DNA of 64,000 nucleotides from NCBI GenBank assembly GCA_963843575.1, contig CAWJKZ010000024.1, positions 181,313-245,312 on the forward strand, in the 5' to 3' direction. The notes below the pieces were generated by a model, which saw only the letters and a program-made list of their open reading frames with translations, did no database searches and was not told where the DNA came from. This document shows, one piece after another, positions 1-64,000 of the stretch. Numbering within the stretch: the stretch's first letter is position 1; each line of letters begins with the position of its first letter. A program made the position numbers and the translations under genes. The DNA comes from an uncultured Acidobacteriota bacterium (lineage in GTDB: Bacteria; Acidobacteriota; UBA6911).

Positions 1-126
1 TCGTCTACAACTCCGGGGAGATGTCGCCCGTCGAGCCCGACGCGACGCGAGGTCGCCAAGGTCGGCCGCAACGATCCCTGCCCGTGCGGGAGCGGCAAGA
101 AATTCAAAAAGTGCCACGGTAAATAG
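1..126 (+). CDS. secA: Preprotein translocase SecA, C-terminal zinc-binding tail (partial, runs off the window start)
   Basis: Frame 1 translates to ...[25 protein letters not shown] followed by a stop at 124-126. This is the characteristic SecA C-terminal CxCxSGKK(Y/F)KxCHG zinc motif. Upstream residues look frame-disturbed. Confidence 0.6.
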
Positions 127-205
127 GTGCCTGCGTCGGGTTTCCGCCGATCCCGCCCGGACAGGCTTCGAGGCCCGAACTTCATTCCGATCGACAGAAA
201 AAGCC

Positions 206-2423
<2,218 letters not shown>

Positions 2424-2445
2424 ACCTGAGTCCAGGAGCTGGTTT

Positions 2446-3003
2446 ATGAGATGCGAGGACGTCAAGGAACGATTTGTCGAGCTGTTGTACGACGAGCCGG
2501 GTACCCCCCCGGCCAGTCCGGAACTGCGGGGCCACCTCGCTTCCTGCCCGGCCTGCCGGCGGGAGCTCGCGGAGCTCCAGGAAACCAGGTCGGCCCTGGC
2601 CGCCTGGACGGACGAGGCACCCCTGCGCCCGATCCTGCTGCCGCGCGCGGACCGCGCGTCGACCCCTCGCCGGCCGATGTTTTTCCGGTACCTGGGCTAC
2701 GCCGCGGCCGCCGCCGCCGTCGCGCTGGCCTTCCTCGCGCTCGCCAACGCCGAGATAACGTGGAACCGCGACGGCCTGGCGTTTCGCACGCACCTGTTTT
2801 CCAGCCCCGGCGTGCCGCGGGAAACCTACACCAAGGCCGAGGTCCGCTCCCTCCTCAAAGCCGTGGTCGACGACACCGAGAGCCGCGTTATGGAGACGAA
2901 TTACCTGATGATGCAGCGCATGATGGACACCATCGAGGAGGACCGCCGGCTGGACTGGCGCCTGGTGCGCACGGAAACTGCCCGGAATCACAACAAGAAC
3001 TGA
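2446..3003 (+). CDS. Putative zinc-finger anti-sigma factor (cognate of the upstream ECF sigma)
   Basis: Lies 23 bp downstream of the sigma gene. N-terminal HLASCPACRRELAEL zinc-finger motif and one predicted TM helix (YLGYAAAAAAVALAFLALA). Confidence 0.65.
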   Translation: MRCEDVKERFVELLYDEPGTPPASPELRGHLASCPACRRELAELQETRSALAAWTDEAPLRPILLPRADRASTPRRPMFFRYLGYAAAAAAVALAFLALANAEITWNRDGLAFRTHLFSSPGVPRETYTKAEVRSLLKAVVDDTESRVMETNYLMMQRMMDTIEEDRRLDWRLVRTETARNHNKN

Positions 3004-3046
3004 AGATCCCGGCCTCAACGACCCCCGGGGCTCATGGAGACGAATA

Positions 3047-3634
3047 ATGAACGCGGAATTGAAGCGAGGGCTCTTTTCCAGTATTTTGTTGGTTGGGTTT
3101 TTGAGCGCGCCCCTGGCAGGCCAGGCCGGGCGGGGAGCACAGGACGGCGAGAAAGTAGACTTCTCCTCCGCCCGCCAGGAAATTCAGGGCTTTGAGTCCA
3201 CCATCAACAACGTCATAAATGCTGCGTTCACGAGCCCGTTCGCTCTGAATCAGAAGGCAAAGGGCGTCTACCTGCCGGGGTATGGTTTTAGTTTCAACTT
3301 CCTGGTCAACATTCACCGGGCCCTGATCAACACGCCGTTCGGCGAACTCAGGAGCGGGGCGCAGATCACGCCGGAGCAGAAGAAGCGGCGCATCGAGGAT
3401 CTGAAGAAGAAGCTCATCCGGACCCTGTTCGACGGCGGCGACGGCCTGCGACAACTGCCACGGGGCGAGGCGGTCACCATCGTGGCGTTTTTCGAGGACC
3501 GGAATTTCCCCGATGAGCCGAGTGAGAACAAGACCATCGTCCTGACCGTCCTCAAGAAGGACCTGGACGAACTTGGGCACAAGGAAGACACGCTCAAGGA
3601 ATTCGAGCAGAGGGTTAAGATCGTTGAGTATTAA
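3047..3634 (+). CDS. Hypothetical secreted protein (signal peptide)
   Basis: Intact 195-aa ORF with N-terminal signal-like segment LFSSILLVGFLSAPLAGQA. No recognisable domain. Confidence 0.45.
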   Translation: MNAELKRGLFSSILLVGFLSAPLAGQAGRGAQDGEKVDFSSARQEIQGFESTINNVINAAFTSPFALNQKAKGVYLPGYGFSFNFLVNIHRALINTPFGELRSGAQITPEQKKRRIEDLKKKLIRTLFDGGDGLRQLPRGEAVTIVAFFEDRNFPDEPSENKTIVLTVLKKDLDELGHKEDTLKEFEQRVKIVEY

Positions 3635-5354
3635 AGTCGAGGCGCTGAAGGCGAGGAAGCCGCTCGGCCAGGTCTTTCTGGAACGCGGCCTGGTGGATGA
3701 GGAGGAGTTGCGGACCGCGCTCAACCTGCAGGTCGAGTCGCGCGAAAAGATCGGCAAGCTCCTCGTCGACCTCGGGTACATCTCCGAAAAAGACTGCCTG
3801 GCAATCGTGTCCGAACACCTCGGGATTCCGTCGGTCACCGGGGCGGATTACCCGTCGGTGCCAGTGCTCGAGAACGTCCTGACTTACCGGTTCATGAAAC
3901 AGTGCAAGTTCGTCCCCATGGCACTGGAAGACGACCTGCTGACACTGGCGATGACCGACCCGCTCGATTACGCCACGGTCGACTCCGTGCGGCAGGCGAC
4001 CGGCTACCGCATCCGCGCGGTTGCTCGGGTGCCGAGAGCGAGATCATGGACGTCCTCGAGAAACTCTACGGCTCGGCCGCGAGCTCGTTCGGGCGCATCA
4101 TCGAGGGCATCGACGACGGCAACATCGAGAGCCTCTCCGACGAGATCGAGGACATCGAACAGCTGAAGGATCTCGCCTCGGAGGCTCCCGTCATCCGCCT
4201 GGTGAACCTGATCATCTCCAAGGCGATCGAGGCCAGGGCGAGCGACATTCACATCGAGCCGTTCGAAAAGGACCTGAAGGTGCGCTACCGGATCGACGGC
4301 ATCCTGCACGACGTCGAGTCCCCTCCGAAGAAGCTGAAGGCCGCCGTGATCAGCCGCGTCAAGATCATGGCCAAGATCAACATCGCCGAGCGGCGACTGC
4401 CCCAGGACGGCCGCATCAAGCTGAAGGTGCTCGGCCGCGACATCGACCTGCGCGTCTCCACCCTGCCCACGCTCTACGGCGAGAGCGTGGTCATGCGTAT
4501 CCTCGACAAGAGCAACACCAGCCTGTACGACATCCGCCGGCTGGGATTCCCCGAGGATGCGCTGCGCGATTTCGAAGGCGCTGATCCGGCGCCCGCACGG
4601 CATCATGCTCGTCACGGGGCCGACCGGCAGCGGGAAGACCACCACCCTGTACAGCGCGCTGGACACCATCAACCTCCCCGACAAGAAGATCATCACGATC
4701 GAGGACCCGATCGAGTACCAGATGGACGGCATCAACCAGATCCAGGTCCAGGCCCAGATCGGGCTGACGTTCGCGGCCGGGCTGCGGCACATCGTGCGGC
4801 AGGACCCGGACGTGATCATGGTCGGCGAGATCCGCGACCTGGAGACGGCCGAAATCGCCATCCGCGCGGCGTTGACCGGACACCTCGTCTTCTCCACGCT
4901 GCACACCAACGACGCCCCCAGCGCCATCACGCGCCTGGTCGACATGGGCGCCGAGGATTATCTCATCGCTTCCTCGCTCCTGGGCGTGCTGGCGCAGCGC
5001 CTCGTGCGCGTCATCTGCCCGCACTGCAAGGAGGAGGTTTTTCCCGTGCCGGAAATGCTGGACGAGATCGGGTTCCGGCGCGGGAACGGCTATCGCGGCC
5101 CGAACCGCTTTTTTGAAGGCAAGGGTTGCGAGCGCTGCAGCAACACCGGGTTCATCGGCCGCATCGGCATCTACGAGCTGATGATCATGAACGACGAACT
5201 GCGCAAGCTCACCATCGGCAAGGCCGACTCCAACCAGATCCGCAAGAAAGCGGTCGAGTTCGGGATGCGCAAGTTGCGCGACGACGGCTGGCTCAAGGTC
5301 CGCGAGGGCACCACCAGCATCTCGGAGGTCCTGCGCGTAACGCAGGACGCCTGA
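3624..5354 (+). CDS. gspE: Type II secretion ATPase GspE (two frameshifts)
   Basis: Three frame pieces. An N-terminal GspE_N-like domain ([44 protein letters not shown]). The N2 domain and start of the ATPase core ([25 protein letters not shown]...[12 protein letters not shown]). Walker [14 protein letters not shown], and a CPHC tetracysteine motif. Probable TTG start at 3624 overlapping the upstream stop. Confidence 0.85.
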
Positions 5355-5366
5355 GCCTGAGGTAGC

Positions 5367-6593
5367 ATGGCGGCATATATATACAAGGCATCGACGATCG
5401 ACGGGAAGATCGTGGAAGGGACGATGGAGGCGGCCGACAACGGCGCGGCGTCCCTGAAGCTCCACGACATGGGCCTGCTGCCGATCCGGGTCGGCCCGGC
5501 CGGCGGCCGGAGCGCCCTCAATCGAGAGATCGAGTGGCCCTGGAAGCGCAAGCGCCGGGTGAGGCGCAAGGACCTGCTGGTGTTCACCCAGGAACTTCAC
5601 ACCCTGGTCGCGGCCGGATTTCCCCTGGACCGCACCCTCAGCGTCCTCGGTCAGCTTGCCGAGAGCCCCGCCCTCTCCGAGGTGATCCAGGGGGTGCTCA
5701 AAGAGGTCAAAGGGGGCAAGTCCTTCTCCGAAGGGCTGGGCAAATACCCCGAGGTCTTCCCCAAGGTCTACGCCAACATGGTCAAGGCCGGCGAGGTCGG
5801 CGGCGCGCTGCAGGAAGTGCTCGGCCGGCTGGCGCAGTTCCTCGAGACCAGCGAGAACCTGCGCTCCTACATCGTCGGCGCCCTCATCTACCCGGCGCTG
5901 CTGTCGGTGGTCGGCATCGCGAGCGTCACCATCCTCACCCTGTTCGTCGTCCCCAGGTTCGCTTCCATCTTCCAGGACATGGGGCTGCCGCTCCCGCTGC
6001 CGATGGCCATACTGAAGGGACTGAGCGACTTTCTCATGCAGCTACTGGTGGCTGGTGATCATCGCGGCGGGGCTGGTGATCTATTACCTGAAGCGCTTCC
6101 GTTCCAGCCCCGAAGGCCGCCTGAAGATGGGACCGCTGGCTGCTGCGCACTCCCCTGCTGGGGAAAGTGCTGCGCAAGGTCGAGGTGGCGCGCTTCTCCA
6201 GGACGCTCGGAACGCTCCTGCACGGCGGCGTCCCGCTGTTGCAGGGAATGACGCATCGTGCGCGATGTCGTCGGCAACCAGGGCATCGCGACCATGATCG
6301 ACCCGATCCGCAACGGAATCAAGAAAGGGGAGGGGATCGCCCAGCCCATGAAGCAGAGCGGAGTGTTCCCGCCCCTGGCCATGCACCTGATCGAGGTGGG
6401 CGAGGAGTCGGGGAAGCTGGACGCGATGCTGCTCCAGGTCGCCGACGTCTACGACAACGAGGTGCGCGACGGCGTCAAGAACCTGATCGCGTTTTTCGAA
6501 CCGGCGCTGATCCTGGTCATGGGCATCATCATCGGCACCATCGTCGTGTCGATGCTGCTGGCCATCTTCAGCATCAACGACATTCCCCTCTAG
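5367..6593 (+). CDS. gspF: Type II secretion inner-membrane platform protein GspF (frameshifted near 6050-6260)
   Basis: GspF/PilC-family repeats (QLAESPALSEVIQGVLKEVKGGKSFSEGL, FPPLAMHLIEVGEESGKLDAMLLQVAD) and TM segments. Three frame fragments. Confidence 0.85.
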
Positions 6594-6746
6594 CGGGCCC
6601 CTGGCGCCCGCCCGGGGGGAGGCGGTCCCTTGCCCGGACGCATTCGTCCGGATGGTATCATTACCGGGATAATCCCGAGCCCGAACGGGGAGTTCGTTCC
6701 GACATTCTCCGCCGCCTCAAGTGCACTGCGGAAAAGGGAGGCATTT

Positions 6747-7172
6747 ATGTCCGTCGATTCGAGGGATCGCAGGTCCGAGAAGGGCTTCTCTCTCATAGAG
6801 TTGATCGTGGTGCTCGTCATCCTGGGCCTGCTCGCGGCCGTGGTGGGCCCGCGCGTTTACGACAAGCTGGCAAAGGGCAAGGAGCAGATCGCGAAAATCC
6901 AGATCAAGGAGCTCGAGGGGGCCCTGCAGCTCTTTTCCTTCGACGTCGGCCGATATCCGACCACGAGCGAGGGGCTCGAAGCGCTGATCCACAATCCCGG
7001 CAGCATGGATTCCTGGAAGAGCCCCTACCTGAACAAGGCGGAGTTGCCCAAGGACCCGTGGGGCAAGCCGTACCTCTATCGTTCGCCGGGCCAGCACGGC
7101 GACTTCGACCTGCTGTCCTACGGACCCGACGGCGTCGAGGGTGGCGAAGACGACGTCGTCAGCTGGAAGTGA
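6747..7172 (+). CDS. gspG: Major pseudopilin GspG
   Basis: RBS AAAAGGGAGG is followed by an ATG. The prepilin N-terminus KGFSLIELIVVLVILGLLAAVVGP and the GspG core (PTTSEGLEALIHNP...DPWGKPYLYRSPGQHGDFDLLSYGPDG) are present. Confidence 0.9.
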   Translation: MSVDSRDRRSEKGFSLIELIVVLVILGLLAAVVGPRVYDKLAKGKEQIAKIQIKELEGALQLFSFDVGRYPTTSEGLEALIHNPGSMDSWKSPYLNKAELPKDPWGKPYLYRSPGQHGDFDLLSYGPDGVEGGEDDVVSWK

Positions 7173-7178
7173 CCTGAT

Positions 7179-7661
7179 ATGAGGAGCGCAGGGCGGCAAT
7201 CGGGGTTTTCACTCCTCGAGTTGATCATGGTCGTGGTGGTGATCTCCCTTGTCCTGGCGGTCACCTACCCCTCGCTGTCGCGCGGCAACGCCACCCTGCA
7301 CCTGCGCACCTCGGCCAGGGACGTGCTTAACGTCATGCGCTACGCGCGGGAGAAGGCCATCACGGAGCAGACGGAGATGAGGGTCGTGGCGCAGCGCGAA
7401 AGCGGGACGATCACGATGACCGATGGCTACGGGGACGGAGGCCGCCCGTATGTGCTCCCAACCGGGATCCATCTGGCCGGCCTGGCCCTGGGGGGCCAGG
7501 AGATCCTCGACGGACCGCTCGTCATCCGTTTTCTGCCCAACGGGAGCTCCGTGACGGCGGAGCTCGTGCTGGCTTCGGACAAGGGCGGAGCGCTGCGCAT
7601 CGTGACCGACCCGGTGACCGGGGGCGCCCGCGTCGCGCGCCGCGAGGAGGGGATGCCGTGA
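7179..7661 (+). CDS. gspH: Minor pseudopilin GspH
   Basis: N-terminus is prepilin type (GFSLLELIMVVVVISLVLAV). Size about 160 aa and position after gspG support the call. Confidence 0.7.
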   Translation: MRSAGRQSGFSLLELIMVVVVISLVLAVTYPSLSRGNATLHLRTSARDVLNVMRYAREKAITEQTEMRVVAQRESGTITMTDGYGDGGRPYVLPTGIHLAGLALGGQEILDGPLVIRFLPNGSSVTAELVLASDKGGALRIVTDPVTGGARVARREEGMP

Positions 7662-8125
7662 CACTGCGCAAGACCGCGGACCCCGGCGGTTTCACGCTGC
7701 TCGAGGTGCTCGTCACGCTCGCGATCCTGTCGGTCGGGACCGCCCTGGCGCTGTCGCTCATCTCGGGCGCCCTGGGCAACATCCGCAAGGTGCAGCTCAG
7801 GACACGGACTATTCAGCACGCGGAGACGGTCATGGAGATGAGCCTGCTGGACGATTCGATCGTGCGGCCGACAACCCTCACGGGTGATTTCGAAGACGGC
7901 ACCCGTTGGGCCCTGAGGGTGGAAGAGGTGCTGACCCCGCCACCCGCGAACCAGACGACGCTGCAGACCCAGCAGTTCGAGATGCCCGTGAAGATGTTCA
8001 GCTACGCGGTCGAAGTCTCTGCCCCCGAGTCGAACACCGCGGACTTTCGCCTGCAGACGCTCAAGCTCGTCAACGTGCGACAGCAGGAGCAGCAACAACA
8101 ACCACCACTCGGGTTGCCAAGATGA
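7658..8125 (+). CDS. gspI: Minor pseudopilin GspI
   Basis: GTG start overlapping the gspH stop. Prepilin N-terminus GFTLLEVLVTLAILSVG. Size about 155 aa. Confidence 0.7.
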   Translation: MTLRKTADPGGFTLLEVLVTLAILSVGTALALSLISGALGNIRKVQLRTRTIQHAETVMEMSLLDDSIVRPTTLTGDFEDGTRWALRVEEVLTPPPANQTTLQTQQFEMPVKMFSYAVEVSAPESNTADFRLQTLKLVNVRQQEQQQQPPLGLPR

Positions 8126-8930
8126 TATTCGGGACGCGCAGGCGGGATTCCAGATTCGCGGGCGGCGCCGCGGGGGCCGTTGCGCCGCCCCGCGTGCCTG
8201 CGGCCGCCCGTCGCCCGGGACCGAGGCCTGGCGGGATCGCGACCAGGCTCAGCCGGGATCGAGCCGCCGCACCGAGCAGGGGTTCACCCTGCTCGAGATG
8301 CTCGTCGCCGTCACTCTGGTCGCGGTCATGGCGGTCGCCCTGTGGGCCGTCTTTCGGATCAGCATCAATTCGTGGATCCGCGGCACGGAGTTTATCGACA
8401 CCAACCAGCGCAACCGGAGCATCCTGGACCTGGTGAAGAAACAGATGGCCTCGATCTACGCGGTCAACGCCCCGGCCGACCTGCAGAGCCGGCGGGGCGG
8501 TCTACCCGATCTTTTTCGGGACCGACAGCGAGCGTGCAGTTCGTCAGCCTGAACTCGCTTCGCTTCCAGGACAACCCCGGGCCTGACGATGGTCTCGTAC
8601 GACGTCGTCGGCGACCGCCGCGGGCGGGTATTCGGTGGTCGAGCGGGAGAAGCAGTATCTGGGACTCGATCCGGGACGCGAGAGCATTTTCGACGAACGC
8701 AACGAGCCGGTGACCGTCATATACGACAACCTGATGTCGTTCATGTTCGAGTATTTCGACGCCGGGTCGCCCACGCAGCCGCCCCGCTGGGTGAAGGAGT
8801 GGAATCCCCGCGAGACCCGGGAGATGCCCACGGCAATATCGATGACGATGATCTCCCGCGACGGCAAGGGGGGACTTCTGAACAGGCACATGGTCGTGCC
8901 GATCCTGGCGAAGGCCTACGACGCGCGCCT
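8122..8930 (+). CDS. gspJ: Minor pseudopilin GspJ (multiple frameshifts; boundaries approximate)
   Basis: Prepilin motif QGFTLLEMLVAVTLVAVMAVALWA is followed by a GspJ-like body spread over three frames. The position between gspI and gspK supports the call. Confidence 0.55.
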
Positions 8931-8976
8931 GAGTTCGTCAACCCCTTCGACTCGCGCCCAAGGAGGTACCGCGACG

Positions 8977-9979
8977 ATGACCCGCGTGCGACGCGATGAG
9001 CGCGGCGTGATTCTGATCGCGCTCCTCTGGATCCTGACGGCGATCGCCGTCATAGCGCTGAGCTTTTCCCGGGAGAGCTTCGTCGAGGTGGCCGCGGCCC
9101 GCAACGCCCGCGACCTGGCCGACAGCTACTTCATCGCCCGGGCCGGGATCTCGGCGACCGTCTACAAGCTGATCGAGAGACGGTACGTCCCGCGCGTGCG
9201 CCAGCTGCAGCTCGACACGGCCGCCCGAGCCGATCGATCTCGGGAGAATTTCCGAGCCGTTCGGCGACGGCGTGTACGATGTGGATATCCAGGACGAATC
9301 GGGTAAGCTGAACCTGAATCTACGCGGACGAGGAACAACTCCGGCTGCTGATGGCTGCGGCGGGCATCGACAAACGGGACGGCGACGATCATCGTCGATT
9401 CCATCCTCGACTGGCGCGACGCGGACAACCTGCACCGCGTCAACGGCGCGGAAGACGATTACTACCAGTCGCTACCCGACCCCGTACAAGACCAGGAACG
9501 GCCGATCGAAACGGTGGAGGAGTTGCTGCTGATACGCGGGGTGACCCGGGACTATTTTTACGGTCACCCCGAGAAGGCGCCCGGACGGGACGCCGGTGTA
9601 CCGATACGGGCTCTGGCGGTTTTTCACCGTCTACGGGCCGCCGGGGCAGCGGGTGAACGTCAACTTCGCGCCCGTTCGAGGTGCTGATGTCGATTCCCGG
9701 CATGCCGCCGCAGGCCGCACAGGCCATCATCGAACGCCGCAAGGTGAAGCCCTTCGCGACCGTCGAGGAGGTGACCAAGGAAGTGCCGGTGACGCTCCCG
9801 CCCGTCGGTCTGGCGCTACTCTGGACGGAGCAGACCGGCATCTACACGCTGACGGCGTCGGCTCATCGCGAGAGACTCCAAGGTGCGCCGCGTCATCCGG
9901 ACCGTGCTCACCCTCGACCCCCGGGAGTCGAAGGGATACAAGGTTCTTTTACTGGAACGAGAATGTGCCTGTCCTGTGA
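8977..9979 (+). CDS. gspK: Minor pseudopilin GspK (frameshifted)
   Basis: RBS AGGAGG precedes the ATG. N-terminus MTRVRRDERGVILIALLWILTAIAVIALSF is classic GspK. The conserved DESGKLNLN motif is present. The C-terminal fragment ends YKVLYWNENVPVL. Confidence 0.75.
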
Positions 9980-10003
9980 GGCACGGTTAAGGCCATAGAA
10001 ACG

Positions 10004-11401
10004 ATGATTTACCTCAAGACAAGCGTCGGGATGGAAATCAGGGACGACGACCTGCTGGTGTCGTCCCTGCAGAGCAACTTCGCCGCGGGAGTGTTCACGC
10101 ATTTCGCGCGGATCCGCAATTTCCGCACCCGCGACCGGGCGGAGGTACGCCGCGAGCTGGACGCCTTTTTCAAGTCGAACCGGCTGACGCGCGACAACGT
10201 CGTGCTCGGGATCCCCCGCCGCGACATCGTGATCCGCCACCTCGACCTCCCGGTCGAAGTGGCGGACAACCTGAAGCAGGTGGTCGAGTACCAGGTCCAG
10301 TCGTTCGAGCCCACCGAGGAGGAGCGGTTCAGCTACGATTTCGCCCCTCTTCGCTCGGCAAAAAACGCCAAGCGCCTCTCCGTCCTGCTGGTGATGGTCA
10401 AGAAGTCGCTGCTCGACGCGCAGCTCGACCTGCTGCGCGAGCTTGGGGTGCGTCCCGTGGCGGTCACGGGCGGCTCTCTCGGGCTGATCAACCTGTTTCT
10501 GCACAACAGGAAGGATCTCGAGGGCAAGACCTTTTTCGTCGCCGACCTGACACCGACGGGCCTCGAACTGGCCGCCGTCCGCAACGGGTCGCTCGCCTAC
10601 AGCCGCCACGCCGCGAAGCCCGAGGCCGCACCCTGGAAGGATGTCCTGCTCGCGGAAGTGGACCTCGCGGCCGGCAAGGTCGGGCTGGGGCCGCAGGACT
10701 CGATCGAGCAGGTCATGCTCGCCGGCGAGGCGGCGGAGGCCGCGCGCCAGGAGATCGGCGAGGACCTCCAGGACTGCAGCCTCATCGGCCAGATGGTCCG
10801 CTACGAGATGCCGCCGGACTTGCGCCGGCAACTGCAGGTCGCCGCCCCTTCGCTCGGGCTGGCGTTGACCGGGCTGACCCGCCGCCCCGAAATCAGGGTG
10901 AACCTCCTGCCGGCGGCGCTGCGCATCACGCAGACACGCTGGGCGTACGTACCCTCCGTGGTGCTCGGCCTGGCGGTGCTGGCCCTGGCCGTGGCCCTCG
11001 GCTTCCGTCAAAACGTCCAGGAGCAGATGCTGACCCGCAAGCTGGACCGGGAGATCGAGTCGCTCAAGCCGCGGGTGGAGCAGGTGCAGGCGGTGCGTAC
11101 GCAGGCCGAAGCCCTCGAGAAGAGGACCGCGACGGTGGAAGACCTGCTGCGCCGGCGTGACTTGAATCTCGAGTTGCTCCAGGAACTCACCACCCTGCTG
11201 CCGGCCGACACCTATCTGACCTTGTTTCAAAACAGGGACGGCACGATCCAGCTCTCGGGGTTGAGCACTTCGGCCCCGGACCTGATCCCGAAGCTCGAGA
11301 ACTCCGCATTGTTGAAAGACGTCGTGCAGCGCGGCACGGTGTTCCGGGATCCCCAAAGCGGCAAGGACCGATTCAATTTCGAGGCGAAGCTCCAGAGGTA
11401 A
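10004..11401 (+). CDS. gspL: GspL-like assembly protein built as a PilM-like (actin-fold) cytoplasmic domain fused to a TM helix and a PilN-like periplasmic coiled-coil domain
   Basis: Intact 465-aa ORF. The N-terminal ~300 aa have the PilM/GspL-cyto character. A TM helix (VVLGLAVLALAVALGF) is followed by a coiled coil and a PilN-like C-terminus. It sits between gspK and gspM. Confidence 0.6.
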   Translation: MIYLKTSVGMEIRDDDLLVSSLQSNFAAGVFTHFARIRNFRTRDRAEVRRELDAFFKSNRLTRDNVVLGIPRRDIVIRHLDLPVEVADNLKQVVEYQVQSFEPTEEERFSYDFAPLRSAKNAKRLSVLLVMVKKSLLDAQLDLLRELGVRPVAVTGGSLGLINLFLHNRKDLEGKTFFVADLTPTGLELAAVRNGSLAYSRHAAKPEAAPWKDVLLAEVDLAAGKVGLGPQDSIEQVMLAGEAAEAARQEIGEDLQDCSLIGQMVRYEMPPDLRRQLQVAAPSLGLALTGLTRRPEIRVNLLPAALRITQTRWAYVPSVVLGLAVLALAVALGFRQNVQEQMLTRKLDREIESLKPRVEQVQAVRTQAEALEKRTATVEDLLRRRDLNLELLQELTTLLPADTYLTLFQNRDGTIQLSGLSTSAPDLIPKLENSALLKDVVQRGTVFRDPQSGKDRFNFEAKLQR

Positions 11402-11404
11402 GAC

Positions 11405-11989
11405 ATGAAGATCACTGCGCGCGAGAAGAAATTTCTGGTTGTCGGCGGGGGTAGCGTCGCGATGGCCGCCCTGATCTACGTCGCGCTCGTGCTCATCCCG
11501 GCGGGGTCCGGCGCGACCGGCAGCGTCGAGCTCAAGAAGCGGATGCTGCTCAAGCAGAAGGAGACGCTGTTGCGCGAGCAGGAGTACAAGACGCGGGTGG
11601 AGCAGTATCGGCAGCGCCTGACGAAGGATCTGACCCGCGTCCTGCCGTTCGACAACCCGACTATCGCGGCCGCCGACCTGCAGAGAGTCCTCAAAGAGAT
11701 CGCCGACCGTAACGGGGTGGAGATCATCCGCAAGGACATCCAGCAGGAGAAGAAAGTCCAGGAGAACCTGGTCAAGGTCTCGGTAAAGATCGAGACCAAC
11801 TGCGTGCCGGACCAACTCGTCCAGTTTCTGGCGGCGATCGAGAACTACGACAAGTCCCTGACGGTCGACGAGCTGGTCATCAACAGCTTCCGCATCCAGA
11901 AAAAATACGAGATCCGGCCCATCGTGACCGTTTCGGGATACATCGTGGCCCCCCCGGCACCGCCTGCGGCGAAGCAGGTCGGGGTTTAG
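11405..11989 (+). CDS. gspM: GspM/PilO-like T2SS inner-membrane protein
   Basis: Intact 194-aa ORF with an N-terminal TM segment (FLVVGGGSVAMAALIYVALVLIP) then a coiled-coil periplasmic domain. Position is after gspL. Confidence 0.55.
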   Translation: MKITAREKKFLVVGGGSVAMAALIYVALVLIPAGSGATGSVELKKRMLLKQKETLLREQEYKTRVEQYRQRLTKDLTRVLPFDNPTIAAADLQRVLKEIADRNGVEIIRKDIQQEKKVQENLVKVSVKIETNCVPDQLVQFLAAIENYDKSLTVDELVINSFRIQKKYEIRPIVTVSGYIVAPPAPPAAKQVGV

Positions 11990-12013
11990 AGGCGCCGGAG
12001 AAGGCAAGGCCGT

Positions 12014-12902
12014 ATGAGCAAGAACCTGATTGCCGCAAACGTGCTGCTCCTCGTCGTGGCCGGCCTGCTGGGCTGGCGGCTGCACGGGTCGATCAAGCGG
12101 TTCGACGTGGAGAACGACATTTCGAAGATCCAGCCCGTCCGGGACGTCAAGAGCATGACGGTCGAGCAGGGGCTGGCTCCGGTCAAGCCGCCGCGCCAGT
12201 ACAACGCCGGCGAGTTCGACGTCATCGCCGCGCAGAATCTGTTCTCGGAAACACGCGCGCGCGAGGAGAAGGTGGACCCGGCGGCGGCGGTGGCCCCCGA
12301 AACCCCTCCACTGGACGTAAAGCCCGTGCTGGTCGGAATCACCATCGCCGGTTCGCAGCGCAACGCACTCATCATTGATCCCTCGAGCGCCGCCGCCGGC
12401 CGGAAAACGCAGCGGCGCAAGCTGGGGGACAGCTATCGTGGCTACACGATCACCGACATCGGCGACAACAAGATGATCTTGCAGAACGGCAACCGCAGAG
12501 AGGTCATCCCGCTGTTTGACGGTTCCAAGCACCCGACCGGCGGCGGTAAGACGGCGATCCTGGCGACCCGCGTCGTCTCCTTCGGAGCGGGCGGCAGCAG
12601 CGGCGGCGGAGTCGGCGTCGTGGCGGCGGGCACGCCTCCCGGCCAGGCGGCGAGCGCGCGTCGCAGTGCCCGGGCAGGCCCAGTCCGGCGTCACCACTGT
12701 GGTGGGGCCGTCGCAAGCCGCCACGCAGCAGGGCGGACAGAGCAGCGTAACCCGCGGATCGCAACAGCAGACAACCCGGCAGGCTCCAGGTGCTTCCGGT
12801 ACTTCTCCCGCGTGGAACGAACGGACAGACGATCAGGGGCGGCGCGTGATTCGGACCCCCTTCGGAGACATCGTCCGCCCGGAGAAGGCCAACAACCCCT
12901 AA
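12014..12902 (+). CDS. GspC-like (or PilP/GspN-like) secretin-associated membrane protein (frameshifted near 12650)
   Basis: N-terminal TM helix LIAANVLLLVVAGLLGW, a Pro/Gly/Ser-rich linker, and a C-terminal domain. It lies immediately upstream of the secretin gene. Confidence 0.4.
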
Positions 12903-12920
12903 CAAACTAAGGAAGATCAC

Positions 12921-15574
12921 GTGTCCACCCAAAGATCTTGGATCCCCGGCCTCATTCTCCTGCTGTCGCTGACGGCAAGCGGTCGACCTGCGCCGCCCCA
13001 GGAGCCCCCAAGCCAGAATCGGCCCACCATGAACGAGCAGGAACGCCGCAAGGTGATGGAGCGCCTGCTGGAACAGATGAAGCGCCCCGGAGCCGATGCC
13101 CAGCAGGGCATCCGCCCCGCGCCCGAGCAGCCGCCGCAGGGATCCGCGCCGGTGCCGACCGTCGTCCAGCGGGCGCCCATCGGCAGCGACCAGGTGCAGC
13201 TCACCTACGACAACGCCGACCTCTACGAGTTCGTGAACCAGATTGCCGACACCCTGGGGATCACCCCCATCGTGATCGATCCCGAGGTCAAGGGGACCGT
13301 CACGATTCACAGCTCCGCGCCGATGTCCAAGGAAGACATCTTCCCGCTCTTCAACCTCATCCTCAAAAACAACAACGCCGCGCTCGTCAAACAGGGTAAC
13401 ATCTACCAGATCGTCCCGACGTCGGCCGCCCTCAAACGGGGGCTCGAGATCATCGACCACCTGCCGCCCGTGGCTCCCCCGCGCACCTCCCAAGGAGCAG
13501 CACGAACTGCCGAAGGGGAACGGGACGTCGGCCGCCGACCACGGCGCCCGCGCAACAGCCGCCGGCCGGCACTGCCCCCAAGACTCCACCGCAGCCCAGG
13601 CCGTCCACAGTCCCGCAGGCCGTGCCCGTGACGCCCCAGGCCCCGTCCGAGCCGCGCCCGCGGCGGCCCCGGGGCAGGCCGCAGCCGCCCCCGCCGTGCC
13701 CCGGCTGGCCACGCACGTCCTTCGAGTGGAGTTTGTCCCGGTCCGCGACCTCATCGAGCCGCTGAAGCTGTTCATGACCGACGGGGGCGTGATCATGCCC
13801 TACGACCGGCTGAACATGCTGATCGTGACCGACTACAGCGACAGCGTCGCCAAGGTCATGGAGATCATTCGCCTCCTCGACGACAATTATCTCAACGCGG
13901 ACCTTATCGAACTCATCAAAATCAGATACAACGCCTCGCGCCGACGTCGTCGAGGACCTGAAGAAGATATTCGGTGCCGGCACGAAAGAGTCGACGACCG
14001 GCATTTATTTCGTTTCGCTCGACCGCGTGAACTCCATCCTCGTCATGGCCAATTCCAAACGCGCCCTCGAAGAGGTGAAGCGCTGGATCAAGGAACTGGA
14101 TGCGACCACCGGTCGAAGCGTGCAGACGTTCGTCTACACCGTCGAGAACTCCACCGCCTCCAATATCGCCATGATCCTGTTCGGCCCTGTACGGCGGTGA
14201 AGGCGGGAGCTCGGGCGTCCGGCGGCTCGGAACGGGGCAGCTCCGGCCCGTACGGCGTCGGCAGGCTCGGGACCGGCACTCAGGGCGGCTGGTCGGGGGA
14301 ACCACGGCCACGCCGTTCGGCAACACGAACGATCGGCGGCTTCGGGTCGACGGGGTACCGGCAGCACGTACGGCGGCGGCAGCTTCGCTCCGGGGCTTTC
14401 GGCCAGGGCTCGAGCATGTACGGCGGCGGCATGTACGGCGGCGGCGGCTTCGGGGGAGGCGGCTTTCGGCGGCGGGTGGCTTCGGCGGCGGCGGATTCTA
14501 CGGCGGCGGCCAGCAGCTGGGCCCGCGCCTGAATCAGAGCTCCGGCGTCTCGTCGCAGATCCTGCGCGGGGGAGCATTCTCCGGCCTGCAGGACACCGTG
14601 CGCATCGTCACCGACGACATGAACAACTCGCTGATCGTGCAGGCCAGCGCTGCCGACTACGCCTATATCGCGGAGATCATCCGAAACTGGACGTGCTTCC
14701 GCGCCAGGCGATCATCGACGCGCGCATCTTCGAGGTGGACCTGACCGACGCGCTTCAGCTTCGGCGTCGCCGCCACCCTGCAGGCGAAAAGCGGCGAGCA
14801 CCTGACGACCGCCGCGAAGTCGGCCACCACCGGGGCCCTGAGCACCAGCACGTTCGCATTCATCGGCAATGCCAGGGAGATCCTGCTGAACATCGACGCC
14901 CTGCGTCAGAAAACGAAGGTCAGGATACTGGAGGCCCCTTCAGTGCTGGCGCTCGACGGGACGATGGCCCGGATCACCGTCGGCGGCGAGGTCCCATACC
15001 CCGGTGGAAGCTACATCGGCGCCGCCGGCGGGACGGCGACGAGCGTCCAGTACCGCGACACTGGCATCTCGCTCATCGTCATGCCGCGGATTTCGGCGTC
15101 GGGCACCGTGACCCTCGATGTCGCCCAGGAAATCAGCAGCGCGGGCGCGCCGACGAACGACGGGCCCAACGTTCAACAAGACGAGCGTCGCGACTACGCT
15201 GGCGGTGCGCGACGGGGAGACGGTGGCCATCGCCGGCCTTATCCGCGACTCCAACAATATAGCGCGCAGCGGTGTGCCGTTTTTCTCCGAGATCCCGCTG
15301 CTCGGAAGCCTCTTCGGCCGTACCAACCGGAGCGCCAACCGGAGCAGAACTGCTGATCCTCATCACCCCGCACGTCATCCGTAATCCTGAACGTTTCCAG
15401 GAGATGACCCAGGAGCTCAAGGACTCGCTCCGCAATGTCCGCAAGCTGGTCGATCAAAAGAAGGAAGAGCACGTCGAGGACGTCGAGGATGCCCGCAAGG
15501 ACCGCGTCCGCGAACGCGAGAAGCAGCAGAAGAGCCAGGAGCCCCAGCCCGCGGAGAAGCCGCCGCAGCCGTAG
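12921..15574 (+). CDS. gspD: Type II secretion outer-membrane secretin GspD (about 6 frameshifts)
   Basis: Signal peptide, then an N0 domain (VQLTYDNADLYEFVNQIADTLGITPIVIDPEVKGTVTI), N1-N3 repeats, and a Gly-rich linker (GGGMYGGGGFGGGGF). The secretin core is present (VLALDGTMARITVGGEVPY, TSVATTLAVRDGETVAIAGLIRD, SGVPFFSEIPLLGSLFG, ELLILITPHVI). Stop TAG at 15572-15574. Confidence 0.85.
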
Positions 15575-15576
15575 CA

Positions 15577-15653
15577 TGGAGTGCGGCGGCTCGACGCCGA
15601 CGCGGATCTCGGTCTCGAAATGCGGCGTCGAGCCGTCGAGCCGCCGCACTCCA
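15577..15653. repeat. REP-like palindromic element immediately 3' of gspD
   Basis: TGGAGTGCGGCGGCTCGACGCCG ... CGGCGTCGAGCCGTCGAGCCGCCGCACTCCA: inverted arms of about 20 bp with a ~25-nt loop. Starts 3 nt after the gspD stop. Confidence 0.7.
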
Positions 15654-15715
15654 CATTCTGCGCTGCAAAAAACCGCTCTCCGTGTTTGGATCTTCGTATT
15701 ACACTCGCGGGCATC

Positions 15716-16903
15716 ATGGCACATCTGGTCCGGCTCGAGGTGAATGCGGGGCGCAGCGACGCGGTCGAGTTCCGAGTGCGGAACTGCGCGGTCGACCGGC
15801 TGCAGGGCGTCACCCTCGCGCTGGAGGGCCAATCGGTCGAACTGGGCGAGATCGCAGCCGGGGAATCCCGGCTGCCGGTGGTCGCCGCCGCGGCCGGCTC
15901 CTCGGTCGAGCTGGTCGTGGACAACCACGTGTACCGCGGGCGGATCGATCTCGAGCTGAACATCCACCGCCTCGAAAGCTACGCCGGCAACGACCTCGCC
16001 GGCATGCTGAGGAGCGCGGGCGACGAGCGCGAGCTCAACGAGGACCGGGTGCGGGAACGGATCGCCCGGGGCGAGCCGTGGTGGGTCGATGTCGGGCTGG
16101 AGCTCGACGAGGCGGAGACCTCGCGCCGGTCGACCGAGTCGCGAAGTTTCTTCTGCGTCCCTGATGCGCCCTGCCCTGCTCGCGCATCCAAGGCGCTGCT
16201 GGAGAGCGCGGACCCGGCGGAGCCGCGGCGCATCTTCCTCTACTCGTCGCCCGAGGTCCGCTTCGGGCGCAACACGCAGAAGAACGACGCCGTGCTGCGC
16301 TTCCTCCCGGATTTCTTCGGCGACGAGCGCAGCAAGACCATCAGCAGCGAGCAGTTCGTCGCCCGCTCGGCCGGCGAGGGCTGCACCCTCACGCTGTCGC
16401 CGCAGGGGCGCGCCCCCCTGACCTGCAACGGGAAGGTGGTCGAGCAGGGCAAGCAGTTGCCGCTCGCGACCGGGGACGAGATCAGGATCGGGGCGCACGA
16501 ATTCACACTCAGGGTTTATTGCGAGCCGCGCACGAACGACCACGGCTGGCTGCGCACCCGTGAACTGGCCTTGCGGCTGGATCCGGGCGACGATCATTTC
16601 GCCGCCTGCCCCTGGGATTTCGTGAGTTTCTCGCGCACCGCGAACGGCCCCGAGGAGGAGTACTGCTGGCTCTTCCGGAAAGCGGACATCGGCTGGGCAC
16701 CCGGCGCAGGCCTCCGGCTCGGGCAGCCGGGGGCGCGCCTGTCATTCTGGAACGGGCGCTACTATGTCGAGGCCACCGATCCCGCCAGGGAGGTGAAAGT
16801 GGGCGGCCGCCGGCTGCTCCCGCGCGAAGCGGCGTGCCTCGGGACCGAGACGGAAATCGCGCTCGGCACGCGGACGTTTCGCTGGACCCTGGTGCAGGCA
16901 TGA
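15716..16903 (+). CDS. FHA-domain protein
   Basis: Intact ORF (ATG at 15716 within the 15581 ORF). FHA signature VRFGRNTQKNDAVLRF...TLTLSPQGRAPLTCNGKVVEQGKQLPLATGDEIRIGAHEFTL, plus a second weaker FHA-like segment near the C-terminus. Confidence 0.65.
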   Translation: MAHLVRLEVNAGRSDAVEFRVRNCAVDRLQGVTLALEGQSVELGEIAAGESRLPVVAAAAGSSVELVVDNHVYRGRIDLELNIHRLESYAGNDLAGMLRSAGDERELNEDRVRERIARGEPWWVDVGLELDEAETSRRSTESRSFFCVPDAPCPARASKALLESADPAEPRRIFLYSSPEVRFGRNTQKNDAVLRFLPDFFGDERSKTISSEQFVARSAGEGCTLTLSPQGRAPLTCNGKVVEQGKQLPLATGDEIRIGAHEFTLRVYCEPRTNDHGWLRTRELALRLDPGDDHFAACPWDFVSFSRTANGPEEEYCWLFRKADIGWAPGAGLRLGQPGARLSFWNGRYYVEATDPAREVKVGGRRLLPREAACLGTETEIALGTRTFRWTLVQA

Positions 16904-17605
16904 GAGACCACTTGCCCCGGATCGCCGGCGCGGTCCTGTTCGTGGCCGGGTTCATCCTGCTGGTGACATCCCCTCCCCGGGAGCAATTCAACGCGCTGCG
17001 GCTGTATTTCTCGCTGGGCTGCTTCGTGGCCGGATACCTGCTGGTGCTCGGGCTGATCGGGACGGACCCCGTCGCCGCGCGCGTGCGGCGCGAGCCGCCT
17101 GCCGCCGCCCGCGCCGGACCGTCTGTGTCCCGTCGAGGAACAGATCTTTCCCTACACCGCGACACCCGGGCGCCGGGCGCTGGCGGTCGGGTCCGGGATC
17201 GCGCTCGCGCTGCCGCTCTTGTTTGGCGCGGGCTGGGTTTTCCGCGCGATCCCCGGCAGCCCCCTCGACCGCGCGACGGCGGCGTTCCCGCTCTTCCTCG
17301 GTGCGGCGGTCTGCGGCTGGTGCCCGGTGCGCTGGTCCGGGATGTACGTGAAGGCCGATCGGCAAGGTCTGACCGCGCGGCTGTACTTTCGCACCGTCTC
17401 GCTACGCTGGGAGGACGTGGAGGTCCTGGTCGCGCGCGAGCGCCGGACCCCGACGCTTGTTCTATCCGTCCCGCTGCTCGTGCCGCTCGAGACCGTTTAT
17501 ACGGTGTACTCCAGGGATTCGATGCTCTACTTCACCGCCCGTCTCCCCGGAAAGGACCGGCTGGCCGCCCTCATCGCCGAGGCGACGGGCCTCCGCTGGC
17601 AGTAG
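16900..17605 (+). CDS. Membrane protein with a C-terminal bacterial PH-like domain (one frameshift), translationally coupled to the FHA gene
   Basis: ATGA start/stop overlap with the FHA gene. Two N-terminal TM helices. C-terminal part YVKADRQGLTARLYFRTVSLRWEDVEVLVARE...LYFTARLPGKDRLAALIAEATGLRW resembles bPH/YdbS-type domains. Confidence 0.45.
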
Positions 17606-17611
17606 CCGCCG

Positions 17612-20600
17612 CTATTTCAGCACGAAGCTGACGGTGACCTTCCACGAGCCGTCCCCGGAAAAGACGTGTTCGCCGCTTCCGCGCGCCTCGTCCGAGGTGT
17701 AGGTCCCGGTGACCTTGAATTCCCCGAGCTGAGGTTCTTCGGGCTGCAGCCGCCAGAAATAGAACGTGAAATTCCCCTTTCCGTCGTGGGTGCCGGTCAA
17801 GTCAACGAGCTCGGTCACTTTGACCTCGCAGGTGAGCCACGCGGGGGGTGGGATGCAGTTCGCCTGCGGCATCGGCAGGAGCGGCGACGACGTCCGTGCG
17901 GTCACGGTGCCGTTGTCGTGCAGCGTCAGGGTGATGGGCAAGACTCCCGCTGCATGACCCTGTCGGGGTACACCCGTAGCTCGACGCGCGACGTGTACGT
18001 CCGATCCACCTGCATGTTCCCCGAGAACTCGAGCTCGCCGGCCTTGACCAGGATCGTCGCGGTGGCCTGTGCCGTCACCGAGTTGGCCGAGGCGGTGAAC
18101 CGGATCGTCTTGAGCCCGGACTGCGGGGGCGTGACTTCGGTGCCGAAGGTGTATGCGCCCTCTTGGGCGTTGCCGTACAACTCGAGCGCCGCCGGGCCCC
18201 CGATCGCGCTCAGATCGGCGACCACGGAAGTGGCCCCGAGAGAGTTGCACGAGATCCGCACGCTATTTCGCCTGTTGATGTACAGATCGCCGGCCGCGGC
18301 GGCATCGGTGATCACCAGGTTCACCCGCACGGTGGCGTAAGCCGTGACCGAGTCGCCGGTGCTGCTCGACCCGTAGAATTTCACCTGCCTGTCCCCCGGG
18401 GTCGCCGGCCGGACGCTGATCGCCGAAGCGGGCGCCCAGATGTCGTCCTGTGTCGCGGGGTCCTTTCCCGTGCGGACGAACTCTATGACGGCAGGCCCGC
18501 CGATGGACGTCGCGTCGGCGCGGACGATGTTGATGCCGCGGGTCGTGCACCGGAGCGTGACCTGCCCGTTCCTGCCGGTTTCGAGCGCCGCCGCGGGCGT
18601 GGCGCTGGCGCCGGTGATGGCGAGCGTCGCGGTTCCCACCTGCACCGATTCGTAGTGCGAATACGACAGCACCGAATGGAAGGTCGTGAACATCGCGTCC
18701 TCGATGATCCAATTCAGCCCCGTGAGGATGTCGAGGGCCGTGTTGACGGCTTCCCCCGTTCCGGCGGTGCCGGCCGCTGCCGCGCACCCCACGATACTGT
18801 GGATGGTGCTCTTGAGCGCCGCGTCGTACAGCTGGTCTGCCGCTCCCTGGTCCCCGGTGAGCCACTCCACGTACTTGTGCCTGCAGGAACCGCGGCAATC
18901 CCGGACTGGACGGCGATGTCCGCACATTCGGTGAGCGATCCCAATCCCGCGATGGCTCGTACGCCTTCCATCGTGAAGTAGAAGAAATCCAGGACCGTCA
19001 CGGTCGCCAGGACCTGCGCGTCCGCGAGGCTGACCCCGCGCAGCTCGGCCGGCAGTCCCCGGCTCTTGTAGAAGGGTATCGCGCGTGAAAACGAGCCGTA
19101 GGTCTTCACGACACCGGACGGATTGGCCCGCACCACCGCGCCGGTCTCGTTGCCGTAAAGCTTGGTGGCCCCCCCTCCCATGTATTCCAGGAACTTGTCG
19201 AGAAAATCGAACAGCTCGGTGGGAATCGTGCTGGCCCGCAACGGGAGGTAGCGGGCGACTTCGCCTGTGAAGTCTCCCTTGGCCGCAGCCCATCGCCGGG
19301 TGGTATTCACGCCGTCGGATCAGCAGGGCGGTTTCCTGTCCTTCGTAGGTCAGGTCGACTCCTGTTTTCATGGAGATCCTGTCGGCTCCGCCGGGGAACA
19401 CTCCTTCCCGGAGAATTTCTCCTGCGGCACTGGGGGCGGAGGCACCGCCGCTCAGCCCCGTCAGGAAATAGCCGACCGCCCTCCGTGAGTTCTGATCCGA
19501 AAGCGCCGCGTTCCCCAGCGCGGGGTGATACAGGTAGGCCTTGCCGTTCTTGATGATCGCGACGAGGGATTCAGGCGCCAGGGCGGCGGTGTTTTGATAG
19601 GACTGTCCCTGGGAGATGATCGTGGCCCCGGGGGCGATCACGACGCCGTTGGAGTACCCGGCGCTGCCGTCGGGGACGTCGACGCCTCGAGCCCGGATGC
19701 CCGCGGCGAAAGCGTCCAGGGTCGTGAGATCGGCGGCGAGGTTGAGCTGGAAAGCCACGATGGGCTGGTCGGAGGAATAGTGCACGCTGGTGTACTCGGG
19801 CGTCTCGGGAGGGAAAAACTCAAAGGTGAATCCCAGCTGCTTCGCAAAAGGTGCTACCTGCGTCGTCCGTGAAATGACGGTTCTACCCTGGTCGTCGAAT
19901 GCGGTCAGGGTCACGTTCGCCTTCGTGCCGGAAACGTTCACGAAGGCGATGCCGGTGTAGGAGAACTTCTCCACGCTGGGGAAAATCCCTTCCTTGGAGC
20001 TGATGTTCACCCCGGTGTAGCCTGCCATCATGTCGCCGTTCTGAGCGGCGAACAGCTCGAAGCCGGTGACCGGCACGCTCCCTTCGACCTCGAGCCAGGC
20101 GGCTTCCTGGGGCAGGCCCAGGGTGCTGAGCAGCCCGATATAGCGTTGGCGCGGCTTCAGCGTCCGGGTCACTTCCGGGCAGGGAGGTCCCGTCGTAGCG
20201 GTGCGGTGTGATGCGCAGCCGGCAATCGACCGCGGCGGGATTGAAGACCACGATGCCGGTCCACCAGAAGTCGTCCTGCGCAAGGTGTGGGAAGAAGAGG
20301 CGGTTCGCGGTTTCGTCTTCCAGCAGCAGCCCGTCGAGAAGGGCGGGGCCGGTCTGGTTCGTGCTGCCAAACAGTTCGGTGCCGACGATCCCGGCGCCGT
20401 TCTTCACGATGGCCGACTCGAGAGCCGGCTGGGGTTGACCCCCGAACCACTCCTGCACCTGCGCGTAGAATCGCCCGTGCGCGGGCAGGTCCACCGATTT
20501 CGTCGCCCCGTTGTTGAATTCGATCGTCAGCTGCTTGGGATAGGGCGTTGTGTTGACGAGGCTGATGCCCGTCCACCAGTCGGCGAGCGAGGCGATGTGG

Positions 20601-21008
20601 GTGATGTAGAAGTCGCCCGTGTTGGGTTTGGCGGCTGCGGCGATCGAGGCCAGTGCGCGGCCCGGGGTCCCCACGCGCGCGAAGCCGCTCACGGTCAGCG
20701 ACGGCGATTCAAAAACGACATAGCCGATGTTCGCGATGCCCGGGAAGATCTCTTCCAGCCCGCGCTTGACGCGCGCATTCGGTGCGAGCGTCACCGGCGC
20801 CGATTCCGCCAGCATCAACCCGGCGTCGGAGAAGGCCCTGAACGTCCCCCTGACCGGATCGGCGGCGCTCGTGTTTGCGACGCAGATCTCGGTGCTCCAC
20901 CCGGTGCGGGATGACGGCGTGAGGATAGTGCAGCGCCGCGCCCGCGTCACGGGCCGAGGCCAGAGTCAAGAGCACGAACGAGACAATGACGGTAAAGCAT
21001 CGCAGCAT
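17612..21008 (-). CDS. Large secreted multidomain protein of about 1130 aa (signal peptide, internally repeated roughly 180-aa domain; several frameshifts)
   Basis: N-terminus MLRCFTVIVSFVLLTLASARDAGA at 21008. Two related domains recur (FPGIANIGYVVFESPSLTVSGFARVG... and FPSVEKFSYTGIAFVNVSGTKANVTLTAFD...). Ig/Big-like segments and a C-terminal ~100-aa domain end at the stop at 17612. Pieces map to ORFs 20709-21008, 19883-20950, 17926-20370, 18714-19310 and 17612-18250. Confidence 0.55.
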
Positions 21009-21081
21009 GGCTTGCTCCGCTCCACATCTCTGGGTTCAATGCCCTCCAACCATCCGTGCAATCCGCGCAAATCCGCGTCCT

Positions 21082-22236
21082 CTAGCGGCCGGCGACCTTG
21101 AGGCCGGCAAGCAACCACTTCGGCAGATCGGAGACACTCTTCCCGTGCGATTTCAGGAAGCGCGCCATGCGCTCGGGGTACTGGCGTTTCGGGAAGAGGA
21201 AGTCGAGCGAGTTTTCCAGGCCGATCCGGGCCATCCGCTCCTCCCCGAGCTGCAGGAACGGCTTGACGTAATCGGTTTCGCGCCAGGTGTGGCGCGTCAT
21301 GGACCAGTCAGTCCCGAAGATGATGCGCTTGCCCGCGAGGTGGTCCTTGTCGAGCAGGTTTTTCAGAACTTCGAAGTACGGCCCGCTCGTCGATCGCTCA
21401 AGCGCCTGGCGGTTGTAGGCGAGGTCCGCGTAGACGTTGGGGTACTTCCAGATCAGGTCGCGGATCTGGCAGGACCACGAGCCAGGATCCTTGATCTGGG
21501 CGAGGTCCCCGCCGAAGTGCGCCAGGTTGAGGTAGAGGTCGGGATACTTCTTCAGGACGCCGGCCCAGACGGCGGGTCGCGTGAACTCGCTGCGCACTTC
21601 CTTCACCTTGAGGACGTCGTTGCTGTAAGCGCCGCCCGGGGAGCAGTGCGTTGTGATCGGGATTTGGTTCCTGGCGCAGTAGTCGTAGATCTTGTTCAGA
21701 TCGTCGTTGGTCTGCGGATCGTTGTAGACCGAGTCCGGGTCGGGGTGATAGCCGAGCGCCGGGTACATTTTGATCCCGAGAAAGCCGAGCTCCTCGAGGC
21801 AGCGCCGGGTGAGGTCCGCGGCGCGGGTGCGGCGCGGATCCACCATAGCGAAGGGCATCAGGGCACCGAAGTGCTCGATCGATATGTCCGAGATCAGCTT
21901 CAGCTGGTAGTTGTAGGGGATCTGCGGGTTGTCGGTGAAGGTGGCGCGCCCCATGTCGACGATGAGCGGGACCGCGAGCTGGATGCCGGCGGCTTCCATC
22001 TCCTGCCGCAGCCGGAGCGCGACCTCGTGTATGTCCATCTTCATGAGGTCGTACACCTCGTGCAGGCGGCGCAGCTTCCTGCGCGGCATGGACCCGGCGA
22101 TCACGCGGACCAGCGGGCGGGTGCTGCCGTGGCGGAGCATCCACTCGAGCGCGGCCGACCGGCTCTTGAAGCACGCCGGCGAGATGAACTGGTAGTTGAG
22201 CAGGTGACAGTGGGCGTTGATGAGTTTGGCGGGCAT
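21082..22236 (-). CDS. Amidohydrolase-2 family (TIM-barrel metal-dependent hydrolase)
   Basis: Intact 384-aa ORF. Metal-ligand motifs NAHCH (N-terminus), HFGG and GTDW. Confidence 0.65.
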   Translation of the reverse strand: MPAKLINAHCHLLNYQFISPACFKSRSAALEWMLRHGSTRPLVRVIAGSMPRRKLRRLHEVYDLMKMDIHEVALRLRQEMEAAGIQLAVPLIVDMGRATFTDNPQIPYNYQLKLISDISIEHFGALMPFAMVDPRRTRAADLTRRCLEELGFLGIKMYPALGYHPDPDSVYNDPQTNDDLNKIYDYCARNQIPITTHCSPGGAYSNDVLKVKEVRSEFTRPAVWAGVLKKYPDLYLNLAHFGGDLAQIKDPGSWSCQIRDLIWKYPNVYADLAYNRQALERSTSGPYFEVLKNLLDKDHLAGKRIIFGTDWSMTRHTWRETDYVKPFLQLGEERMARIGLENSLDFLFPKRQYPERMARFLKSHGKSVSDLPKWLLAGLKVAGR

Positions 22237-22320
22237 GATTGGCTATCATAAAACAAAAAGCGTACGGCGGAGGATGCGGAAATCTCCGGCCGTTTTCCCT
22301 GACACGTTTTCCCGTTCAAT

Positions 22321-22331
22321 TGTGCTATAAG
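22321..22331 (+). promoter_or_regulatory. Candidate extended -10 promoter (TGcTATAAG) for the + strand operon starting at 22378
   Basis: TGTGCTATAAG sits about 45 nt upstream of the 22378 start, in a 140-bp divergent intergenic region. No good -35 hexamer. Confidence 0.3.
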
Positions 22332-22377
22332 GGGGCGTTCGCAAAACAAGTCAGCTCGAAGGGTTACCGCAATCGCC

Positions 22378-23241
22378 ATGCACCGGTTGACGGATCCATT
22401 CTGGGCATTCTGGGGCAGGATCCTGCTCAAGCCCGTGGCGTTGGTCGTGCTGAGCGCCTCGATGCTTTTCGAGGGCTATCACCTCCTCGCCCCGTCCGGG
22501 GACAGCCTCGGCGGCATCCGCCGCGATCTCGCCGAACAGGTCTGCGGCAAGGCCGTCGACGAGCTGCCGAAGATGAACGGCGTCCCGTCCCTCGCGGTTC
22601 TCAACCTCGCCGGCGACGACCAGGGGCTCGTCACCGAAATCCTGCGCGCGCGGCTCGAAGCTTCCGGCGAGTTCCGCCTGATGGAGCCCGGCTTTTTCAG
22701 GAAGCTCCTGCGCGAATTCGGCAAGGAGGAAGCGCCCGTCTCGCGTCTCGCCGACGCGGTCGACATGGCCCGCAAGCTCGGGGTCGACCTGGTCCTCTTC
22801 GGCGAACTCCCGGAATTCAAGGCCTCGGCCGACCGTGCCGCGATCCGGCTCGAGCTGCGGATGGCCGAGCGCGCGACAGGCCAGGCTTTGTTCGCGCGCA
22901 GCTACTCGGAGAGCGTGGGCAGCGGCCCGGGTCGTTTCAGCTGGCGCGCGCGCATGGCGGGGAGCGCCAAGGGGCGCAGGATATTCATCTGGGTCGCGTT
23001 CACCCTGCTGCTCCCACTCCTGACCGTCCCCTTGATCCGCCGCATCATCTCGGTCGAATCGAATCTCGTCAACCTCGTCCTGCTCGTGGCCTACACGGCC
23101 GTCGACCTGGCGCTCGCGTTCTTCCTGACGGGCTTCTGGATTCCCGGGATCTGGACCGCGGTCGTGCTGCTGCTCGCGCTCGCGGCGAGCGCTCTCTACA
23201 ACTACGTGATTGCTTCGTTTATCGAAGAGATGAGTCACTGA
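22378..23241 (+). CDS. Hypothetical membrane protein, first gene of the ESCRT-like cluster
   Basis: Intact 287-aa ORF. N-terminal TM segment and a soluble middle region. The C-terminal third is strongly hydrophobic (IFIWVAFTLLLPLLTVPLI...IPGIWTAVVLLLALAASALY). Confidence 0.5.
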   Translation: MHRLTDPFWAFWGRILLKPVALVVLSASMLFEGYHLLAPSGDSLGGIRRDLAEQVCGKAVDELPKMNGVPSLAVLNLAGDDQGLVTEILRARLEASGEFRLMEPGFFRKLLREFGKEEAPVSRLADAVDMARKLGVDLVLFGELPEFKASADRAAIRLELRMAERATGQALFARSYSESVGSGPGRFSWRARMAGSAKGRRIFIWVAFTLLLPLLTVPLIRRIISVESNLVNLVLLVAYTAVDLALAFFLTGFWIPGIWTAVVLLLALAASALYNYVIASFIEEMSH

Positions 23242-23251
23242 GGTAACCGAT

Positions 23252-23848
23252 ATGGCTCTGTTCAAATCCAAAGAAGAGCGGCGCATCGAAAGGAACATCC
23301 AGATCCGCAAGGCCGTGACCCAGATCCGCCGCCAGATCGCCTCCAACGGCAAACACGAGAGCGATTACATCGCCAAGGCGAAGAGAGCCCGGAAAATGGG
23401 CTGGGACAACCAGTACGAGTTCCTCAAGAAGGCGATCAAGAAGACCGCCACGATCAAGGTCCGGCTCGAGCGGCAGCTGCTGGCGCTGGAATCCGCCGTG
23501 CAGATCAAGGAGCAGGCCGAAGGGCACCACGAGTTCGCGAGCGCGATGAACGCGCTGTCGAAGTCGATCGCCGAGGTGTTCGGCGCCACCGACATGGCCA
23601 AGACCCAGGTCAATTTCGAGAAGGCGATGTCGCAGGCCGAGAGCCTGGAAGAGCGGATGGACACGTTCCTCGAGATGACGTCCGAGTCGATGTTCGACTA
23701 CGAGGGGAGTTCCGAGCGCGAGCTCGTCAGCGACGGCGACATCGACAAGATGCTCGAGGAGGAAGTGCAGCACGAGGAACGCGAAGGGATAGACGAAGAA
23801 ATCGACAAGGACATTTCGGCCATCCAGAAGGAAATCGAGAAAAAATAA
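23252..23848 (+). CDS. ESCRT-III (Snf7/CHMP)-like protein 1
   Basis: Intact 198 aa and all alpha-helical. Basic N-terminal helices (KAKRARKMGWDNQYEFLKKAIKKTATIKVRLERQLLALESAVQ) are followed by an acidic C-terminal tail ending DEEIDKDISAIQKEIEKK, which is MIM1-like. Length and charge polarity match Snf7-family proteins. Followed by MIT-AAA gene. Confidence 0.65.
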   Translation: MALFKSKEERRIERNIQIRKAVTQIRRQIASNGKHESDYIAKAKRARKMGWDNQYEFLKKAIKKTATIKVRLERQLLALESAVQIKEQAEGHHEFASAMNALSKSIAEVFGATDMAKTQVNFEKAMSQAESLEERMDTFLEMTSESMFDYEGSSERELVSDGDIDKMLEEEVQHEEREGIDEEIDKDISAIQKEIEKK

Positions 23849-23850
23849 TG

Positions 23851-23887
23851 TGGAGTGCGCGCCTCGGCGCCTCGACGCCGCACTCCA
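23851..23887. repeat. Short REP-like hairpin (TGGAGTGCGCGCC...GACGCCGCACTCCA) between ESCRT-III-1 and Vps4-like-1
   Basis: Shares the arm motif GGAGTGCG / CGCACTCC with the other copies and sits in the 43-nt intergenic gap. Confidence 0.6.
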
Positions 23888-23891
23888 GAAG

Positions 23892-24998
23892 ATGAATACG
23901 ATGCAGTTCTTCCTTGATCAGTACGAGAAGAACAAGGACCAGGGGCTCGACTATCTCAAGGTCGGGGACTACGAGCAGGCAGGTTACCACCTGCTCCTCG
24001 CGGCGAAGTACCTGCTGACCGCGGCGCAGCGGTCGGAGCCGGGGCTCAAGAAAGTGAGACACGCGAAGGCGTTGAAGCTGCGCGAGCTCGCGCTCTCGGC
24101 GAAGGGTCGGACTCCCCCCAGGAAGGCTGCGGGGGCCAGGGACCAGGACGGCGATCTGACGCCCGAGAGCAAGTGGATTGTCTCCGAGAAGCCGAACGTC
24201 CGGTTCGACCAGGTCGCCGGCCTCGCGGACGTCAAGGAAGCGATCAACCTGCGCGTCATCCTGCCGTTTCGCAATCCCGACGCCGCGAAGCGCTTCAGGA
24301 AGAAGGCGGGGGGCGGCATCCTCCTGTACGGACCGCCGGGCACCGGCAAGACGATGATCGGCAAAGCGGTCGCGACCGAGCTCGACGCGCAGTTCCTCAA
24401 CGTCAAGAGCTCGAACATCATGTCGCCGTGGGTCGGGGTGGCCGAGCAGAACCTCGCGCGGCTGTTCGAGGTGGCGCGCCGGTATCCCATCTCGGTGATT
24501 TTCCTGGATGAGACCGAGGCCCTGGTCGGGAAGCGCGGCAGCCAGTCGACCGTGATGAACCGCGTAGTCCCGGAGTTCCTCTCGCAGGTCGACGGACTCG
24601 ACCCGAAGGTGAACTGCATCCTGCTGATGGGGGCCACGAACCGGCCGTGGGACATGGACGAGGCGGCCCTGCGCACCGGGCGCTTCGGCGAGATGATCTA
24701 CGTGGGTCTCCCCGATGCCGCGGCCCGCGAACAGATACTCCATTTCCACCTGGACGGCATCCCGATGGCGTCCGACATCGACCTCCCTGCCCTGGCGGCG
24801 AGGCTGGACGGCTTCAGCGGAGCGGACATCGCGGGTGTCTGCATCAAAGCGACCGATTTCCCCTTTCAGCGGCAGATCCGCTCGGGGGCCGACACGATTC
24901 TGACCAAGGAGGACCTGGACCGGGCCGCTGCGGAAGTCGTCCCGTCGGTGACCCAGGCCATGCTGGAGCGCTATCGCAAGTTCGCGGAGGCGAGGTAA
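23892..24998 (+). CDS. Vps4-like AAA+ ATPase 1: N-terminal MIT domain plus a meiotic-clade AAA domain plus a Vps4_C-like helix
   Basis: Intact. MIT-like three-helix N-terminus (MQFFLDQYEKNKDQGLDYLKVGDYEQAGYHLLLAAKYLLTAAQ...KVRHAKALKLRELA). SEKPNVRFDQVAGLADVKEAINLRVILPF...GGGILLYGPPGTGKTMIGKAVATE closely parallels eukaryotic Vps4 (PNVKWSDVAGL...ILP...[22 protein letters not shown]). Pore loop SPWVGVAEQ, Walker B VIFLDE, and C-terminal SVTQAMLERYRKFAE. Confidence 0.8.
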   Translation: MNTMQFFLDQYEKNKDQGLDYLKVGDYEQAGYHLLLAAKYLLTAAQRSEPGLKKVRHAKALKLRELALSAKGRTPPRKAAGARDQDGDLTPESKWIVSEKPNVRFDQVAGLADVKEAINLRVILPFRNPDAAKRFRKKAGGGILLYGPPGTGKTMIGKAVATELDAQFLNVKSSNIMSPWVGVAEQNLARLFEVARRYPISVIFLDETEALVGKRGSQSTVMNRVVPEFLSQVDGLDPKVNCILLMGATNRPWDMDEAALRTGRFGEMIYVGLPDAAAREQILHFHLDGIPMASDIDLPALAARLDGFSGADIAGVCIKATDFPFQRQIRSGADTILTKEDLDRAAAEVVPSVTQAMLERYRKFAEAR

Positions 24999-25022
24999 CG
25001 CCGCCCGCTTTGGAGTCGACCG

Positions 25023-25718
25023 ATGAGTGACCCCGTAAGCCACAGCCTCCCTGCCGCGCCGCGCTGGGGCGAACTCTTCCTCGAGCGGTTCGACCTGAAC
25101 GTGCGCGCCTGCGGCGCCGTCGTGCACCCGGCCGACGGGACCGTGCTCAAGGTCAATCCGAAGATGCTGGGGCAAACTTTCCGCCGGGACTTCGGCGAAG
25201 TGGTGCTCTTCTCGCTCTCCGCCGGCCTCATCGCCAGATCCCGCCTGCACCTGGCCGCCATCCGGCTGAACGACGGCGTCCCCGAGCCGGAACTCCTGCG
25301 CCGCGTGGGCGGTCCCGACGGACTCGATTTCGTGGGCGATCATTTTTACTCCGTCGGGTTGTTCGCGCCCGGCGGCTGGCCCGAAGAGTGGAAGGCACAG
25401 GCGGCGCTGCGCGGCAACGCGCTGTTCTACCTGGTCGAGAAGGGGGACGGAACCGGCTGGGGCGTGTTCGGCCCGGAAAACCCTCTCCTGCGGCTGTTCG
25501 ACCCCGAGACGACCATCGAGAAGGCGGCCCGGGCGGCGCAGGCCCTCGCGGGGCACCCACGGCTCGTGATGCCGGGGGACCAGGTCGAAGCCGGCGCGTT
25601 CGCCGCGGAACTGCGCCTGGACGCGGAGGCCCTGGAGAAAGCGCTGGCAGCTTCGCAGGGGCGCTTCCACAAGATGGAGTACAAGGGCAAGACCTACATA
25701 CAGCGGTCAATCCGGTAG
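25023..25718 (+). CDS. Hypothetical protein (231 aa) embedded in the ESCRT-like cluster
   Basis: Intact ORF with an RBS-like sequence upstream. No recognisable domain. Confidence 0.4.
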   Translation: MSDPVSHSLPAAPRWGELFLERFDLNVRACGAVVHPADGTVLKVNPKMLGQTFRRDFGEVVLFSLSAGLIARSRLHLAAIRLNDGVPEPELLRRVGGPDGLDFVGDHFYSVGLFAPGGWPEEWKAQAALRGNALFYLVEKGDGTGWGVFGPENPLLRLFDPETTIEKAARAAQALAGHPRLVMPGDQVEAGAFAAELRLDAEALEKALAASQGRFHKMEYKGKTYIQRSIR

Positions 25719-25726
25719 GAGGAATC

Positions 25727-26338
25727 ATGTCCGTGATGGAGAAACTCAGAGCGCTGTTCCAGAGCGAGAGTCTGCCGGACGAGACGCGCCAGCTTTACAG
25801 CAGGGCGTCCACGCCGCACGAACTCATCAAGGAGCTGGAGGGGTTGCGGGGCCGCAACGAGGTCGACCTGCGCGAGAACGAGCAGGAGCTGATCGGGCTC
25901 GAGAAGGCGGTCCTGCTGGAGGAGGACGCCGTGCGCCGGGGAGGGATGACCCCGACCGAAGAGACGATCGTGCTGCGCCGGATCGAACGGCTGCAAAAGC
26001 AGCGGGAGAACCTCGACCGGCAGGTCTCGATCTACAACGAAAACGTCAACCTGCACCTCAACCTCATCGCCAGAATCCAGGAGATGGAGGCGATGCGCTC
26101 CCGCGGGGTCGCCGAGGACCAGATCGACCGGCTCGTCGAGGATGTCGAGGGGCACGTCGAAGAGTACAAACGGGTGAGCATTGCGGCCGAAGGGGGCTCG
26201 ACCATGGGTTCGGCCATCGACCACTCGGCCGAGCGCCGCCGCCTGGACGAGATCAAGAACCGCATCCTGGCCAGGGACAGGGAACGTCCACGCGCCGCGG
26301 ACGAGGAACCCGTCGAACCCCCCAAAGACCTGGAGTGA
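25727..26338 (+). CDS. ESCRT-III (Snf7/CHMP)-like protein 2
   Basis: RBS TAGGAGG precedes the ATG at 25727. 203 aa, helical. Core ENEQELIGLEKAVLLEEDAVRRGGMTPTEETIVLRRIERLQKQRENLDRQVSIYNENVNLHLNLIARIQEME. The C-terminal RLDEIKNRILARD resembles the Vps2-type MIM1 (D/E-L-x-x-R-L-x-x-L-R-R-D). Confidence 0.65.
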   Translation: MSVMEKLRALFQSESLPDETRQLYSRASTPHELIKELEGLRGRNEVDLRENEQELIGLEKAVLLEEDAVRRGGMTPTEETIVLRRIERLQKQRENLDRQVSIYNENVNLHLNLIARIQEMEAMRSRGVAEDQIDRLVEDVEGHVEEYKRVSIAAEGGSTMGSAIDHSAERRRLDEIKNRILARDRERPRAADEEPVEPPKDLE

Positions 26339-26374
26339 TCCCAGCTATCACGATTCATCAAAGGAGATCGAATC

Positions 26375-26995
26375 ATGAACCTGATCGAAAAGCTGTTCAG
26401 CAAATCGCCCACCGCGGCGGACCTCCGGGTCCAGCTCAAGGAGATCGAAAGGGACCAGAAGAAGAAGCGGCGCGACCTCGACATCGTCGAGCGCAACAAG
26501 CAGCAGAAGGTCAAGGAAGCCGTCGCCGCAAAGAAGAATGGCAAACAGGAGGTGCTCCGGGACATCTTCCGGGAGATGCGGCAGATGGAGATCGAGAACG
26601 GCTATGCAAACGCCGACCTGCGCCGCCTGTCGCTGGCCAAGACCGCGCTGACGTCCTTCCTGCGCAAGATGGAGATGCTCGAGCGGAAGAAGGACCGGAA
26701 GAGCCTGCAGAACCTGATCGTGCGGTTCAAAGACAGCTCGATCCAGAAGGCGATCGACACGGCGGAAGTCGACGACGACACCTTCAACGACATGCTGGAA
26801 GAGATCCTCGGCGAAGAGGAGTTGTCGGTCACGCAGGGGAGGGTGAAAGAAGATACCGGGTTTGCCGACTTCGACCGGGCGATCGGCGAGATGGCGAAGG
26901 CCGAGGAGGCCGGTTCGGACGAAGAGGATCTCAACAAGTTCCAGGAAGAGATCGACAAGGCCGTCCGGGCGGAAAAAGTGCGGGACGAGGCGTAG
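26375..26995 (+). CDS. ESCRT-III (Snf7/CHMP2-like) protein 3
   Basis: 206 aa. N-terminal half LRVQLKEIERDQKKKRRDLDIVERNKQQKVKEAVAAKKNGKQEVLRDIFREMRQME parallels the CHMP2 helix-1/2 pattern (...AAKKGQKD...). Acidic C-terminus DDDTFNDMLEEILGEEEL...EEDLNKFQEEIDKAVRAEK. Confidence 0.7.
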   Translation: MNLIEKLFSKSPTAADLRVQLKEIERDQKKKRRDLDIVERNKQQKVKEAVAAKKNGKQEVLRDIFREMRQMEIENGYANADLRRLSLAKTALTSFLRKMEMLERKKDRKSLQNLIVRFKDSSIQKAIDTAEVDDDTFNDMLEEILGEEELSVTQGRVKEDTGFADFDRAIGEMAKAEEAGSDEEDLNKFQEEIDKAVRAEKVRDEA

Positions 26996-27019
26996 CAGGG
27001 GTTCTGGAGGCCTGATCAC

Positions 27020-28240
27020 ATGGACGTCGACCTGAGCGGGCCGCTGAAAGTGTCGCTGGACAAGACACTGGCCGAGGCGCGGGAGCTCGAAGGGCAGAAC
27101 AAGGGCCAGGAGGCGGCCGTCGCCTACCTGAAGGCGTCGAAGCTGATGAAGAGCTACGCCGACTACGCGCTCACCCGCGACGACCAGGTGCGGAGGCGCC
27201 AGAAGGCGCGGCAGTACCTGGAGTGGGCCGAGGCGCTCAAGGCCGGCAAGCGGCGGGTGGCCGCAGCCGCCGCGCCCGTGCGGGCTGCACCGGTTGCCGG
27301 CGGCGTCAAGGAGGCCGCCGCCGGGGACGAGGAACAGTACTCGCGCGACATCGCGTCGCTGATCCACCGCAGCAAGGTGACGTGGGACAAGATCGGCGGG
27401 CTCGAGGAGACCAAGCGTGAGATCAAGTTCACGTACGGGCTCGCGCTGGCCCGGAAACCGGAAGGGATGAAGCTCGCGGGGTGGCGCCGCATGCTCTTCT
27501 ACGGGCCGCCCGGGACCGGCAAGACGTTGCTGGCGGCGGCTACCAGCAACGGGCTGGGCGCGACCTTCTTCAACGTCAAGGCGAGCAACCTCCTGTCGAA
27601 GTACTTCGGCGAGTCCTCGAAGCTGATCACGGAGCTGTTCGACGCCGCCCGGAGCGAGGCCGACGAAGGCTTCGCCGTCATTTTCATCGACGAGGTCGAG
27701 TCGCTCTGCCTGCCGCGCGGCGACGGCTCGGAGAGCGGCGCCGAGAGGCGCGTCCTGTCGACGATCCTGTCGGAGCTCGACGGGCTGGCGGACAAGGGTG
27801 AGGACCGGTTCGTCCTGACCATCGCGGCGACCAACGCGCCGTGGGACCTCGACGACGCGGTGCTCAGCCGCTTTCAGAAGAGAATTTACATCCCGCTGCC
27901 CGACGCCGAAGCGCGCAAGTCGATACTCGAGATCCTGCTGCTCAAGGCGGGCCACACGCTGGACTACCCGCTCGGGGAGGTCATCGAGCACTCGGAGTGG
28001 TTCAGCGGGCGCGACCTGGAACGGCTGGCGAACCAGGCGGTCAACGTCATGGTCGAGGAACTCAACAGCCAGATTCCGCGCTGCGTCGACGCCGGGCGGG
28101 AGTCGATCGAGGGCTACCAGCTCAAGGTGCGCCCGCTCGGCAAGAGCGATTTCGACGAGGCGTTCCGGCGCATACGGGTGGACGTGGACCGGCTGAAAAA
28201 GCTGGAGACGCGCTTTCGCGAGTTCGCAGAGAGCAATTGA
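27020..28240 (+). CDS. Vps4-like AAA+ ATPase 2 (MIT-like N-terminus plus meiotic-clade AAA)
   Basis: Intact 406 aa. MIT-like helices (AVAYLKASKLMKSYADYALTRDDQVRRRQKARQYLEWAEALK). Walker A FYGPPGTGKTLLAAA, pore loop LSKYFGESSKL, Walker B VIFIDEVESL, and a C-terminal helix LKKLETRFREFAE of Vps4_C type. Confidence 0.75.
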   Translation: MDVDLSGPLKVSLDKTLAEARELEGQNKGQEAAVAYLKASKLMKSYADYALTRDDQVRRRQKARQYLEWAEALKAGKRRVAAAAAPVRAAPVAGGVKEAAAGDEEQYSRDIASLIHRSKVTWDKIGGLEETKREIKFTYGLALARKPEGMKLAGWRRMLFYGPPGTGKTLLAAATSNGLGATFFNVKASNLLSKYFGESSKLITELFDAARSEADEGFAVIFIDEVESLCLPRGDGSESGAERRVLSTILSELDGLADKGEDRFVLTIAATNAPWDLDDAVLSRFQKRIYIPLPDAEARKSILEILLLKAGHTLDYPLGEVIEHSEWFSGRDLERLANQAVNVMVEELNSQIPRCVDAGRESIEGYQLKVRPLGKSDFDEAFRRIRVDVDRLKKLETRFREFAESN

Positions 28241-28258
28241 GGACTTCCGGGGAATCCG

Positions 28259-29230
28259 ATGGCGGTTTGCGGTCAGTGTAAACAGGACGGCGGGGAAAAG
28301 AAGTTCTGCACCAACTGCGGCGCGCCCATGGTTGAGCCGGCCGCGCCCGCTCAGAAAGCGCAGGCGTCCGGGGTGCGGCTTGGGGACATCGGGTTCGTGA
28401 AGGGGAACATCACCGACTCGAGCACGGTCACGACGACCACCACCAACGTCGGGCAGATCAACATCGGGATGCCTGCCGGCACGTCCCCCGCGGCCCCGTG
28501 TTGCCCCATCTGCGGCGAGTACCCGGAGCTGCGCGAGAGCTTCCGCTGCATGGCGTGCGGGCGCGACTACATCTGCAAGAGGCACCGCCACCCCGAGCAA
28601 AGGATCTGCACCGCGTGCGTCCGCCGGCGCGAGATGGTGTGGGTGCCGCCGGGCGGATCGTTCGACGGGTTCTGGATGGACCGTGCGAAGGTGACCTGCG
28701 AGGCCTACCGGCGATTCCTGGTGGCCAATCCCGGCTGGCAGAAAGGGAGCGTCGATGGGAAGCGCCACGACGGCTACTATCTCAGGGATTGGAACGGGAA
28801 CGACTACCCGGCCGGGAAGGGCGGCCAGCCGGTGGTCTACGTCAGCTGGTACGCGGCCCGCGCCTGCGCGGAGTGGTCCGGGAAGCGGCTCCCGACCGAG
28901 GCCGAGTGGGAGTACGGCTGCCGCGCGGGAACGAACACGGCCTACTGGTGGGGGGACGAGTTCGCCCTGGGGCGGGCCGCCGAAGCCAACCCTTGGGGAC
29001 TGCGCGGCATGTCGGGGTGCCTGTGGGAGTGGACGTCATCGCCCTTCAGCGACGACCCCGCGGATGCGGGGCCGCGCAGCTGCCGCGGCGGCTCGAAATG
29101 GGGGGATGCGGCCGAAGCCCGCTCCTCCGCGCGCAGCGGCCGCGCCCCGAGAGGCTGCAGCGTGATGGTCGGTTTCCGGTGCGTCGAGAGCGGAGACTGT
29201 CCAACGACGAAGCCACTCGACCAGATGTGA
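28259..29230 (+). CDS. Zinc-ribbon protein with a C-terminal FGE-sulfatase (SUMF1/EgtB/PvdO-type) domain
   Basis: N-terminal CGQC...CTNCGAP ribbon plus a second Cys cluster. The C-terminus carries FGE-sulfatase hallmarks (VYVSWYAARACAEWSGKRLPTEAEWEYGCRAG...RGGSKW). Confidence 0.65.
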   Translation: MAVCGQCKQDGGEKKFCTNCGAPMVEPAAPAQKAQASGVRLGDIGFVKGNITDSSTVTTTTTNVGQINIGMPAGTSPAAPCCPICGEYPELRESFRCMACGRDYICKRHRHPEQRICTACVRRREMVWVPPGGSFDGFWMDRAKVTCEAYRRFLVANPGWQKGSVDGKRHDGYYLRDWNGNDYPAGKGGQPVVYVSWYAARACAEWSGKRLPTEAEWEYGCRAGTNTAYWWGDEFALGRAAEANPWGLRGMSGCLWEWTSSPFSDDPADAGPRSCRGGSKWGDAAEARSSARSGRAPRGCSVMVGFRCVESGDCPTTKPLDQM

Positions 29231-29233
29231 TTC

Positions 29234-29327
29234 AAGTGGGTCTGGGCTTCAGCCCGGACGTCTTTTGATCTGAGCTATACAGCTAAGCATGCGCTGTATA
29301 GCGACCGACGAACCAGCGTCCCACTTG
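29234..29327. mobile_element. MITE-like element copy: 27-bp arm AAGTGGGTCTGGGCTTCAGCCCGGACG, an internal palindrome GCTATACAGC...GCTGTATAGC, and a degenerate right arm
   Basis: Same arm as the copies at 46132, 53298, 55168 and 58699. Starts 3 nt after the stop of the FGE-domain gene. Confidence 0.65.
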
Positions 29328-29360
29328 AGGACTTTCGCTTGAGGCACTGAGGTTTGCTAG

Positions 29361-30869
29361 ATGATGATGGATGCCGCGGACCAATTGAAGGAGCTGCTTC
29401 TCAAACTCAAGCAGAACCTCCCGCTCACGATCGCGACCACGATCGTAATGAGCATCCTCGTCATATCATGGAAAAAACTCCTTCATTTTGCGAAACGCAG
29501 ACTCGGTTTCGAAGAGCCTCCCAAGGAAGTCCTGAAACCCTCGCTCCCTGAAGGCGATTTTGCCCGTCTGTCGACGCTCGACAAGTTCCGTTCCGGCTTC
29601 TCGGTGCCCTTCGGCTGGCGCGGCGCCGTCGTCGACGCCGGCGTGGTTCAGCGTGAGCTCGGCCCCGGCCGCTACCGCCGGCGCGCCGTCGCGAAGATAA
29701 TCGCCTCCCTGCGGCTCGGCGAAAACGCGCACGTCGTCTTCTGGCGGGACCAGGAGTTCCCCGTAGTGCTCTATCTCCGTGATCTCTTCGCCTCCGACCA
29801 CCAGCCCATGCAGCTCGAGATCCGGAGCACGGCCCGGGTGCGGCCCGATCGTCTGACGCACTCCTCCCCGGAGGAGATCAACCGCGACCCGGCCTGCTGG
29901 GCGGAGGATCTCTCGGCCGGCATCGCGGTTGCCGCCCGCCAGTGGGTGGCCGGTATGGCGGCAGAGGCGCCGTATCACAACGCGGCCAAGCTCTCCGAGT
30001 GGTGCGACGTGGCTGCCGGCTGGATCCGGTCCGCCCTCGAGCGCTCGACTTTCGAACTGGTGCGAGTTACCGGGTTCCGGTTGTTCAGCCCGGTGCTCGA
30101 CAAGGTCTTCGCCGAATACGGCGAGGCGGCGCTGGAGCACGAGGCCGCGCGCCGCGAGGTGGAGCGCAACAAGGTGCGCGGGGCGCTGCGCCAGGCCGTG
30201 CTCGCCGGCCAACTGGAGGAGGTCCGGGACCAGAGCGAGCACGAACAGGCGGTGCGCGCCATCGAGCAGGAAAAAGAGCTCCGCGAGAAAGCCCTGCGGC
30301 AGGAACTGGCGCAGGCCGAACTCACGGAACTGGAAGACAAACTGAGACTCTGGAAGAAGAAGCAGGACCTGTTGCTCCAGACGCTCGACCTGTCGGGGCA
30401 GGACTCCGCCCGGCAGTTTGATGCCCCCGACTCGCCGTTCTCCGCCCACGAGCGCGAACAGATCCGGGCAGTGCTGCAGAGTCAAAGGGCGATGTCGACG
30501 CAACCCGAGGAAGTGCTCCCGCTGCTCGCCCGCAGCACAGAGATCCAGTGGGCCGCGTTCGACCCGCTTGCCCGGATCCGCGGCCCGCACACGCTGCGCG
30601 TCGGCGAGGGGTGGCGGTTCTTCGACGGGGTGAGCCTGTGGAGAATCGTGCTGACCCGCATCGACACGCGTCGTAACGGGTTCTTGTGGCAGCGGGAGAC
30701 GCCGTCGCGCGCGTATTTCGAAGTGCGCGGCACGCCCGACGGCCGGCGCTACGAGCAGGTTGTCGAACTGAACAAACACTTCCGGCTGAGCGCCGGCCCC
30801 CACGAGATGAGTGTCGACTTCATCGGCGGCAGCGCGAGCCGGATTTCACTCCAGGTAGGCCAGGCCTGA
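29361..30869 (+). CDS. Membrane-anchored SPFH/band-7-like protein with a long coiled coil
   Basis: Intact 502 aa. TM helix LPLTIATTIVMSILVIS is followed by an SPFH-like segment (AVVDAGVVQRELGPGRYRR...HVVFWRDQEFPVVLYLRDLFASDHQPMQLEIRSTARV) and a coiled coil of about 120 aa. Confidence 0.45.
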   Translation: MMMDAADQLKELLLKLKQNLPLTIATTIVMSILVISWKKLLHFAKRRLGFEEPPKEVLKPSLPEGDFARLSTLDKFRSGFSVPFGWRGAVVDAGVVQRELGPGRYRRRAVAKIIASLRLGENAHVVFWRDQEFPVVLYLRDLFASDHQPMQLEIRSTARVRPDRLTHSSPEEINRDPACWAEDLSAGIAVAARQWVAGMAAEAPYHNAAKLSEWCDVAAGWIRSALERSTFELVRVTGFRLFSPVLDKVFAEYGEAALEHEAARREVERNKVRGALRQAVLAGQLEEVRDQSEHEQAVRAIEQEKELREKALRQELAQAELTELEDKLRLWKKKQDLLLQTLDLSGQDSARQFDAPDSPFSAHEREQIRAVLQSQRAMSTQPEEVLPLLARSTEIQWAAFDPLARIRGPHTLRVGEGWRFFDGVSLWRIVLTRIDTRRNGFLWQRETPSRAYFEVRGTPDGRRYEQVVELNKHFRLSAGPHEMSVDFIGGSASRISLQVGQA

Positions 30870-30970
30870 CGGATTTTTGAAAATTCGAGATTCTTCGAGT
30901 CTTGGAGCCTTCGAGGTGGGATTGGAATCCCCCTCGACGACCATTTCACCAGACGCATCGGAGGCACGCC

Positions 30971-33031
30971 ATGTTCCAGGTCGAATGCCCTAAATGTCAG
31001 GAGAAAAGCAAGTCCGGTTCGCGTTATTGCGGCAACTGCGGCGAACGCCTGCCGGGGTCGGAGATCAAGTGCGGCAACTGCGGTGCCGTCGTCGCGGGCG
31101 ACAGGAAGTTCTGCGGGAACTGCGGCAAGCCCCTGGCCGAGAGCGAATCCCCGCTGCTGACCGGCAACCGCTGGGCGCGGCGCACCGACGATTTCGCGAC
31201 CAAGGTCGAGATCGACGACGTCGAAGGCTTCTTCAAGAAAGGGTTGATCGTCGAGGCGGGCACCAGGGCCATCTTCTTCGTCAACGGCGCGTACTCCGGC
31301 ATCCTCGATCCCGGCAAATACGACATGGGCGGACTGCTTCAGCGCATCAAGAACGTCTTCAGCTCGAAGACGACCACCGCGGTCCTCGTCGATGCGGGAG
31401 ACGCCGAACTCCAGTTCTCGCTCACCGACCTTCCGACGAAAGATCCTATCCGCCTTGCCGCCGAGTGCAGGATCGTCGTCCAGATGGACAACCCCACCCA
31501 GTTTTTCGAAAACATGATGAAGGGCCGGCAGAACTATCCGCTCTCGCAGCTGAAGGGCTTCCTCGAGGAGGAACTGCGCAACTGCCTGCTCGAGTTCGTC
31601 GGCGCCAGGTCCGTCCAGGAACTGTCGACCAACCTCGCATTCAAGCAGCAGATGGAGCAGGGGATCGCGCAGCACCTCGCCAGGACGTTCGACCGGAAGG
31701 GGCTGTCGTTCATCCAGGCGCGCGTCTTCAACTTCCGGCACCCGCGCATGAACGCGCTGACCAGCAAGATGGAGGAGTACTGGTTGAACGCCGAGGATCT
31801 CAAGGCCCGGCTGGCCGGACAGGACTCCACGGTGGGGCTGGAGCGGCGTCTGCTCGACCAGGAGACCGCCAAGGCGATCATGCAGCTCGAAGTCTACGAA
31901 GACCGGGCGCGGGTGCGCGACCGGATGCGCAAGGCGGTCGCGAGCGATCAGATGAACGAGATCACCAGCGCGGCCGAGATGGAGAAATTCCTCCAGGGGA
32001 TGGACAAGGAAAAGCTCCTGCGCGCCGACGAGATGCGTGACCTCGCCCAGACCTTCGCCGAGAAGGGCGAAGATCACGACGTCGCCCGCCGTCACGTGAT
32101 CCAACGGCTGAGGGTCGAGCAGGAGATGGACCTCGCCCGGGCGGCGCTCGTGGGCAAGATCGGACTGCAGCGCACGGCCACCGATTCCATCAGGGCCGAG
32201 GAGATGGCCCAGCTCGAGCACGAGCTCGTGGCGCAGCGCAAGGAAGTCGAACAGCGGCAGGCGCAGGAATGGGCGCTCGTCAAACAGCAGGTGGAGGCGC
32301 GGCGCCTGCAGACCGAGATGGACCTCGACCTGGACAGGCAGAGGAAGCTCTCCGATATCGAACTCGAGGAGAAAGGGGACCAGGCGGACGTGCGCAGCGC
32401 CCTGGATGCCTTGAGAATCGTCAAAGAGCAGAAGGCCATGCGGAAGGAAGAAGCCGACGCCGACCTGGAGCGCCGGTTGAAAGAGGAGGCGGTGCGGCAC
32501 CAGCAGGAGCTCGAGAGGGTCGACAAGCTCTCGACGCTTTCCACCGAGGCGCTGATCGCGCTCGGGCCCGCGGACCGGGCGCCTATTCTCGCAGAACTGC
32601 AGCGGTCGGAAAAGCTGAAGGGTTATTCGGCGGACCAGATCCTGGCGATGGCGGCCGAGAAAAACCCGGAGGTGGCGAAGGCATTCCAGGAGAAGTACCG
32701 GAACGCTTCGGCCGCAGACGTCGAGAAGGCCTACGAGCGGATGCTGGGGATGAAGGAGAGGAGCGAAACCGACTTCCACGCGTTCGCGGACAAGGCCATG
32801 CAGAGGATGCAGGAGATGTACAACCGCGGCATGGACACGCAGCGCGACACGAGCATGGCGGCGGCCCGGTCGGGCCAGCCCGAGACGACCGTGATCACGC
32901 CCGGCTCCGGAGTCCTCCAGAGCAGCGGCGGGCAGCCCGTCCGCGAGGTGCGGGTGATGGTCTGCCCCGAGTGTCACCAGAAGGTCGCCGAAGGGAACAA
33001 GTTCTGCGACAACTGCGGTCACAAGTTCTGA
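30971..33031 (+). CDS. Zinc-ribbon protein with a flotillin-like SPFH domain, an extended coiled coil, and a C-terminal zinc ribbon
   Basis: N-terminal CPKC...CGNCG, CGNCG and CGNCGKP ribbons. SPFH-like core (GTRAIFFVNGAYSGILDPGKYDMGG...LAAECRIVVQMDNPTQFFENMM). A coiled coil of about 330 aa rich in E/R/K/Q follows, then a C-terminal CPECHQK...CDNCGHKF ribbon. Intact. Confidence 0.6.
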   Translation: MFQVECPKCQEKSKSGSRYCGNCGERLPGSEIKCGNCGAVVAGDRKFCGNCGKPLAESESPLLTGNRWARRTDDFATKVEIDDVEGFFKKGLIVEAGTRAIFFVNGAYSGILDPGKYDMGGLLQRIKNVFSSKTTTAVLVDAGDAELQFSLTDLPTKDPIRLAAECRIVVQMDNPTQFFENMMKGRQNYPLSQLKGFLEEELRNCLLEFVGARSVQELSTNLAFKQQMEQGIAQHLARTFDRKGLSFIQARVFNFRHPRMNALTSKMEEYWLNAEDLKARLAGQDSTVGLERRLLDQETAKAIMQLEVYEDRARVRDRMRKAVASDQMNEITSAAEMEKFLQGMDKEKLLRADEMRDLAQTFAEKGEDHDVARRHVIQRLRVEQEMDLARAALVGKIGLQRTATDSIRAEEMAQLEHELVAQRKEVEQRQAQEWALVKQQVEARRLQTEMDLDLDRQRKLSDIELEEKGDQADVRSALDALRIVKEQKAMRKEEADADLERRLKEEAVRHQQELERVDKLSTLSTEALIALGPADRAPILAELQRSEKLKGYSADQILAMAAEKNPEVAKAFQEKYRNASAADVEKAYERMLGMKERSETDFHAFADKAMQRMQEMYNRGMDTQRDTSMAAARSGQPETTVITPGSGVLQSSGGQPVREVRVMVCPECHQKVAEGNKFCDNCGHKF

Positions 33032-33038
33032 GCGGAAA

Positions 33039-33063
33039 GCGGCGCCGAGGCGCCGCACTCCAT
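33039..33063. repeat. Half-copy of the REP-like element (GCGGCGCCGAGGCGCCGCACTCCA) 3' of the flotillin-like gene
   Basis: Carries the CGCCGCACTCC arm preceded by the GGCGCC-GA-GGCGCC palindrome. Confidence 0.5.
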
Positions 33064-33074
33064 AGGGGGCAGCC

Positions 33075-34439
33075 ATGGCTAGTTGGGTGTGTGGGAAGTG
33101 CAATACCGAGAATCGGGCCGAGGGGAACTTCTGCACGTCGTGCGGCGCGTCGCGTCGCGCTCAGGCGCCCCCCGCCCCGGCCGGCGCAGCGGACCAGGCG
33201 TCGAGCATCCTGGACAAGATCCGCGAGTCGCGGGCAAGCTCGTTCAAACACAGCCGGGCCTCGCTCGACCGTTTCTCGTCGGAGGTGGGGAAGCTCCCGG
33301 AGCTGGAGCTGGGGTTGCCCGACATCGGGCAGCTGCTCAAAACCGGGACGCCCGGCGCGGCGGGTGCTTCGGCAGGTGCGTCGCGCGCTCCTGCGATCGC
33401 CCGGGTCACGACCCGCGACCTGCAGGTGAAACACAATGCCCACCCGCGCCTGAACTACGCGATGGCGCACTGCGGGCTGCCGCTGATCCCGACGCTGGAG
33501 ATCCGCAACAACGCGCGCGAGCCGGCGCAGGACGTATTGGTCAAGGCGTGGGTCGCGACCGACTACGGCGAACCGTGGCAGAAGACCATCCCATCGATTG
33601 CGCCTGGGGAGGCGTACGTCGAGAAGGACATCTTCGTGCCGCTGCAGAAATCCCGGCTGCAGCAGGTCCGGGAGGCGGAACGGGCCAACCTCAGGATCGA
33701 CGTTTTCACCGAGGGCGAGGTGCAGGTGTCGGAGACCTTCCCGCTCGATGTGCTCGCGTACAACGAGTGGTACTACAGCGCGTACTTCCCTCAGACGGTC
33801 GCGAGCTTCATTCAGCCCAATTCGCCGGCCATCGAAAGGATCGTCTCGCTGGTGCGCGACCGCCTGAAGCGCGAGTACCGCGACACCGCGCTGGACGGCT
33901 ATCAGTCCGACGACCCGAAAAAGATCCTGGAACGCCTCGAGGCGTTCTTCCTCGTCCTGCAGAAGGACCTGCAGATCACCTACATCAACCCGCCGCCCAG
34001 CTTCGAAGGGGCCGAAACCCTCCCCGACGGCACCATGACGGTGTCGCAGAAGGTTTTTTTCCCCGAGCAGATCCTGGAGCACCGCCGCGGCACGTGCCTC
34101 GACCTGGCCCTCATGTGCGCCGCGTGCGTCGAACGTATGGGGCTGCACCCATTGTGGTTCATGATCCGCGGGCACGCGTTCTTCGGGACGTGGCTGTACC
34201 AGAAGGCGCTCAAAGAGCCGGTCGTCACCGAACACGCGTTCGTGCAGAAACTGCTGACCGAGGGACTGTGGCTGCCGCTGAACTCGACGACCTTCGCGCT
34301 CTCCCGCCCGATGCAATTCACGGACTGCGTCGCGGAGGCAACTTACTGTCTCAAGGATCCGGCACCGTTCATCTGCGCCGTCGACGTGCAGTCGGCACGG
34401 ATGGGCGGCATCAAACCTATCCCCCCGGTGGTGGGATAG
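33075..34439 (+). CDS. Zinc-ribbon protein with a C-terminal transglutaminase-like cysteine protease domain
   Basis: N-terminal CGKC...CTSCG ribbon. C-terminal transglutaminase-like core segment HRRGTCLDLALMCAACVERMGLHPLWFMIRGHAFFGTW, whose Cys/His are the putative catalytic residues. Intact. Confidence 0.55.
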   Translation: MASWVCGKCNTENRAEGNFCTSCGASRRAQAPPAPAGAADQASSILDKIRESRASSFKHSRASLDRFSSEVGKLPELELGLPDIGQLLKTGTPGAAGASAGASRAPAIARVTTRDLQVKHNAHPRLNYAMAHCGLPLIPTLEIRNNAREPAQDVLVKAWVATDYGEPWQKTIPSIAPGEAYVEKDIFVPLQKSRLQQVREAERANLRIDVFTEGEVQVSETFPLDVLAYNEWYYSAYFPQTVASFIQPNSPAIERIVSLVRDRLKREYRDTALDGYQSDDPKKILERLEAFFLVLQKDLQITYINPPPSFEGAETLPDGTMTVSQKVFFPEQILEHRRGTCLDLALMCAACVERMGLHPLWFMIRGHAFFGTWLYQKALKEPVVTEHAFVQKLLTEGLWLPLNSTTFALSRPMQFTDCVAEATYCLKDPAPFICAVDVQSARMGGIKPIPPVVG

Positions 34440-34476
34440 GCAAGTACCGCAGGCTTTTCGATTGAGGTGAGCTGTC

Positions 34477-36132
34477 ATGACCGAGACGACTCGCTATTGC
34501 CCGAATTGCGGAGAACCGTGCGGCTCCGAAGACCGCTTCTGCATGACCTGCAGGACAGAGTTGCGCGCCACAACAAATCCCCGTCCGGTGACCGTTTCCG
34601 GCACCGGGACTCCCTCCGGCACGGGCCATGCGGCCCGGTCGCCGATGGCCGACCCGCTCGGCGCGGCCCAGACCGAACTGGGGCTGCCGCTGAACACGGT
34701 CCTGCTCAACCGTTACCGCATCTCCAAGATGCTGGGCGCCGGCGGCATGGGTTGCGTCTACATGGCCGAGGATGAAAAACTCGGGATCCCCGTCGCCATC
34801 AAGGTTCTGCGCGACGTGCTCAGGCAGGATCCCGGGTCGGTGAGGCGACTGATCACCGAGGCGAAGGCCTCCATCCTGCTGTCGCACCCGAACATCGTCC
34901 GGCTGCACAATTTCGAGGACGCCGAGACGACGAAGTTCCTCGTCATGGAATTCGTCCAGGGCGAGACGCTGGCCGACAAGATCGCCCGGGAGGGAAAACT
35001 CGCGGAGGACGTCGTCAGGCGCATCGCCGTCGAGGTCTGCAAAGGGCTGGAGCACGCTCATTCCAAGAGGGTGATTCACCGCGACATGAAACCCGGGAAC
35101 ATCCTCCTCGGCAAGGACGGCTCGGTGAAGGTCGCAGATTTCGGCATTGCGCGGCTGTGCCGCGACTCGGTGTCGCGCCTGACGTCGCAGCACGACTCGG
35201 GGACGCTGATCTACATGTCCCCGGAGCAGCTCGACGGCGACAGCGGGGAATCGACCGACCTGTACTCGCTCGGGGCGGTGCTCTACGAGATGTTGTCCGG
35301 GGACCCGCCATTCGTTACGGGGGAAATCACGGCCCAGATCCGTCACAAGGTGCCGAAGGAGATACCCGGGGTCTCGGCGGAGATGAATCGGATCGTCCTG
35401 AAGTGCCTGGAGAAGAAGCCGGAGAACCGGTTCGCCGGGTTGGCCCGGTTGCGCGAGACGTTGGAGGGCAAGGCCACGCAGACCGTCGGGACGCAGCCGG
35501 TCGGGCCGCCACCAGCGCAGCCGCCGGTCACGCCAACGGTGCGGCCCACCGAGCCGGTGGTTGCCCCACCTCCTCCGCCGCAACCACAGCTACCCCGGCC
35601 GAAGAAGTCGCGGTTGACGTTGTCCGTGGTATTGGGGGGCGCCGCGCTCCTCCTGGCCCTGATGGTGTACCTGTCGATCTTCGGAGCGTATCACGGCTCG
35701 GAAATCGGCGGAGGGGGAGGAGGAGGGAGCGGCGACGACGGCGGCTCCGTGCCACCCCCGCCCCGCATCGACATCTCGGGAGACTGGGGTTACACGGTCA
35801 CGTCACCCGACGGCAGGTCTGTCCGCGGCCAGCTGCAGATCGCCGACAAGGGAGGCGAGGTGCGGCTCTATGCCGAGGCCGCGTACTCGATGATGTGGAC
35901 CGACGGGCGCTTCCACCAGTTCATCGAGCGCAGCAACTGGGCCGGCCAGCTTGTCGACCGCAACCTGCAGGCGCAGACCGTTCAGGGGACCGTGCTGATG
36001 GACGGGGTGCCGGTCCCCCCGATCGGGTTGCCCTGGAGTTTGAACCTCTCGGTCTCCCCCGGCGAACGCTACATGCAGGGGACCGTAGGGAACGCGATCG
36101 GCGGGGTCGCCAGCCTGTCCGCGCAGCGGTGA
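34477..36132 (+). CDS. Hanks-type Ser/Thr protein kinase with an N-terminal zinc ribbon, a TM helix and an extracytoplasmic C-terminal domain
   Basis: CPNCGEP...CMTCRTEL ribbon. Kinase subdomains GAGGMGCVY, AIKVL, HRDMKPGNILL, DFGIA and SPEQ. TM helix LTLSVVLGGAALLLALMVYLSIF, then a C-terminal domain of about 140 aa. Intact. Confidence 0.85.
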   Translation: MTETTRYCPNCGEPCGSEDRFCMTCRTELRATTNPRPVTVSGTGTPSGTGHAARSPMADPLGAAQTELGLPLNTVLLNRYRISKMLGAGGMGCVYMAEDEKLGIPVAIKVLRDVLRQDPGSVRRLITEAKASILLSHPNIVRLHNFEDAETTKFLVMEFVQGETLADKIAREGKLAEDVVRRIAVEVCKGLEHAHSKRVIHRDMKPGNILLGKDGSVKVADFGIARLCRDSVSRLTSQHDSGTLIYMSPEQLDGDSGESTDLYSLGAVLYEMLSGDPPFVTGEITAQIRHKVPKEIPGVSAEMNRIVLKCLEKKPENRFAGLARLRETLEGKATQTVGTQPVGPPPAQPPVTPTVRPTEPVVAPPPPPQPQLPRPKKSRLTLSVVLGGAALLLALMVYLSIFGAYHGSEIGGGGGGGSGDDGGSVPPPPRIDISGDWGYTVTSPDGRSVRGQLQIADKGGEVRLYAEAAYSMMWTDGRFHQFIERSNWAGQLVDRNLQAQTVQGTVLMDGVPVPPIGLPWSLNLSVSPGERYMQGTVGNAIGGVASLSAQR

Positions 36133-36135
36133 TGT

Positions 36136-36194
36136 GGAGTGCGGCGCCTCGTCGCCGGCCGTATGGAGTGCGGCGCCTGGGCGCCGACGCCTCT
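36136..36194. repeat. Two tandem REP-like arms (TGGAGTGCGGCGCC... twice) 3' of the kinase gene
   Basis: TGGAGTGCGGCGCCTCGTCGCCGGCCG followed by TATGGAGTGCGGCGCCTGGGCGCCGACGCC, 4 nt after the kinase stop. Confidence 0.6.
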
Positions 36195-36377
36195 GGCTAG
36201 GTTCGGCACAGGAAGGCAGGCGGCGCCGAGGCGCCGCCGGGGAAAGTGGCGCCGGCCGTGGCCGCGGCCGGCGCCCGAAGCGAGCGGAGGAGAGCGGCGG
36301 CATGTTCGGCAGGGACTGACGCCCGCCAAATCCCTTGCCGGCCGCGCGCCGACGCTCCACTCACCCCATCCCAAAAT

Positions 36378-39300
36378 CTAACGATCGAATATCTCCTGGA
36401 GCTCCTTTACCTCGTGGTTGTTCTGCTTCTTCAGCTCGAAATGCCATTTCCAGACCTCGTAGATCGCCGGATAGACCAGCAGCTCGAGCAGGAAGGAGGT
36501 GAAGACGCCGCCGATGAGGGGAGCGCCGATGCGCTTCATCACATCCGAGCCCGTGCCTGTGGCCCACAGGATCGGCACCAGGCCGATGAAGTCGGTGGCC
36601 ACGGTCATGAACTTCGGGCGGATGCGCTTGACGGCGCCGTGCACGATGGCCTCGCGCAAGCCCGGCCAGCGTTCCCAGGCGGCCCTCCTTCTTCGCCTGT
36701 TCGTAGGCGAGGTCGAGGTACAGCAGCATGAAGACGCCGGTCTCGGCGTCCACGCCCAGCAGCGCGATCAGCCCGACCCACACCCCGATGCTCATGTTGT
36801 AGCCGAGCAGGTACAGGAACCAGATCGCGCCGATGGCCGAAAACGGCACCGCCAGCACCACGATCAGGGTCTTGACGACGGAGCGGGTGTTGAGATAGAG
36901 CAGCAGCAGGATGAGGAAGGCCGGTGACGGGCAGCACCAGCCAGCAGGCGGTTGTTGACGCGTTCCATGGCCTCGTACTGGCCGCTCCAGGTGATGGCGA
37001 AGCCGGGAGGCAGGCTCACCTTGCCGCGGACAACTTCCTGGGCCTCGCGCACGTAGCTGCCGGGATCGCGGCCGGCCAGGTCCACGTAGACGTAGCCGGT
37101 GAGCAGCCCGTCCTCGTCGCGGATCATGCCGGGCCCCGACGCGGGCTTGATCTCGGCCAGTTCCGAGAGCGGGATCTGCGGCTTTCGCCGGCCGGGACGA
37201 GCACGCGCCCGAGGCGATTCCAGATCGGAGCGGAAATCGCGCATGTAGCGGACGTTGACCGGGTAGCGCGCGCGTCCCTCGACGGTGGTGGTGATGTTCT
37301 CGCCGCCGATGGCGTTCTGCACCGCCGCCTGCGCCTCTTCGATGGTCAGCCCGTAGCGCGCCAGGGCGTCGCGGTTCCATTCGAAATCGAGGAAATAGCC
37401 TTCGGCGGTCCGCTCGGAGAAGACGCTGCGGGTTCCCCGTACCGAGGGCAGCACCGCCTCGACCTGCGCGCCGATTTCCTGGATGGTCTCCAGGTCGTCG
37501 CCGTGGATCTTCAGGCCGACCGGGGTGCGCATGCCGGTGCTCAGCATGTCGATGCGGGCCTTGATGGGCATGGTCCAGGCGTTGGAGACTCCGGGGAGCT
37601 TCACGGCGGCGTTCAGCTGATCGACGAGCTGCTCGGGCGACATGGTGTCGGGCGTGAAGTGCCGGAAGAGCGGCTTGAGCCACTCCGGCGACCACGAGGA
37701 ATACCAGGTCGGCACCTTGCGCCACTCGGAGCGCGGCTTGAGGGTGATGACCGTCTCGAGCATCGACAGCGGCGCCGGATCGGTGGAGGTTTCGGCGCGG
37801 CCGGCCTTGCCCAGCACGCGGTCCACTTCCGGGAAGGTCTTGATGAGCCGGTCGGTGACCTGGAGGACGCGCTGGGCCTCGCCGATGGAGATGCCCGGCA
37901 TGGTCGAGGGCATGTAGAACAGCGCCTCTTCGTACAGCGGCGGCATGAACTCGGAGCCGAGCGAGAAGAACACCGGGATGGTGACCGCGAACAGGACGAC
38001 CGGCGCCGCGATCACGGCCCACTTGTGGCGCAGGGACCAGCGGCAGGCCGGCTCGTAGAGCCGGATGAGGACCCGGCTGACGGGGTGGTGGTCCTCGGAG
38101 TGGATGCGCCCGACGAACACGGCGTTGGCCGCCCTGGCCAGCCAGCGCGGCCGGAAGCTGAAGTTGCGCAGGTGAGTGAAGGTGAGCCGCAGCGCCGGGT
38201 CGAGCGTGATGGCCAGCACGGCGGCCACGATCATCCCGAGGGTCTTGGTGTAGGCCAGCGGCTTGAACAGCCGCCCTTCCTGCGCTTCCAGGGCGAACAC
38301 GGGGATGAAGGAGACGGCGATCACCAGCAGGGCGAAGAAGCTCGTGCCGCCGACCTCCTTGACCGCCGCGATCACGACTTCCTTGTAGTCGCCGCGGCGC
38401 CCGGAGGCCTCCCAGGCCTCCAGCTTCTTGTGCGCCTGCTCCACCACCACGATGGAGGCGTCCACCATGGCGCCGATGGCGATGGCGATGCCGCCGAGCG
38501 ACATGATGTTGGCGGTGATGCCCATGGCGCGGAACGGGATGAAGGCGATCAGCACCGCGATCGGGATGGTGATCATCGGGATGAGCGCGCTGGGGATGTG
38601 CCACAGGAACAGCAGCACGATCAGCGACACGGTGATGATCACCTCGATGACGGTGGACTTCAGGGTGTCGATGGAGTGGTGGATCAGCTGCGGAGCGGTC
38701 GTAGATGGGGACGATCTTGACGCCGGCGGGAAGGCCGGGCTCGATCTGGCGGATCTTCTCCTTGACCCGGTCGATGACGTCGAGCGCGTTCTCGCCCTGG
38801 CGCATGACGATGATGCCGGAGACGGCTTCGCCGGTGCCGTCGAGGTCGGAGACGCCGCGCCGCATGTCGGGCCCGAGGGTCACCTGCCCGATGTCTTTCA
38901 CGCGGATCGGGGTGCCGTTTTCGCTGGCGGAGACGACGACGCTCTCGATGTCGGCGACGGACCGGGCGTAGCCGCGGCCGCGGACCATGTACTCGGCGCC
39001 GCCCAGCTCGATCATGCGGCCGCCGGTTTCGCTGTTGCTGCCGCGGATGGCGTCGACGACCTTGTTGATGGGGATGTTGTAGGCCTGGAGCCGGTTCGGG
39101 TCGACGTTGACCTGGTACTGCTTGCCGAAGCCGCCGATGGGCGCGACTTCGGCGACGCCGGGGACGGACTTGAGGTGGTAGCGCAGGTACCAGTCCTGGA
39201 GCGAGCGCAGGTCGGCCAGGCTGTGCTTGCCCGACTTGTCCTCGAGCACGTACTGGTAGATCCAGCCGAGGCCGGTGGCGTCGGGGCCGAGTTCGGTCTT

Positions 39301-39672
39301 GGACCCTGCCGGCAGGGACTGCAGGACGCCGGAGAGGTACTCGAGCGTGCGGGTGCGCGCCCAGTAGATGTCGGTGCCGTCTTCGAAGATGACGTAGACG
39401 AAGGAGTAGCCGAAGTCGGAGAAGCCGCGGACGGCCTTGACCTTGGGCGCGCCGAGCATGGCGGTGACGATCGGGTAGGTGACCTGGTCCTCGACGATGT
39501 CGGGGCTGCGGTCCCAGCGGGAGTAGACGATGACCTGGGTGTCGCTGAGGTCGGGGATGGCGTCGAGCGCGACGTTGTTCATCGACCACCAGCCGTAGAT
39601 GGCGGCTACGGCTACGAGGGTGAGGACGATGAGCCGGTTGCGCGCGGAGAAATCGATGATGCGCGAAATCAT
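36378..39672 (-). CDS. cusA: Heavy-metal efflux RND pump CusA/CzcA family (several frameshifts)
   Basis: The N-terminal 330 aa (MISRIIDFSARNRLIVLTLVAVAA...DRSPDIVEDQVTYPIVTAMLGAPKVKAVRGFSDFGYSFVYVIFEDGTDIYWAR) are continuous. The middle 592-aa fragment (36864-38642) and the C-terminal fragment (36378-36659, ...GAPLIGGVFTSFLLELLVYPAIY) are both HME-RND like. Confidence 0.85.
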
Positions 39673-41150
39673 TCAGACGTGTGCGCCATCCCGTTCATGT
39701 CCGGAGCCGCCATCTTCTTCTGGACATATTTCCCGGGATTCGCTTCAAAGCTCTTCTTGCACAGCTCGGAGCAGAAGTAGTAGGTCTCGCCTTCGTACTG
39801 GGTCTTGAAGACGTCCGGCGACTTCGGATCGACATCCATGCCGCAGACGAGGTCCTTTACGGTCTTCGGCTTCTCGCGTCGTCGCAGCAGCCGATGTCGC
39901 TCGGCGAGCTTCATGCGGCTTTCGGAATCGATCAGGAAGTTGCCGGAGACGACGATGCGCTCGCCCGGCTCGAGGCCGCTGCGTGATCTGGACGCGATCG
40001 CCGAGCCGCCACCCGGTTTCGACCAGCCGGGGTTCGAAGACCCCGTTCCCGCGTTCGACGTAGACGGTCTTCCTGCGGCCCGAGTCGATCACGGCCTCGG
40101 CCGGCACCGTGATGGCCGCCGGCGTGTCCACCTGAGCTCGACATCCACGAACATGTCGGGCAACAGAACATTACCGGGATTGTCGAGTTCGAAGCGGGTT
40201 TTCAGGGTGCGCGTCTGCGGATCCAGCTGCGGCAGTGCGTCGCTCAGGCGCGCCTGAAATTCGCGGCCCTGGTACCGGACCGTGGCCATGGCGCCCGGCT
40301 TCACGAACTCGCGGTCTTTCTCGAAGATGTCCGTCATCACCCAGACGTGGCCGATGTCGGCGATGCGATAGAACTCCGTGCCCTTGTCGAACCGCTGGGT
40401 CGGCGAGATGTTCCGCGTCAGCACGAAACCGGAGACCGGCGAGTAGATGTTGATCTGGGGCGAGGCCACGCGCGTCCGGTGGATTTCCTCGATCTGCAGG
40501 TCGCTCATGCCCAGGCCGCGCAGCGAGTCGATCGGGAACATCGGGTTCGCGCTCCCGGACGTCCTTATGGACGCCTGGGTGAAATCAGTCGTCTGCTTCG
40601 GCAGCGGGTCCTTCGAGGGGATGCTCAGCAGGAACAGCCGCTCTGTATACAGGAGGTCCTTCTGGTAGTAGGACGCGAGGAACTGGTTCTTCTTGACGAA
40701 GCGGCCGACGGTGTTCTGGCCGAGATCGACGATCCAGCCATCCGCCGCCGCAACGATGCGGTAAAGCCGCTGGTCGTCCACGGCTATGCGGCCCGGCACT
40801 CGCAGCATGTTGGAGGACGAATCGAGACGGACCTCGTCCGTGCGGACGCCGATCAGCTGTTGCCTTGCGGCGCCGATCTGAACCATCCCCGGAGTGTCGG
40901 GACTGTCCGGATTGGGCTTGTGGTCCGGTTTCGCCGGCATCCGCCGGTTCCAGGCGCATGCCGCAGATGGGGCAGTCCCCGGCGTCGGTCGGATCTGTAT
41001 TGGGGATGCATGGGGCAGGTGTAAGCGACAGCCTGCTCACGCGAAGCTGAAGACAGTGGCGGGATCTTCTTGCCGGTTGGCCAAATATCCGGCAAAAAAG
41101 ATGCCGATCGCCACGAAGAGAGCGGTCATAAATCTTGCGGGCGTCGTCAT
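39669..41150 (-). CDS. cusB: RND membrane-fusion (periplasmic adaptor) protein CusB/CzcB family, with an N-terminal CPMHP metal site and a C-terminal YHS/TRASH-like domain (frameshifted)
   Basis: RBS GGAGA precedes the ATG at 41150. N-terminal TM segment, then YTCPMHPQ. An MFP barrel/lipoyl body lies in 40089-40940. C-terminal CGMDVDPKSPDVFKTQYEGETYYFCSELCKKSFEANP. Overlaps the cusA start by 4 nt. Confidence 0.75.
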
Positions 41151-41230
41151 ATCTCCTCTCGGTAGAAGAAGTCAATTTAAGGAGGGGGGAGGGATTGCTC
41201 CCTCCCCTCGGACACTATCGAACACACCGG

Positions 41231-44200
41231 TTACGGCGTGCGAATCGGGAACGGCAGCGCGTTCGTCCAGGCGGACGAGCCGCCGAGGTTGTTGTTCGCC
41301 CGGATCCGGTAGTAGTAGACCGTGTTGCGATTCACGGTCTGAATTAGGCTTCTGGCGGAGCCTGTAGGCGTGAAGGTCGCCAGGCCCGTCGTGAAGCCGA
41401 GGTTGGTGGCACGCTGGATCGTGAAGTTGGTCGGATTGGCAGCGGCCGCCCAGATGAGCGTCGCCGTGTCCTTGTTGCCGTTAGCCCGGGCAACCGCGAC
41501 TGTGAAGCTGGTCGGCGCTGCCGGAATCGTCGGGATTGCCACCGGGGATGCCAGCGTCGCGTACGCCGAAGGTCCCGCTGCGTTGACCGCCTTCACCCGG
41601 TAGAGGTAGCTGTTACCGGCCGCGACGTGGTATCGACGTAGGTCACGTCACCGGTGCTGTTCCTCGGCCCCGGTGCGGCGATCTGCGCGAAGTTGGTGCA
41701 AGTCGTCGCCGGCGCTACGAACGAGCAGCGCTCAACCACGAAGCCGGTTTCGTTGGTCGCGTTGTCCCTCCACGTCAGGCTCACCTGCGGCCCGCTCTGC
41801 ACCGTCGCCCGTCGGGTTCGTCGGAGCCGCGGGCCCCGTCGCCGCGGTACCGACAAGAACAGTAAGCACGCCGGACACGGAGTCGGCAGCCATCGTCGGG
41901 AAGCCTGCGATGCTGGTGTCGCCGACGGTCTGGCCAATCGCCCGCACGCGGTAGAAGTAAGTCACGTTGTTGACGTTCCCGATCCTGTCACCATACGCCC
42001 TGATGTTCGCTGCGACATTGACAGTCCTCAGGCCCGTGTTGAAGTTGGCATCCGAGGCCCTTTCGATGGCGAACTGGGCGACAGTCAGTGAGGGGCTGGT
42101 CCAGCTCAGGTTGACCGTCTTGTTACCACCGTTGCCGGTGATGGTGAACGCGGTGCTTAGCGTAGGCGCCGTCGGCGGAACCGCAAACACCAGTGAGTGC
42201 ATGAAGTCCATCTCTTCGTGGGACAGGATGTGGCAGTGCCACACGTACTCCCAGCCGAAGTTGACGGTGTGGTTCAGGATCTCCGGGATGGGGATTGCCG
42301 TTCGGGTCGAACCATCCGGCCGGCCCCGGCGGTGGAAGCGTGGCTCCGGGGGGCAGCGTCGGATCGATCAACCGCACGCTGTTGGGGAGCTCGAACGGAA
42401 TCTCAGTCGGAGTCGGAACGGTCGGCCTCAGCGCAAGGAAGGTGATCTCCAGCGGGTTGATAAAGACGGTGTCCTTCCAACCCACGTTCTGGGCGTCAAC
42501 AGCCCGCCCGGCTGGGAACGCTCCCGGCGCGACCTGCCCGTCCTGCCCGACGCGGCTGATGACCTGGGCAGTAAACAGGTGCGTGTGGATGGGATGAGTG
42601 TCCACGCCGTTGTGGAAGATTCTCCAGATCTGCGTGCCGTCGGCCAGCTGCCCGATCTTCGTGGTTTCGAGCGAGCCCTTGACGACGTCGGTCGGCGGGG
42701 ACGAGAACGGGAACGGGAGGATGAATCCCAGAGCCGAATTCGGGTTCGTCATCCCGAGCATGCCGCTCATCCGGCCGAACTGCGTGTCGTACACGCCGCC
42801 CATCTCGTCGTGCATCGCCTTCATCTCGAAGGGGATGGTGACGGCGGGCTGGAGGTTCCAGGCGTTGGTCACGCTGTCGTAGCCGAGCGGCTGGAAGTTC
42901 TTCTGCGTGTCCCCGATGTTGAGGACGTACTGGGACGCACCCGTCGGGAACGGCAGGTTGTCGTAGGCGGAGTTGTAGGCCGCCTGCGGGATGATGGATG
43001 GGATCCTGGCTGACCTCGAAGACGCCGCGCTTTGTTGCTGTCTTGGCAAACACGGCCTGGAGGTTGGCTAGCGTGACGTCCGGGGTCGGCGTCGTCACCG
43101 TCGTTCCCACCTGGATCTGCATGATCGTCCGGGTGTTGGGCCCGTAGCCCGGCAGCGTGTTGGGCGCGCCGCCGCTGTCCATCAGGTTCCCGTCTCCGGT
43201 GTAGTTGTCGTACGGCGCGGCGCCGGCCGGGACAGGCGCCGGGGAGTCGTTGTAGAGGATCAGCGTCTTGCCTGCGTAGGCGCTGAAGTCAACGATGACA
43301 TCCGAGCGCTCCGCTGCCATGAGGAACAGCGAGTGCTGGTTGACGATGCCGAAATTGAAGTAGGCCGGGTCAAGGTTGTACCCGATCGGCTGCTGCGGGA
43401 TCACGACCGGCGCCGGCGTGAAACCGCCCTCGGTGCCGATCTGGATCCACGAGCGGTCCTGCCGTTGTCGGATCGGGAACGCCGCTCGGCGTGTCGGCGT
43501 ACTGGTTAGCGGCGGTGCCAAGGGCAAGACTGACCGGGACCATCCGGACCTCGGTGCAGTCCCCCACTGGGACGGCGCCGGTGCAGAGAGGTGCTGGCGC
43601 CGCCGCGGTCGCCGTGGTGTCCGCCTTCTTGTCCGCAGCGACGTAGAGCTGCAGGTTCTGGGCCCGGTCGTTGGATGCGTTCAGGATGCGGAACCGATAG
43701 GCCTTTGGTTCCACCGTCAGGGATGGGTAAGCGGTTCCGTTCACGATGGGCGTGTCCAGAAAGCTCTCGCCCGGGATGGAGGGATTCGGCACGCCGGGAT
43801 TAAACGGCGGTTCCCACGGCGCGGTGCACTGGGCCGGGGGGGTTGGGATCGGGATGCAATCCAGCTGCCCTGGACCGCCGCATGGTGCCGGTGTCCAGCA
43901 GTCCTGGTCGAAGTACGGGTTCGGCACGGGGCCGACATCAATGCATCCCACCGGGCCGCCGTTGACGCACGTCGGGGTGGGGGGGTTGAACCACGGCCCG
44001 TAGAACCAGCGGCCGAAGGGGTTCGTTCCGGTCGGATCCCACGGATTCGTGACCGTCATGTAGACGTGTGGGTACCAGAAATCGCCCGTGACGGCTGTCC
44101 CCGGCGCCGCCCCTGATCCCCAAGCCCACGTCGGGTCCTGGGCGTAAACCGTTTCGGCGTCCACGAACGTCTTGTCCTGGATGACCAGCGGGATGCCGAT

Positions 44201-45736
44201 GTCAGGGAGAACCTTGAGCCCGTTGGGGTTCACGCCCGAAACGTTGCTGCCGGAGATCATGTCGGTCTCGACGGCATCCGTGATCACGTATCCCGCCGCC
44301 TCGCCGGCATACACGTTGAGGCGCGTGATGCCGTGGGCGTGATCGTGGTAGAACTGCAGGCGGGCGCTCTGGGCGTTGGTGTAGAAGAACGTCATGCACC
44401 CGCTGCTCTTCTTGGCAGCACTGTCGCCGGGAAGCCCCGGGGCCAGAGGATTGGCGTCGCAACCTGTGCCCATGTCCGGCACGTTGCGCGCGCTGACGCC
44501 CGCCGGGTACGGTGTGACTTCACTCGCCGGCGTGATCCACTGGTGGGTGTTGCCGTCGCTGATCCACACGGTGTTGTTGCCGTGGAGGTGGATGGTCGCC
44601 CGGTTCTGCGTGTACTTGTCGTTTGCCACGCCCGGCAGCGCGGGTCCGATCCCGGAACCCGGAACCGTCTCGTCCACCGGCAGCAGGAGGTTTCCGCCGC
44701 TGGCACTGTTAGGAAGCAGGTTGTAGAACGTGATGCGAACCGGCTTCGCGGCACCCGCCGCGCCTAACCCAGCTACCTTGCCCAGGGCCACTATGGTCGG
44801 CCCAAGGTAATGGGGATTATCGATGGCAAACTTCCCACTGCCGACGTCAATGTGCTTGCTGACAAGGGGCGGATTCATGGCCGCCATTGCAGCCAGTAAC
44901 CCAGGTGTCTCCAGTTGTACGTAACCGCGGAGCTTCGTCGCCGGCAGGTCCGAGTGCATCTTTTCCTCATACAGGACCAGGCCGATCGAGTAACAGTCCG
45001 CCTGCTGAGTGCTATATGTGCACGGCTCGTTAACCCCAACCGGGATGTACTGGCCCTGTATCCCAGGCTTGACCGGATCCTGGTCGATGTTGTTGGCCCC
45101 GGCAGGTCCAAGCCCAGGAAGAGTGTCAACGAACTTGCGAATCCCGCCACCGGTAGGCGTGCCGATGATCGCGTCGCCGACGAAACCGGTGCCGTCTAGG
45201 TCAGTGATGTTAACGACTGGAGCCATGTACCCGGCGCCGAAACCGTTAATCGTGAAACCGGTAATGACCCCGCCCGTTACCTGGGCCGACACGTCTGCCG
45301 CGGTGTAGCACGCCGGGGCAGCGGTGGGGCACTGCGGTAGATAAGCATCGTCGACAGTGACGGTAGGCGCGGTGTACCCCGTGCCTCCGTCCACGACCGT
45401 GATGGTCCCGACGGGACCCTTCGGGAGCGGACTGAACGCCCAGTTGCCGTAGGGTCCGAAATAATGCGGCACCCCGCCTGGAGCGGGGACCTGCGCCGCC
45501 ATCGGGTTTATGGCTGTCAGGGCGGCGATCCCAGGCTTCAGACCGCGCTTGGCGGCGTCCTTTGCCGCCTTCTTCTGCACGGACGGCGGGATTCTCTTGA
45601 ATTTCTCCTTGTAGACTTGGTCACGTGTGACCTTGTCCTTCTTGGGCTTTTGTGCGTAGTTGACGCCGGTCGCCAGCGAAACGGCAACCGCCATCATTAT
45701 CAGCCGCACAAAAATCATGTATCTGCGACTAGTCAT
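41231..45736 (-). CDS. Giant secreted multicopper oxidase of about 1500 aa with C-terminal fibronectin-III-like domains (frameshifted)
   Basis: RBS and ATG at 45736 with signal peptide MTSRRYMIFVRLIMMAVAVSLATG. Copper-site motifs HLHG (ATIHLHGNN), HDHAHG, HTHLFTAQV and HCHILSHEEMDFM. Terminal FN3-like segments (SLTWRDNATNETGFVVERC; TNFTIQRATNLGFTTGLATF...YYYRIRANN). Confidence 0.8.
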
Positions 45737-45781
45737 ACAGTGTCTCCTCAATTTGTCAACCTCGATGCAACTTCCACATTC

Positions 45782-45793
45782 ACGCATATGCAG
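45782..45793. promoter_or_regulatory. Perfect 12-bp palindrome ATGCAGCTGCAT about 45 bp upstream of the MCO start (candidate operator)
   Basis: The sequence is identical to its own reverse complement and sits in the MCO-cusBA leader. Confidence 0.25.
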
Positions 45794-46131
45794 CTGCATG
45801 CTTTATTCCCTTGTCCCAAAATCGCTTCCGGGAATCTGCACCCTGGAGGGGGCCAGGTAATCGTCTGGGCCGGAATGACCGGCGGCAAGCTTTGAACTCG
45901 CCCTAGGGGAGCCTGGAGGGGCTTTCATCACCATGCGATTCTCCATGAGTGGGTGTTTTATTACGGAGAGGTCAAGACAAACAATTCGTGGAGTTACCCA
46001 TTCTTGAATGGGTATAACTACTCAGTGGGCCTTGAGTGGGGATCTTTGAGATTCTTAGGGTCCTTTGAGACTTTGAGGTAAAGCTAAAATTCGCCTCGAA
46101 GACTCTAACTAACGGCCCGTCCCTCGCGCTC

Positions 46132-46299
46132 AAGTGGGTCCGGGCTTCAGCCCGGACGCAGTTTGCGGTCGCTATGCAGGGCAGGTGGAGCTGTATGGAA
46201 CGGATTTAAAGACGTCCGGGCTGAAGCCCGGACCCACTTGGTTTACGGGCAGGGCGGACGGTTAACCGTTGGACGGCCTCTGAAGCCCGGACCCACTTG
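46132..46299. mobile_element. MITE-like element, full copy: arm, about 55-bp spacer, inverted arm, about 40 bp, and a third partial arm
   Basis: AAGTGGGTCCGGGCTTCAGCCCGGACG at 46132-46158. Its reverse complement is at 46213-46239. Partial CTGAAGCCCGGACCCACTTGG at 46279-46299. Architecture matches the 55168 copy, including the shared GGTT.AACCG.TGGACG.CCTCTGAAGCCCGGACCCAC segment. Confidence 0.75.
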
Positions 46300-46321
46300 G
46301 TTTTTCTAATGCGGGATTTTG

Positions 46322-47899
46322 TCAGTGGCGGGGGGTGGCGATGCCGACCGTCAGGCTGCCGTCCGCGTCGACGTCGCCGACCACGAGGTACACGTTCGCG
46401 CCGGGCGCGATCGTGACGGTGTTGGTCAGGGTCCCCATGGCGTTGTCGAGGTTGAGCGCCAGGCTCGAGTTCAGCACGACCGCGTTGACGCGCGCGGACC
46501 GTCCCTTGGCCGTGGCGACCTCGGATTCGAGCGACGGGGCGAATTCGAACGGGGTGCCGGCCAGGCTGCCGTCGCCAAAGCCTTTCAGGACGACGCCCCG
46601 GTTGGTGAAGTCCATGCCCAGAAGCTGCAGCCTCCCGGTCCCGGTCGGGTCGGCGGCCAGCACGTAGTCGCGGTAAACGTCGAGCCAGCCCGTTTGGTAC
46701 CTGAACTGGTTGCCCGACTTTCCGTACAGGAGGGTCAACACTCCGGTCCCGACGCCCGACACCGCGACGTCCATGAAACCGTCGCCGTTGAAATCGGCGG
46801 CGGCAATTGAGCGGACGCCCTTGCCGGTTTCGACCTGAAACTGCTCTTCGTAGTTCCCGTCGGCGCCGGCCATGAAGAAGCGCAGCAACCCCTGGAACGG
46901 GACCTGCACGGCGGCGTCGGGGAGCCCGTCGTTGTTGAAATCCGCGACGGCAATCGATACCGAGAACTCGGTCGGGATCGCTGAAGGGGAGCACGTCGAA
47001 ATCGCGCAAGCCCAGCTCGGCCGATTCGAACACACCGTCGCGGGGGTGGCTGACCCGCACCGATTCCAGCGTGCCTCCCTCCCCGACCCGCAGCATGTAG
47101 CTCGGCCGGACCGTCACGGTCCCACCCGGCCCCGTGGCTGCGACCTGGGGAGTGGCCGTTTCCGTGGTGGCAGTCTCCTTTGCGGCGGTTTCGGTCGCCT
47201 CGGTCGTCTTGGTCTCGGTGGTCTTGGTTTCCGTCGTGGTCTCGGTCGCAGGGCGAAGCGTCGCCCAGCGACTCGCGCGCGCGCCGGAACGGGTTTTCGT
47301 CCTGCTCTTCGGCCGGTTCCGAAATCCCCGTCGATTCCACCCGGCCTTTCGCCGAACATGTGCGAGAAGAAGTTCCCGAACGAACCCCCGATGCCGGACT
47401 GCATCATCCGCAGGATTTCCTTGTCGGAGTAGCCCGACGTGCGCAGGGACGGGGCAGGGGGGCCGAATACGGGGATGTTTCCGTTCATGCGCCTGATCGA
47501 GAGCTCGCCCTCGGCGTTACCCAAGGCCATGGCGTAGAGGAAGGGGTCTCCCTGCGCCGTCAGCATCGCTCGGCTGACCGCGGCCTCGAAGGGATCCTCG
47601 ACCGGGGATTCGGCGACCTCGCCGAAACGCGGATTGCGGACGGGTTTGAGCGCGTCGTAAATCCCGGGCTGCTGGTCGGGCAGGGCCGCCCGGGGCGCGA
47701 GCGCCAAGTCCTCCGCGCCGGCCTGAAGCGGTTGTGGCTCGACCGGGGATACCGTCAAGTGGTAGCAGAAGATGGCGAGTGCCGGGGCCAGAACGAATGC
47801 AGCCAGGATGAGGGCGGAGGGACGCAGACGTGTATTGAGAAACCGAGGAGCAGACGCCAGCTTCGGTCGGAAGCGTGCCGAATTCAAAACGAACTCCAA
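46322..47899 (-). CDS. Secreted FG-GAP/VCBS-repeat protein with a Thr/Glu-rich linker (frameshifted; N-terminal boundary uncertain)
   Basis: Repeated DFNNDGLPD, DFNGDGFMD and GDVDADG motifs in 46322-47035. The upstream fragment has a hydrophobic N-terminus and a TTETKTTE low-complexity linker. Confidence 0.6.
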
Positions 47900-48024
47900 T
47901 ACTTCCCTGACTTGTGCGCCGCCAACGTTCTACGATGATGCAAAAGGCCTAAACCCGATGGCCTAGTTTATATGACTAATCGAGAGCCCGTGTAAAGCAA
48001 TTTTTCCAACAATTTACCAACATC

Positions 48025-48507
48025 CTACCGGTTGCGGCTCCCCTCGAGTTCGAGGGCCCGGCGCCAGCTCTCGATGGCGCGGTCGCTGTCGCCGGCGAGA
48101 CGGTAGAGCCGCGCCTTGGTGGCCAGGATCTTGGCCCGGTTGGCGTTGAGCTCCGTGTTTTTGAGGGCCTCGTCCAGGAGTGTCTGGCCGAGGTCGAACC
48201 GGCGGATTTCCGCGAACTTGTCGGTGATGATGCTCAGGCTCTGCGCGACAAGGCTCTCGTACTCGGGTGGGAAGCGGAGCTGGATGATCTGGCGGGCCTC
48301 CGCCATCGCCTTGTCCAGGTCGCCCTTCTTTATGTAGAGCTCGGCCAGGTCGTGGTGGGCCTCGGCGAGGTCGAATTTCTGAGCCAGTTCCGGGCTGCGT
48401 GTCTGCGGCTGCGCCTGGCCGGAACCCACGACAGGGGCGCAGGCGAGCAGCAGGGCGAGAAGCGGGAGCTTCAGCGCCCTTGGGCCCAATGCGAGGTCAA
48501 GAATCAT
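48025..48507 (-). CDS. TPR-repeat lipoprotein
   Basis: Signal/lipobox-like N-terminus LPLLALLLACAPV and TPR helices (AEAHHDLAELYIKKGDLDKAMAEARQII; RAKILATKARLYRLAGDSDRAIESWRRALEL). Confidence 0.6.
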   Translation of the reverse strand: MILDLALGPRALKLPLLALLLACAPVVGSGQAQPQTRSPELAQKFDLAEAHHDLAELYIKKGDLDKAMAEARQIIQLRFPPEYESLVAQSLSIITDKFAEIRRFDLGQTLLDEALKNTELNANRAKILATKARLYRLAGDSDRAIESWRRALELEGSRNR

Positions 48508-48540
48508 ACGGACTGCTCCCTGGCGGGGATGCGCTCCCCG

Positions 48541-49056
48541 CTACCGGTCGGCGAATGGATTTCCCTTGCCCTGAATCAGGGTAGATTGATATCTCGTAAA
48601 AGGATTGCTGTAATCCTGTCCCAGGCTGCGGAACGGGTTCCCCGCTTCCTTGAGGCGGGCCTGCTCGACCGCGCCGTACTGCGCGATGGCGGTCAGCTCA
48701 CTCTGCCGGGCCGCGTCCCTGTACTGGCGGACTCCCACGGTCAAGGCGAGGAGCATGAACAGCGACAGGCTGACGCCGACGGCGAACTGCCGCGGCCTGG
48801 ACAACACTCCGAACCAGCCGGGGGCCGGCCGCGGCTCCTCGAGCCTCGCCCGGATCCGGAACCACTGCGCGGCGGGCACGTCGATCTCGAGCCCCGTCGA
48901 GCGGAACAGGAGGTCGACCGACCGCCACCGGGCGAGTTCGTCCCGGCAGCCCGCGCACGTCTCCAGGTGCCCGCGGATCTCCTCGAAGCGCGCGTCGGCG
49001 CGGTCGCCGTCGAGGTAAGGGCCGAAATCTGCGGGATGGTCTGTTCTCGCGTTCAT
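48541..49056 (-). CDS. Zinc-finger anti-sigma factor
   Basis: HLETCAGCRDELARW motif, one TM helix (FAVGVSLSLFMLLALTV), and a 4-nt overlap with the upstream ECF sigma gene. Confidence 0.65.
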   Translation of the reverse strand: MNARTDHPADFGPYLDGDRADARFEEIRGHLETCAGCRDELARWRSVDLLFRSTGLEIDVPAAQWFRIRARLEEPRPAPGWFGVLSRPRQFAVGVSLSLFMLLALTVGVRQYRDAARQSELTAIAQYGAVEQARLKEAGNPFRSLGQDYSNPFTRYQSTLIQGKGNPFADR

Positions 49057-49742
49057 CTTCGGATTTCCAGGTATTGCCCCAGGGACTTGCGCGCGAAAGA
49101 ACGGGCACGGAATATGTCCGTCTTGACCGACAGGAGCGAACGTCCCACGATGTCGGAAATCTCGGCGTAACTCTTTTCGTGAATCACGGCCAGCACGAAT
49201 ACCTCGCGAAGCTTCGGCGGGAGCGAACCGAGCACCACCCTGATCCGCGCCCCCAGTTCCTCCTGAAGAACCACATCCTGCGGGGTCGGCCGGCCGTCGG
49301 CCGGTTCGAACTCCGCCTGCTCCCTGCCGTCGCCCCCCACCGCTGGCGGCTGCCGGGGAGGCTCGCTCCGCTTTTTGCGGAACGTCTGATAAACCTCGTT
49401 TCTGGCGATGCGGTAGAGCCAGGATTCGAACCGCCCGGGATCCTGCAGCCTCGGGAGTTCGTGAAAGGCCCTCAGGAAAACGTTCTGCGCCAGATCTTCC
49501 GCGTCTTCCCGGCTATCTACCATCCGGTAGATGAAATTCAATATGCGCCGGCCGTACTCCTGGTGGACCTGCCGGAAGGCTTCCACCTCGCCGGCCTTGG
49601 CTCTCTGGATGAGTTCAGCCTGTTCGCTCTTCAAAAATCGTATCTCGAGGGTGAAAGGCTTTCCGTCGCAGAGCCGACTGCCAAGATGATCCGAGACGGA
49701 AAAAGTTGCAAAAAAAAGCTTGACTCGCCGCGGATTATGCAA
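49053..49742 (-). CDS. ECF-type sigma-70 factor (true start probably downstream of 49742)
   Basis: Region 2 (DLAQNVFLRAFHELPRLQDPGRFESWLYRIARN) and region 4 (LPPKLREVFVLAVIHEKSYAEISDIVGRSLLSVKTDIFRAR). Confidence 0.8.
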   Translation of the reverse strand: MHNPRRVKLFFATFSVSDHLGSRLCDGKPFTLEIRFLKSEQAELIQRAKAGEVEAFRQVHQEYGRRILNFIYRMVDSREDAEDLAQNVFLRAFHELPRLQDPGRFESWLYRIARNEVYQTFRKKRSEPPRQPPAVGGDGREQAEFEPADGRPTPQDVVLQEELGARIRVVLGSLPPKLREVFVLAVIHEKSYAEISDIVGRSLLSVKTDIFRARSFARKSLGQYLEIRR

Positions 49743-49829
49743 CCTTGCGGCCCCGCATGCCGTCCTGTATAGTCACATGGCTGCAGACGCCGCCAGGGTC
49801 TTTCGCGCACCCTTCAAGGAGTCGTTTTC

Positions 49830-51036
49830 ATGTCTCTCCCCAACCAGGACCGCCGTTCCCGCACCGGGCGGGCAGTCTGCCTGCTGGTTCGCAACCTTAT
49901 AATGGCCACGTCTGTTTTCGTCCTCTGGGCCGCCCCCATTATCGGCATGGACCAGGACGCTGTCCAGAGCACGGCACAGCCGGCCGACCCGGAGGCGCAG
50001 GTGCGGGCACGGATCACGGCCTACTGGGAAGCCATGCAGCGGGAGGACTACCGGGCGGCCGCGCAGTTCGTCCACCCGGCCTCCCGCGACCTTTTCGAAC
50101 ACAGGGTCCCCAAGTCCCGGATCGACCGGTGGAGCATCCAGAAGCTCCAGTTCAACGACGAGCGCACCGTGTGCGACGCTACCATCCTCGTTTCGAAACC
50201 CGTAGCCATTTTCGAATCCAACGTCGTCGACTGGCCCTTGAAAAACCAGTGGGTGCTGTTCGAGGGGGACTGGTACTTCAAGATCCCCTGGGACAGCAAG
50301 ACGAACCCGGCGCTCGAGTTGTTCCGCGCCCAGCAGGACACGGCCGCGAAAACGACCGAGATCCGCGAAGCCAGGCCGAGCACCGCCGCGCCGTCGGCCG
50401 AAGCGATCGAGCGGCTCGCCGCCACCCGGTTTTTCACGCCCGGACCCGGCCAACCCCTCGGTCGTCCACAACGGGCAGAAAAGCGTGTTCCGCTATCACT
50501 ACACCAACGCCAAGGCCACGGCGACGCGCATCGTCTCGGTCCACTCCGACTGCCACTGCACCAGTGTCAAGCAGGAGTACCCGGAGATCGCTCCGGGCGC
50601 GGAGGGGACAGTGGAGGTGACGCTGGACACCTTCGGGCTGCCGCTGGGATCTGTCCAGAAGGAAGTGTATGTCACGTTCGCCGACCAGGCGGATCCCCAG
50701 GTGATCCGGATCTCGGTCAAGAACCAGCCCAATTTCGCCGTCAGCCCCGCCCGGGTCAACTTCGGGCTGGTGGCGCGCGGCAAACCAGCCGAGGCGTCGC
50801 TCCGGATCGTCAACCAGAGCGGCCAGCCCGTGAAGCTGCTGTCGCACCTCAAATCCGACCCGAAGCTCCAGGTCGTCGTGGACAAGCCCGCCCTCGAACC
50901 GGGCGAGACGGCGACCGTGACGCTCCGCTACGACGCCTCCTCCGCCGGCGAGTTCCTTGACAGCCTCATGCTTCAGACGGACCTCGCGGCGGAACCCCTG
51001 ATCACGGTGGCCGTCCGCGGCGAAGTCGCCCGCTGA
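49830..51036 (+). CDS. Secreted protein with an NTF2-like N-terminal domain and a C-terminal DUF1573 domain (single frameshift near 50440, or two adjacent genes)
   Basis: DUF1573 signature NGQKSVFRYHYTNAKATATRIVSVHSDCHCTSV. A repeated Ig-like fold continues to 51036. Confidence 0.5.
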
Positions 51037-51039
51037 GGC

Positions 51040-51488
51040 TCGGAGAGAAGAACGCGGATTTCAGGGATCTAACGGATTCACGCGGCCTGCCACCCATGCC
51101 TTTATCTTCGTTCCGCGTGGATCCGCGGCCATCCGCGTCCGCAAAAGCAGGTTCTTTTTTTAATCAAATAGCTTTTTCCCCGCAACTTTTTGCCGATTTG
51201 TGCATCTGTGACCGTGTTGTTTGAGGTTCCCGTACGTGGGGACCCCCAGGACGACGTCCCTGAAATCAGTTGACATTCCCCGCGCTGGCTGTTAGGGTTG
51301 CGCCGCCAGTATGGGTAAGTCGTACGTTGTAGCATGTCCCTTCGAGAAGGGGTGTGCCGGCTTGTTTGCCGTTCGCCCTACAACGCGCCTTAGCTCGAAA
51401 TTACTTGGACCTCTAGATGAACCTATCGGACGCACGAAAGTCTGGTAGTCGTTACCCAATGCTCACCATTTACTTACGGAGAAAGCGT
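51040..51488 (+). promoter_or_regulatory. Long (about 450 nt) lower-GC 5' leader or promoter region of the putative surface-protein gene
   Basis: Locally lower GC. TTGACA at about 51271 with TAGGGT 17 nt downstream. RBS GGAGAAAG precedes the ATG at 51489. Confidence 0.35.
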
Positions 51489-53204
51489 ATGACTTTGTTG
51501 AAAGCTAGCAGAATGCCCTTGCTGGCGGGATTGCTATGTCTCCTGCTGCTGGGCTTCGCTGGAGCTTCCTACGGCGCGGTTCGCTTCGACGTTGTATCGT
51601 CGCCGACTGAAGTGATCAATACCGGCCGCTCGGAAGTCACGGGTTCCGTGAACCTGATCGTTCGCGGGGCTGGCAACGTGACGGGCACCTCCCTGGGCGG
51701 CAACACCCAGATCGGGTTTATTTACACGAACCCGGCCATGCAGATCGACAACACGACGACGTCCGGGATCAAGCTGGTCTACAGCGCCGGATTTACGTCC
51801 GCCAGCCCGCACTTCGCGCCTGTCGCGGTTGAGAACTTCGACTTGAACGGCCGCTGCTCGGGCCGTATCACGATCGTTCTTGCCGCCGGTGCGCAGCCGG
51901 TCGAAGGCGACTTCATCCGTGTCGAGGGTGTGCGTGGCAGAATCGATGCCAGCCTTGCCGTGACCCCGGGGACCGACCTCTACGTTGACCTGCAGTCGAT
52001 CAACGACCCGACCTCGGCCAACTTCACCCCGGACCGCGTCCGCGTGGCGAAGTCCCTGGACGGCATGAACGTGGCGATCTCGCCCGATACCCTGTTGCTC
52101 TGCTTCCCGACCACCGGCAGACCGCCGTCAGGCACCGAGAAGCCCAGCTACTACATCAGGATCACCGAGGGCTTCGCCCGCGCGTTCGTGGATCAGGATG
52201 CCAACAACGACGGCTCCTTGGCCACCGACCGCGTCGACTCCGGCAACGGCCTGATCGGCGTTACCACCGCTCCGGGCGCCCTGGGTGCACCGAACAACTC
52301 GACCCAGTTCCTCGTCTGGTTGGAATCCATCCCGACCAGCGTGGACGACATCGAGTGGCAGGCTTCCGTAGGAACCGACTCCTCGACCGGCGCCAGCCTC
52401 GTTCTGGTTGAGGACAGCGCCACCTTCTCCTCGACTCTCGGTGTGGCCACCGCCCTCTATTCTTATGAGAGCGTCAACCAGACCGACGTCAGCGATATCG
52501 CGGTTGAGGTCTTTACGCTCATGCCGACGATCATCCTGAAGAGCACCACGGCGACCACGACCGGAACGATTATGGCCGGCGTGAGCCTGGCTCCTGCGGT
52601 CGATGCACTCTCCGGCTGCCCGGTCCCGACCGGTTCGTCCACGATCGGCCGTCCTCGCTTCCTGAGAATGTTCGAGTCCGACGCGGTTGCCACCAACAAC
52701 CCGCCGGATGACCCGCTGAAGCCCTATGCTCAGGTCATTCGCTGCAACTGCTACATGCTGTTCACCTATGTCACTGCGACCGCCGACTTCAACACCGGCA
52801 TCGCGGTGGCCAACACCACTGGTGACACGGCTCCGTTCGGCGTGAACGAGGCTCCGGATCAGCTTGGTAAGATCACCTTCTACTTCTACGATCGTACCGC
52901 CGGCTACGTGGGGACGACCGAGACCGCCGCTGATATTCAGACCGGCCGTAGCTATGTTGATCTGGTTTCCAACATCCTGCCGACTGGTGTGACCAGCTTC
53001 TCCGGTTACATCATCGCCAAGGCGGACTTCCAGTTCTGCCACGCCTTCGCCTTCATCGCGGACACCGGGTTCGCTTCGATCGCGCACGGCTACGTGGCGA
53101 ACATCATTCCTGACCCGGCGATCAAGAACATCAACGATCGCAGGGCTCCCGCCGCGGCTGCGGACGTGTTCAACATTCCTGCGGGTGAAAGCCTGAACAA
53201 CTAG
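51489..53204 (+). CDS. Putative abundant secreted/surface protein (S-layer-like candidate), 571 aa
   Basis: Intact. Signal peptide MTLLKASRMPLLAGLLCLLLLGFAGASYGA. Thr/Ser/Gly/Ala-rich with beta-rich composition and no enzyme motifs. Strong terminator immediately downstream. Confidence 0.45.
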   Translation: MTLLKASRMPLLAGLLCLLLLGFAGASYGAVRFDVVSSPTEVINTGRSEVTGSVNLIVRGAGNVTGTSLGGNTQIGFIYTNPAMQIDNTTTSGIKLVYSAGFTSASPHFAPVAVENFDLNGRCSGRITIVLAAGAQPVEGDFIRVEGVRGRIDASLAVTPGTDLYVDLQSINDPTSANFTPDRVRVAKSLDGMNVAISPDTLLLCFPTTGRPPSGTEKPSYYIRITEGFARAFVDQDANNDGSLATDRVDSGNGLIGVTTAPGALGAPNNSTQFLVWLESIPTSVDDIEWQASVGTDSSTGASLVLVEDSATFSSTLGVATALYSYESVNQTDVSDIAVEVFTLMPTIILKSTTATTTGTIMAGVSLAPAVDALSGCPVPTGSSTIGRPRFLRMFESDAVATNNPPDDPLKPYAQVIRCNCYMLFTYVTATADFNTGIAVANTTGDTAPFGVNEAPDQLGKITFYFYDRTAGYVGTTETAADIQTGRSYVDLVSNILPTGVTSFSGYIIAKADFQFCHAFAFIADTGFASIAHGYVANIIPDPAIKNINDRRAPAAAADVFNIPAGESLNN

Positions 53205-53221
53205 GCTTATCCCACACGGGA

Positions 53222-53268
53222 TCAATAAAGGGGGTAGCTCCCTCACCGGGGGCTACCCCCTTTTTGTG
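53222..53268 (+). terminator. Rho-independent terminator
   Basis: GGGGGTAGC-tccctcaccgg-GGGGCTACCCCC followed by TTTTTGT, 18 nt after the stop. Confidence 0.8.
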
Positions 53269-53297
53269 TGTCGCAATAAGCAGGCGCCAAATAAAGC

Positions 53298-53385
53298 AAG
53301 TGGGTCCGGGCTTCAGCCCGGACGCCTTTTGCACTTGTACATAGTGCAAGTCAAACTACGTCCGGGCTGAAGCCCGGACCCACTT
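53298..53385. mobile_element. MITE-like element, short copy (arm, about 34-bp palindromic spacer, inverted arm), followed by a REP-like half-arm at 53389-53407
   Basis: AAGTGGGTCCGGGCTTCAGCCCGGACG at 53298-53324. Its reverse complement is at 53359-53385. Spacer contains the palindrome TTGCACT-TGTACAT-AGTGCAA. Confidence 0.75.
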
Positions 53386-53428
53386 GGGAGGCGGCGCCGC
53401 ACTCCAATTTCTGCTATCATCCCCTGCC

Positions 53429-54154
53429 GTGTACAAGAGCCGCCCCATCACCGTCGTCATCCCGTGCCTGAACGAGGAGAAAGGCATCGTCGAGGTACTC
53501 TCCCGCATGCCCTCGTTCGTCGACGAGGTCATCGTCGTCGACAACAACTCGACCGACCGCACCCCCGAGCTCGCCCGCCGACACGGAGCGCGCGTGATCC
53601 ACGAGAAGGTCCGGGGATACGGCCGCGCTTACAAGACCGGCCTCCTCGAAGCTCAAGGGGACATCGTCGTCACGCTCGACGGCGATCACTCCTACCCGGT
53701 GGACGCTATTTCCTATCTCCTGGAAATCTTCCTCCGCTCCGAGGTCCGCTTCGTGTCGGCCTCGCGGTTCCCTCTGAAGAACCGGCGCGCGATGTCGGCG
53801 AAGCACTGGCTGGGCAACCGGCTCCTGAGCCTGGCGATGTCGGTCCTCTATTTCCGCTGGGTCCGCGACTCCCAGTCCGGCATGTGGGTGTTCGAGCGGG
53901 ACAGCCTCTCCCGGATGCACCTCGAGAGTGACGGCATGGCCTTCAGCGAGGAGATCAAGATCGAGGCCATCCGCAACCGGCACATCGGGTTCAAGGAGAT
54001 CTACATCGACTATTCCAACCGCATGGGCGAGATCAAGCTGCAGCCGTGGCGCGACGGCTGCCGCAACCTCGCGTTCCTGGTAAAGAAGCGGTTTGGGTGG
54101 CGGCGACGGCGCGACGCGGCGCCGCTCGTGCAGAAATCGGAGACCCCGCGGTGA
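53429..54154 (+). CDS. Glycosyltransferase family 2 (Dpm1/polyprenyl-phosphate sugar synthase-like)
   Basis: GTG start. Motifs ITVVIPCLNEEKGIVEV and DEVIVVDNNSTDRTPELA. DGD is the DxD motif. Confidence 0.8.
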   Translation: MYKSRPITVVIPCLNEEKGIVEVLSRMPSFVDEVIVVDNNSTDRTPELARRHGARVIHEKVRGYGRAYKTGLLEAQGDIVVTLDGDHSYPVDAISYLLEIFLRSEVRFVSASRFPLKNRRAMSAKHWLGNRLLSLAMSVLYFRWVRDSQSGMWVFERDSLSRMHLESDGMAFSEEIKIEAIRNRHIGFKEIYIDYSNRMGEIKLQPWRDGCRNLAFLVKKRFGWRRRRDAAPLVQKSETPR

Positions 54155-55200
54155 CGACCAGGGTGGACGGGACCGATCGACCCGGCGCCGCGGCTCCCTG
54201 TCCCGTTTGCCGGCGCGCCGACGCGCCGTTGTACGGCGTCGGACGCGACCGCCTCTTCGGCCTTGCGCCGGGTGAATACCGGCTGTACCGCTGCCGCGGC
54301 TGCCGCTGCATATTCCAGCACCCCCTCCCCCCGGAGCCGGCGCTGGCGGGCTTCTACCCCGAGGAATACTGGTGGGACGGCGCGGCTGGGAACCGCGGGG
54401 CCGCTTCCGGGATGCTCGCGCGGGCCGAGCTTCTCTATCGAGAAACCGTCGTGCGCGACCACGTGCGCTTCGTCGCGCGCTGTGCCGGAGCCGGGGGCTC
54501 CGGTCTCCGGCTCCTCGACATCGGCTGCGGGAGCGGCACTTTCCTGGCGATGGCGGGGCGGCGCGGCTTCCAACCCTGCGGCATGGATGTCTCCGAGCGC
54601 GCGGTCGCGGCCGCCCGGCGGCAGTACGGTCTCGACGTGCGCCACGGCGGGATCGGCAGCGCGCTCTGGGAGCCCGCGAGCTTCGACCTGGTGACGATGT
54701 TCCACGTCCTCGAGCACGTCCGCGACCCGCGCGGCGCGCTCGACTATGCCCGCGGCCTGCTCAAACCCTCGGGACGGCTCGTCGTGCAGGTCCCCAACGC
54801 GAGATCGCTCCAGGCCAGGGCGTTCGGGACGCGCTGGTACGGTCTGGACGTGCCCCGGCACCTCATCAACTTCAGCGCCGACGGCCTGGAGATCCTGCTG
54901 CGCGAGGCCGGACTGGAGATCCGCGCCGTCTCCCGTTTTTCGCTCCGCGACAACCCTGCGGCCCTCGCCTCGAGCGCGGCCCCGGCCCTGGACCCCATCG
55001 GCCGCAAGGGGCGGCGGCGCGACGCCGGCCGGCCGGCGGCCCGGGCCGCCCTCGAGCTCGCCTACTTCTCCCTGACCCTCCTGGCCCTGCCGCTCGCCCT
55101 CGCCGAGAGCGCCTTCGGGCTGGGCGCGACCCTCTGGGTCGCCGCAAGCCCGACCAACAGAAGAATAAGTGGGTCCGGGCTTCAGCCCGGACGCCTTTAG
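54151..55200 (+). CDS. Class I SAM-dependent methyltransferase. Its C-terminal tail runs into the MITE arm.
   Basis: GTG start overlapping the GT2 stop. Motif I LLDIGCGSGTF, plus DLVTMFHVLEHVRDP and KPSGRLVV. The last residues (...RISGSGLQPGRL) are translated from MITE sequence. Confidence 0.75.
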   Translation: MTTRVDGTDRPGAAAPCPVCRRADAPLYGVGRDRLFGLAPGEYRLYRCRGCRCIFQHPLPPEPALAGFYPEEYWWDGAAGNRGAASGMLARAELLYRETVVRDHVRFVARCAGAGGSGLRLLDIGCGSGTFLAMAGRRGFQPCGMDVSERAVAAARRQYGLDVRHGGIGSALWEPASFDLVTMFHVLEHVRDPRGALDYARGLLKPSGRLVVQVPNARSLQARAFGTRWYGLDVPRHLINFSADGLEILLREAGLEIRAVSRFSLRDNPAALASSAAPALDPIGRKGRRRDAGRPAARAALELAYFSLTLLALPLALAESAFGLGATLWVAASPTNRRISGSGLQPGRL

Positions 55201-55335
55201 ATCCGCCTCATCTAGAAACAGTTTCACGTCATAGTTTCAGCAAACTACGTCCGGGCTGAAGCCCGGACCCACTTGTTTTTCCGGCAGGCCGGGTGGTTCA
55301 ACCGCTGGACGACCTCTGAAGCCCGGACCCACCTG
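55168..55335. mobile_element. MITE-like element, full copy (arm, about 54-bp spacer, inverted arm, about 40 bp, partial third arm)
   Basis: Arms at 55168-55194 and 55249-55275. Partial arm at 55316-55335. Same layout as the 46132 copy. Confidence 0.75.
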
Positions 55336-55384
55336 AGTTTTCATTTGCGCGCTGCCGTGACCACGGATAGGATCTTTCCCCATC

Positions 55385-56383
55385 ATGGCAAATCTCCGGC
55401 TGACGAAAGTGAAAGTGCTGGTGACCGGCGGCGGCGGGTTTATCGGCAGCCACCTGTGCGAGCTCTGCGCCCGCGAGGGGGCGGAGGTGCGGGCGTTCGT
55501 CCATTACAACTCGCGCTCCGACTGGGGCATGCTCGAGCTCCTGGACCGGCGCGTGCTCAAGGGTATCGAAGTGCAGTCCGGGGACCTGCGCGACGCGGAA
55601 GCGGTACGCCGGGCGGTGCGCGGATGCAACTTCGTGTTCCACCTCGGGGCTTTGATCGGCATCCCCTATTCGTACGTGAACCCGCTCGATGTCGTGTCCA
55701 CGAACGTGCTGGGGACTGCGCACGTGCTGCAGGCAGGCCGCGAGTTTTCGATCGAACGCATCGTGCAGACTTCGACGAGCGAGGTGTATGGCACAGCGCA
55801 GTACGTGCCCATGGACGAGGCGCACCCGCTCGCGCCGCAGTCCCCTTACGCGGCGTCGAAGGTGGCGGCCGACAAGCTGGCTGAAAGCTACCACAGGGCT
55901 TACGGCCTCCCTGTCACCATCGTGCGGCCGTTCAACACCTACGGCCCGCGCCAGTCGCCCCGTGCCGTTATCCCGACGATCGTGCTGCAGGCCCTGCGGG
56001 GCAAACGGATTCGGTTGGGTAACACGGGCCCGAGCCGCGACCTGACCTTCGTCACCGACACGGCGCGCGGTTTCGTCGACGCCGCCTTGAGTCCGGCCGC
56101 GGAGGGGCAGACGGTGCAGCTGGGTTCGGGGACCGAGACCTCGGTGCGGGACTTGGTCGCCGCCGTCGCGGCGATTCTCGGCAAGGAACTTGTCGTCGTG
56201 CGCGAGCGCCGGCGTGAACGACCCCGGGGAAGCGAGGTGGAGCGCCTGTATGCGTCCAACCGGCGCGCCGCCGACCTGACAGGCTGGCGGCCGACGGTGC
56301 CGCTGGCGCGGGGTCTGCAAAAAACGATACACTGGTTCCGTGGCCGGACGGCCCTTTACAAAACGGATCTTTACCATGTCTAG
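55385..56383 (+). CDS. NAD-dependent epimerase/dehydratase (SDR family; UDP-sugar 4-epimerase or 4,6-dehydratase-like)
   Basis: Rossmann motif VLVTGGGGFIGSHL and catalytic YAASK. Intact 332 aa. Confidence 0.85.
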   Translation: MANLRLTKVKVLVTGGGGFIGSHLCELCAREGAEVRAFVHYNSRSDWGMLELLDRRVLKGIEVQSGDLRDAEAVRRAVRGCNFVFHLGALIGIPYSYVNPLDVVSTNVLGTAHVLQAGREFSIERIVQTSTSEVYGTAQYVPMDEAHPLAPQSPYAASKVAADKLAESYHRAYGLPVTIVRPFNTYGPRQSPRAVIPTIVLQALRGKRIRLGNTGPSRDLTFVTDTARGFVDAALSPAAEGQTVQLGSGTETSVRDLVAAVAAILGKELVVVRERRRERPRGSEVERLYASNRRAADLTGWRPTVPLARGLQKTIHWFRGRTALYKTDLYHV

Positions 56384-57170
56384 CCCCACAGAACCGCAAA
56401 TCGTCGTCGTGCTGCCGGCGTACAATGCGGCGAAGACCCTCGAGCAGACCTACGCCGATTTGCCCAAGGACAAGATCTCGAAGATCATCCTGGTGGACGA
56501 CGTCAGCCAGGACCAGACCGTGGAGGTCGCCAAGGCCCTCGGGCTTTCGGTCGTGATCCACGTGCAGAACCGGGGTTACGGCGGCAATCAGAAGACGTGC
56601 TACCTCGAGGCGCTCAAGCACGGCGCGGACGTCGTGGTGATGCTCCACCCCGATCACCAGTACGACTCGCGCCTCGTCCCCGAGCTCGTGCGCCCCATCC
56701 TGGAGGGGCGCGCCGACATGGTGATGGGCTCGCGGATCATGAACGGTCGCGCCCTCCAGGGGGGCATGCCGAAGTGGAAGTACCTGGCCAACCGGGCGCT
56801 CACCATCACCGAGAACTTTGTCTTCCGCACCCGGCTGACCGATTGCCACAGCGGATTTCGCGCCTACAGCCGCAAGCTGCTCTCCACCGTCCCGTTCCTG
56901 CTCAACTCCGACGATTTTGTCTTCGACTCCCAGATGATCGCCCAGGCGGTGCACCTGGGATTCACCATCACCGAGATCGCGGTCCAGGCTCGTTATTTCC
57001 CCGAAGCCTCCAGCGTGAACTTCAAGGTGAGCACCGTTTACGGCATCAAGACGCTGGGCGTGCTCGGGAGTTTCCTGCTGCAGCGGTCCGGCGCAGCCCA
57101 CTTCCGCATCTTCGAACGCACTCTGCCGGAGGTGATCAGCAAGTACTACCATGAGGGGATCTTCCGCTGA
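56376..57170 (+). CDS. Glycosyltransferase family 2
   Basis: Motifs IVVVLPAYNAAKTLEQTY and ILVDDVSQD. Confidence 0.8.
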   Translation: MSSPTEPQIVVVLPAYNAAKTLEQTYADLPKDKISKIILVDDVSQDQTVEVAKALGLSVVIHVQNRGYGGNQKTCYLEALKHGADVVVMLHPDHQYDSRLVPELVRPILEGRADMVMGSRIMNGRALQGGMPKWKYLANRALTITENFVFRTRLTDCHSGFRAYSRKLLSTVPFLLNSDDFVFDSQMIAQAVHLGFTITEIAVQARYFPEASSVNFKVSTVYGIKTLGVLGSFLLQRSGAAHFRIFERTLPEVISKYYHEGIFR

Positions 57171-57197
57171 GGCCCGGCCGTCCTGAAAGCCCGGCCC

Positions 57198-58292
57198 GTG
57201 CACCCGCGCCCGAAGGGTGGAGCAGAGCGATTGTATCTACAGTGCGAGCACAACTCGAAACAACCGGGACTCGTTCCCGGTCTGGTTTCGGTCGTGGTGG
57301 TGAACTGGAACGGGATGGGGTACCTGCCCGAGTGCCTCGAGTCCGTCCGAATGCAGTCGTACGACCGGAAGGAGATCGTGGTCGTCGACAACGGCTCGAC
57401 CGATGGCTCGCGCGAATGGCTGCGCGCCCACCCGCCCGAGTGCGGCCGCCTGGTCCAGCTCGACTCGAACCGCGGCTTCGCCGGCGGCGTGAACGCGGGC
57501 ATCCGCGTGTCGTCCGGTGAATACGTCGCGCTGCTGAACAACGACGCGGTCGCCGAGCGCGACTGGCTGACGCACCTGGTGGCCTCCGCGGCCGATCCCG
57601 CCGTCGGTATGGTCGCCTCGAAAATCCTGTTCTACGACCGGCGCGGCGTGATCGACAAGACGGGCCACCTGCTTTACCCCGACGGTCTGAACCGCGGCCG
57701 CGGGGCGGGCGAGACCGACAGCGGGCAGTACGACCGGGACCTGGAGATCCTGTTCCCGGACGGGTGCGCGGCCCTCTACCGCCACCGGATGCTCCACGAG
57801 ATCGGGCTGTTCGACGAAGAGTTCTTCGCCTACGGCGACGACGCGGACCTCGGGCTGCGGGCCTGCTGGCAGGGCTGGAAGTGCGCCTACGCGCCCGGGG
57901 CCCGGGTCTACCACCGCCACTCCAGCAGCCTGGGGAAATACTCGCCCGAAAAGGCGTTCCTGGTGGAGCGCAATCGGTTCTGGGTCGCGGTGAAGCTCCT
58001 GCCCTGGCACCGCCTCGCCCTTTCGCCGTTCTTTACAATGTGGCGCTTTTGCTGGCACATTAGCAGTGTTTTCGCAGACAGGGGGCTGGCGGGGGGCGTC
58101 GCCCGGGACCACAACGCAGGCAGGCTGGCGTGGGCCTTGGTGCGCGCTTACGTCTCCGGCATATCCGGCCTGATCAACATCCTGCGCAAGCGCAGGGACG
58201 TGTTCCAGACGAGGCGCATCCGTTCGGCCGAATTCTGCCGGCTGATCCGCAAGTACCGGATTTCGGCCCGGGAACTCGCGCTGCGCGACTGA
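57198..58292 (+). CDS. Glycosyltransferase family 2 (rhamnosyl/GalNAc-transferase-like; start uncertain)
   Basis: Motifs VSVVVVNWNGMGYLPECLESV, IVVVDNGSTDGS and a DxD-like DDADL. Confidence 0.75.
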   Translation: MHPRPKGGAERLYLQCEHNSKQPGLVPGLVSVVVVNWNGMGYLPECLESVRMQSYDRKEIVVVDNGSTDGSREWLRAHPPECGRLVQLDSNRGFAGGVNAGIRVSSGEYVALLNNDAVAERDWLTHLVASAADPAVGMVASKILFYDRRGVIDKTGHLLYPDGLNRGRGAGETDSGQYDRDLEILFPDGCAALYRHRMLHEIGLFDEEFFAYGDDADLGLRACWQGWKCAYAPGARVYHRHSSSLGKYSPEKAFLVERNRFWVAVKLLPWHRLALSPFFTMWRFCWHISSVFADRGLAGGVARDHNAGRLAWALVRAYVSGISGLINILRKRRDVFQTRRIRSAEFCRLIRKYRISARELALRD

Positions 58293-58297
58293 TCACT

Positions 58298-59350
58298 ATG
58301 GCCACGACGGTCTTTCTCACCGGGGGTACGGGCTACCTCGGCGGCACGCTCCTGCGTCAGCTCCTGGACGCGGGCTACGCCGTGCGCGCGCTGGTCCGGC
58401 GCGCGCCGGCCCCCCTCCCCGCGGGCGAGGTGGAGCCGGTTGTGGGCGACCTTTCGGATCCGGACCGCCTGGCCGGGCCCATGAGGGGGTGCGCCGCCGT
58501 GTTTCACAGCGCGGCCCTGGTCTCGTGCTGGGCCCGCGACCGCCAGGACTTTTACCAGACCAACGTCGACGGTTTGCGCAACGTGTTGCGCGCCGCGGCG
58601 GCTGCGGGGACGGGAACAGTAGTCTACACGTCGTCGTTCTTCGCGCTCGGCCCGGCGGAACTGCCGGGGGCGCGCGAGGACTCCGGGGCCGAGCCCACAA
58701 GTGGGTACGGGCTTCAGCCCGGACGTAGTTTGCGTTGGCTTGGCGGCGTGTGCGGAACGCCCCCCTATCTTCACAGCAAGTTTCTGGCGCGCGCAGAGGC
58801 CCGGCAGGCGAAGGCGTCGGGATTCCCGATCGTGATCCTGTATCCCGGGGTGATCTACGGCCCGGGGCGCCGCACCGCCGGGAACCTCGTCGGCCGCCTC
58901 GTTGCGGACTTCGTGTCGGGGCGCATGTCCGCGCTGCTTGGCAACGGCCGCCAGATCTGGTCCTTCGCTTTTATCGAGGATGTCGCCCGCGGCCACCTGC
59001 GGGCCATGGAGCGGGCCGCCGGCGGGGGCGAGTTCGTCCTCGGCGGCGACAACGTGTCGCTGCGCGGGTTTTACGAGATCCTGGCGCGGCTTTCAGGCCG
59101 GCCCGCGCCGCGGCTGCGCCTCCCCGCGGTGCTCGGCGCCCTGGCCGGCGCGCTCGAGTTCGCGCGCGCGCGGGCCCTCGGCTCGATCCCCGCCGCCACC
59201 CCGGCCACCGTGCTGGCGATGTACAAGAGCTGGGCTTGCGATTCGGGCAGGGCGCAGGCGGAACTGGGGTACGACTGCACGCCCCTGGAACAGGGGCTGC
59301 GCCTCACGCTGGACGCGATGGACGTGCCCACCGGCGAGGGGCGCCAATGA
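58298..59350 (+). CDS. NAD-dependent epimerase/dehydratase (SDR) carrying an in-frame solo MITE-arm insertion
   Basis: Rossmann motif VFLTGGTGYLGGTLLRQL and catalytic YLHSK. The 27-bp MITE arm at 58699-58725 encodes an SGYGLQPGRS-type insertion just upstream of the catalytic Tyr, without breaking the frame. Confidence 0.75.
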   Translation: MATTVFLTGGTGYLGGTLLRQLLDAGYAVRALVRRAPAPLPAGEVEPVVGDLSDPDRLAGPMRGCAAVFHSAALVSCWARDRQDFYQTNVDGLRNVLRAAAAAGTGTVVYTSSFFALGPAELPGAREDSGAEPTSGYGLQPGRSLRWLGGVCGTPPYLHSKFLARAEARQAKASGFPIVILYPGVIYGPGRRTAGNLVGRLVADFVSGRMSALLGNGRQIWSFAFIEDVARGHLRAMERAAGGGEFVLGGDNVSLRGFYEILARLSGRPAPRLRLPAVLGALAGALEFARARALGSIPAATPATVLAMYKSWACDSGRAQAELGYDCTPLEQGLRLTLDAMDVPTGEGRQ

Positions 59351-59393
59351 TCCTGCGTTCGTGGAACGCCGCCGGAGCGGATCGGAGTTGCGC

Positions 59394-60113
59394 GTGCTGA
59401 ATTCACGGGTGAAAAGCCTGGCCCGGCGCATCCTGCCGGACGTCGTCGCCGGATGGCTCGACCCGGTCGAGCGCACCATCGACTCCGAGGTGCGCCGTGC
59501 CGCCGCGCTGGTGGGCGACGGCCAGGTCGTGCTCGACGCCGGCGCCGGGGAAGCGCGGCACCGCGGCTTTTTCCAGCGCGGGCGCTATGTCGCCCTGGAT
59601 GCCGGGTCCGGCGACCCGGCCTGGGATTACTCGGGGCTCGACGTCCGCGGGGACCTGGGGTGCCTCCCGCTGCGCGCCCGCAGCGTGGACGGGGTGCTCT
59701 GCATGGTGGTCCTCGAGCACACGCGCGACCCGCGCCGCACCCTGGCGGAGTTCGGGCGGGTTCTCAAACCCGGCGGTTTCCTGGTCATGGTCGTGCCTTT
59801 CCTCTGGGAGGAACACCAGGCGCCCCACGACTACTTCCGGTTCACCCGCCACGGCGTGCGGCTCCTCTTCGAGGGCCTCCCGTTCAGGATCGACCTGCTG
59901 TCCCCGCTCGGCGGCTTTTTCCGCGTTTGCGCGCGCCGCTGTGTGAACCTGCTCGGCTTCTTCCAGCAGGGGTGGCGCTGGCCGCTCTTCGTGCTGCTCG
60001 CGCCGTTTTTCGGGCTGCTCTTCCCGGTGCTCCTCCATTTTCTCGACGGGCTGGACCGTTCCAGGGAATTTTCCCTGGGTTTCCAGATCCGGGCGACCAG
60101 GGACCAGGACTGA
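59394..60113 (+). CDS. Class I SAM-dependent methyltransferase (Methyltransf_11-like)
   Basis: Motif I VVLDAGAGEARH, plus VDGVLCMVVLEHTRDP and KPGGFLVMVVP. The C-terminus is hydrophobic. Confidence 0.65.
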   Translation: MLNSRVKSLARRILPDVVAGWLDPVERTIDSEVRRAAALVGDGQVVLDAGAGEARHRGFFQRGRYVALDAGSGDPAWDYSGLDVRGDLGCLPLRARSVDGVLCMVVLEHTRDPRRTLAEFGRVLKPGGFLVMVVPFLWEEHQAPHDYFRFTRHGVRLLFEGLPFRIDLLSPLGGFFRVCARRCVNLLGFFQQGWRWPLFVLLAPFFGLLFPVLLHFLDGLDRSREFSLGFQIRATRDQD

Positions 60114-61705
60114 TGCCGGAGACAAAGACCAGCCCGGTCCTCGACCACGGCCTCGTCCTGCTGCTCTGTGCCGCGACGTGGGGCATCAACGCCGCGTGGC
60201 TCAGGATGGACACCCGCCCCCCGGTCTGGGACATGGCCATGCACCAGGCGTACGCCCTAAACTACCTGCCGGATGGACAGCCGCCGGGGTTTGCCCACGA
60301 GCGCTCGGGCACCTATCCGCCGTTCGTCCACCTCGTCATCGCGGCGTTCTACGCAGCCCTGCACCCGGGGCGCAACGTCGCGGCCCTGGCGAACCTCCCG
60401 GCCACGCTGTTGCTGCTGTGGGCGATCTATCTCCTTGCCCGGGACCTGTCCGGGGCATCCGCGGCACGCTGGGCGTGTTTCTTCACGGCGGCGACGCCCT
60501 TCCTGCTCTGGATGTCCAGGGAGACGGTCCTCGACTACTGGCTTTCCGCGTGGTTCGCGGTGGCGCTCCTCCTGCTGCACCGTTGTGGTTCGTTCGAATC
60601 AAGGCCCGCCGCCCTCTTGCTCGGCCTCGTCATCGGTCTCGGGATGCTGACGAAGTGGTTTTTTGCCGGGCTCCTGGTCTTTCCCCTGGGCTTCGTGCTG
60701 GTGCGGCAAAGGATTTGGCGCGACTCTGAACGCATGGTCCGGCTGTTCGACGCGCTTCTGGTGGCGGGGTTCGCGGCGGGCGTGTGGTATCTGCCGAACA
60801 TCCCCCGGCTGATGGCCTACTTTGGCGCGAACATGTCGATCGGGGCGCGCGAGGGGGAACCGCCGGTGCTGTCGTGGCAGTCCGCCATCTACTACCTGCG
60901 GCTGCTCGAGGGCTACCAGTTGTTCGCGCTGCTGTTTGTCGTCGCCGCGGCCGGGACGGCGGTGGCGCTGAGGAGACGGCTGCTGTCCGACCCGGCCTTC
61001 TGGGCCGTGTCGGTCGCAGGCGGGTGGCTCGTCTTCACGCTGCTCAGGACCAAGGACCCCCGTTTCACCATGCCGCTGCTCGGGCCGCTGATGATCGCCT
61101 CCGGAGCGTGGCTGTCCTCCTGGCGCCACGATTTCACGCGCGGCGCGGCCAAGGTGGCGGTCGTCGCACTTCTGTGCGTCCAGGCCTACGCCGTCAATTT
61201 CGGCATCCCGTGGCTCCCGCGCGCCGTGGTGCTGGCCCGGGGATATCAGGGCTCGCTGCGCTGGGACTGGAACCTCTACCTGCAGGACTATTTCGGCATT
61301 CTCGGGCCGCCGCGGCGCGAAGACTGGCGCCAGCACGAGATCCTGGGCCGGATCGCGCGGCATGCGGCTGAAAACCGCGAGCGCCCGTCCCTTGCCGTGG
61401 TCCCGGACCTGCCGCATTTCAGCGCCGCGAATTTCCTGCTTCAGTCCCGGCTGGACGGTTCGCCCATGAGGGTCGACCACCCGCAGTCCGCGGCCGCTGG
61501 AGTCAGGGCCTTCGACGGTTTCAGCTATGTGCTGATGACCGAAGGGGACCAGGGGATGTCGTGGACGACCGGCGCCGCTCGCGCCCTGAACCAGATTATC
61601 GTGGACGAGCACGACGTTTTCCGGATACTGGAGCTCTACCCGCTGCCAAACGGGGATTACGTCCGGCTCTATCACATCGACCGGGAGGGAAGAACCGGTG
61701 GGTGA
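60113..61705 (+). CDS. GT39/GT83-family (PMT/ArnT-like) integral-membrane glycosyltransferase
   Basis: Intact 530 aa. About 11 TM helices in the N-terminal 320 aa, then a soluble C-terminal domain. TGATG overlap with the upstream gene. Confidence 0.6.
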   Translation: MPETKTSPVLDHGLVLLLCAATWGINAAWLRMDTRPPVWDMAMHQAYALNYLPDGQPPGFAHERSGTYPPFVHLVIAAFYAALHPGRNVAALANLPATLLLLWAIYLLARDLSGASAARWACFFTAATPFLLWMSRETVLDYWLSAWFAVALLLLHRCGSFESRPAALLLGLVIGLGMLTKWFFAGLLVFPLGFVLVRQRIWRDSERMVRLFDALLVAGFAAGVWYLPNIPRLMAYFGANMSIGAREGEPPVLSWQSAIYYLRLLEGYQLFALLFVVAAAGTAVALRRRLLSDPAFWAVSVAGGWLVFTLLRTKDPRFTMPLLGPLMIASGAWLSSWRHDFTRGAAKVAVVALLCVQAYAVNFGIPWLPRAVVLARGYQGSLRWDWNLYLQDYFGILGPPRREDWRQHEILGRIARHAAENRERPSLAVVPDLPHFSAANFLLQSRLDGSPMRVDHPQSAAAGVRAFDGFSYVLMTEGDQGMSWTTGAARALNQIIVDEHDVFRILELYPLPNGDYVRLYHIDREGRTGG

Positions 61706-63839
61706 TTCTGCCATGCGGCCCTTTGTCTGCGATCCCCGCCTCTCGGCCTTTCGCGTCCAGCGCGACCTGGCGCTGCTCGTGCTCGTGGTCGCGGCTTTCT
61801 CGTTGCCGTTCCTGGGGCAGCCGTTCCACATGGACGACAACTTCTACCTGGACATGGCGCGCAACGCCCTCGACAAACCGCTGTTCCCCAACGACACCCC
61901 CTACGTGTTCGAGGGCCGTCTCCTCCCCGACATGGGCTCGCACTCACACCCGCCGCTGCACACGTACTTCCTGGCGCTGGTGCTCCGGTTGACGGGCGGC
62001 GGGGCGGGGACCGAATGGGTGTTTCACGTCTGCGCCCTGATATATCCGCTGATGGCGGTGGTCGGTTTTTACTTCATTTCGATGCGGTTCCTGGAAACGC
62101 CGGTCTGGCCCGCCCTGATGCTGGCGTGCACGCCGCTCTTCATGGTGATGCAGCACACCCTGATGACGGACGTCCCGACCCTCGCCTGGTGGCTCGTCGC
62201 GATCGCCCTGTTCCTGCGCGGCACCGACCGGGGCAGCCGGCGCCTGCTCGCCGCCAGCTCGGCCTTCCAGTTCGCGGCGATGTTCACGAGTTACCAGTCG
62301 GTGGCGCTTACGCCCCTGCTCGCGTACTACCACGCGCGCAAGGGCGGCCGGCGCGCGGGCTGGTTCGCGCTGGCGGCCCCGCCGCTTCTGCTGGCCGCGT
62401 GGTTCGGGATGAACTACGCGCACTACGGCCGCTTCCTCCTGGCCGACACCGCCGGGTACATCGCCTCGCGCGACCCTCGTTCCGCCGCCGCGCTCTGGAC
62501 GAAGCTTCTCGCCCTCCTCCAGTACCAGGGCTGGCTGGCGGTGTTCCCCGTTTTCCTGCTGTACGTCTTCGCCCGGGGCCTGCGCGGGCGCGTGCCGGCG
62601 GCGGCGGTACTGGCGGTGATCTGCGTGACGCAGGCGGCCGTCCCGCAGTATCGCATCCCGGACAAGGCCATTTTCGCGGTCGGCCTGCTGGCCGGGGCGG
62701 CGGTTCTCGTGCACCTGGCCCGTTTCTGCGCTATGGCGTTCAGAAGGCCGGCGGAGTCCGGTTTCGGGCCGGTCGAGGGGCAGTTCATCGCGCTCTGGTA
62801 TTTCGGGGCGGCCACCTTCTGCCTGCTGATCTTCACCGAGGGCTCCGCGCGCTACATCCTCCCGCTCGTGCCGCCGCTGCTGATCTATTTCTTCCGCCGG
62901 CTCGAGATCGCGGAGGCCTCGGAGTACCGCAGCGTACCCCGGCCGCTGCTCGGCGCCGCCATGGTCGCCAGCGGCAGCGTCGTGATGTCTCTCGGCTGGG
63001 GGCTGCTTCTCTCGCACGCCGACCAGGAGTTCGCGCGCGTGTATCCTCGGGCCGCCGGCGAATTCGCCCGCATCACCGGCGGGATGGACTCCTATTACGC
63101 GGGCGAATGGGGTTTTCGCTATTATTTCGGCCGCGAGGGTGCGAGGCAGCTCCCCGTCGACGAATCGGCGGCCCGCGGCGGCAGCTGGCTGGCCCGCCCC
63201 AGGCTCGCGCTCCCCTACGACGTCCCCGCCGCGCTCTGGACGATGGCCATGCCCGTTCAGGCGCTCTCCTACGACGTAGGCACCCCCATCCGGCTGCTCG
63301 ACTCGCAGGCGCCGGCGGGTTTCTACTCGACCTCGTGGGGGCTGGTCCCCTTCTCGCTCTCCCGCGCCAGCCTTGACATCATCGACGTGCGGCAGGTCAA
63401 CTATCTTGTCGAGCGGCTCCCGTGGGCCCGGATCGATGCTCCTCCCGGAGACGCTCCCTGGCCGGGATTCGCCGAGATCCAGGGCTCCGCGCCACTCGCC
63501 CTCCTGGTGAAGCCGGGCACCCGGGTGCGCTACCCGTGGGAAGGCACCCGCGCGATGGAGTTGCACCTGAAGCTCGGCATCCCCGCCGACTCCTGGGCGG
63601 AAGGCGAAGGGAGGCCCCTGGACGTCCGGATTGTCCAGCGCGACTCGTCGGGCGATACCCTGGCCCGCTTCGAGAAGACCCTCAACCCGGGCATCCGCAA
63701 GGAAGACAGGGGCTGGGTTCCGGTCAGCCTCGGACTCGCGGGAGGCTCGGGTCCGGACGGTGTGCTGGAATTCGAAGTGCGCGGCGCTGCCGGAGGAAGG
63801 GCCGCATTCGCGCAGGCTCTGCTGAGGGCGGCCCAATGA
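61698..63839 (+). CDS. GT39/GT83-family (PMT/ArnT-like) integral-membrane glycosyltransferase, second paralog (713 aa)
   Basis: HMDDNFYLDMARN motif in the first periplasmic loop, multiple TM helices, and a large C-terminal soluble domain. Intact. Confidence 0.6.
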   Translation: MGDSAMRPFVCDPRLSAFRVQRDLALLVLVVAAFSLPFLGQPFHMDDNFYLDMARNALDKPLFPNDTPYVFEGRLLPDMGSHSHPPLHTYFLALVLRLTGGGAGTEWVFHVCALIYPLMAVVGFYFISMRFLETPVWPALMLACTPLFMVMQHTLMTDVPTLAWWLVAIALFLRGTDRGSRRLLAASSAFQFAAMFTSYQSVALTPLLAYYHARKGGRRAGWFALAAPPLLLAAWFGMNYAHYGRFLLADTAGYIASRDPRSAAALWTKLLALLQYQGWLAVFPVFLLYVFARGLRGRVPAAAVLAVICVTQAAVPQYRIPDKAIFAVGLLAGAAVLVHLARFCAMAFRRPAESGFGPVEGQFIALWYFGAATFCLLIFTEGSARYILPLVPPLLIYFFRRLEIAEASEYRSVPRPLLGAAMVASGSVVMSLGWGLLLSHADQEFARVYPRAAGEFARITGGMDSYYAGEWGFRYYFGREGARQLPVDESAARGGSWLARPRLALPYDVPAALWTMAMPVQALSYDVGTPIRLLDSQAPAGFYSTSWGLVPFSLSRASLDIIDVRQVNYLVERLPWARIDAPPGDAPWPGFAEIQGSAPLALLVKPGTRVRYPWEGTRAMELHLKLGIPADSWAEGEGRPLDVRIVQRDSSGDTLARFEKTLNPGIRKEDRGWVPVSLGLAGGSGPDGVLEFEVRGAAGGRAAFAQALLRAAQ

Positions 63840-64000
63840 ACGCCGCGATCACGAAGGTGGCCGTGCTGGTGACGACCGCGGCCCTCGCCGCCTGCGGCTC
63901 CCGCCCCGAGGCCGCGCCCGGCAAGCCACCGGACCTCGATCTGCTGCCGCGGCTGGCTCTCGCGCTCGAACAGGCGGGCAGGCAGTCGGGCCGGCCCGGC
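63836..64000 (+). CDS. Lipoprotein, N-terminal fragment (continues beyond the window)
   Basis: ATGA overlap with the upstream gene. Lipobox-like AALAACGS. Confidence 0.4.
   Translation, partial: MNAAITKVAVLVTTAALAACGSRPEAAPGKPPDLDLLPRLALALEQAGRQSGRPG

What the first reader, a model, noticed from the sequence alone, without database searches (positions are those of the whole stretch)
15577..15653. REP-like hairpin family GGAGTGCGGCG(N)CGCCGCACTCC marking 3' ends of + strand genes
Copies or half-copies lie at 1687-1789 (after guaB), 15577-15653 (after gspD), 23851-23887 (between ESCRT-III-1 and Vps4-1), 33039-33063 (after the flotillin-like gene), 36136-36194 (after the kinase, two tandem arms) and 53389-53407. 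All start within about 10 nt of a stop codon. Arms are perfectly complementary, so the transcripts would fold into long GC-rich stem-loops. These are candidate intrinsic attenuators, mRNA stabilisers or REP/BIME-type elements, and likely operon punctuation inside the ESCRT-like cluster.
Basis: seen in the sequence. Interest (0 to 1): 0.55.

Follow-up and report, generated by a model that had tools for sequence, protein, structure and literature searches.

The report
REP/REPIN repeats with a GGAGTGC tag
The hairpins are real copies of a selfish-type bacterial repeat (REP/REPIN elements) whose partner enzyme, a RAYT tyrosine transposase, sits between identical repeats in many other genomes, so they are an ordinary kind of element in a little-described sequence variant.

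Summary
The 11-mer GGAGTGCGGCG occurs 9 times in the window against 0.18 expected, at exactly the six intergenic loci listed. A covariance model built from unrelated metagenomes finds 11 units there and nothing else.

The unit is T-GGAGT, an 18-nt GC-rich hairpin (GCG...CGC), then usually TTT. It occurs as head-out inverted doublets, a short double-headed palindrome, a singlet, a three-unit cluster and a remnant.

The same frame, with covarying stems, is found in at least seven phyla. A protein-based search gave 80 metagenomic loci encoding a REP-associated tyrosine transposase (RAYT; NCBIfam NF047646; only PDB relative E. coli TnpA_REP 4ER8). Of these, 71 carry such units within 400 bp of the gene (3.66 per kb against 0.12 per kb elsewhere; permuted heads give 0).

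So these are REP/REPIN elements with a non-canonical GGAG(T) tag instead of GT[AG]G. They are not intrinsic terminators: there is no T-tract and none is flagged by the scan. They are absent from the orthologous intergenic sites of relatives, so they are lineage-specific insertions, not conserved operon punctuation.

Five of six loci start 2-4 nt after a stop codon. By analogy with E. coli REPs, this could affect translation or stability of the upstream message. That is untested.

Verdict: new member of a known kind, modest interest.

The parts
1685..1715 (+). REP unit (TCT-GGAGT-GCGGCGGCTCGGCGCCGC-TTTCC). Left half of a head-out doublet (REPIN) spanning 1685-1790, 3 nt after the guaB stop codon.
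   Evidence: CM R1 43.4 bits, E 8e-8. Sequence. Inverted repeat I3. Fold -74.8/-78.8 kcal/mol.
1760..1790 (-). REP unit, right half of the doublet. Its 18-nt hairpin GCGGCGGCTCGACGCCGC is identical to units next to RAYT genes in L168, L224 and L228.
   Evidence: CM R1 38.1 bits..
15575..15605 (+). REP unit with a degenerate 3' half. Left half of the doublet 15575-15655 (the reported interval). It starts 3 nt after the TAG at 15572-15574.
   Evidence: CM R1 23 bits. Arms 100% complementary over 20 nt (I7). Fold z -7.6/-9.4.
15617..15655 (-). REP unit carrying an internal 8-nt duplication (GGCTCGAC GGCTCGAC). Right half of the doublet.
   Evidence: CM R1 26.9 bits. Sequence.
23849..23889 (.). 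Short palindrome with a TGGAGTGC head at both ends ('double-foot' form, as expected from a central deletion of a doublet). It fills the 43-nt spacer between the 198-aa gene and the AAA ATPase gene.
   Evidence: CM R1 16.4 bits (+) and 10.7 bits (-).. AAA domain of the downstream gene.
33034..33064 (-). Single complete REP unit, antisense to the flanking + strand genes. It fills the spacer between the SPFH/Band-7 gene stop (33031) and the next ATG (33075).
   Evidence: CM R1 43.5 bits, E 8e-8 (best hit in the window)..
36133..36159 (+). Degenerate REP unit, first of a three-unit cluster after the Ser/Thr kinase gene (stop 36130-36132).
   Evidence: CM R1 15.6 bits..
36162..36196 (+). Degenerate REP unit, second of the cluster, in direct orientation to the first.
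   Evidence: CM R1 18.5 bits..
36218..36237 (-). Headless hairpin core (GCGGCGCCTCGGCGCCGC), inverted partner of the two units above.
   Evidence: CM R1 17.3 bits, model positions 9-28 only. Inverted repeats I14 and I17.
53386..53408 (-). REP remnant: head TGGAGTGCGGCG plus a shortened stem. It abuts a doublet of a second, unrelated REP family (53297-53386).
   Evidence: CM R1 18.3 bits..

Best explanation
The hairpins are REP (repetitive extragenic palindrome) units, and the long ones are REPIN-type inverted doublets. They belong to a family whose unit is T-GGAGT, an 18-nt GC-rich hairpin (GCG-variable stem-loop-CGC), then usually TTT.

Shown:
- The family is the repeat that flanks genes for one clade of REP-associated tyrosine transposases (RAYT / TnpA_REP, HUH-Y1 enzymes).
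- It is widespread across phyla.
- The copies in this window are lineage-specific, because relatives have empty sites.

Inferred from the E. coli, Stenotrophomonas and Marinomonas RAYT work:
- A RAYT encoded elsewhere in this genome binds the folded single-stranded hairpin plus the conserved 5' tag.
- It then cuts and rejoins the DNA, which spreads or rearranges the units.
- Copies survive mainly just past stop codons, where they do least harm.

Inferred and untested: once co-transcribed, the stem-loops sit 2-4 nt after the stop codon. There they could hinder terminating ribosomes or block 3' exonucleases, changing the output of the upstream gene. They do not act as canonical intrinsic terminators.
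For: - Over-representation and intergenic location.
- Doublet architecture: head-out inverted doublets 30-200 bp long are the commonest arrangement among loci with two or more units in other genomes, as at 1685-1790 and 15575-15655.
- First RAYT example: in L085 (Ca. Hydrogenedens) a 185-aa ORF flanked on both sides by units is a RAYT. NCBIfam NF047646 gives E 2e-22, 79.6 bits, 0.4 below the curated cut-off of 80; Pfam Y1_Tnp gives E 2e-4, 21.9 bits, below its cut-off of 23.
- RAYT clade: all 30 aligned homologues match NF047646 at E <= 0.001 (best 2e-31). HUH histidines and the catalytic Tyr are invariant. The only PDB relative is E. coli TnpA_REP 4ER8, E 3e-8.
- Association test: 80 loci were retrieved by protein similarity alone. 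71 have one or more units within 400 bp of the gene, and 43 of 63 evaluable loci have them on both sides. Density is 3.66 per kb near the gene against 0.117 per kb elsewhere. Six permuted heads give 0 units; of three single-substitution heads, GGAGCGC gives 8 and GGCGTGC gives 1.
- Exact subtype: units with the very hairpin seen in the window (GCGGCGGCTCGACGCCGC) lie 20-51 nt from RAYT genes in L168, L224 and L228.
- Conservation pattern: head and tail are conserved while stems covary.
- Empty sites: relatives lack the element at orthologous positions.
- No target-site duplication is visible at the doublet ends, as expected for Y1 enzymes.
- Across 132 elements in other genomes, a long ORF ends within 60 nt in 63% against 25% for random positions.
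Against: - No RAYT gene lies in the 64-kb window (tblastn). The rest of the source genome could not be read, so a cognate enzyme in this organism is assumed, not shown.
- The tag is GGAG(T), not the canonical GT[AG]G that defines most described REPs.
- Mobilisation by RAYTs has not been demonstrated in vivo for any family of this type.
- The covariation count is inflated, because units were selected for 6 or more perfect stem pairs.
- Any effect on mRNA or translation is pure analogy.
Confidence: 0.85

Rival explanations
1. The hairpins are intrinsic (Rho-independent) terminators or attenuators that evolved to punctuate operons, including the ESCRT-like cluster.
For: They are GC-rich stem-loops right after stop codons. 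In many other genomes the unit ends in TTT(T).
Against: No window copy has a T-run after the stem, and none is among the terminator-like sites. A genuine terminator-like hairpin with a T-run exists separately at 53227-53263. The unit at 33034-33064 is antisense to its genes. Relatives with the same gene order lack the elements. The same units flank RAYT genes.
Confidence: 0.05
2. They are REPs by origin, but in this genome they are retained because they act at the RNA level. As 3' stem-loops they would protect upstream mRNA from exonucleases. [quoted passage not shown]
For: Five of six loci begin 2-4 nt after a stop codon. [quoted passage not shown] 2015, as summarised in PMC12306157). The predicted folds are very stable. 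ORF ends are enriched next to elements family-wide.
Against: There are no expression data. The elements are not conserved at orthologous sites, so no gene depends on them across the lineage. Family-wide, only 20% lie within 10 nt of an ORF end. Proximity to stops can result from purifying selection alone, because short spacers leave no other place.
Confidence: 0.3
3. They are miniature inverted-repeat elements (MITEs) derived from a DDE-type insertion sequence, the GGAGTGC hairpins being its terminal inverted repeats.
For: The doublets have 20-31-nt terminal inverted repeats around a variable core. In several loci the RAYT itself lies inside a head-out pair, like a gene inside an IS.
Against: No target-site duplication flanks the doublets. 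The gene found between units is an HUH-Y1 enzyme, not a DDE transposase. Each 'TIR' is itself a hairpin of constant 18 nt with covarying stem, which fits ssDNA hairpin recognition. Singlets and direct pairs also occur.
Confidence: 0.04
4. They are copies of a structured non-coding RNA gene or cis-regulatory RNA motif.
For: Conserved sequence frame with compensatory stem changes. Strong folds.
Against: No Rfam family reaches its gathering score. At a lax threshold only generic long-hairpin (miRNA precursor) models match, far below threshold. Units occur in both orientations relative to genes and as symmetric doublets. A 31-nt unit has no room for a ligand pocket. The association is with a DNA enzyme gene.
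Confidence: 0.03

Closest known systems
E. coli REP/BIME elements and their RAYT (TnpA_REP, YafM; PDB 4ER8)
   Same: Short GC-rich extragenic palindromes with a conserved 5' tag. They are often in inverted pairs, mostly just downstream of genes. The HUH-Y1 enzyme gene is itself flanked by the repeats. The RAYT clade found here matches 4ER8 (E 3e-8) and NCBIfam REP_Tyr_transpos.
   Different: The tag is GGAG(T) rather than GTAG. The hairpin is a perfect, short, constant 18-nt stem-loop rather than a bulged imperfect palindrome. A conserved TTT follows the stem. The enzyme has HYH instead of the E. coli HuH residues and is only distantly related.
REPINs of Pseudomonas fluorescens (Bertels and Rainey 2011, PMC3116915)
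   Same: Two inverted REP units separated by a short spacer form a long hairpin of about 100 nt, as at 1685-1790 and 15575-15655. Singlets are interpreted as decayed doublets. The partner is a single-copy RAYT.
   Different: Different sequence and tag, and a different RAYT group. REPIN-RAYT systems are described as lineage-restricted and vertically inherited, whereas this frame is shared by at least seven phyla.
GTAG- and CGTC-tagged REP superfamilies (Di Nocera et al. 2013, PMC3733652)
   Same: The concept of a superfamily defined by a short unpaired tag next to a variable stem-loop. Members occur as monomers, dimers and clusters, mostly after coding regions, in many phyla including the Planctomycetes-Verrucomicrobia-Chlamydiae (PVC) superphylum.
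   Different: Neither tag matches. No GGAGTGC sequence occurs in that paper's text or held supplements. The second family in this window (GTGG...CGTC ends) does fit those classes.
Repeats flanking the Chloroflexus aurantiacus tnpA_REP ABY36092.1 (Quentin et al. 2018, PMC6006769, Table S1)
   Same: The listed sequence GGAGTGCGGCAGCCATGCTGCCG has the same head and the same hairpin frame next to a RAYT gene. This is a previously catalogued member of the family.
   Different: It is recorded only as a table row under subclass 2.2. It is not described as a cross-phylum family, and variants there read GGCGTGC.

Membership tests
REP / REPIN (RAYT-associated repeats) | Short (20-40 nt) palindromic unit present in many copies, essentially confined to intergenic DNA | tested here: met
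   11 units at six intergenic loci in 64 kb. 9 exact 11-mers against 0.18 expected.
REP / REPIN (RAYT-associated repeats) | Canonical GT[AG]G tetranucleotide at the 5' foot of the hairpin | tested here: not met
   The invariant head is GGAGT, with the hairpin starting at GC (159 of 159 fixed-length units). A conserved tag exists, but it is GGAG(T), not GT[AG]G.
REP / REPIN (RAYT-associated repeats) | Units commonly arranged as inverted pairs separated by a short spacer (REPIN/BIME) | tested here: met
   Doublets at 1685-1790 and 15575-15655. The head-out (+,-) pair is the commonest arrangement among loci of other genomes with two or more units.
REP / REPIN (RAYT-associated repeats) | A RAYT (HUH-Y1) gene flanked by the same repeats (REPtron) | tested here: met
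   Met in other genomes: L085 and 71 of 80 protein-retrieved loci. All 30 aligned enzymes match NF047646 at E <= 0.001, though the founding member scores 79.6 bits, just under the curated cut-off of 80. Not shown for the source genome: no RAYT in the window.
REP / REPIN (RAYT-associated repeats) | Presence/absence differences between related genomes at orthologous sites | tested here: met
   L232 and L233 (guaB-sigma spacer) and L234 and L235 (two spacers of the ESCRT-like cluster) lack the element, and show no units in about 60 kb.
REP / REPIN (RAYT-associated repeats) | Binding and cleavage of the single-stranded unit by the cognate RAYT | not testable with these tools
   Needs purified enzyme and oligonucleotide assays, as in PMC8266576.
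Intrinsic (Rho-independent) terminator | GC-rich stem-loop followed at once by a run of T on the transcribed strand | tested here: not met
   The stems are present, but the tails read ATATGAG, ACATTCT, AGAAGAT, ATAGGGG. No copy appears in the terminator-like lists.
Intrinsic (Rho-independent) terminator | Orientation fixed relative to the upstream gene | tested here: not met
   The singlet at 33034-33064 is antisense. Doublets are symmetric.
MITE of a DDE insertion sequence | Terminal inverted repeats plus target-site duplication, with a related full-length IS carrying a DDE transposase | tested here: not met
   No direct repeats flank the doublets. The associated gene is a Y1 enzyme.
Curated structured RNA family (Rfam 15) | Match at or above a family's gathering score | tested here: not met
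   0 matches in the window. Only sub-threshold miRNA-hairpin models at 1684-1792.

The most novel reading that the evidence does not exclude
The GGAGTGC-hairpin-TTT frame may define a third tagged REP superfamily, beside GTAG and CGTC. It has a constant 18-nt hairpin and is tied to one RAYT clade (HYH motif).

It spans at least seven phyla: Acidobacteriota, Planctomycetota, Verrucomicrobiota, Armatimonadota, Chloroflexota, Hydrogenedentota and some Pseudomonadota. Stems have diversified by compensatory change, while the tag stayed fixed.

That breadth would argue against the view that REP sequences are species-specific and REPIN-RAYT systems strictly vertical. It would also give a clean natural mutational series for how RAYTs read tag versus stem.

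In the papers I could search, it appears only as one supplementary-table row.
Probability: 0.45. Interest if true: 0.45.

Novelty: new member of a known kind. Interest (0 to 1): 0.3.

Why it matters
For this window, the result removes a tempting over-reading. The hairpins inside the ESCRT-like cluster are recent repeat insertions, not conserved regulatory punctuation, and relatives with the same genes lack them.

For annotation, these units explain spurious small ORFs (MECGG..., ...PPHSK) and odd start-codon calls in GC-rich soil and sediment genomes.

More broadly, the family links a non-canonical tag to a defined RAYT clade across many little-studied phyla. This extends the REP/RAYT picture beyond Proteobacteria. 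It also offers many natural tag-constant, stem-variable substrates for testing how these enzymes recognise DNA.

The tight 2-4 nt spacing from stop codons makes these copies good test cases for REP-mediated control of translation termination outside E. coli.

Tried and rejected
- Rfam at gathering threshold on the whole window gave nothing. At a lax E-value only generic long-hairpin miRNA models matched, far below threshold.
- Full-text search for the 11-mer and its complement returned only unrelated primer sequences.
- The pair of units in L028 about 1.5 kb apart was checked for a transposase. The ORF list showed only short ORFs with no HUH or tyrosine motif by eye (no family search was run), so it was dropped. 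L129 likewise.
- Exact-protein look-ups to find the source contig failed for two window ORFs and for the 100%-identical P0241. The cluster look-up gave no name. The organism is therefore inferred only from its nearest named homologues, which are Acidobacteriota.
- tblastn of the RAYT against the window and the first 151 loci found only L085 itself. Because of this, the association was tested through a protein-based metagenome search instead.
- A test of G-U wobble asymmetry, to separate RNA-level from DNA-level selection, was considered and dropped. Doublets put both orientations in one transcript, and my unit definition required perfect Watson-Crick stems.
- tRNA or tmRNA origin was excluded.

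Full report
**Observation.** The reported interval 15577-15653 is a 77-nt palindrome. Its outer 20 nt on each side (TGGAGTGCGGCGGCTCGACG / CGTCGAGCCGCCGCACTCCA) are perfectly complementary. The 11-mer GGAGTGCGGCG occurs 9 times in the 64-kb window on both strands, against 0.18 +/- 0.41 in dinucleotide-preserving shuffles. The 8-mer TGGAGTGC occurs 11 times against 2.25.

As RNA, the two long elements fold at -62 to -79 kcal/mol with z-scores of -7.6 to -9.4 on either strand. 'Perfectly complementary' is true only for 15577-15653. The 1684-1791 arms are 90% complementary, and the 23851-23887 palindrome is imperfect.

**Anatomy.** Written in its own orientation, the unit is T-GGAGT-GCGGCG(S)C-loop-G(S)CGCCGC, followed in the best copies by (A/T)TTC. 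The window holds these forms:
- two head-out inverted doublets (1685-1790 and 15575-15655);
- a short palindrome with a head at each end (23849-23889);
- one complete singlet, antisense to its neighbours (33034-33064);
- a cluster of two direct degenerate units plus an inverted headless core (36133-36237);
- a remnant (53386-53408).

There is no direct repeat of flanking sequence at the doublet ends.

**Gene context.** Pfam confirms an ECF sigma factor after the first element, an AAA ATPase after the third, an SPFH/Band-7 zinc-ribbon protein before the fourth, and a Ser/Thr kinase before the fifth. IMP dehydrogenase lies before the first.

Five loci begin 2-4 nt after a stop codon; the stop at 15572-15574 belongs to a 100-aa ORF with no Pfam match. 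The sixth lies about 185 nt after the stop at 53204, behind a terminator-like hairpin (53227-53263) and a doublet of another repeat family. Two elements (23849-23889 and 33034-33064) fill the whole 43-nt spacer between co-directional genes.

**The same motif elsewhere.** The pattern GGAGTGCGGCG-N2-10-CGCCGCWTT has 31 hits in IMG/VR contigs with G+C from 0.49 to 0.73.

The hosts are Acidobacteriota, Planctomycetota, Verrucomicrobiota (including Kiritimatiellia and Lentisphaerae), Armatimonadota, Chloroflexota, Hydrogenedentota and a few Pseudomonadota. Next to the forced matches, further units appear with other stems (GCGGGAGC..., GCGCGGAC..., GCGGTGAC...) but the same GGAGT head and TTT tail. 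Among loci with two or more units, the commonest arrangement is a (+,-) head-out pair 30-200 bp long.

**The partner gene.** In L085 (Candidatus Hydrogenedens) two units in inverted orientation bracket a 185-aa ORF. This ORF matches NCBIfam NF047646 'REP-associated tyrosine transposase' (E 2e-22, 79.6 bits, just under the cut-off of 80) and, more weakly and below its cut-off, Pfam Y1_Tnp (21.9 bits against 23).

It has 470 homologues at E <= 1e-10, several named REP-associated tyrosine transposase by NCBI. In an alignment of 30, the HUH histidines (NHYH) and the tyrosine of YVHxNP are invariant. All 30 match NF047646 at E <= 0.001. The only solved relative is E. coli TnpA_REP, 4ER8 (E 3e-8).

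**Test of the association.** Using the protein alignment alone, 80 metagenomic loci encoding this enzyme were fetched. I then counted GGAGTGC heads followed by a perfect stem of 6 or more bp:
- 71 of 80 loci have at least one unit within 400 bp of the gene.
- 43 of 63 loci with sequence on both sides have units on both sides.
- Density is 3.66 per kb next to the gene against 0.117 per kb in the rest of the loci.
- Six permutations of the head give 0 units. The single-substitution heads GGAGCGC and GGCGTGC give 8 and 1, against 229 for GGAGTGC.

Units with exactly the window's hairpin (GCGGCGGCTCGACGCCGC) lie 20-51 nt from the gene in L168, L224 and L228. Common layouts are doublet-gene-doublet, or the gene inside one head-out pair.

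**Conservation pattern.** Of 192 distinct units from these loci, 159 have the same length, with an 18-nt hairpin. The head GGAGTGC was the search anchor, so its invariance is by construction. The base before it is T in 140 of 159, and the three bases after the hairpin are T in 136-149 of 159; neither feature was used for selection.

On 85 distinct hairpins the stem is 93.5% paired, with 137 double changes against 29 in shuffles. The outer six pairs were a selection criterion, so only the inner two pairs (69% and 79% paired), the head controls and the tail are independent evidence.

A covariance model built from these 85 foreign units finds the six window loci (11 hits, 10.7-43.5 bits) and nothing else below E of about 0.2.

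**Terminators.** No window copy is followed by a T-run, and none is in the terminator-like lists. The scan does pick up a convincing hairpin plus T-run at 53227-53263.

**Relatives.** The window is probably from an acidobacterial MAG. The nearest named homologues are Acidobacteriota (IMPDH 84%, AAA ATPase 78%). One window protein is 100% identical to a protein on a 520-kb NCBI/ENA contig.

Contigs of relatives keep the gene order SecA-guaB-ECF sigma-...-T2SS E/F (L232, L233) and the ESCRT-like cluster (L234, L235). In all four, the spacers that hold the element in the window contain unrelated sequence. The block TTAGACTTTC before the sigma gene is conserved right next to the window's doublet. 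No unit occurs in about 60 kb of these relatives. The copies are therefore lineage-specific insertions.

**Family-wide position.** For 132 elements in other genomes, a long ORF ends within 10 nt in 20% (random positions 7%) and within 60 nt in 63% (25%). This agrees with the known preference of REPs for gene 3' ends (PMC3733652).

**Literature.**
- Di Nocera et al. 2013 define GTAG- and CGTC-tagged REP superfamilies, and RAYT genes flanked by REPs or by other inverted repeats. No GGAGTGC sequence is in the text or held supplements.
- Quentin et al. 2018 classify TnpA_Y1 enzymes. Their Table S1 lists GGAGTGCGGCAGCCATGCTGCCG beside the Chloroflexus aurantiacus tnpA_REP ABY36092.1, so one member has been catalogued.
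- Corneloup et al. 2021 show that RAYTs process folded single-stranded REPs and have co-evolved with them.
- REPs less than 16 nt from a stop codon lower translation in E. coli (Liang et al. 2015, as cited in PMC12306157).

**Interpretation.** Identity as REP/REPIN elements of a RAYT-associated family is well supported (0.85). Three steps are inferred:
- that a cognate RAYT exists in this genome;
- that it mobilises the units through single-stranded hairpin recognition;
- that the tag GGAG(T) plays the role of GTAG.

Any effect on upstream mRNA or translation termination is an analogy that fits the 2-4 nt spacing but is untested (about 0.3). Terminator, DDE-MITE and RNA-gene readings are disfavoured. 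The kind is known, the tag and breadth are little described, and interest is modest.

Noticed in passing
window 29240-29259, 46131-46299, 53297-53386, 55160-55332, 58705-24: A second, unrelated repeat family: (C)AAGTGG-GTCCGGGC-TTCA-GCCCGGAC-G. It occurs mostly as head-out inverted doublets (fold -88 kcal/mol at 53296-53386) and carries a canonical GTGG 5' tag and a CGTC on the other strand. There are at least 8 units in the window, all in its right half plus one at 29240. This looks like a classical GT[AG]G-type REP/REPIN family co-resident with the GGAGTGC family.
   Followed up: partly
window 1-1684: The IMP dehydrogenase gene is readable only by switching frame at least five times (frames 3-1-2-3-1-2), although its product is about 90% identical to intact homologues. 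Exact-protein look-ups of two other window ORFs also fail. This suggests an indel-rich (long-read) assembly rather than a pseudogene. ORF boundaries in this window should be treated with care.
   Followed up: partly
window 53227-53263: A 16-bp perfect hairpin (AAAGGGGGTAGCTCCC...GGGGGCTACCCCCTTT) followed by TTTTTGTG, 23 nt after the stop at 53204. It is the best intrinsic-terminator candidate in the window and is distinct from both repeat families.
   Followed up: no
window 22300-36132; L234 8330-21122; L235 8420-18163: The cluster of small coiled-coil-like proteins, two AAA ATPases, a Ser/Thr kinase and an SPFH/Band-7 protein with double zinc ribbons keeps its gene order in two relatives with 77-80% identical ATPases. 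One relative has an extra S8 peptidase gene and a kinase fused to an FGE-sulfatase domain.
   Followed up: no
L173, L179, L187, L196, L221 (flanks of the RAYT gene): Some RAYT genes are flanked by arrays of 4-9 units at 70-150-nt spacing, often alternating two hairpin types. This is reminiscent of the Y/Z alternation in E. coli BIME clusters.
   Followed up: no
window 15581-16903; L028 8431-8742 and 8681-9244: Units are read into open frames as recurrent peptide strings (MECGGSTP..., ...SSRRTP, ...PPHS). The mechanical ORF at 15581 starts inside the repeat, whereas the likely start is the ATG at 15716. These repeats are a source of spurious or over-extended gene calls in GC-rich genomes.
   Followed up: partly
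L001-L031 (IMG/VR contigs): The motif occurs in 31 stretches of contigs classed as viral. One 42-kb contig (IMGVR_UViG_3300009537_004357) carries four units of exactly the window's subtype between small phage-like genes. Whether these are prophage regions invaded by host REPs or misclassified host DNA was not resolved.
   Followed up: no

What the first reader, a model, noticed from the sequence alone, without database searches (positions are those of the whole stretch)
22378..36132. A 13.8-kb co-directional cluster linking the ESCRT-like genes to zinc-ribbon-tagged membrane scaffold and signalling proteins
Directly downstream on the same strand, with short gaps, are five further intact genes. 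Four of them begin with C-x2-C...C-x2-C zinc ribbons (28259, 30971, 33075, 34477; the flotillin-like one has three N-terminal ribbons plus a C-terminal one). Their effector domains are an FGE-sulfatase/SUMF1-type domain, a flotillin-like SPFH domain with a ~330-aa coiled coil, a transglutaminase-like cysteine protease, and a Hanks Ser/Thr kinase with a TM helix and an outside domain. A fifth gene (29361) encodes a TM-anchored SPFH-like protein. SPFH/flotillin scaffolds and ESCRT-III are both membrane-microdomain and membrane-remodelling machineries. A kinase (with an FHA protein at 15716 nearby) provides a plausible regulatory arm. The repeated zinc-ribbon tag suggests a common docking or recruitment mechanism. 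The combination looks like a single functional island.
Basis: partly seen in the sequence, partly recalled or inferred. Interest (0 to 1): 0.75.

Follow-up and report, generated by a model that had tools for sequence, protein, structure and literature searches.

The report
Bacterial ESCRT-like cluster with zinc-ribbon partners
A soil-type bacterium carries a conserved block of twelve genes that joins an ESCRT-III/Vps4-like membrane-cutting module, a machinery thought to belong to archaea and eukaryotes, to flotillin-like scaffolds, a protease, a ligand-binding protein and a kinase that all share the same zinc-ribbon tag.

Summary
Twelve uninterrupted + strand genes run from 22378 to 36132, with gaps of 1-130 nt. 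Seven of the eight CxxC...CxxC motifs in all six frames of the 64-kb window lie in four of the last five genes.

Domain calls are confirmed:
- FGE-sulfatase, Band_7/SPFH and Pkinase by Pfam.
- The 29361 protein is a paralogue of the flotillin-like SPFH region (hhalign probability 98%).
- The 33075 protein folds as a beta-sandwich plus a transglutaminase-like core with a conserved Cys-His-Asp.

Of the upstream "ESCRT-like" genes, only 23252 is demonstrably Snf7-family (CHMP2A/CHMP3 profile hits). 26375 is weak and 25727 unproven. Both ATPases are MIT-like plus classical AAA.

Linkage survives its own test. Searches started from the ATPase, the protease or the flotillin-like gene recover the same neighbourhood in Acidobacteriota-like and Chloroflexota contigs, down to 31-35% identity.

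The window copy has lost a ~900-aa S8 protease gene and a 236-aa gene. Only the protease's C-terminal domain remains (25023-25718).

Best reading: a kinase-regulated membrane-remodelling system assembled on SPFH scaffolds. Whether it serves repair, vesicle sorting or phage defence is open. I found no description of it in the literature searched.

The parts
22378..23241 (+). Gene A: membrane protein, 287 aa, one N-terminal and about three C-terminal TM helices; first gene of the cluster
   Evidence: TM scan. Same first position after a divergent Amidohydro_2 gene in L001, 58% identity. Its C-terminal TM part resembles the 190-aa protein that follows AAA1 in L102. No Pfam, NCBIfam or PADLOC hit.
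23252..23848 (+). E3a: Snf7-family ESCRT-III protein, 198 aa
   Evidence: A family profile hits CHMP2A (7.2e-6), CHMP3 (1.3e-5), CHMP1B, CdvB and Snf7 in the PDB, nearly full length. 15 of 54 family members hit Pfam Snf7, best 5e-8. Net charge is +11 in the N-half and -18 in the C-half.
23850..24998 (+). AAA1: classical-clade AAA ATPase, 382 aa, with a helical N-terminal region
   Evidence: PF00004 3.2e-34 and AAA_lid_3. NCBIfam CDC48 (208 bits) and CdvC (203 bits) score about equally, both below cut-off. Orthologues in L096 and L102 carry weak Vps4_C and MIT hits.
25023..25718 (+). D: stand-alone remnant of the C-terminal domain of a ~900-aa S8 protease found in relatives
   Evidence: 50% identical to residues 678-905 of the L001 Peptidase_S8 protein. 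No S8 catalytic domain and no homologue of the 236-aa gene anywhere in the window.
25727..26338 (+). E3b: 203-aa helical protein at a conserved position; ESCRT-III membership unproven
   Evidence: Conserved in L001, L002, L085 and L095. hhalign to the E3a family gives probability 2%. No charge asymmetry.
26375..26995 (+). E3c: 206-aa helical protein, weakly ESCRT-III-like
   Evidence: hhalign to the E3a family gives probability 63%, E=7e-5, over 43 columns in register. Net charge +8 / -13. Conserved directly upstream of AAA2 in L001, L002, L085, L095 and L096. No PDB hit.
27020..28240 (+). AAA2: MIT-like plus AAA ATPase, 406 aa (Vps4/katanin/spastin-like architecture)
   Evidence: PF00004 8.8e-36. 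CdvC is the best NCBIfam hit at 179 bits, below cut-off. The AF2 model has an N-terminal three-helix bundle (6-74), a disordered linker, an AAA domain and a C-terminal helix. Pfam MIT is weak: 0.13 here, 9e-4 to 3e-2 in homologues. Foldseek cannot separate Vps4, katanin, spastin and p97-D2.
28259..29230 (+). H: zinc ribbon, second Cys-rich module and FGE-sulfatase (C-type-lectin-like, 'FGS') domain, 323 aa, soluble
   Evidence: PF03781 4.9e-31. Two CxxC..CxxC motifs. An orthologue with the same architecture follows AAA2 and E3a in Chloroflexota L096.
29228..29275 (.). REP-like palindrome / terminator-like hairpin in the H-I gap
   Evidence: GTCTGGGCTTCAGCCCGGAC followed by a T-rich tail. Five further copies of the element lie in intergenic places of the window (family D1).
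29361..30869 (+). I: TM-anchored SPFH-like protein with coiled coil and a conserved C-terminal domain, 502 aa
   Evidence: TM helix at 19-37. hhalign to the J family gives 98.3%, E=1.7e-14, I 74-308 against J 86-351. Band_7 hit in 2 of 4 orthologues. Always adjacent to J in L001, L085, L087 and L101.
30971..33031 (+). J: double zinc ribbon, SPFH, long coiled coil and C-terminal zinc ribbon, 686 aa, soluble
   Evidence: Band_7 53.8 bits (cut-off 23.6), DZR, Zn_Ribbon_1. All 12 ribbon cysteines are invariant in 22 homologues. A 100% identical 686-aa database protein fixes the start at 30971.
33075..34439 (+). K: RanBP2-type zinc ribbon, helix/linker, Ig-like beta-sandwich and transglutaminase-like Cys-His-Asp core, 454 aa
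34477..36132 (+). L: zinc ribbon, Hanks Ser/Thr kinase, TM helix and extracytoplasmic domain, 551 aa
   Evidence: Pkinase 1.4e-53. Catalytic motifs and TM helix at 384-402. Zinc-ribbon kinases recur in L001, L002, L084, L085, L099, L101, L102 and L103.
15716..16903 (+). FHA protein outside the block, orthologous to FHA genes that lie inside the cluster in relatives
   Evidence: PF00498 8.8e-5. 28% identity over ~300 aa to the FHA gene that follows K in L002/L091. An FHA gene also follows the zinc-ribbon kinase in L102.

Best explanation
The twelve genes are one co-inherited bacterial system. It couples an ESCRT-III/Vps4-type membrane-remodelling module to a scaffold-and-signalling module.

Shown:
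- E3a is a Snf7-family protein.
- Two classical AAA ATPases are present; AAA2 has a modelled MIT-like N-terminus and AAA1 a helical N-terminal region.
- I and J are SPFH paralogues. One is membrane-anchored and the other soluble.
- K has a transglutaminase-like thiol-protease fold.
- H has a C-type-lectin-like FGE/FGS domain.
- L is a catalytically competent transmembrane Hanks kinase.
- These genes travel together across distant genomes.

Inferred:
- I and J build a hetero-oligomeric SPFH platform or cage on the cytoplasmic membrane, as HflK/C and flotillins do.
- A signal is sensed by the kinase ectodomain and/or the FGS domain and relayed by Ser/Thr phosphorylation. FHA proteins read it in relatives, and perhaps the 15716 protein does so here.
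- E3a, with E3c and E3b, is recruited to that platform and polymerises there.
- The two ATPases bind the acidic C-terminal helices through their MIT-like bundles and turn the polymer over. This bends, repairs or pinches off the marked membrane patch.
- The N-terminal zinc ribbons shared by H, J, K and L are matching adaptor modules that bring the soluble parts to the same assembly. In relatives the S8 protease and the 236-aa protein carry them too.
- K, and in relatives the S8 protease, process a component or a cargo.

The window's copy lacks the S8 catalytic part, so it is a reduced variant.
For: - Homology of E3a to CHMP2A, CHMP3, CHMP1B, CdvB and Snf7. ESCRT-III-type charge asymmetry in E3a and E3c.
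- N-terminal Met-x2-Phe is invariant, and an Asp and a C-terminal Glu (D137, E194) are nearly invariant, across all three small-protein families.
- MIT-like bundle plus AAA in AAA2. CdvC is the best NCBIfam match for AAA2. Weak Vps4_C hits in orthologues.
- I/J paralogy and strict adjacency.
- Conserved order E3b-E3c-AAA2-(I)-J-K-kinase/FHA in L001, L002/3, L085, L087 and L091.
- The most distant J homologues (31-33% identity) still sit next to AAA1, AAA2, E3a, zinc-ribbon kinases and FHA in L101 and L102.
- Chloroflexota L096 keeps E3c-AAA2-E3a-H plus AAA1-kinase.
- Zinc ribbons are confined to this block and conserved in orthologues. The H and J ribbons are 76% identical at DNA level over 45 nt.
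- Precedents: archaeal ESCRT loci with an SPFH-coiled-coil-zinc-ribbon protein, kinases and FHA (PMC10936438), and the bacterial PspA-SPFH link cited there.
Against: - E3b shows no detectable homology to ESCRT-III, and E3c only weakly.
- Vps4 membership of the ATPases cannot be separated from katanin, spastin or p97-D2 by fold or score.
- The stand-alone H gene is absent from the closest relatives.
- L095 has the ESCRT/ATPase core with only a kinase-like gene and no SPFH or K genes.
- L099 and L103 show the downstream module without ESCRT genes in the 10 kb that could be read. L100 has a solitary K paralogue.
- Terminator-like hairpins lie in the H-I and I-J gaps.
- No experiment exists on any member. 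No interaction was tested.
Confidence: 0.55

Rival explanations
1. The same parts form a conflict (anti-phage or abortive-infection) system rather than a housekeeping one. FGS domains and kinases would sense an invader. Proteases (K, S8) and the ATPases would act as effectors or activators. The ESCRT-III/SPFH part would either seal or excise attacked membrane, or execute a membrane-based suicide.
For: - K's core domain matches the N-terminus of NCBIfam 'anti-phage protein ProA' (1e-74). Elsewhere it is fused to DUF4011 helicase-type proteins and to AAA ATPases.
- A K-AAA fusion with an adjacent FGE-sulfatase gene sits beside a relaxase (L097).
- The Chloroflexota locus lies among resolvase and transposase genes.
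- An H-like DZR-FGE gene is flanked by two bAvd genes, which are accessory genes of diversity-generating retroelements (L103).
- AAA next to an S8 protease recalls IetAS. The ATPases hit IetA at 1e-31 to 1e-33 and the S8 of L001 hits IetS at 8e-9.
- FGS domains are described as invader-binding modules of conflict systems (PMC7159879).
- Accessory genes turn over quickly between close relatives: loss of S8 here, CsgG-like inserts in L002, kinase-FGE fusions.
Against: - No PADLOC system is recognised. The IetA and PD-T4-6 hits are generic AAA and kinase similarity, weaker than those to CDC48/CdvC.
- The block lies between ordinary chromosomal genes. The same Amidohydro_2 neighbour is kept in a relative with 82% identical AAA2.
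- There is no nuclease, pore-former or NADase.
- No reverse transcriptase or clear template/variable repeat was found in L103.
- The window holds no mobile-element genes near the block.
Confidence: 0.3
2. It is an archaeal-type ESCRT sorting system. Phosphorylated or zinc-ribbon-tagged cargo would be gathered on the SPFH platform and budded into membrane vesicles, as proposed for the euryarchaeal 'Main', 'Halo_FHA' and 'Meth_adaptin' systems.
For: The component list parallels PMC10936438: ESCRT-III, Vps4, an SPFH-coiled-coil-zinc-ribbon protein, membrane kinases, FHA, Ig-like and PQQ beta-propeller proteins (PQQ genes in L096 and L101). K carries an Ig-like sandwich.
Against: - No winged-helix (ESCRT-II-like), CdvA-like or adaptin-appendage protein was identified.
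- No close archaeal homologue turned up. The best archaeal ATPase matches are 33-39% identical and restricted to the AAA part.
- The organism is a diderm, judged from its T2SS and RND genes. Budding from the inner membrane would end in the periplasm.
Confidence: 0.15
3. Two unrelated operons happen to lie side by side: an ESCRT/ATPase operon (22378-29230) and an SPFH-protease-kinase operon (29361-36132). There would be no functional link.
For: - Hairpins and 101-130-nt gaps at the junctions.
- L095 has only the first module.
- L099 and L103 show only the second within reach.
Against: - Adjacency is kept in at least seven loci from three independent search entries, across rearrangements and down to ~31% identity.
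- The zinc-ribbon/FGE gene of the 'first' module shares its tag with the 'second'.
- FGE and kinase domains are fused to each other in relatives.
Confidence: 0.07

Closest known systems
Archaeal ESCRT systems outside Asgard (Makarova et al. 2024, PMC10936438): 'Meth_adaptin', 'Main' and 'Halo_FHA' types
   Same: One or more ESCRT-III genes lie next to a MIT-AAA ATPase. There is an SPFH protein with coiled coil and zinc ribbon, membrane Ser/Thr kinases, FHA proteins, Ig-like and PQQ proteins in the neighbourhood, and a zinc ribbon on an accessory protein.
   Different: The host is bacterial (Acidobacteriota-like; also Chloroflexota). There are two ATPase paralogues. No winged-helix, CdvA-like or adaptin-appendage proteins were found. 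Added parts are a transglutaminase-like protease, an S8 protease, FGE/FGS domains and CsgG/LpoB-like proteins. That paper states that ESCRT components are not identifiable in bacteria.
Eukaryotic ESCRT-III/Vps4 (CHMP2A, CHMP3, CHMP1B; Vps4)
   Same: E3a aligns nearly full length with CHMP2A and CHMP3. It has a basic N-half, an acidic C-half and a C-terminal amphipathic helix. The ATPase has an N-terminal three-helix bundle and a single AAA cassette.
   Different: Sequence similarity is marginal (E about 1e-5 with a profile). There is no ESCRT-0/I/II and no ubiquitin link. MIM-MIT binding is untested. The Vps4 beta-domain / Vps4_C is not detected in the window's proteins.
Bacterial PspA/Vipp1 (ESCRT-III superfamily) with SPFH partners (B. 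subtilis PspA-YdjI, cited in PMC10936438; PSP survey PMC11237479)
   Same: An ESCRT-III-superfamily protein is genomically linked to a Band-7/flotillin-like protein, with a presumed role at stressed membrane.
   Different: E3a hits the Snf7 family, not PspA_IM30. A Vps4-type ATPase is present, which a 2025 review says appears absent from bacteria (PMC7619361). There are no PspB/C/F, LiaI or Toastrack partners.
HflK/C and flotillin SPFH cages
   Same: Two SPFH paralogues with long coiled coils are encoded side by side, one of them membrane-anchored.
   Different: J is soluble and capped at both ends by zinc ribbons. No FtsH-type client is encoded. No flotillin-specific C-terminal domain hit was found. 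Oligomer state is unknown.
NTP-dependent conflict systems with FGS domains and effector-associated domains (Kaur et al. 2020, PMC7159879)
   Same: It has an NTPase core, peptidases (including a transglutaminase-like one), kinases, FHA, and FGS domains as ligand binders. A small shared domain at the N-termini of several components acts as a presumed homotypic adaptor.
   Different: The core here is Snf7 plus a classical AAA ATPase, not vWA-MoxR, STAND or GTPase. The shared tag is a generic zinc ribbon, not a described EAD. Snf7/Vps4 are not mentioned in that work.
IetAS defence system (AAA ATPase IetA + S8 protease IetS)
   Same: In relatives a classical AAA ATPase lies close to an S8 protease gene. 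Both hit the PADLOC IetA and IetS models.
   Different: The hits are weaker than those to CDC48/CdvC and to the generic subtilase model. The window lacks the S8 catalytic domain. Ten further genes belong to the block.
NCBIfam NF058533 'anti-phage protein ProA' (1903-position model) and DUF4011 proteins
   Same: They share the ~320-aa beta-sandwich plus transglutaminase-like N-terminal domain (E=1e-74; DUF4011 fusions).
   Different: K has only this domain behind a zinc ribbon. It scores 252 bits against a cut-off of 1500 and has no helicase part.

Membership tests
ESCRT-III / Snf7 family (PF03357) | Sequence or profile similarity to Snf7/CHMP proteins over the helical core | tested here: met
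   For E3a (23252) only. The profile hits CHMP2A at 7.2e-6 and CHMP3 at 1.3e-5, nearly full length. 15 of 54 family members hit Pfam Snf7, best 5e-8. The window protein alone scores only E=0.71.
ESCRT-III / Snf7 family (PF03357) | The same similarity for the two other small proteins (25727, 26375) | tested here: inconclusive
   E3c against E3a: hhalign probability 63% over 43 columns, no PDB hit. E3b against E3a: probability 2%. For E3b the test is effectively not met.
ESCRT-III / Snf7 family (PF03357) | Basic N-terminal half and acidic C-terminal half (autoinhibition architecture) | tested here: met
   E3a +11 / -18 and E3c +8 / -13. E3b at -4 / -8 does not show it.
ESCRT-III / Snf7 family (PF03357) | Polymerisation on membranes and a C-terminal MIM that binds a MIT domain | not testable with these tools
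   Conserved C-terminal amphipathic, acidic segments are visible.
Vps4 / CdvC ATPase | N-terminal MIT three-helix bundle | tested here: inconclusive
   The AF2 model of AAA2 shows three helices at 6-74 followed by a disordered linker. Pfam MIT is weak: 0.13 in the window, 9e-4 to 3e-2 in homologues, all below cut-off. AAA1 has no MIT hit.
Vps4 / CdvC ATPase | Single classical-clade AAA cassette | tested here: met
   PF00004 at 3e-34 and 9e-36, one cassette each.
Vps4 / CdvC ATPase | Vps4-specific C-terminal oligomerisation region (PF09336) / beta-domain | tested here: not met
   No PF09336 hit in either window ATPase. Weak hits occur only in some relatives.
Vps4 / CdvC ATPase | Placement inside the Vps4 clade rather than katanin, spastin or Cdc48-D2 | tested here: inconclusive
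   NCBIfam CdvC scores 179-203 bits against a cut-off of 650. It is the best hit for AAA2 and second for AAA1. Foldseek E-values are equal for p97-D2, FIGNL1, katanin, spastin and M. sedula Vps4. No phylogeny was run.
Vps4 / CdvC ATPase | Encoded next to ESCRT-III genes | tested here: met
   AAA1 follows E3a by 1 nt and AAA2 follows E3c by 24 nt. The same adjacency holds in L001, L002, L085, L095, L096 and L102.
SPFH / Band 7 (PF01145) | Pfam score above the gathering cut-off | tested here: met
   J scores 53.8 bits against a cut-off of 23.6. I has no hit of its own, but hhalign gives 98.3% to J's SPFH region and Band_7 is hit in 2 of 4 orthologues.
Flotillin proper | Flotillin-type C-terminal domain and membrane hairpin/acylation | tested here: not met
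   No flotillin-domain Pfam hit. No hydrophobic segment in J. The profile of J finds no flotillin in the PDB by sequence. 'Flotillin-like' is an architectural resemblance only: SPFH plus a long coiled coil.
Transglutaminase-like thiol peptidase superfamily (PF01841 and relatives) | Sequence-model hit | tested here: not met
   No Pfam hit for 33075 apart from a weak RanBP zinc-ribbon hit.
Transglutaminase-like thiol peptidase superfamily (PF01841 and relatives) | Papain-like/transglutaminase core fold with a conserved Cys-His-Asp | tested here: met
Anti-phage protein ProA (NF058533) | Full-length match above the cut-off of 1500 bits | tested here: not met
   251.8 bits, covering model positions 1-313 of 1903 only. 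The match is a shared domain, not membership.
Formylglycine-generating enzyme / EgtB / SenA | Domain present | tested here: met
   PF03781 scores 108.7 bits against a cut-off of 23.3.
Formylglycine-generating enzyme / EgtB / SenA | Equivalog-level match and catalytic residues | tested here: not met
   EgtB and SenA score 51 bits against cut-offs of 360-420. The segment after 'RGGS' has no cysteine pair. From my own knowledge, FGE has its two catalytic Cys there. A binding role rather than a catalytic one is an inference.
Hanks-type Ser/Thr kinase | Pkinase domain with catalytic motifs | tested here: met
   182.5 bits. GAGGMG 87, VAIK 106, HRD 201, DFG 221, SPE 248.
IetAS defence system | IetA-type ATPase paired with an IetS-type S8 protease as a two-gene system | tested here: not met
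   The window has no S8 catalytic domain. IetA hits (about 110 bits) are weaker than CDC48/CdvC hits. The S8 of relatives fits the generic subtilase model better (8.5e-25) than IetS (8e-9).

The most novel reading that the evidence does not exclude
Some bacteria (Acidobacteriota-like and Chloroflexota lineages) possess a complete Snf7/Vps4-type ESCRT machinery of their own, wired to SPFH cages, Ser/Thr phospho-signalling, proteases and lectin-like receptors. In at least one locus those receptors may be retroelement-diversified. On this reading the system works as a regulated membrane-excision or repair device, possibly an immune one. ATP-driven ESCRT-III scission would then not be an archaeal/eukaryotic invention.
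Probability: 0.3. Interest if true: 0.9.

Novelty: new variant of a known kind. Interest (0 to 1): 0.75.

Why it matters
Current reviews treat Snf7-type ESCRT-III with a Vps4 ATPase as an archaeal and eukaryotic machinery. They state that a Vps4-like ATPase appears absent from bacteria (PMC7619361), that ESCRT components are not found in bacteria (PMC10936438), and they list the missing ATPase as an open question (PMC8281802).

A conserved bacterial gene block pairing a Snf7-family protein with MIT-like AAA ATPases would offer three things:
- a bacterial setting in which ESCRT-type membrane scission can be tested;
- a test of how old the ESCRT-SPFH and ESCRT-kinase/FHA links are;
- a test of whether such machinery has been recruited to membrane defence.

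The shared zinc-ribbon tag gives a concrete, testable recruitment hypothesis.

Tried and rejected
It returned only generic AAA loci of 42% identity or less. An HMM scan showed that none carries E3a/b/c, I, J or K.
- Exact look-ups of the window's own proteins failed. Cluster-member look-up gave no organism for the window. Taxonomy therefore rests on named relatives: Vicinamibacterales, Acidobacteriota, Chloroflexota and Anaerolineales.
- Single-sequence PDB searches for E3a and K gave nothing useful. Profiles were needed.
- Fold search could not settle Vps4 membership.
- The literature search for 'ProA' found only proline-biosynthesis papers. The origin of that NCBIfam name was not traced.
- A diversity-generating retroelement in L103 could not be confirmed. 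There are two bAvd genes and a ~1.4-kb duplicated cassette, but no reverse transcriptase hit and no clear template/variable pair. No such repeat exists in the window.
- The sigma-70 scan found no + strand promoter upstream of 22378, and terminator counts do not exceed shuffles. A TGnTATAAG-like extended -10 at about 22320-22331 is visible by eye only.
- The + strand ORF 20986-22251 is the antisense of the real Amidohydro_2 gene and was rejected as part of the cluster.
- The afdb50 fold library was unavailable.

Full report
What is there.
The window is ~65% G+C. From 22378 to 36132 the + strand carries twelve uninterrupted ORFs separated by 10, 1, 24, 8, 36, 24, 18, 130, 101, 43 and 37 nt. Ten pass a GC3 coding filter. 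The other two have conserved homologues. The block starts after a divergent Amidohydro_2 gene (21082-22236, minus strand). The + strand ORF 20986-22251 is only its antisense. The block ends before a convergent RND efflux gene. Further out lie T2SS/T4P-like genes upstream and an HlyD-type fusion protein and glycosyltransferases downstream. This is a bacterial, diderm-type chromosome region with no mobile-element genes near the block.

The five downstream genes.
- H (28259) has an N-terminal zinc ribbon, a second Cys-rich module and an FGE-sulfatase domain (PF03781, 4.9e-31).
- I (29361) has one N-terminal TM helix and no Pfam hit of its own. Its family aligns with the SPFH plus coiled-coil part of the J family at hhalign probability 98.3%, E=1.7e-14. 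Two of four orthologues reach Band_7.
- J (30971) has a double zinc ribbon, Band_7 (53.8 bits), a long coiled coil and a C-terminal ribbon. All twelve ribbon cysteines are invariant in 22 homologues.
- L (34477) is a zinc-ribbon Hanks kinase with all catalytic motifs, one TM helix and an outside domain.

A census of all six frames finds eight CxxC...CxxC motifs in 64 kb.

The upstream genes.
- E3a (23252) is a Snf7-family protein. A five-sequence profile hits CHMP3 at 9.7e-5. A 54-sequence profile hits CHMP2A (7.2e-6), CHMP3, CHMP1B, CdvB and Snf7. Fifteen of 54 relatives hit Pfam Snf7, and none hits PspA. It has the basic/acidic halves of ESCRT-III.
- E3c (26375) shares the charge pattern but aligns to E3a only weakly (probability 63%).
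- E3b (25727) shows no detectable relationship. 'Three ESCRT-III genes' is therefore one shown, one possible and one unproven.
- Both ATPases are single-cassette classical AAA proteins. For AAA2, CdvC is the best NCBIfam family, though far below cut-off. Its model has an N-terminal three-helix bundle, a disordered linker and a C-terminal helix. Weak MIT and Vps4_C hits occur in relatives. Fold comparison does not separate Vps4 from katanin, spastin, FIGNL1 or p97-D2. I therefore call them Vps4-like in architecture and context, not proven members.

A loss in this genome.
Relatives carry two more genes between AAA1 and E3b: a 236-aa zinc-ribbon protein and a ~900-aa Peptidase_S8 protein that also contains a zinc ribbon. 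The window's ORF 25023-25718 equals only residues 678-905 of that protease at 50% identity. No S8 catalytic domain or 236-aa homologue exists anywhere in the window. The copy studied here is a reduced variant. The adjacent RND gene is broken into three frames, so assembly quality should be checked before this is read as biology.

Is the block one unit?
I entered the comparison from three sides.
- From AAA2. L001 (82% identity) keeps A-E3a-AAA1-[236 aa]-[S8]-E3b-E3c-AAA2-I-J-K-kinase-kinase/TPR/FGE behind the same Amidohydro_2 neighbour. L002/L003 (Vicinamibacterales, 66%) keep the core with CsgG-like inserts, J, K, an FHA gene and an I-like gene.
- From K. All three metagenome loci with enough sequence upstream of K to show it (L085, L087, L091) show AAA2, J, K and an I-like gene (the I orthologue directly before J in L085 and L087); L085 and L091 also reach E3b and E3c.
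- From J. The three most distant homologues (31-33% identity) lie in an Anaerolineales contig with AAA2, an I-like gene and four kinase-FGE fusions (L101); in L102 with AAA1 (+Vps4_C), AAA2, E3a (Snf7 hit), a zinc-ribbon-kinase-FGE fusion and FHA; and in L103 with an H-like gene and kinase-FGE fusions.
- A Chloroflexota locus (L096) has E3c-AAA2-E3a-H, then PQQ, AAA1 and a kinase.

Exceptions exist. L095 is a minimal E3b-E3c-AAA2-kinase-like-E3a set. L100 has a lone K paralogue. L099 and L103 show the downstream module without ESCRT genes in the 10 kb I could read. The FGE domain moves between a stand-alone zinc-ribbon protein (the window, L096, L103) and kinase fusions (L001, L099, L101-L103). 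I read this as one flexible system with a core and exchangeable accessories, not as chance adjacency.

How it probably works.
Shown: the parts list and its co-inheritance. Inferred: the mechanism, with overall confidence 0.55.
- I and J form an SPFH platform on the inner membrane.
- The kinase ectodomain and/or the lectin-like FGE domains sense a signal that is relayed by phosphorylation and read by FHA proteins. The 15716 FHA protein is orthologous to in-cluster FHA genes of relatives.
- E3a and its partners polymerise there.
- The two ATPases engage their acidic C-terminal helices and remodel the polymer to bend, seal or cut membrane.
- K, and elsewhere the S8 enzyme, process a component or cargo.
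- The zinc ribbons are of one type: C-x2-C-x9-10-[KRN][FY]C-x2-C. They are 76% identical at DNA level between H and J. They recur on six or more proteins of the full system. This is the pattern expected of matching adaptor modules, as argued for effector-associated domains in conflict systems (PMC7159879). Nothing here tests binding.
- H lacks a cysteine pair where, to my knowledge, FGE has its catalytic cysteines. That fits a binding rather than a catalytic role.

What role?
Three readings remain.
- Defence (confidence 0.3). K's domain is the N-terminal domain of NCBIfam 'anti-phage protein ProA'. Elsewhere it is fused to DUF4011 proteins or to AAA ATPases, the latter next to an FGE gene and a relaxase. 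L096 sits among transposase and resolvase genes. An H-like gene in L103 is flanked by bAvd genes. The AAA plus S8 pairing recalls IetAS.
- Repair or housekeeping. The window's chromosomal setting and the neighbour conserved with L001 argue for this.
- Archaeal-type vesicle sorting (confidence 0.15).
These concern the trigger and purpose more than the machine.

Comparison with what is known.
The nearest described systems are the euryarchaeal ESCRT loci of Makarova et al. (PMC10936438). They include an SPFH-coiled-coil-zinc-ribbon protein, kinases and FHA, but that paper reports ESCRT components as not identifiable in bacteria. A 2025 review says a Vps4-like ATPase appears absent from bacteria (PMC7619361). 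The PSP survey notes sporadic Vps4-like transfers to bacteria in which snf7 is displaced, and occasional Snf7 or PspA with AAA+ associations (PMC11237479). Phrase searches for bacterial Snf7 or Vps4 found nothing, within a library that lacks most subscription journals. E3a relatives number only 335 cluster representatives (at E<=1e-3) among 1.84 billion, so the family is rare. I rate it a new variant of a known kind.

Verdict.
Open points are the Vps4 membership, the status of E3b and E3c, the transcript structure, the zinc-ribbon function and the biological role.

Noticed in passing
window 24998-25727 (ORF 25023-25718): The window lacks the 236-aa zinc-ribbon gene and the catalytic ~675 residues of the S8 protease that relatives carry between AAA1 and E3b. 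Only the protease's C-terminal domain survives, as a separate ORF with its own ATG.
   Followed up: yes
window 36361-39672, minus strand: The AcrB-type RND gene is split over three reading frames. Pfam model positions 1-323 lie in the 39672 frame, 341-627 and more in 36864-38642, and 952-1019 in 36378-36659. It is either a pseudogene or carries assembly indels, which bears on how far small features of this assembly can be trusted.
   Followed up: partly
window 29228-29275, 46126-46173, 53292-53339, 53348-53395, 55161-55208, 58693-58740 (related: 46212-46313, 55247-55349): A REP-like palindromic element (AAGTGGGTCCGGGCTTCAGCCCGGAC...) recurs at least six times. One copy forms the terminator-like hairpin between H and I.
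   Followed up: partly
window 29266-29303: A second perfect 10-bp inverted repeat (GCTATACAGC ... GCTGTATAGC) lies in the H-I gap, just upstream of gene I. It could be an operator or a further hairpin.
   Followed up: no
L103 545-2775: Two bAvd genes (accessory genes of diversity-generating retroelements) flank an H-like double-zinc-ribbon FGE-sulfatase gene. A ~1.4-kb cassette (FGE 3' end, bAvd, next gene's 5' end) is duplicated at 78-91% identity. No reverse transcriptase was seen.
   Followed up: partly
L097 9300-13331 (also L098): A 764-aa protein joins an AAA domain to K's beta-sandwich/transglutaminase-like domain. It is followed by an FGE-sulfatase gene and sits next to a relaxase gene, as a compact mobile version of three parts of the cluster.
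   Followed up: partly
proteins P0365, P0387-P0389, P0392; P0372, P0377: E3a-like (Snf7-family) N-terminal domains are fused to FtsK/SpoIIIE ATPase domains, or to RuvB-like AAA domains (one with a TnsA-like endonuclease hit), in metagenomic proteins.
   Followed up: no
L096 6042-7274, L103 6649-7932, L102 7658-8047, L002 1-73: A family of HTH_17 proteins (about 130 or about 420 aa) recurs inside or beside the cluster in four distant loci. It has no homologue in the window and may be a dedicated regulator.
   Followed up: partly
L002 976-2277, 12301-13338, 20373-21236; L102 8866-9981; L103 9328-9996: CsgG/FlgO- or LpoB-like proteins recur within the cluster in relatives, directly upstream of J in L102 and L103.
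   Followed up: no
window 4557-13631: A type II secretion / type IV pilus-like gene set (T2SSE, T2SSF, PilM/PilN, GspD N0) precedes the FHA gene at 15716.
   Followed up: no
window 16900-21000: Codon-position G+C indicates minus-strand genes with no Pfam hit (for example 17926-20370 at 814 aa, and 19883-20950). A frame change occurs near 18900-19500.
   Followed up: no

What the first reader, a model, noticed from the sequence alone, without database searches (positions are those of the whole stretch)
23252..28240. Bacterial ESCRT-III / Vps4-like module: three Snf7/CHMP-like paralogs plus two MIT-AAA ATPases in one operon
Five genes on one strand are separated by tight spacers of 1-43 nt, interrupted only by one hypothetical gene. 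Three encode helical proteins of about 200 aa with a basic N-terminal helical hairpin and an acidic C-terminal tail, which is the Snf7/CHMP architecture. Protein 3 even mirrors the CHMP2 AAKKGQKD region as AAKKNGKQE. Two encode meiotic-clade AAA ATPases whose N-termini form MIT-like three-helix bundles. Their AAA cores match eukaryotic Vps4 almost residue-for-residue in diagnostic stretches (PNV..VAGL, ILP, GILLYGPPGTGKT, AKAVATE). They also share the aromatic pore loop (PWVG / KYFG) and a Vps4_C-like terminal helix (LERYRKFAE / LETRFREFAE). The flanking T2SS secretin, sigma-70 factors, cus efflux and LPS-type glycosylation genes make the host clearly bacterial. Bacterial ESCRT-III relatives described so far are mainly PspA/Vipp1, which lack a dedicated MIT-AAA partner. 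A full Snf7 plus Vps4 machine with paralog multiplicity like the eukaryotic/Asgard system is therefore unusual. It is a candidate uncharacterised membrane-remodelling system, for example for vesicle budding, membrane repair or division.
Basis: partly seen in the sequence, partly recalled or inferred. Interest (0 to 1): 0.93.

Follow-up and report, generated by a model that had tools for sequence, protein, structure and literature searches.

The report
Bacterial Snf7 plus Vps4-like operon
A bacterium (probably an Acidobacteriota member) carries a conserved operon that pairs a genuine Snf7-family (ESCRT-III) protein and two similarly built helical proteins with two Vps4-style MIT-AAA ATPases, a membrane-remodelling toolkit that recent reviews say is confined to archaea and eukaryotes.

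Summary
The core reading holds, but some details do not.

- **E3-1 (23252-23848)** belongs to a family that matches Pfam Snf7. Its profile hits only CHMP3, Snf7 and CHMP2A among solved structures, never PspA/Vipp1.
- **E3-2 and E3-3** have the predicted ESCRT-III helix layout (a0, a long hairpin, then a4 and a5). They show no significant sequence or fold match to ESCRT-III, so "three Snf7 paralogs" is unproven.
- **Both ATPases** carry homologous N-terminal MIT-type domains. The AAA2 domain profile hits the VPS4A/B MIT domain.
  - AAA2 has a Vps4/katanin-type second region of homology.
  - AAA1 has a classical CDC48-D2-type one.
- **The module is conserved** in about 127 species genomes, all MAGs among the 80 listed (Acidobacteriota, many Planctomycetota, one Sumerlaeota).
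- **Recurrent partners** are a core protein with a weakly winged-helix-like C-terminus, a 4-TM protein, a Zn-ribbon-SPFH protein, and Ser/Thr kinases. This mirrors the accessory sets of archaeal ESCRT systems.

The most likely function is ATP-driven turnover of membrane-bound ESCRT-III-type polymers. It is a new bacterial variant of a known kind, and it is highly interesting.

The parts
22378..23241 (+). TM287: integral membrane protein with 4 predicted TM segments and a loop domain of about 165 aa. Candidate membrane anchor or recruiter.
   Evidence: ORF. Hydropathy gives TM segments at 13-31, 199-217, 233-251 and 255-273. Pfam gives only a weak CsgG-like hit (E 0.096). Homologues are present in 40 of 80 species loci. 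The gene ends 10 nt upstream of E3-1.
23252..23848 (+). E3-1: Snf7/CHMP-family ESCRT-III protein (198 aa). It has a conserved N-terminal 'M(G/A)LFKSKEERR' motif, a basic N-terminal half, an acidic C-terminal half and a conserved amphipathic C-terminal helix (D..I...L.EI..EL).
   Evidence: The window copy alone hits Pfam Snf7 at only E 0.71. At family level, 21 of 27 members hit Snf7, best E 1.8e-8. The family profile against PDB gives CHMP3 (1e-3), Snf7 (2e-3) and CHMP2A (2e-2), and no PspA or Vipp1. hhalign against a CHMP3 fragment gives E 0.0015 over 120 columns at 31% identity. Charge is and motifs.
23901..24998 (+). AAA1: N-terminal MIT-like three-helix domain (about residues 1-70), a linker, then a single classical AAA cassette. 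Pore loop 1 is PWVG here and KWVG in the family. The SRH is 'LRTGRFGEMIYVGLPD'.
   Evidence: Pfam AAA 3.4e-34, AAA_lid_3 1e-9, Vps4_C weak at E 0.012. NCBIfam gives CDC48 208 bits against CdvC 204 bits. In orthologues the CdvC alignment spans the whole protein including the N-domain. The N-domain profile's top PDB hit is the MIT domain of chitin synthase 2mpk (E 0.04). hhalign to the AAA2 N-domain gives 94.6%, E 6.6e-8. In 45 of 64 informative loci the gene lies within 3.5 kb downstream of E3-1.
25023..25718 (+). hyp231: conserved system-specific protein of unknown fold. Its C-terminal 50 aa or so resemble a winged helix. In close relatives it is fused to a subtilisin (S8) domain.
   Evidence: No Pfam or NCBIfam hit. 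An HMM finds the domain in 60 of 80 species loci, always upstream of the E3 genes. Weak PDB profile hits are the ZAP winged-helix domain (E 0.07) and the DasR wHTH (E 0.2). Peptidase_S8 fusions occur in L001 and L015/L017/L040.
25727..26338 (+). E3-2: 203-aa helical protein with an ESCRT-III-like helix layout, overall acidic, with a Pro-rich disordered tail that ends in a conserved '..LE' C-terminus.
26375..26995 (+). E3-3: 206-aa helical protein with an ESCRT-III-like layout. It has an invariant N-terminal Phe8, a basic N-terminal half, a very acidic C-terminal half, and an 'AAKKNGKQE' motif at the position of CHMP3 'AAKKGQKD'.
   Evidence: AF2 model: pLDDT 75, pTM 0.58, helices at 14-54 and 58-104 plus five shorter ones. 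Foldseek top 50 contains 8 CdvB2, 4 Vipp1 and 1 CHMP1B hits with TM up to 0.45, none significant. hhalign to the E3-1 family gives E 0.006-0.007. Against CHMP3 only the 10-residue motif aligns (E 0.24). The family is small: 65 clusters among 1.84e9 representatives.
27020..28240 (+). AAA2: MIT domain (about residues 8-80), a long linker, then a single AAA cassette. Pore loop 1 is KYFG. The SRH is Vps4/katanin-type, 'LSRFQKRIYIPLPD'.
   Evidence: The top 8 PDB hits of the N-domain profile are the VPS4A/B MIT domain (E 4.9e-5 to 7e-3). Pfam MIT is weak in 3 of 16 members. NCBIfam gives CdvC 179 > PAN 155 > CDC48 154 bits. Katanin-like 1 scores 171.8 bits in one domain, against 151.6 for the listed CDC48 (6chs) D2 domain. 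The C-terminal part matches fidgetin-like 1, spastin, MSP1 and katanin.
28259..29230 (+). Zn-ribbon plus FGE-sulfatase (SUMF1-like) domain protein. Probably the last gene of the first transcription unit.
   Evidence: Pfam FGE-sulfatase 4.9e-31. Homologues occur in 7 loci and in L005. A terminator-like hairpin lies at 29240-29259, although such sites are not enriched above chance.
29361..30869 (+). p502: single-pass membrane protein of unknown family, conserved in the Acidobacteriota versions of the locus.
   Evidence: No family hit. TM segment at 19-37. Homologues lie at the same position in L011, L014 and L017.
30902..33031 (+). Double Zn-ribbon, then SPFH/Band-7, then a long coiled coil, then a C-terminal Zn-ribbon. 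Candidate membrane-microdomain scaffold.
   Evidence: Pfam Band_7 3e-14, DZR 9e-14, Zn_Ribbon_1 7e-13. Homologues occur in 15 loci. The same architecture is described in archaeal Meth_adaptin ESCRT loci, and Band-7+ZnR in the B. subtilis PspA operon (PMC10936438; supplement of PMC11237479).
33075..34439 (+). Protein with an N-terminal Cys-rich, Zn-ribbon-like motif (read from the sequence) and otherwise unknown function (454 aa). Same strand, 43 nt after the SPFH gene.
   Evidence: ORF. No Pfam hit.
34477..36132 (+). Receptor-type Ser/Thr protein kinase with an N-terminal Cys-rich, Zn-ribbon-like motif (read from the sequence) and one TM segment. Probable regulator.
   Evidence: Pfam Pkinase 1.4e-53. 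TM at 384-402. Zn-ribbon kinases, FHA and PP2C proteins recur in related loci.

Best explanation
This is a bacterial ESCRT-III/Vps4-type membrane-remodelling system built from two sub-modules.

**Proposed mechanism**
- Sub-module 1 is E3-1 (a true Snf7-family protein) with AAA1.
- Sub-module 2 is hyp231 with E3-2, E3-3 and AAA2.
- The roughly 200-aa helical proteins are proposed to bind the cytoplasmic face of the inner membrane through their conserved N-terminal hydrophobic 'LF' motifs and, for E3-1 and E3-3, their basic hairpins. There they polymerise.
- The hexameric MIT-AAA ATPases are proposed to recognise the acidic C-terminal tails through their MIT domains. The tails are an amphipathic MIM1-like helix in E3-1 and a Pro-rich tail in E3-2.
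- The ATPases would then thread subunits through the aromatic pore loops (KWVG and KYFG). This would drive polymer turnover and so membrane repair, constriction or vesicle scission.
- TM287, hyp231 and the Zn-ribbon-SPFH protein would site and nucleate the polymer. The Ser/Thr kinase would regulate it.

**Shown**
- E3-1 is homologous to Snf7/CHMP.
- The N-domains of the ATPases are MIT-type.
- The ATPase motifs are intact.
- The gene linkage is conserved across phyla.
- Several partners are membrane proteins.

**Inferred**
- E3-2 and E3-3 are ESCRT-III-like.
- MIM-MIT recognition occurs.
- The proteins polymerise on membrane.
- The physiological role.
For: - **E3-1 is Snf7 family.** 21 of 27 members hit Pfam Snf7, best E 1.8e-8, and none hit PspA_IM30. 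The family profile finds only CHMP3, Snf7 and CHMP2A in the PDB below E 0.1. hhalign to CHMP3 gives E 0.0015 over 120 columns.
- **The N-domains are MIT-type.** The AAA2 N-domain profile hits the VPS4A/B MIT domain at E 5e-5. The AAA1 N-domain is homologous to it.
- **Similarity to CdvC.** CdvC is the best NCBIfam model for AAA2. In AAA1 orthologues the CdvC model aligns end to end.
- **The catalytic machinery is conserved.** Walker A and B, sensor 1, the Arg finger and the pore loops are 90-100% conserved in 60 AAA1-type and 33 AAA2-type sequences.
- **E3-2 and E3-3 look like ESCRT-III.** The AF2 models show a0, a 40-50-residue hairpin, a4 and a5. ESCRT-III superfamily chains (CdvB2, CdvB, Vipp1, CHMP1B) recur among the top Foldseek hits.
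- **Synteny.** E3-1 is followed by AAA1 in 45 of 64 informative loci. The order hyp231, E3-2, E3-3, AAA2 recurs. Some Planctomycetota place all three E3 genes in front of a single AAA1 (L023, L029, L034, L042, L044).
- **Accessory genes match archaeal ESCRT loci.** The shared set includes SPFH with coiled coil and Zn ribbon, Ser/Thr kinases with FHA and PP2C, and PQQ/Kelch propellers. [quoted passage not shown]
- **Membrane association.** TM287, p502 and the kinase all have predicted TM segments.
Against: - The window's own E3-1 scores below threshold on Pfam Snf7 (E 0.71). Membership rests on the family, not on this copy alone.
- E3-2 and E3-3 have no significant sequence link to any ESCRT-III.
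- E3-2 lacks the basic N-terminal half.
- AAA1 is as close to CDC48 D2 as to CdvC, or closer, and has a classical SRH.
- Planctomycete AAA2 orthologues score PAN, CDC48 and CdvC about equally.
- No member reaches the CdvC equivalog cut-off.
- Pfam MIT and Vps4_C hits are all below their gathering scores.
- All loci listed by the genome scan and the other loci with named sources come from MAGs or metagenome contigs, and no experiment exists.
- 14 of 64 loci have E3-1 with no AAA gene within 10 kb.
Confidence: 0.7

Rival explanations
1. This is a CDC48-like protein unfoldase or quality-control system. The AAA ATPases would be single-ring relatives of CDC48 D2 whose TPR/MIT-like N-domains bind coiled-coil adaptor or substrate proteins. 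The system would act on soluble or membrane protein substrates, for extraction or degradation, and would not remodel membranes.
For: - AAA1 and its orthologues score highest on CDC48 (208-249 bits) in NCBIfam.
- The AAA1 SRH and C-terminal helix align best to p97/CDC48 D2.
- S8 proteases and caspase-like peptidases occur in related loci.
- The N-domain profiles also touch TPR designs weakly.
Against: - The gene next door is a real Snf7-family protein.
- Apart from one tektin chain (E 0.41), that family's profile hits only ESCRT-III chains in the PDB below E 0.8.
- The AAA2 N-domain matches specifically the VPS4 MIT domain.
- AAA2 has the Vps4/katanin-type SRH.
- Vps4 is itself thought to derive from Cdc48 (PMC10936438), so similarity to CDC48 does not exclude a Vps4-like role.
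Confidence: 0.12
2. This is an anti-phage or conflict system of the AAA-plus-protease type (Ietis-like, IetA/IetS). The helical proteins and kinases would be sensors or effectors that damage the membrane on infection.
For: - PADLOC IetA models hit both ATPases (E 1e-31 to 1e-33), as does NCBIfam IteA.
- hyp231 is fused to an S8 protease in close relatives, and a caspase-like gene lies nearby in L001.
- Kinase, FHA and PP2C modules are common in conflict systems.
Against: - The IetA/IteA scores (100-120 bits, against a cut-off of 510) are much lower than those for CDC48 or CdvC. They cover only the generic AAA core.
- No other protein of the cluster hits any PADLOC model.
- No relatives were found on viral contigs.
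- Loci such as L007 and L061 sit among housekeeping genes. No test for mobile-element hallmarks was made.
Confidence: 0.08
3. The helical proteins belong to the bacterial PspA/Vipp1 (IM30) branch of the superfamily, and this is simply a variant phage-shock-type envelope stress operon.
For: - PspA operons are known to include Zn-ribbon and Band-7/SPFH partners (B. subtilis PspA->ZnR->...->Band-7+ZnR, supplement of PMC11237479).
- Vipp1 chains appear among the weak fold hits for E3-2 and E3-3.
Against: - PspA_IM30 is hit by none of the 56 family members scanned.
- The E3-1 profile hits CHMP3, Snf7 and CHMP2A but no PspA or Vipp1 chain at E <= 10.
- PspA systems are not known to have MIT-AAA partners (PMC7619361).
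Confidence: 0.04
4. The locus is an assembly or binning artefact: archaeal or eukaryotic DNA mis-joined to a bacterial contig.
For: All of the 80 loci listed by the genome scan come from metagenome-assembled genomes, and the other loci with named sources are also MAGs or metagenome contigs.
Against: - GC content is uniform across the window at 62-71%.
- Bacterial genes (ECF sigma, T2SS, PilMN, AcrB) lie on both sides on one contig.
- The same module appears in at least 80 independent bacterial MAG contigs of up to 1.96 Mb from many studies.
Confidence: 0.01

Closest known systems
Archaeal ESCRT systems (CdvB/ESCRT-III with CdvC/Vps4, including the 'main', Halo_FHA and Meth_adaptin types of Makarova et al. 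2024, PMC10936438)
   Same: [quoted passage not shown]
- Several ESCRT-III-type genes sit in each locus.
- The accessory repertoire overlaps: a possibly winged-helix protein upstream of ESCRT-III (only a weak resemblance here), Ser/Thr kinase with phosphatase and FHA, SPFH with coiled coil and Zn ribbon, and PQQ-type propellers.
   Different: - The host is bacterial (Acidobacteriota, Planctomycetota, Sumerlaeota).
- There are two distinct MIT-AAA paralogues, one with a classical CDC48-like SRH.
- Two of the three helical proteins are too divergent to be recognised as Snf7.
- System-specific partners (hyp231, TM287, p502) have no recognised archaeal counterpart.
- No protein reaches the CdvC equivalog score.
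Eukaryotic ESCRT-III (CHMP2/3/4, Snf7) with Vps4
   Same: - The E3-1 family profile aligns to CHMP3 residues 14-164 and to Snf7 and CHMP2A.
- It has an N-terminal 'MGLF' type motif and the same charge asymmetry.
- It has a C-terminal amphipathic helix where MIM1 sits in the eukaryotic proteins.
- The ATPases have a MIT domain and aromatic pore loops.
   Different: - No ESCRT-0, -I or -II components or ubiquitin link were identified.
- No Vta1/LIP5 and no Vps4 beta-domain were identified.
- Sequence identity is low, and Pfam Snf7, MIT and Vps4_C are mostly sub-threshold.
Bacterial PspA/Vipp1 (IM30) systems, including B. subtilis PspA-YdjGHI
   Same: [quoted passage not shown]
- They are associated with Zn-ribbon and SPFH/Band-7 proteins.
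- They probably have a stress or repair role.
   Different: - E3-1 belongs to the Snf7 branch, not the IM30 branch.
- PspA systems lack a MIT-AAA partner. PspF is an unrelated bEBP AAA+ protein.
Bacterial 'MIT+Vps4-AAA-ATPase -> TPR+6TM' dyads and membrane-anchored divergent Snf7 (SIG+TM+Snf7) next to PspA (Ravi et al. 2024, PMC11237479 and its supplement)
   Same: These are previously noted bacterial occurrences of Vps4-like ATPases (including in Planctomycetes) and of Snf7-like domains.
   Different: - In those loci snf7 is reported as displaced by a TPR+6TM protein.
- Alternatively, the Snf7 domain is TM-anchored and paired with a two-domain classical AAA.
- Here a soluble Snf7 protein of about 200 aa sits directly next to the MIT-AAA gene, the canonical ESCRT-III/Vps4 pairing.
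- Whether AAA1 or AAA2 belong to the same ATPase clade as Oter_1429 was not tested.

Membership tests
ESCRT-III, Snf7/CHMP branch (Pfam PF03357) | Significant match to the Snf7 profile or to solved ESCRT-III sequences: E3-1 | tested here: met
   Met at family level. 21 of 27 members hit Snf7, best E 1.8e-8. The PDB profile hits are CHMP3 1.1e-3, Snf7 1.8e-3 and CHMP2A 2.2e-2, with nothing else below E 0.4. hhalign to CHMP3 gives E 0.0015. The window copy alone reaches only E 0.71.
ESCRT-III, Snf7/CHMP branch (Pfam PF03357) | Significant match to the Snf7 profile or to solved ESCRT-III sequences: E3-2 and E3-3 | tested here: not met
   There are no Snf7 or PspA hits in 14 and 15 members respectively, nor with their profiles against the PDB. 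hhalign to the E3-1 family gives E 0.006 for E3-3 and 0.1 for E3-2. hhalign to CHMP3 gives 0.24 and 0.82. Distant E3-3 relatives give no Snf7 hit better than E 0.65.
ESCRT-III superfamily (fold) | a1-a2/a3 helical hairpin followed by a4 and a5, with an N-terminal a0 | tested here: inconclusive
ESCRT-III superfamily | Basic N-terminal half and acidic autoinhibitory C-terminal half | tested here: met
   E3-1 is +10.4/-14.6 and E3-3 is +10.9/-18.1 (family means). E3-2 does not meet this, at +0.6/-13.
ESCRT-III superfamily | C-terminal MIT-interacting motif (MIM1 helix or Pro-rich MIM2) that binds the partner's MIT domain | not testable with these tools
   A conserved C-terminal amphipathic helix D..I...L.EI..EL is present in E3-1. 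E3-2 has a Pro-rich tail with a conserved terminal LE. Resemblance to the MIM1 and MIM2 consensus is judged from memory. No complex prediction was possible.
ESCRT-III superfamily | Polymerisation on membranes and membrane deformation | not testable with these tools
   This needs biochemistry or imaging.
Vps4/CdvC-type ATPase | N-terminal MIT domain | tested here: met
   For AAA2, the top 8 PDB hits of the N-domain profile are VPS4A/B MIT (E 4.9e-5 to 7e-3) across the whole three-helix domain. AAA1 is met indirectly: hhalign to the AAA2 N-domain gives 94.6%, E 6.6e-8, and its top PDB hit is a MIT domain (2mpk, E 0.04). Pfam MIT is sub-threshold in both.
Vps4/CdvC-type ATPase | Single classical AAA cassette with intact Walker A and B, sensor 1, Arg finger and aromatic pore loop 1 | tested here: met
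   Pfam AAA at 1e-34 to 1e-36. The motifs are 90-100% conserved in both families.
Vps4/katanin/spastin ('meiotic') clade | Clade-typical SRH (..RF.KRIYIPLP) and closest single-domain similarity to clade members | tested here: inconclusive
   AAA2 has 'LSRFQKRIYIPLPD'. Katanin-like 1 scores 171.8 bits against 151.6 for the listed CDC48 (6chs) D2 domain. CdvC is its top NCBIfam model. Its C-terminal part matches FIGNL1, spastin, MSP1 and katanin. However, planctomycete AAA2 orthologues score PAN, CDC48 and CdvC about equally. AAA1 has 'LRTGRFGEMIYVGLPD', the classical type, and scores CDC48 >= CdvC, so it does not meet the feature. No phylogeny was built. The clade motif itself is recalled from memory.
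Vps4/CdvC-type ATPase | Curated family score (NCBIfam CdvC equivalog 650 bits; Pfam Vps4_C 21.3 bits) | tested here: not met
   CdvC scores are 152-232 bits. Vps4_C scores 16 bits in AAA1 and gives no hit in AAA2. The terminal helix also aligns to p97 D2.
Vps4/CdvC-type ATPase | Encoded next to ESCRT-III gene(s) | tested here: met
   In 45 of 64 informative loci, AAA1 lies within 3.5 kb downstream of E3-1. AAA2 follows E3-2 and E3-3.
PspA/Vipp1 (PF04012 PspA_IM30) | Match to the PspA_IM30 profile or to solved PspA/Vipp1 sequences | tested here: not met
   There is no PspA_IM30 hit in any of the 56 scanned members. There is no PspA or Vipp1 chain in the PDB profile searches at E <= 10.
Ietis (IetA/IetS) anti-phage system | IetA-family ATPase above the curated score, with an adjacent IetS protease | tested here: not met
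   IteA scores 103-120 bits against a cut-off of 510. PADLOC IetA hits cover only the AAA core. The window has no S8 protease gene, although relatives fuse S8 to hyp231.

The most novel reading that the evidence does not exclude
Bacteria of at least three phyla possess a complete, regulated ESCRT-like machine. It would comprise an Snf7-type polymer, Vps4-type disassemblases, a recruiter that may be winged-helix-like, and an SPFH scaffold, under kinase control. It would be either inherited from before the archaeal-bacterial split or captured from archaea. In FtsZ-less, endomembrane-rich Planctomycetota (including anammox bacteria such as Ca. Kuenenia) it would carry out membrane scission for budding or division, for vesicle formation, or for biogenesis of internal compartments. 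[quoted passage not shown]
Probability: 0.2. Interest if true: 0.95.

Novelty: new variant of a known kind. Interest (0 to 1): 0.82.

Why it matters
**What current reviews say**
- A Vps4-like ATPase 'appears absent in bacteria' (PMC7619361).
- The one broad survey that noticed bacterial Vps4-like ATPases reported that snf7 is displaced by an unrelated gene in those operons (PMC11237479).

**What this locus shows**
- This locus family has the canonical pairing, an Snf7-type protein next to a MIT-AAA ATPase.
- It is conserved in more than 100 bacterial species.
- Its accessory domains echo those of archaeal ESCRT loci.

**What it bears on**
1. When and where the ESCRT-III/Vps4 partnership arose, or how far it has spread by gene transfer.
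2. How bacteria that have only PspA-type proteins differ mechanistically from ones with an ATP-driven disassemblase.
3. Unexplained membrane biology in Planctomycetota, such as FtsZ-independent division, invaginated membranes and the anammoxosome.

It also offers a compact system that could be reconstituted in bacteria, with two ATPase-substrate pairs.

Tried and rejected
- **Single-sequence Pfam and NCBIfam on the window proteins.** Almost uninformative for the helical proteins. Family-level scans were needed.
- **hhalign among the E3-1, E3-2 and E3-3 families and against a CHMP3 fragment.** Only E3-1 gave a signal, so I do not call E3-2 or E3-3 Snf7 paralogues.
- **HMMER search of 1.84e9 representatives with the E3-3 profile, then Pfam on its weakest members.** This did not bridge to Snf7.
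- **Classifying the ATPases by full-length PDB search.** The ranking is dominated by two-domain CDC48 chains, so I used single-domain scores, C-terminal fragments and motifs instead.
- **'Diagnostic' Vps4 stretches and the Vps4_C helix.** Rejected as diagnostic because they align equally well to CDC48/p97.
- **PADLOC scan for a defence-system identity.** Only generic AAA hits.
- **Viral-contig scan.** Nothing found.
- **Exact look-up of the window's own E3-1 contig.** This failed. Cluster look-up showed only an unnamed 520-kb NCBI/ENA contig, so the organism is inferred from its nearest relatives (Acidobacteriota, 80-89% identity).
- **PDB profile search for hyp231.** Only weak winged-helix hints.
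- **AAA phylogeny.** Not attempted, because no reference Vps4, CdvC, katanin or spastin sequences could be obtained within the session and I did not want to type them from memory.

Full report
**1. What is in the sequence**

Between 22378 and 36132 the + strand carries twelve closely spaced genes. The reported stretch holds these:
- E3-1 at 23252-23848 (198 aa)
- AAA1 at 23901-24998 (365 aa; this start is the one in the public annotation; ATG 23892 and GTG 23850 are alternatives)
- a 231-aa gene at 25023-25718 (hyp231)
- E3-2 at 25727-26338 (203 aa)
- E3-3 at 26375-26995 (206 aa)
- AAA2 at 27020-28240 (406 aa)

The spacers are 52, 24, 8, 36 and 24 nt.

Upstream, 10 nt away, lies a four-TM protein (TM287, 22378-23241). 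Downstream follow:
- a Zn-ribbon/FGE-sulfatase protein
- a single-pass membrane protein (p502)
- a double-Zn-ribbon/SPFH/coiled-coil/Zn-ribbon protein
- a 454-aa protein with a Cys-rich N-terminus and no family match
- a receptor-type Ser/Thr kinase with a Cys-rich N-terminus

The Zn-ribbon reading of the last two N-termini is from the sequence only.

GC content is uniform. The rest of the window is plainly bacterial: an ECF sigma factor, T2SS GspE/GspH, PilM/N and AcrB. The nearest relatives of the proteins are in Acidobacteriota MAGs (80-89% identity).

**2. E3-1 is a real Snf7-family protein**

Alone, the window copy only grazes Pfam Snf7 (E 0.71). Its family tells a clearer story. There are 197 homologues in the large protein database.
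- Of 27 diverse members, 21 hit Snf7 (best E 1.8e-8) and none hit PspA_IM30.
- A profile of the family searched against all PDB sequences returns CHMP3, Snf7 and CHMP2A as its eight best hits (E 1e-3 to 2e-2). Nothing else scores below E 0.4, and no PspA or Vipp1 chain appears.
- The alignment to CHMP3 runs from residue 13 to 167, that is a1 to a5. hhalign against that CHMP3 fragment gives E 0.0015 over 120 columns at 31% identity.

The family also has:
- a nearly invariant N-terminus M-(G/A)-L-F-K-S-K-E-E
- a basic N-terminal half and an acidic C-terminal half (+10/-15)
- a conserved amphipathic helix at the extreme C-terminus

From memory, these correspond to the ESCRT-III membrane-insertion motif, the autoinhibitory charge pattern and the position of MIM1.

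**3. E3-2 and E3-3 look like ESCRT-III but homology is not shown**

Neither family gives any Snf7 or PspA signal:
- member-by-member Pfam scans
- profile searches of the PDB
- profile-profile comparison with the E3-1 family (E 0.006 for E3-3, restricted to the a1 'A.KK.G' motif; E 0.1 for E3-2)
- comparison with CHMP3

An exhaustive HMMER search with the E3-3 profile found only 65 clusters among 1.84 billion representatives. Their weakest members still do not reach Snf7.

The AlphaFold models are suggestive.
- E3-2 (pLDDT 89, pTM 0.76) has a short N-terminal helix, a 42- plus 50-residue hairpin, two further helices and a disordered Pro-rich tail.
- E3-3 (pLDDT 75) has a 41- plus 47-residue hairpin followed by five shorter helices.

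E3-3 shares the charge asymmetry. E3-2 does not. Both share a conserved N-terminal hydrophobic 'LF' motif.

I therefore call them ESCRT-III-like by architecture and context, not Snf7 paralogues.

**4. The ATPases**

Both are single-cassette classical AAA proteins with fully conserved catalytic and pore-loop residues.

*N-terminal domains*
- The N-terminal 80 residues or so of the AAA2 family, as a profile, hit the MIT domain of VPS4A/B as the eight best PDB matches (E 4.9e-5 to 7e-3). The match spans all three helices.
- The AAA1 N-domain is homologous to it (hhalign 94.6%, E 6.6e-8).
- The best PDB hit of the AAA1 N-domain is the MIT domain of an oomycete chitin synthase (E 0.04).

*AAA cores*

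The two families differ here.

| Feature | AAA2 | AAA1 |
|---|---|---|
| SRH motif | D.AVLSRF(E/Q)K(K/R)I.IPLPD, the Vps4/katanin/spastin style as I recall it | D.A.LRPGRFDE..YVGLPD, the classical style |
| NCBIfam | CdvC best (179 bits, against 155 PAN and 154 CDC48) | CDC48 about equal to or above CdvC |
| PDB single-domain | katanin-like 1 at 171.8 bits, against 151.6 for the listed CDC48 (6chs) D2 domain | lid and terminal helix align best to p97/CDC48 D2 |
| C-terminal third | matches fidgetin-like 1, spastin, MSP1 and katanin | see row above |

In AAA1 orthologues the CdvC model aligns end to end, including the N-domain.

Planctomycete AAA2 orthologues score PAN, CDC48 and CdvC almost equally.

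No curated threshold is reached for CdvC, Pfam MIT or Vps4_C.

So the architecture is Vps4/CdvC-like. Clade membership is likely for AAA2, doubtful for AAA1, and untested by phylogeny.

**5. Conservation**

*Distribution*
- A scan of one genome per species (185,579 species) found 127 relatives of E3-1.
- The 80 best are in Acidobacteriota, many Planctomycetota (Planctomycetia, Phycisphaerae, Tepidisphaerales, and Brocadiaceae including Ca. Kuenenia) and one Sumerlaeota. All are MAGs.

*Gene linkage*
- In 45 of 64 loci with enough flank, an AAA1-type gene lies within 3.5 kb downstream on the same strand. 50 of 64 have AAA1 or AAA2.
- HMM counts over the 80 loci: hyp231 domain 60, AAA1 58, TM287 40, E3-3 36, AAA2 32, E3-2 29.

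*Recurrent gene orders*
- hyp231, E3-2, E3-3, AAA2, E3-1, AAA1, for example in Kuenenia locus L052.
- In several Planctomycetota, hyp231, E3-2, E3-3, E3-1, AAA1 with a single ATPase. This ties the three helical proteins to one another.
- A minimal E3-1 plus AAA1 pair sits among housekeeping genes in L007.

*Frequent neighbours*
- Zn-ribbon Ser/Thr kinases and FHA-PP2C phosphatases
- SPFH-Zn-ribbon proteins and FGE-sulfatase domains
- PQQ or Kelch propellers
- S8 and caspase-like peptidases

hyp231 is thus a core component. Its last 50 residues or so weakly resemble winged-helix domains.

**6. Comparison with the literature**

- Makarova et al. [quoted passage not shown] They describe archaeal loci with winged-helix proteins upstream of ESCRT-III, Ser/Thr kinases with phosphatases and FHA, SPFH with coiled coil and Zn ribbon, and PQQ-like propellers. 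This is the same accessory vocabulary seen here.
- A 2025 review says a Vps4-like ATPase appears absent in bacteria.
- Ravi et al. 2024 did note Vps4-like MIT-AAA genes transferred to bacteria, Planctomycetes among them. They report snf7 displaced there by a TPR+6TM protein. Separately they describe TM-anchored divergent Snf7 domains beside PspA and a two-domain AAA.
- Full-text searches found no paper describing a soluble Snf7 plus MIT-AAA operon in bacteria. The library is incomplete, so prior description elsewhere cannot be excluded.

**7. Interpretation**

The best-supported reading (confidence about 0.7) is an ATP-driven ESCRT-III-type membrane-remodelling system.
- E3 proteins polymerise on the cytoplasmic membrane.
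- MIT-AAA hexamers bind their C-terminal tails and extract subunits.
- Membrane and scaffold partners (TM287, hyp231, SPFH) position the assembly, and a kinase regulates it.

The homology of E3-1, the MIT-type domains, the intact motors, the gene linkage and the membrane partners are shown. Polymerisation, MIM-MIT recognition and the physiological role (repair, vesiculation, compartment biogenesis or division) are inferred.

The rivals are all less consistent with the data:
- a CDC48-like unfoldase system (0.12)
- an Ietis-like defence system (0.08; PADLOC gave only generic AAA hits)
- a PspA-branch stress operon (0.04)
- an assembly artefact (0.01)

**8. Verdict**

It is over-precise about 'three Snf7 paralogs' and 'two meiotic-clade ATPases'. 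This is a new bacterial variant of a known archaeal and eukaryotic kind of machine. It contradicts current general statements in the field and opens tractable experiments. Interest is 0.82.

Noticed in passing
window 25023-25718; L001 15951-18629; L015 2562-5258; L017 12489-15206; L040 12803-15220: In the closest relatives the hyp231 domain is the C-terminal part of an 800-900-aa protein with a Peptidase_S8 (subtilisin) domain. In the window it is a stand-alone 231-aa gene starting 24 nt after AAA1. The protease part has therefore been lost or split off here.
   Followed up: partly
L061 7680-9881; L077 7984-9454; also L053, L054, L057, L064, L070, L074: In Tepidisphaerales and Phycisphaerae loci the Snf7 homologue has no AAA gene within 10 kb. 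It is still preceded by a hyp231-domain protein of about 490 aa and, at least in L061 and L077, an unassigned gene of about 200 aa. This may be a reduced, ATPase-less form of the system, or the ATPase may be encoded elsewhere.
   Followed up: partly
proteins P0219, P0221, P0222, P0225, P0234, P0235, P0239; P0350-P0362: Many E3-3 homologues are 280-680 aa long, with the E3-3 domain at the N-terminus and a long C-terminal extension. One carries Pfam PF24161, and some are annotated by JGI as 'chromosome segregation ATPase' or 'archaellum component FlaC'. The extension was not analysed.
   Followed up: no
L009 748-5454: Four consecutive PQQ_2 beta-propeller genes lie next to a minimal E3/AAA2/E3-1/AAA1 cluster. 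This recalls the PQQ-like 'adaptin-like' proteins of archaeal Halo_adaptin ESCRT loci.
   Followed up: no
window 4557-13631: A T2SS/type IV pilus-like cluster lies on the + strand upstream. Pfam identified GspE (T2SSE), a GspH-like pseudopilin and a PilM/PilN fusion; further ORFs between them were not scanned. It shows no obvious link to the ESCRT-like operon.
   Followed up: partly
window 15581-16903: A 440-aa protein with a weak FHA domain hit (E 9e-5) lies about 5 kb upstream of the operon. FHA proteins are recurrent neighbours of this system elsewhere, so it could belong to the same regulatory circuit.
   Followed up: no
window 36864-38642 (- strand): An AcrB/RND transporter ORF of only 592 aa matches profile positions from about 341 onwards. 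It may be truncated or frame-shifted relative to a full-length pump of about 1,000 aa.
   Followed up: no
window 29240-29259: A GC-rich hairpin followed by a T-run lies just after the FGE-sulfatase gene and before the 130-nt gap to p502. It suggests that the 12-gene cluster is two transcription units (22378-29230 and 29361-36132). Terminator-like sites are not enriched above chance in this region.
   Followed up: partly
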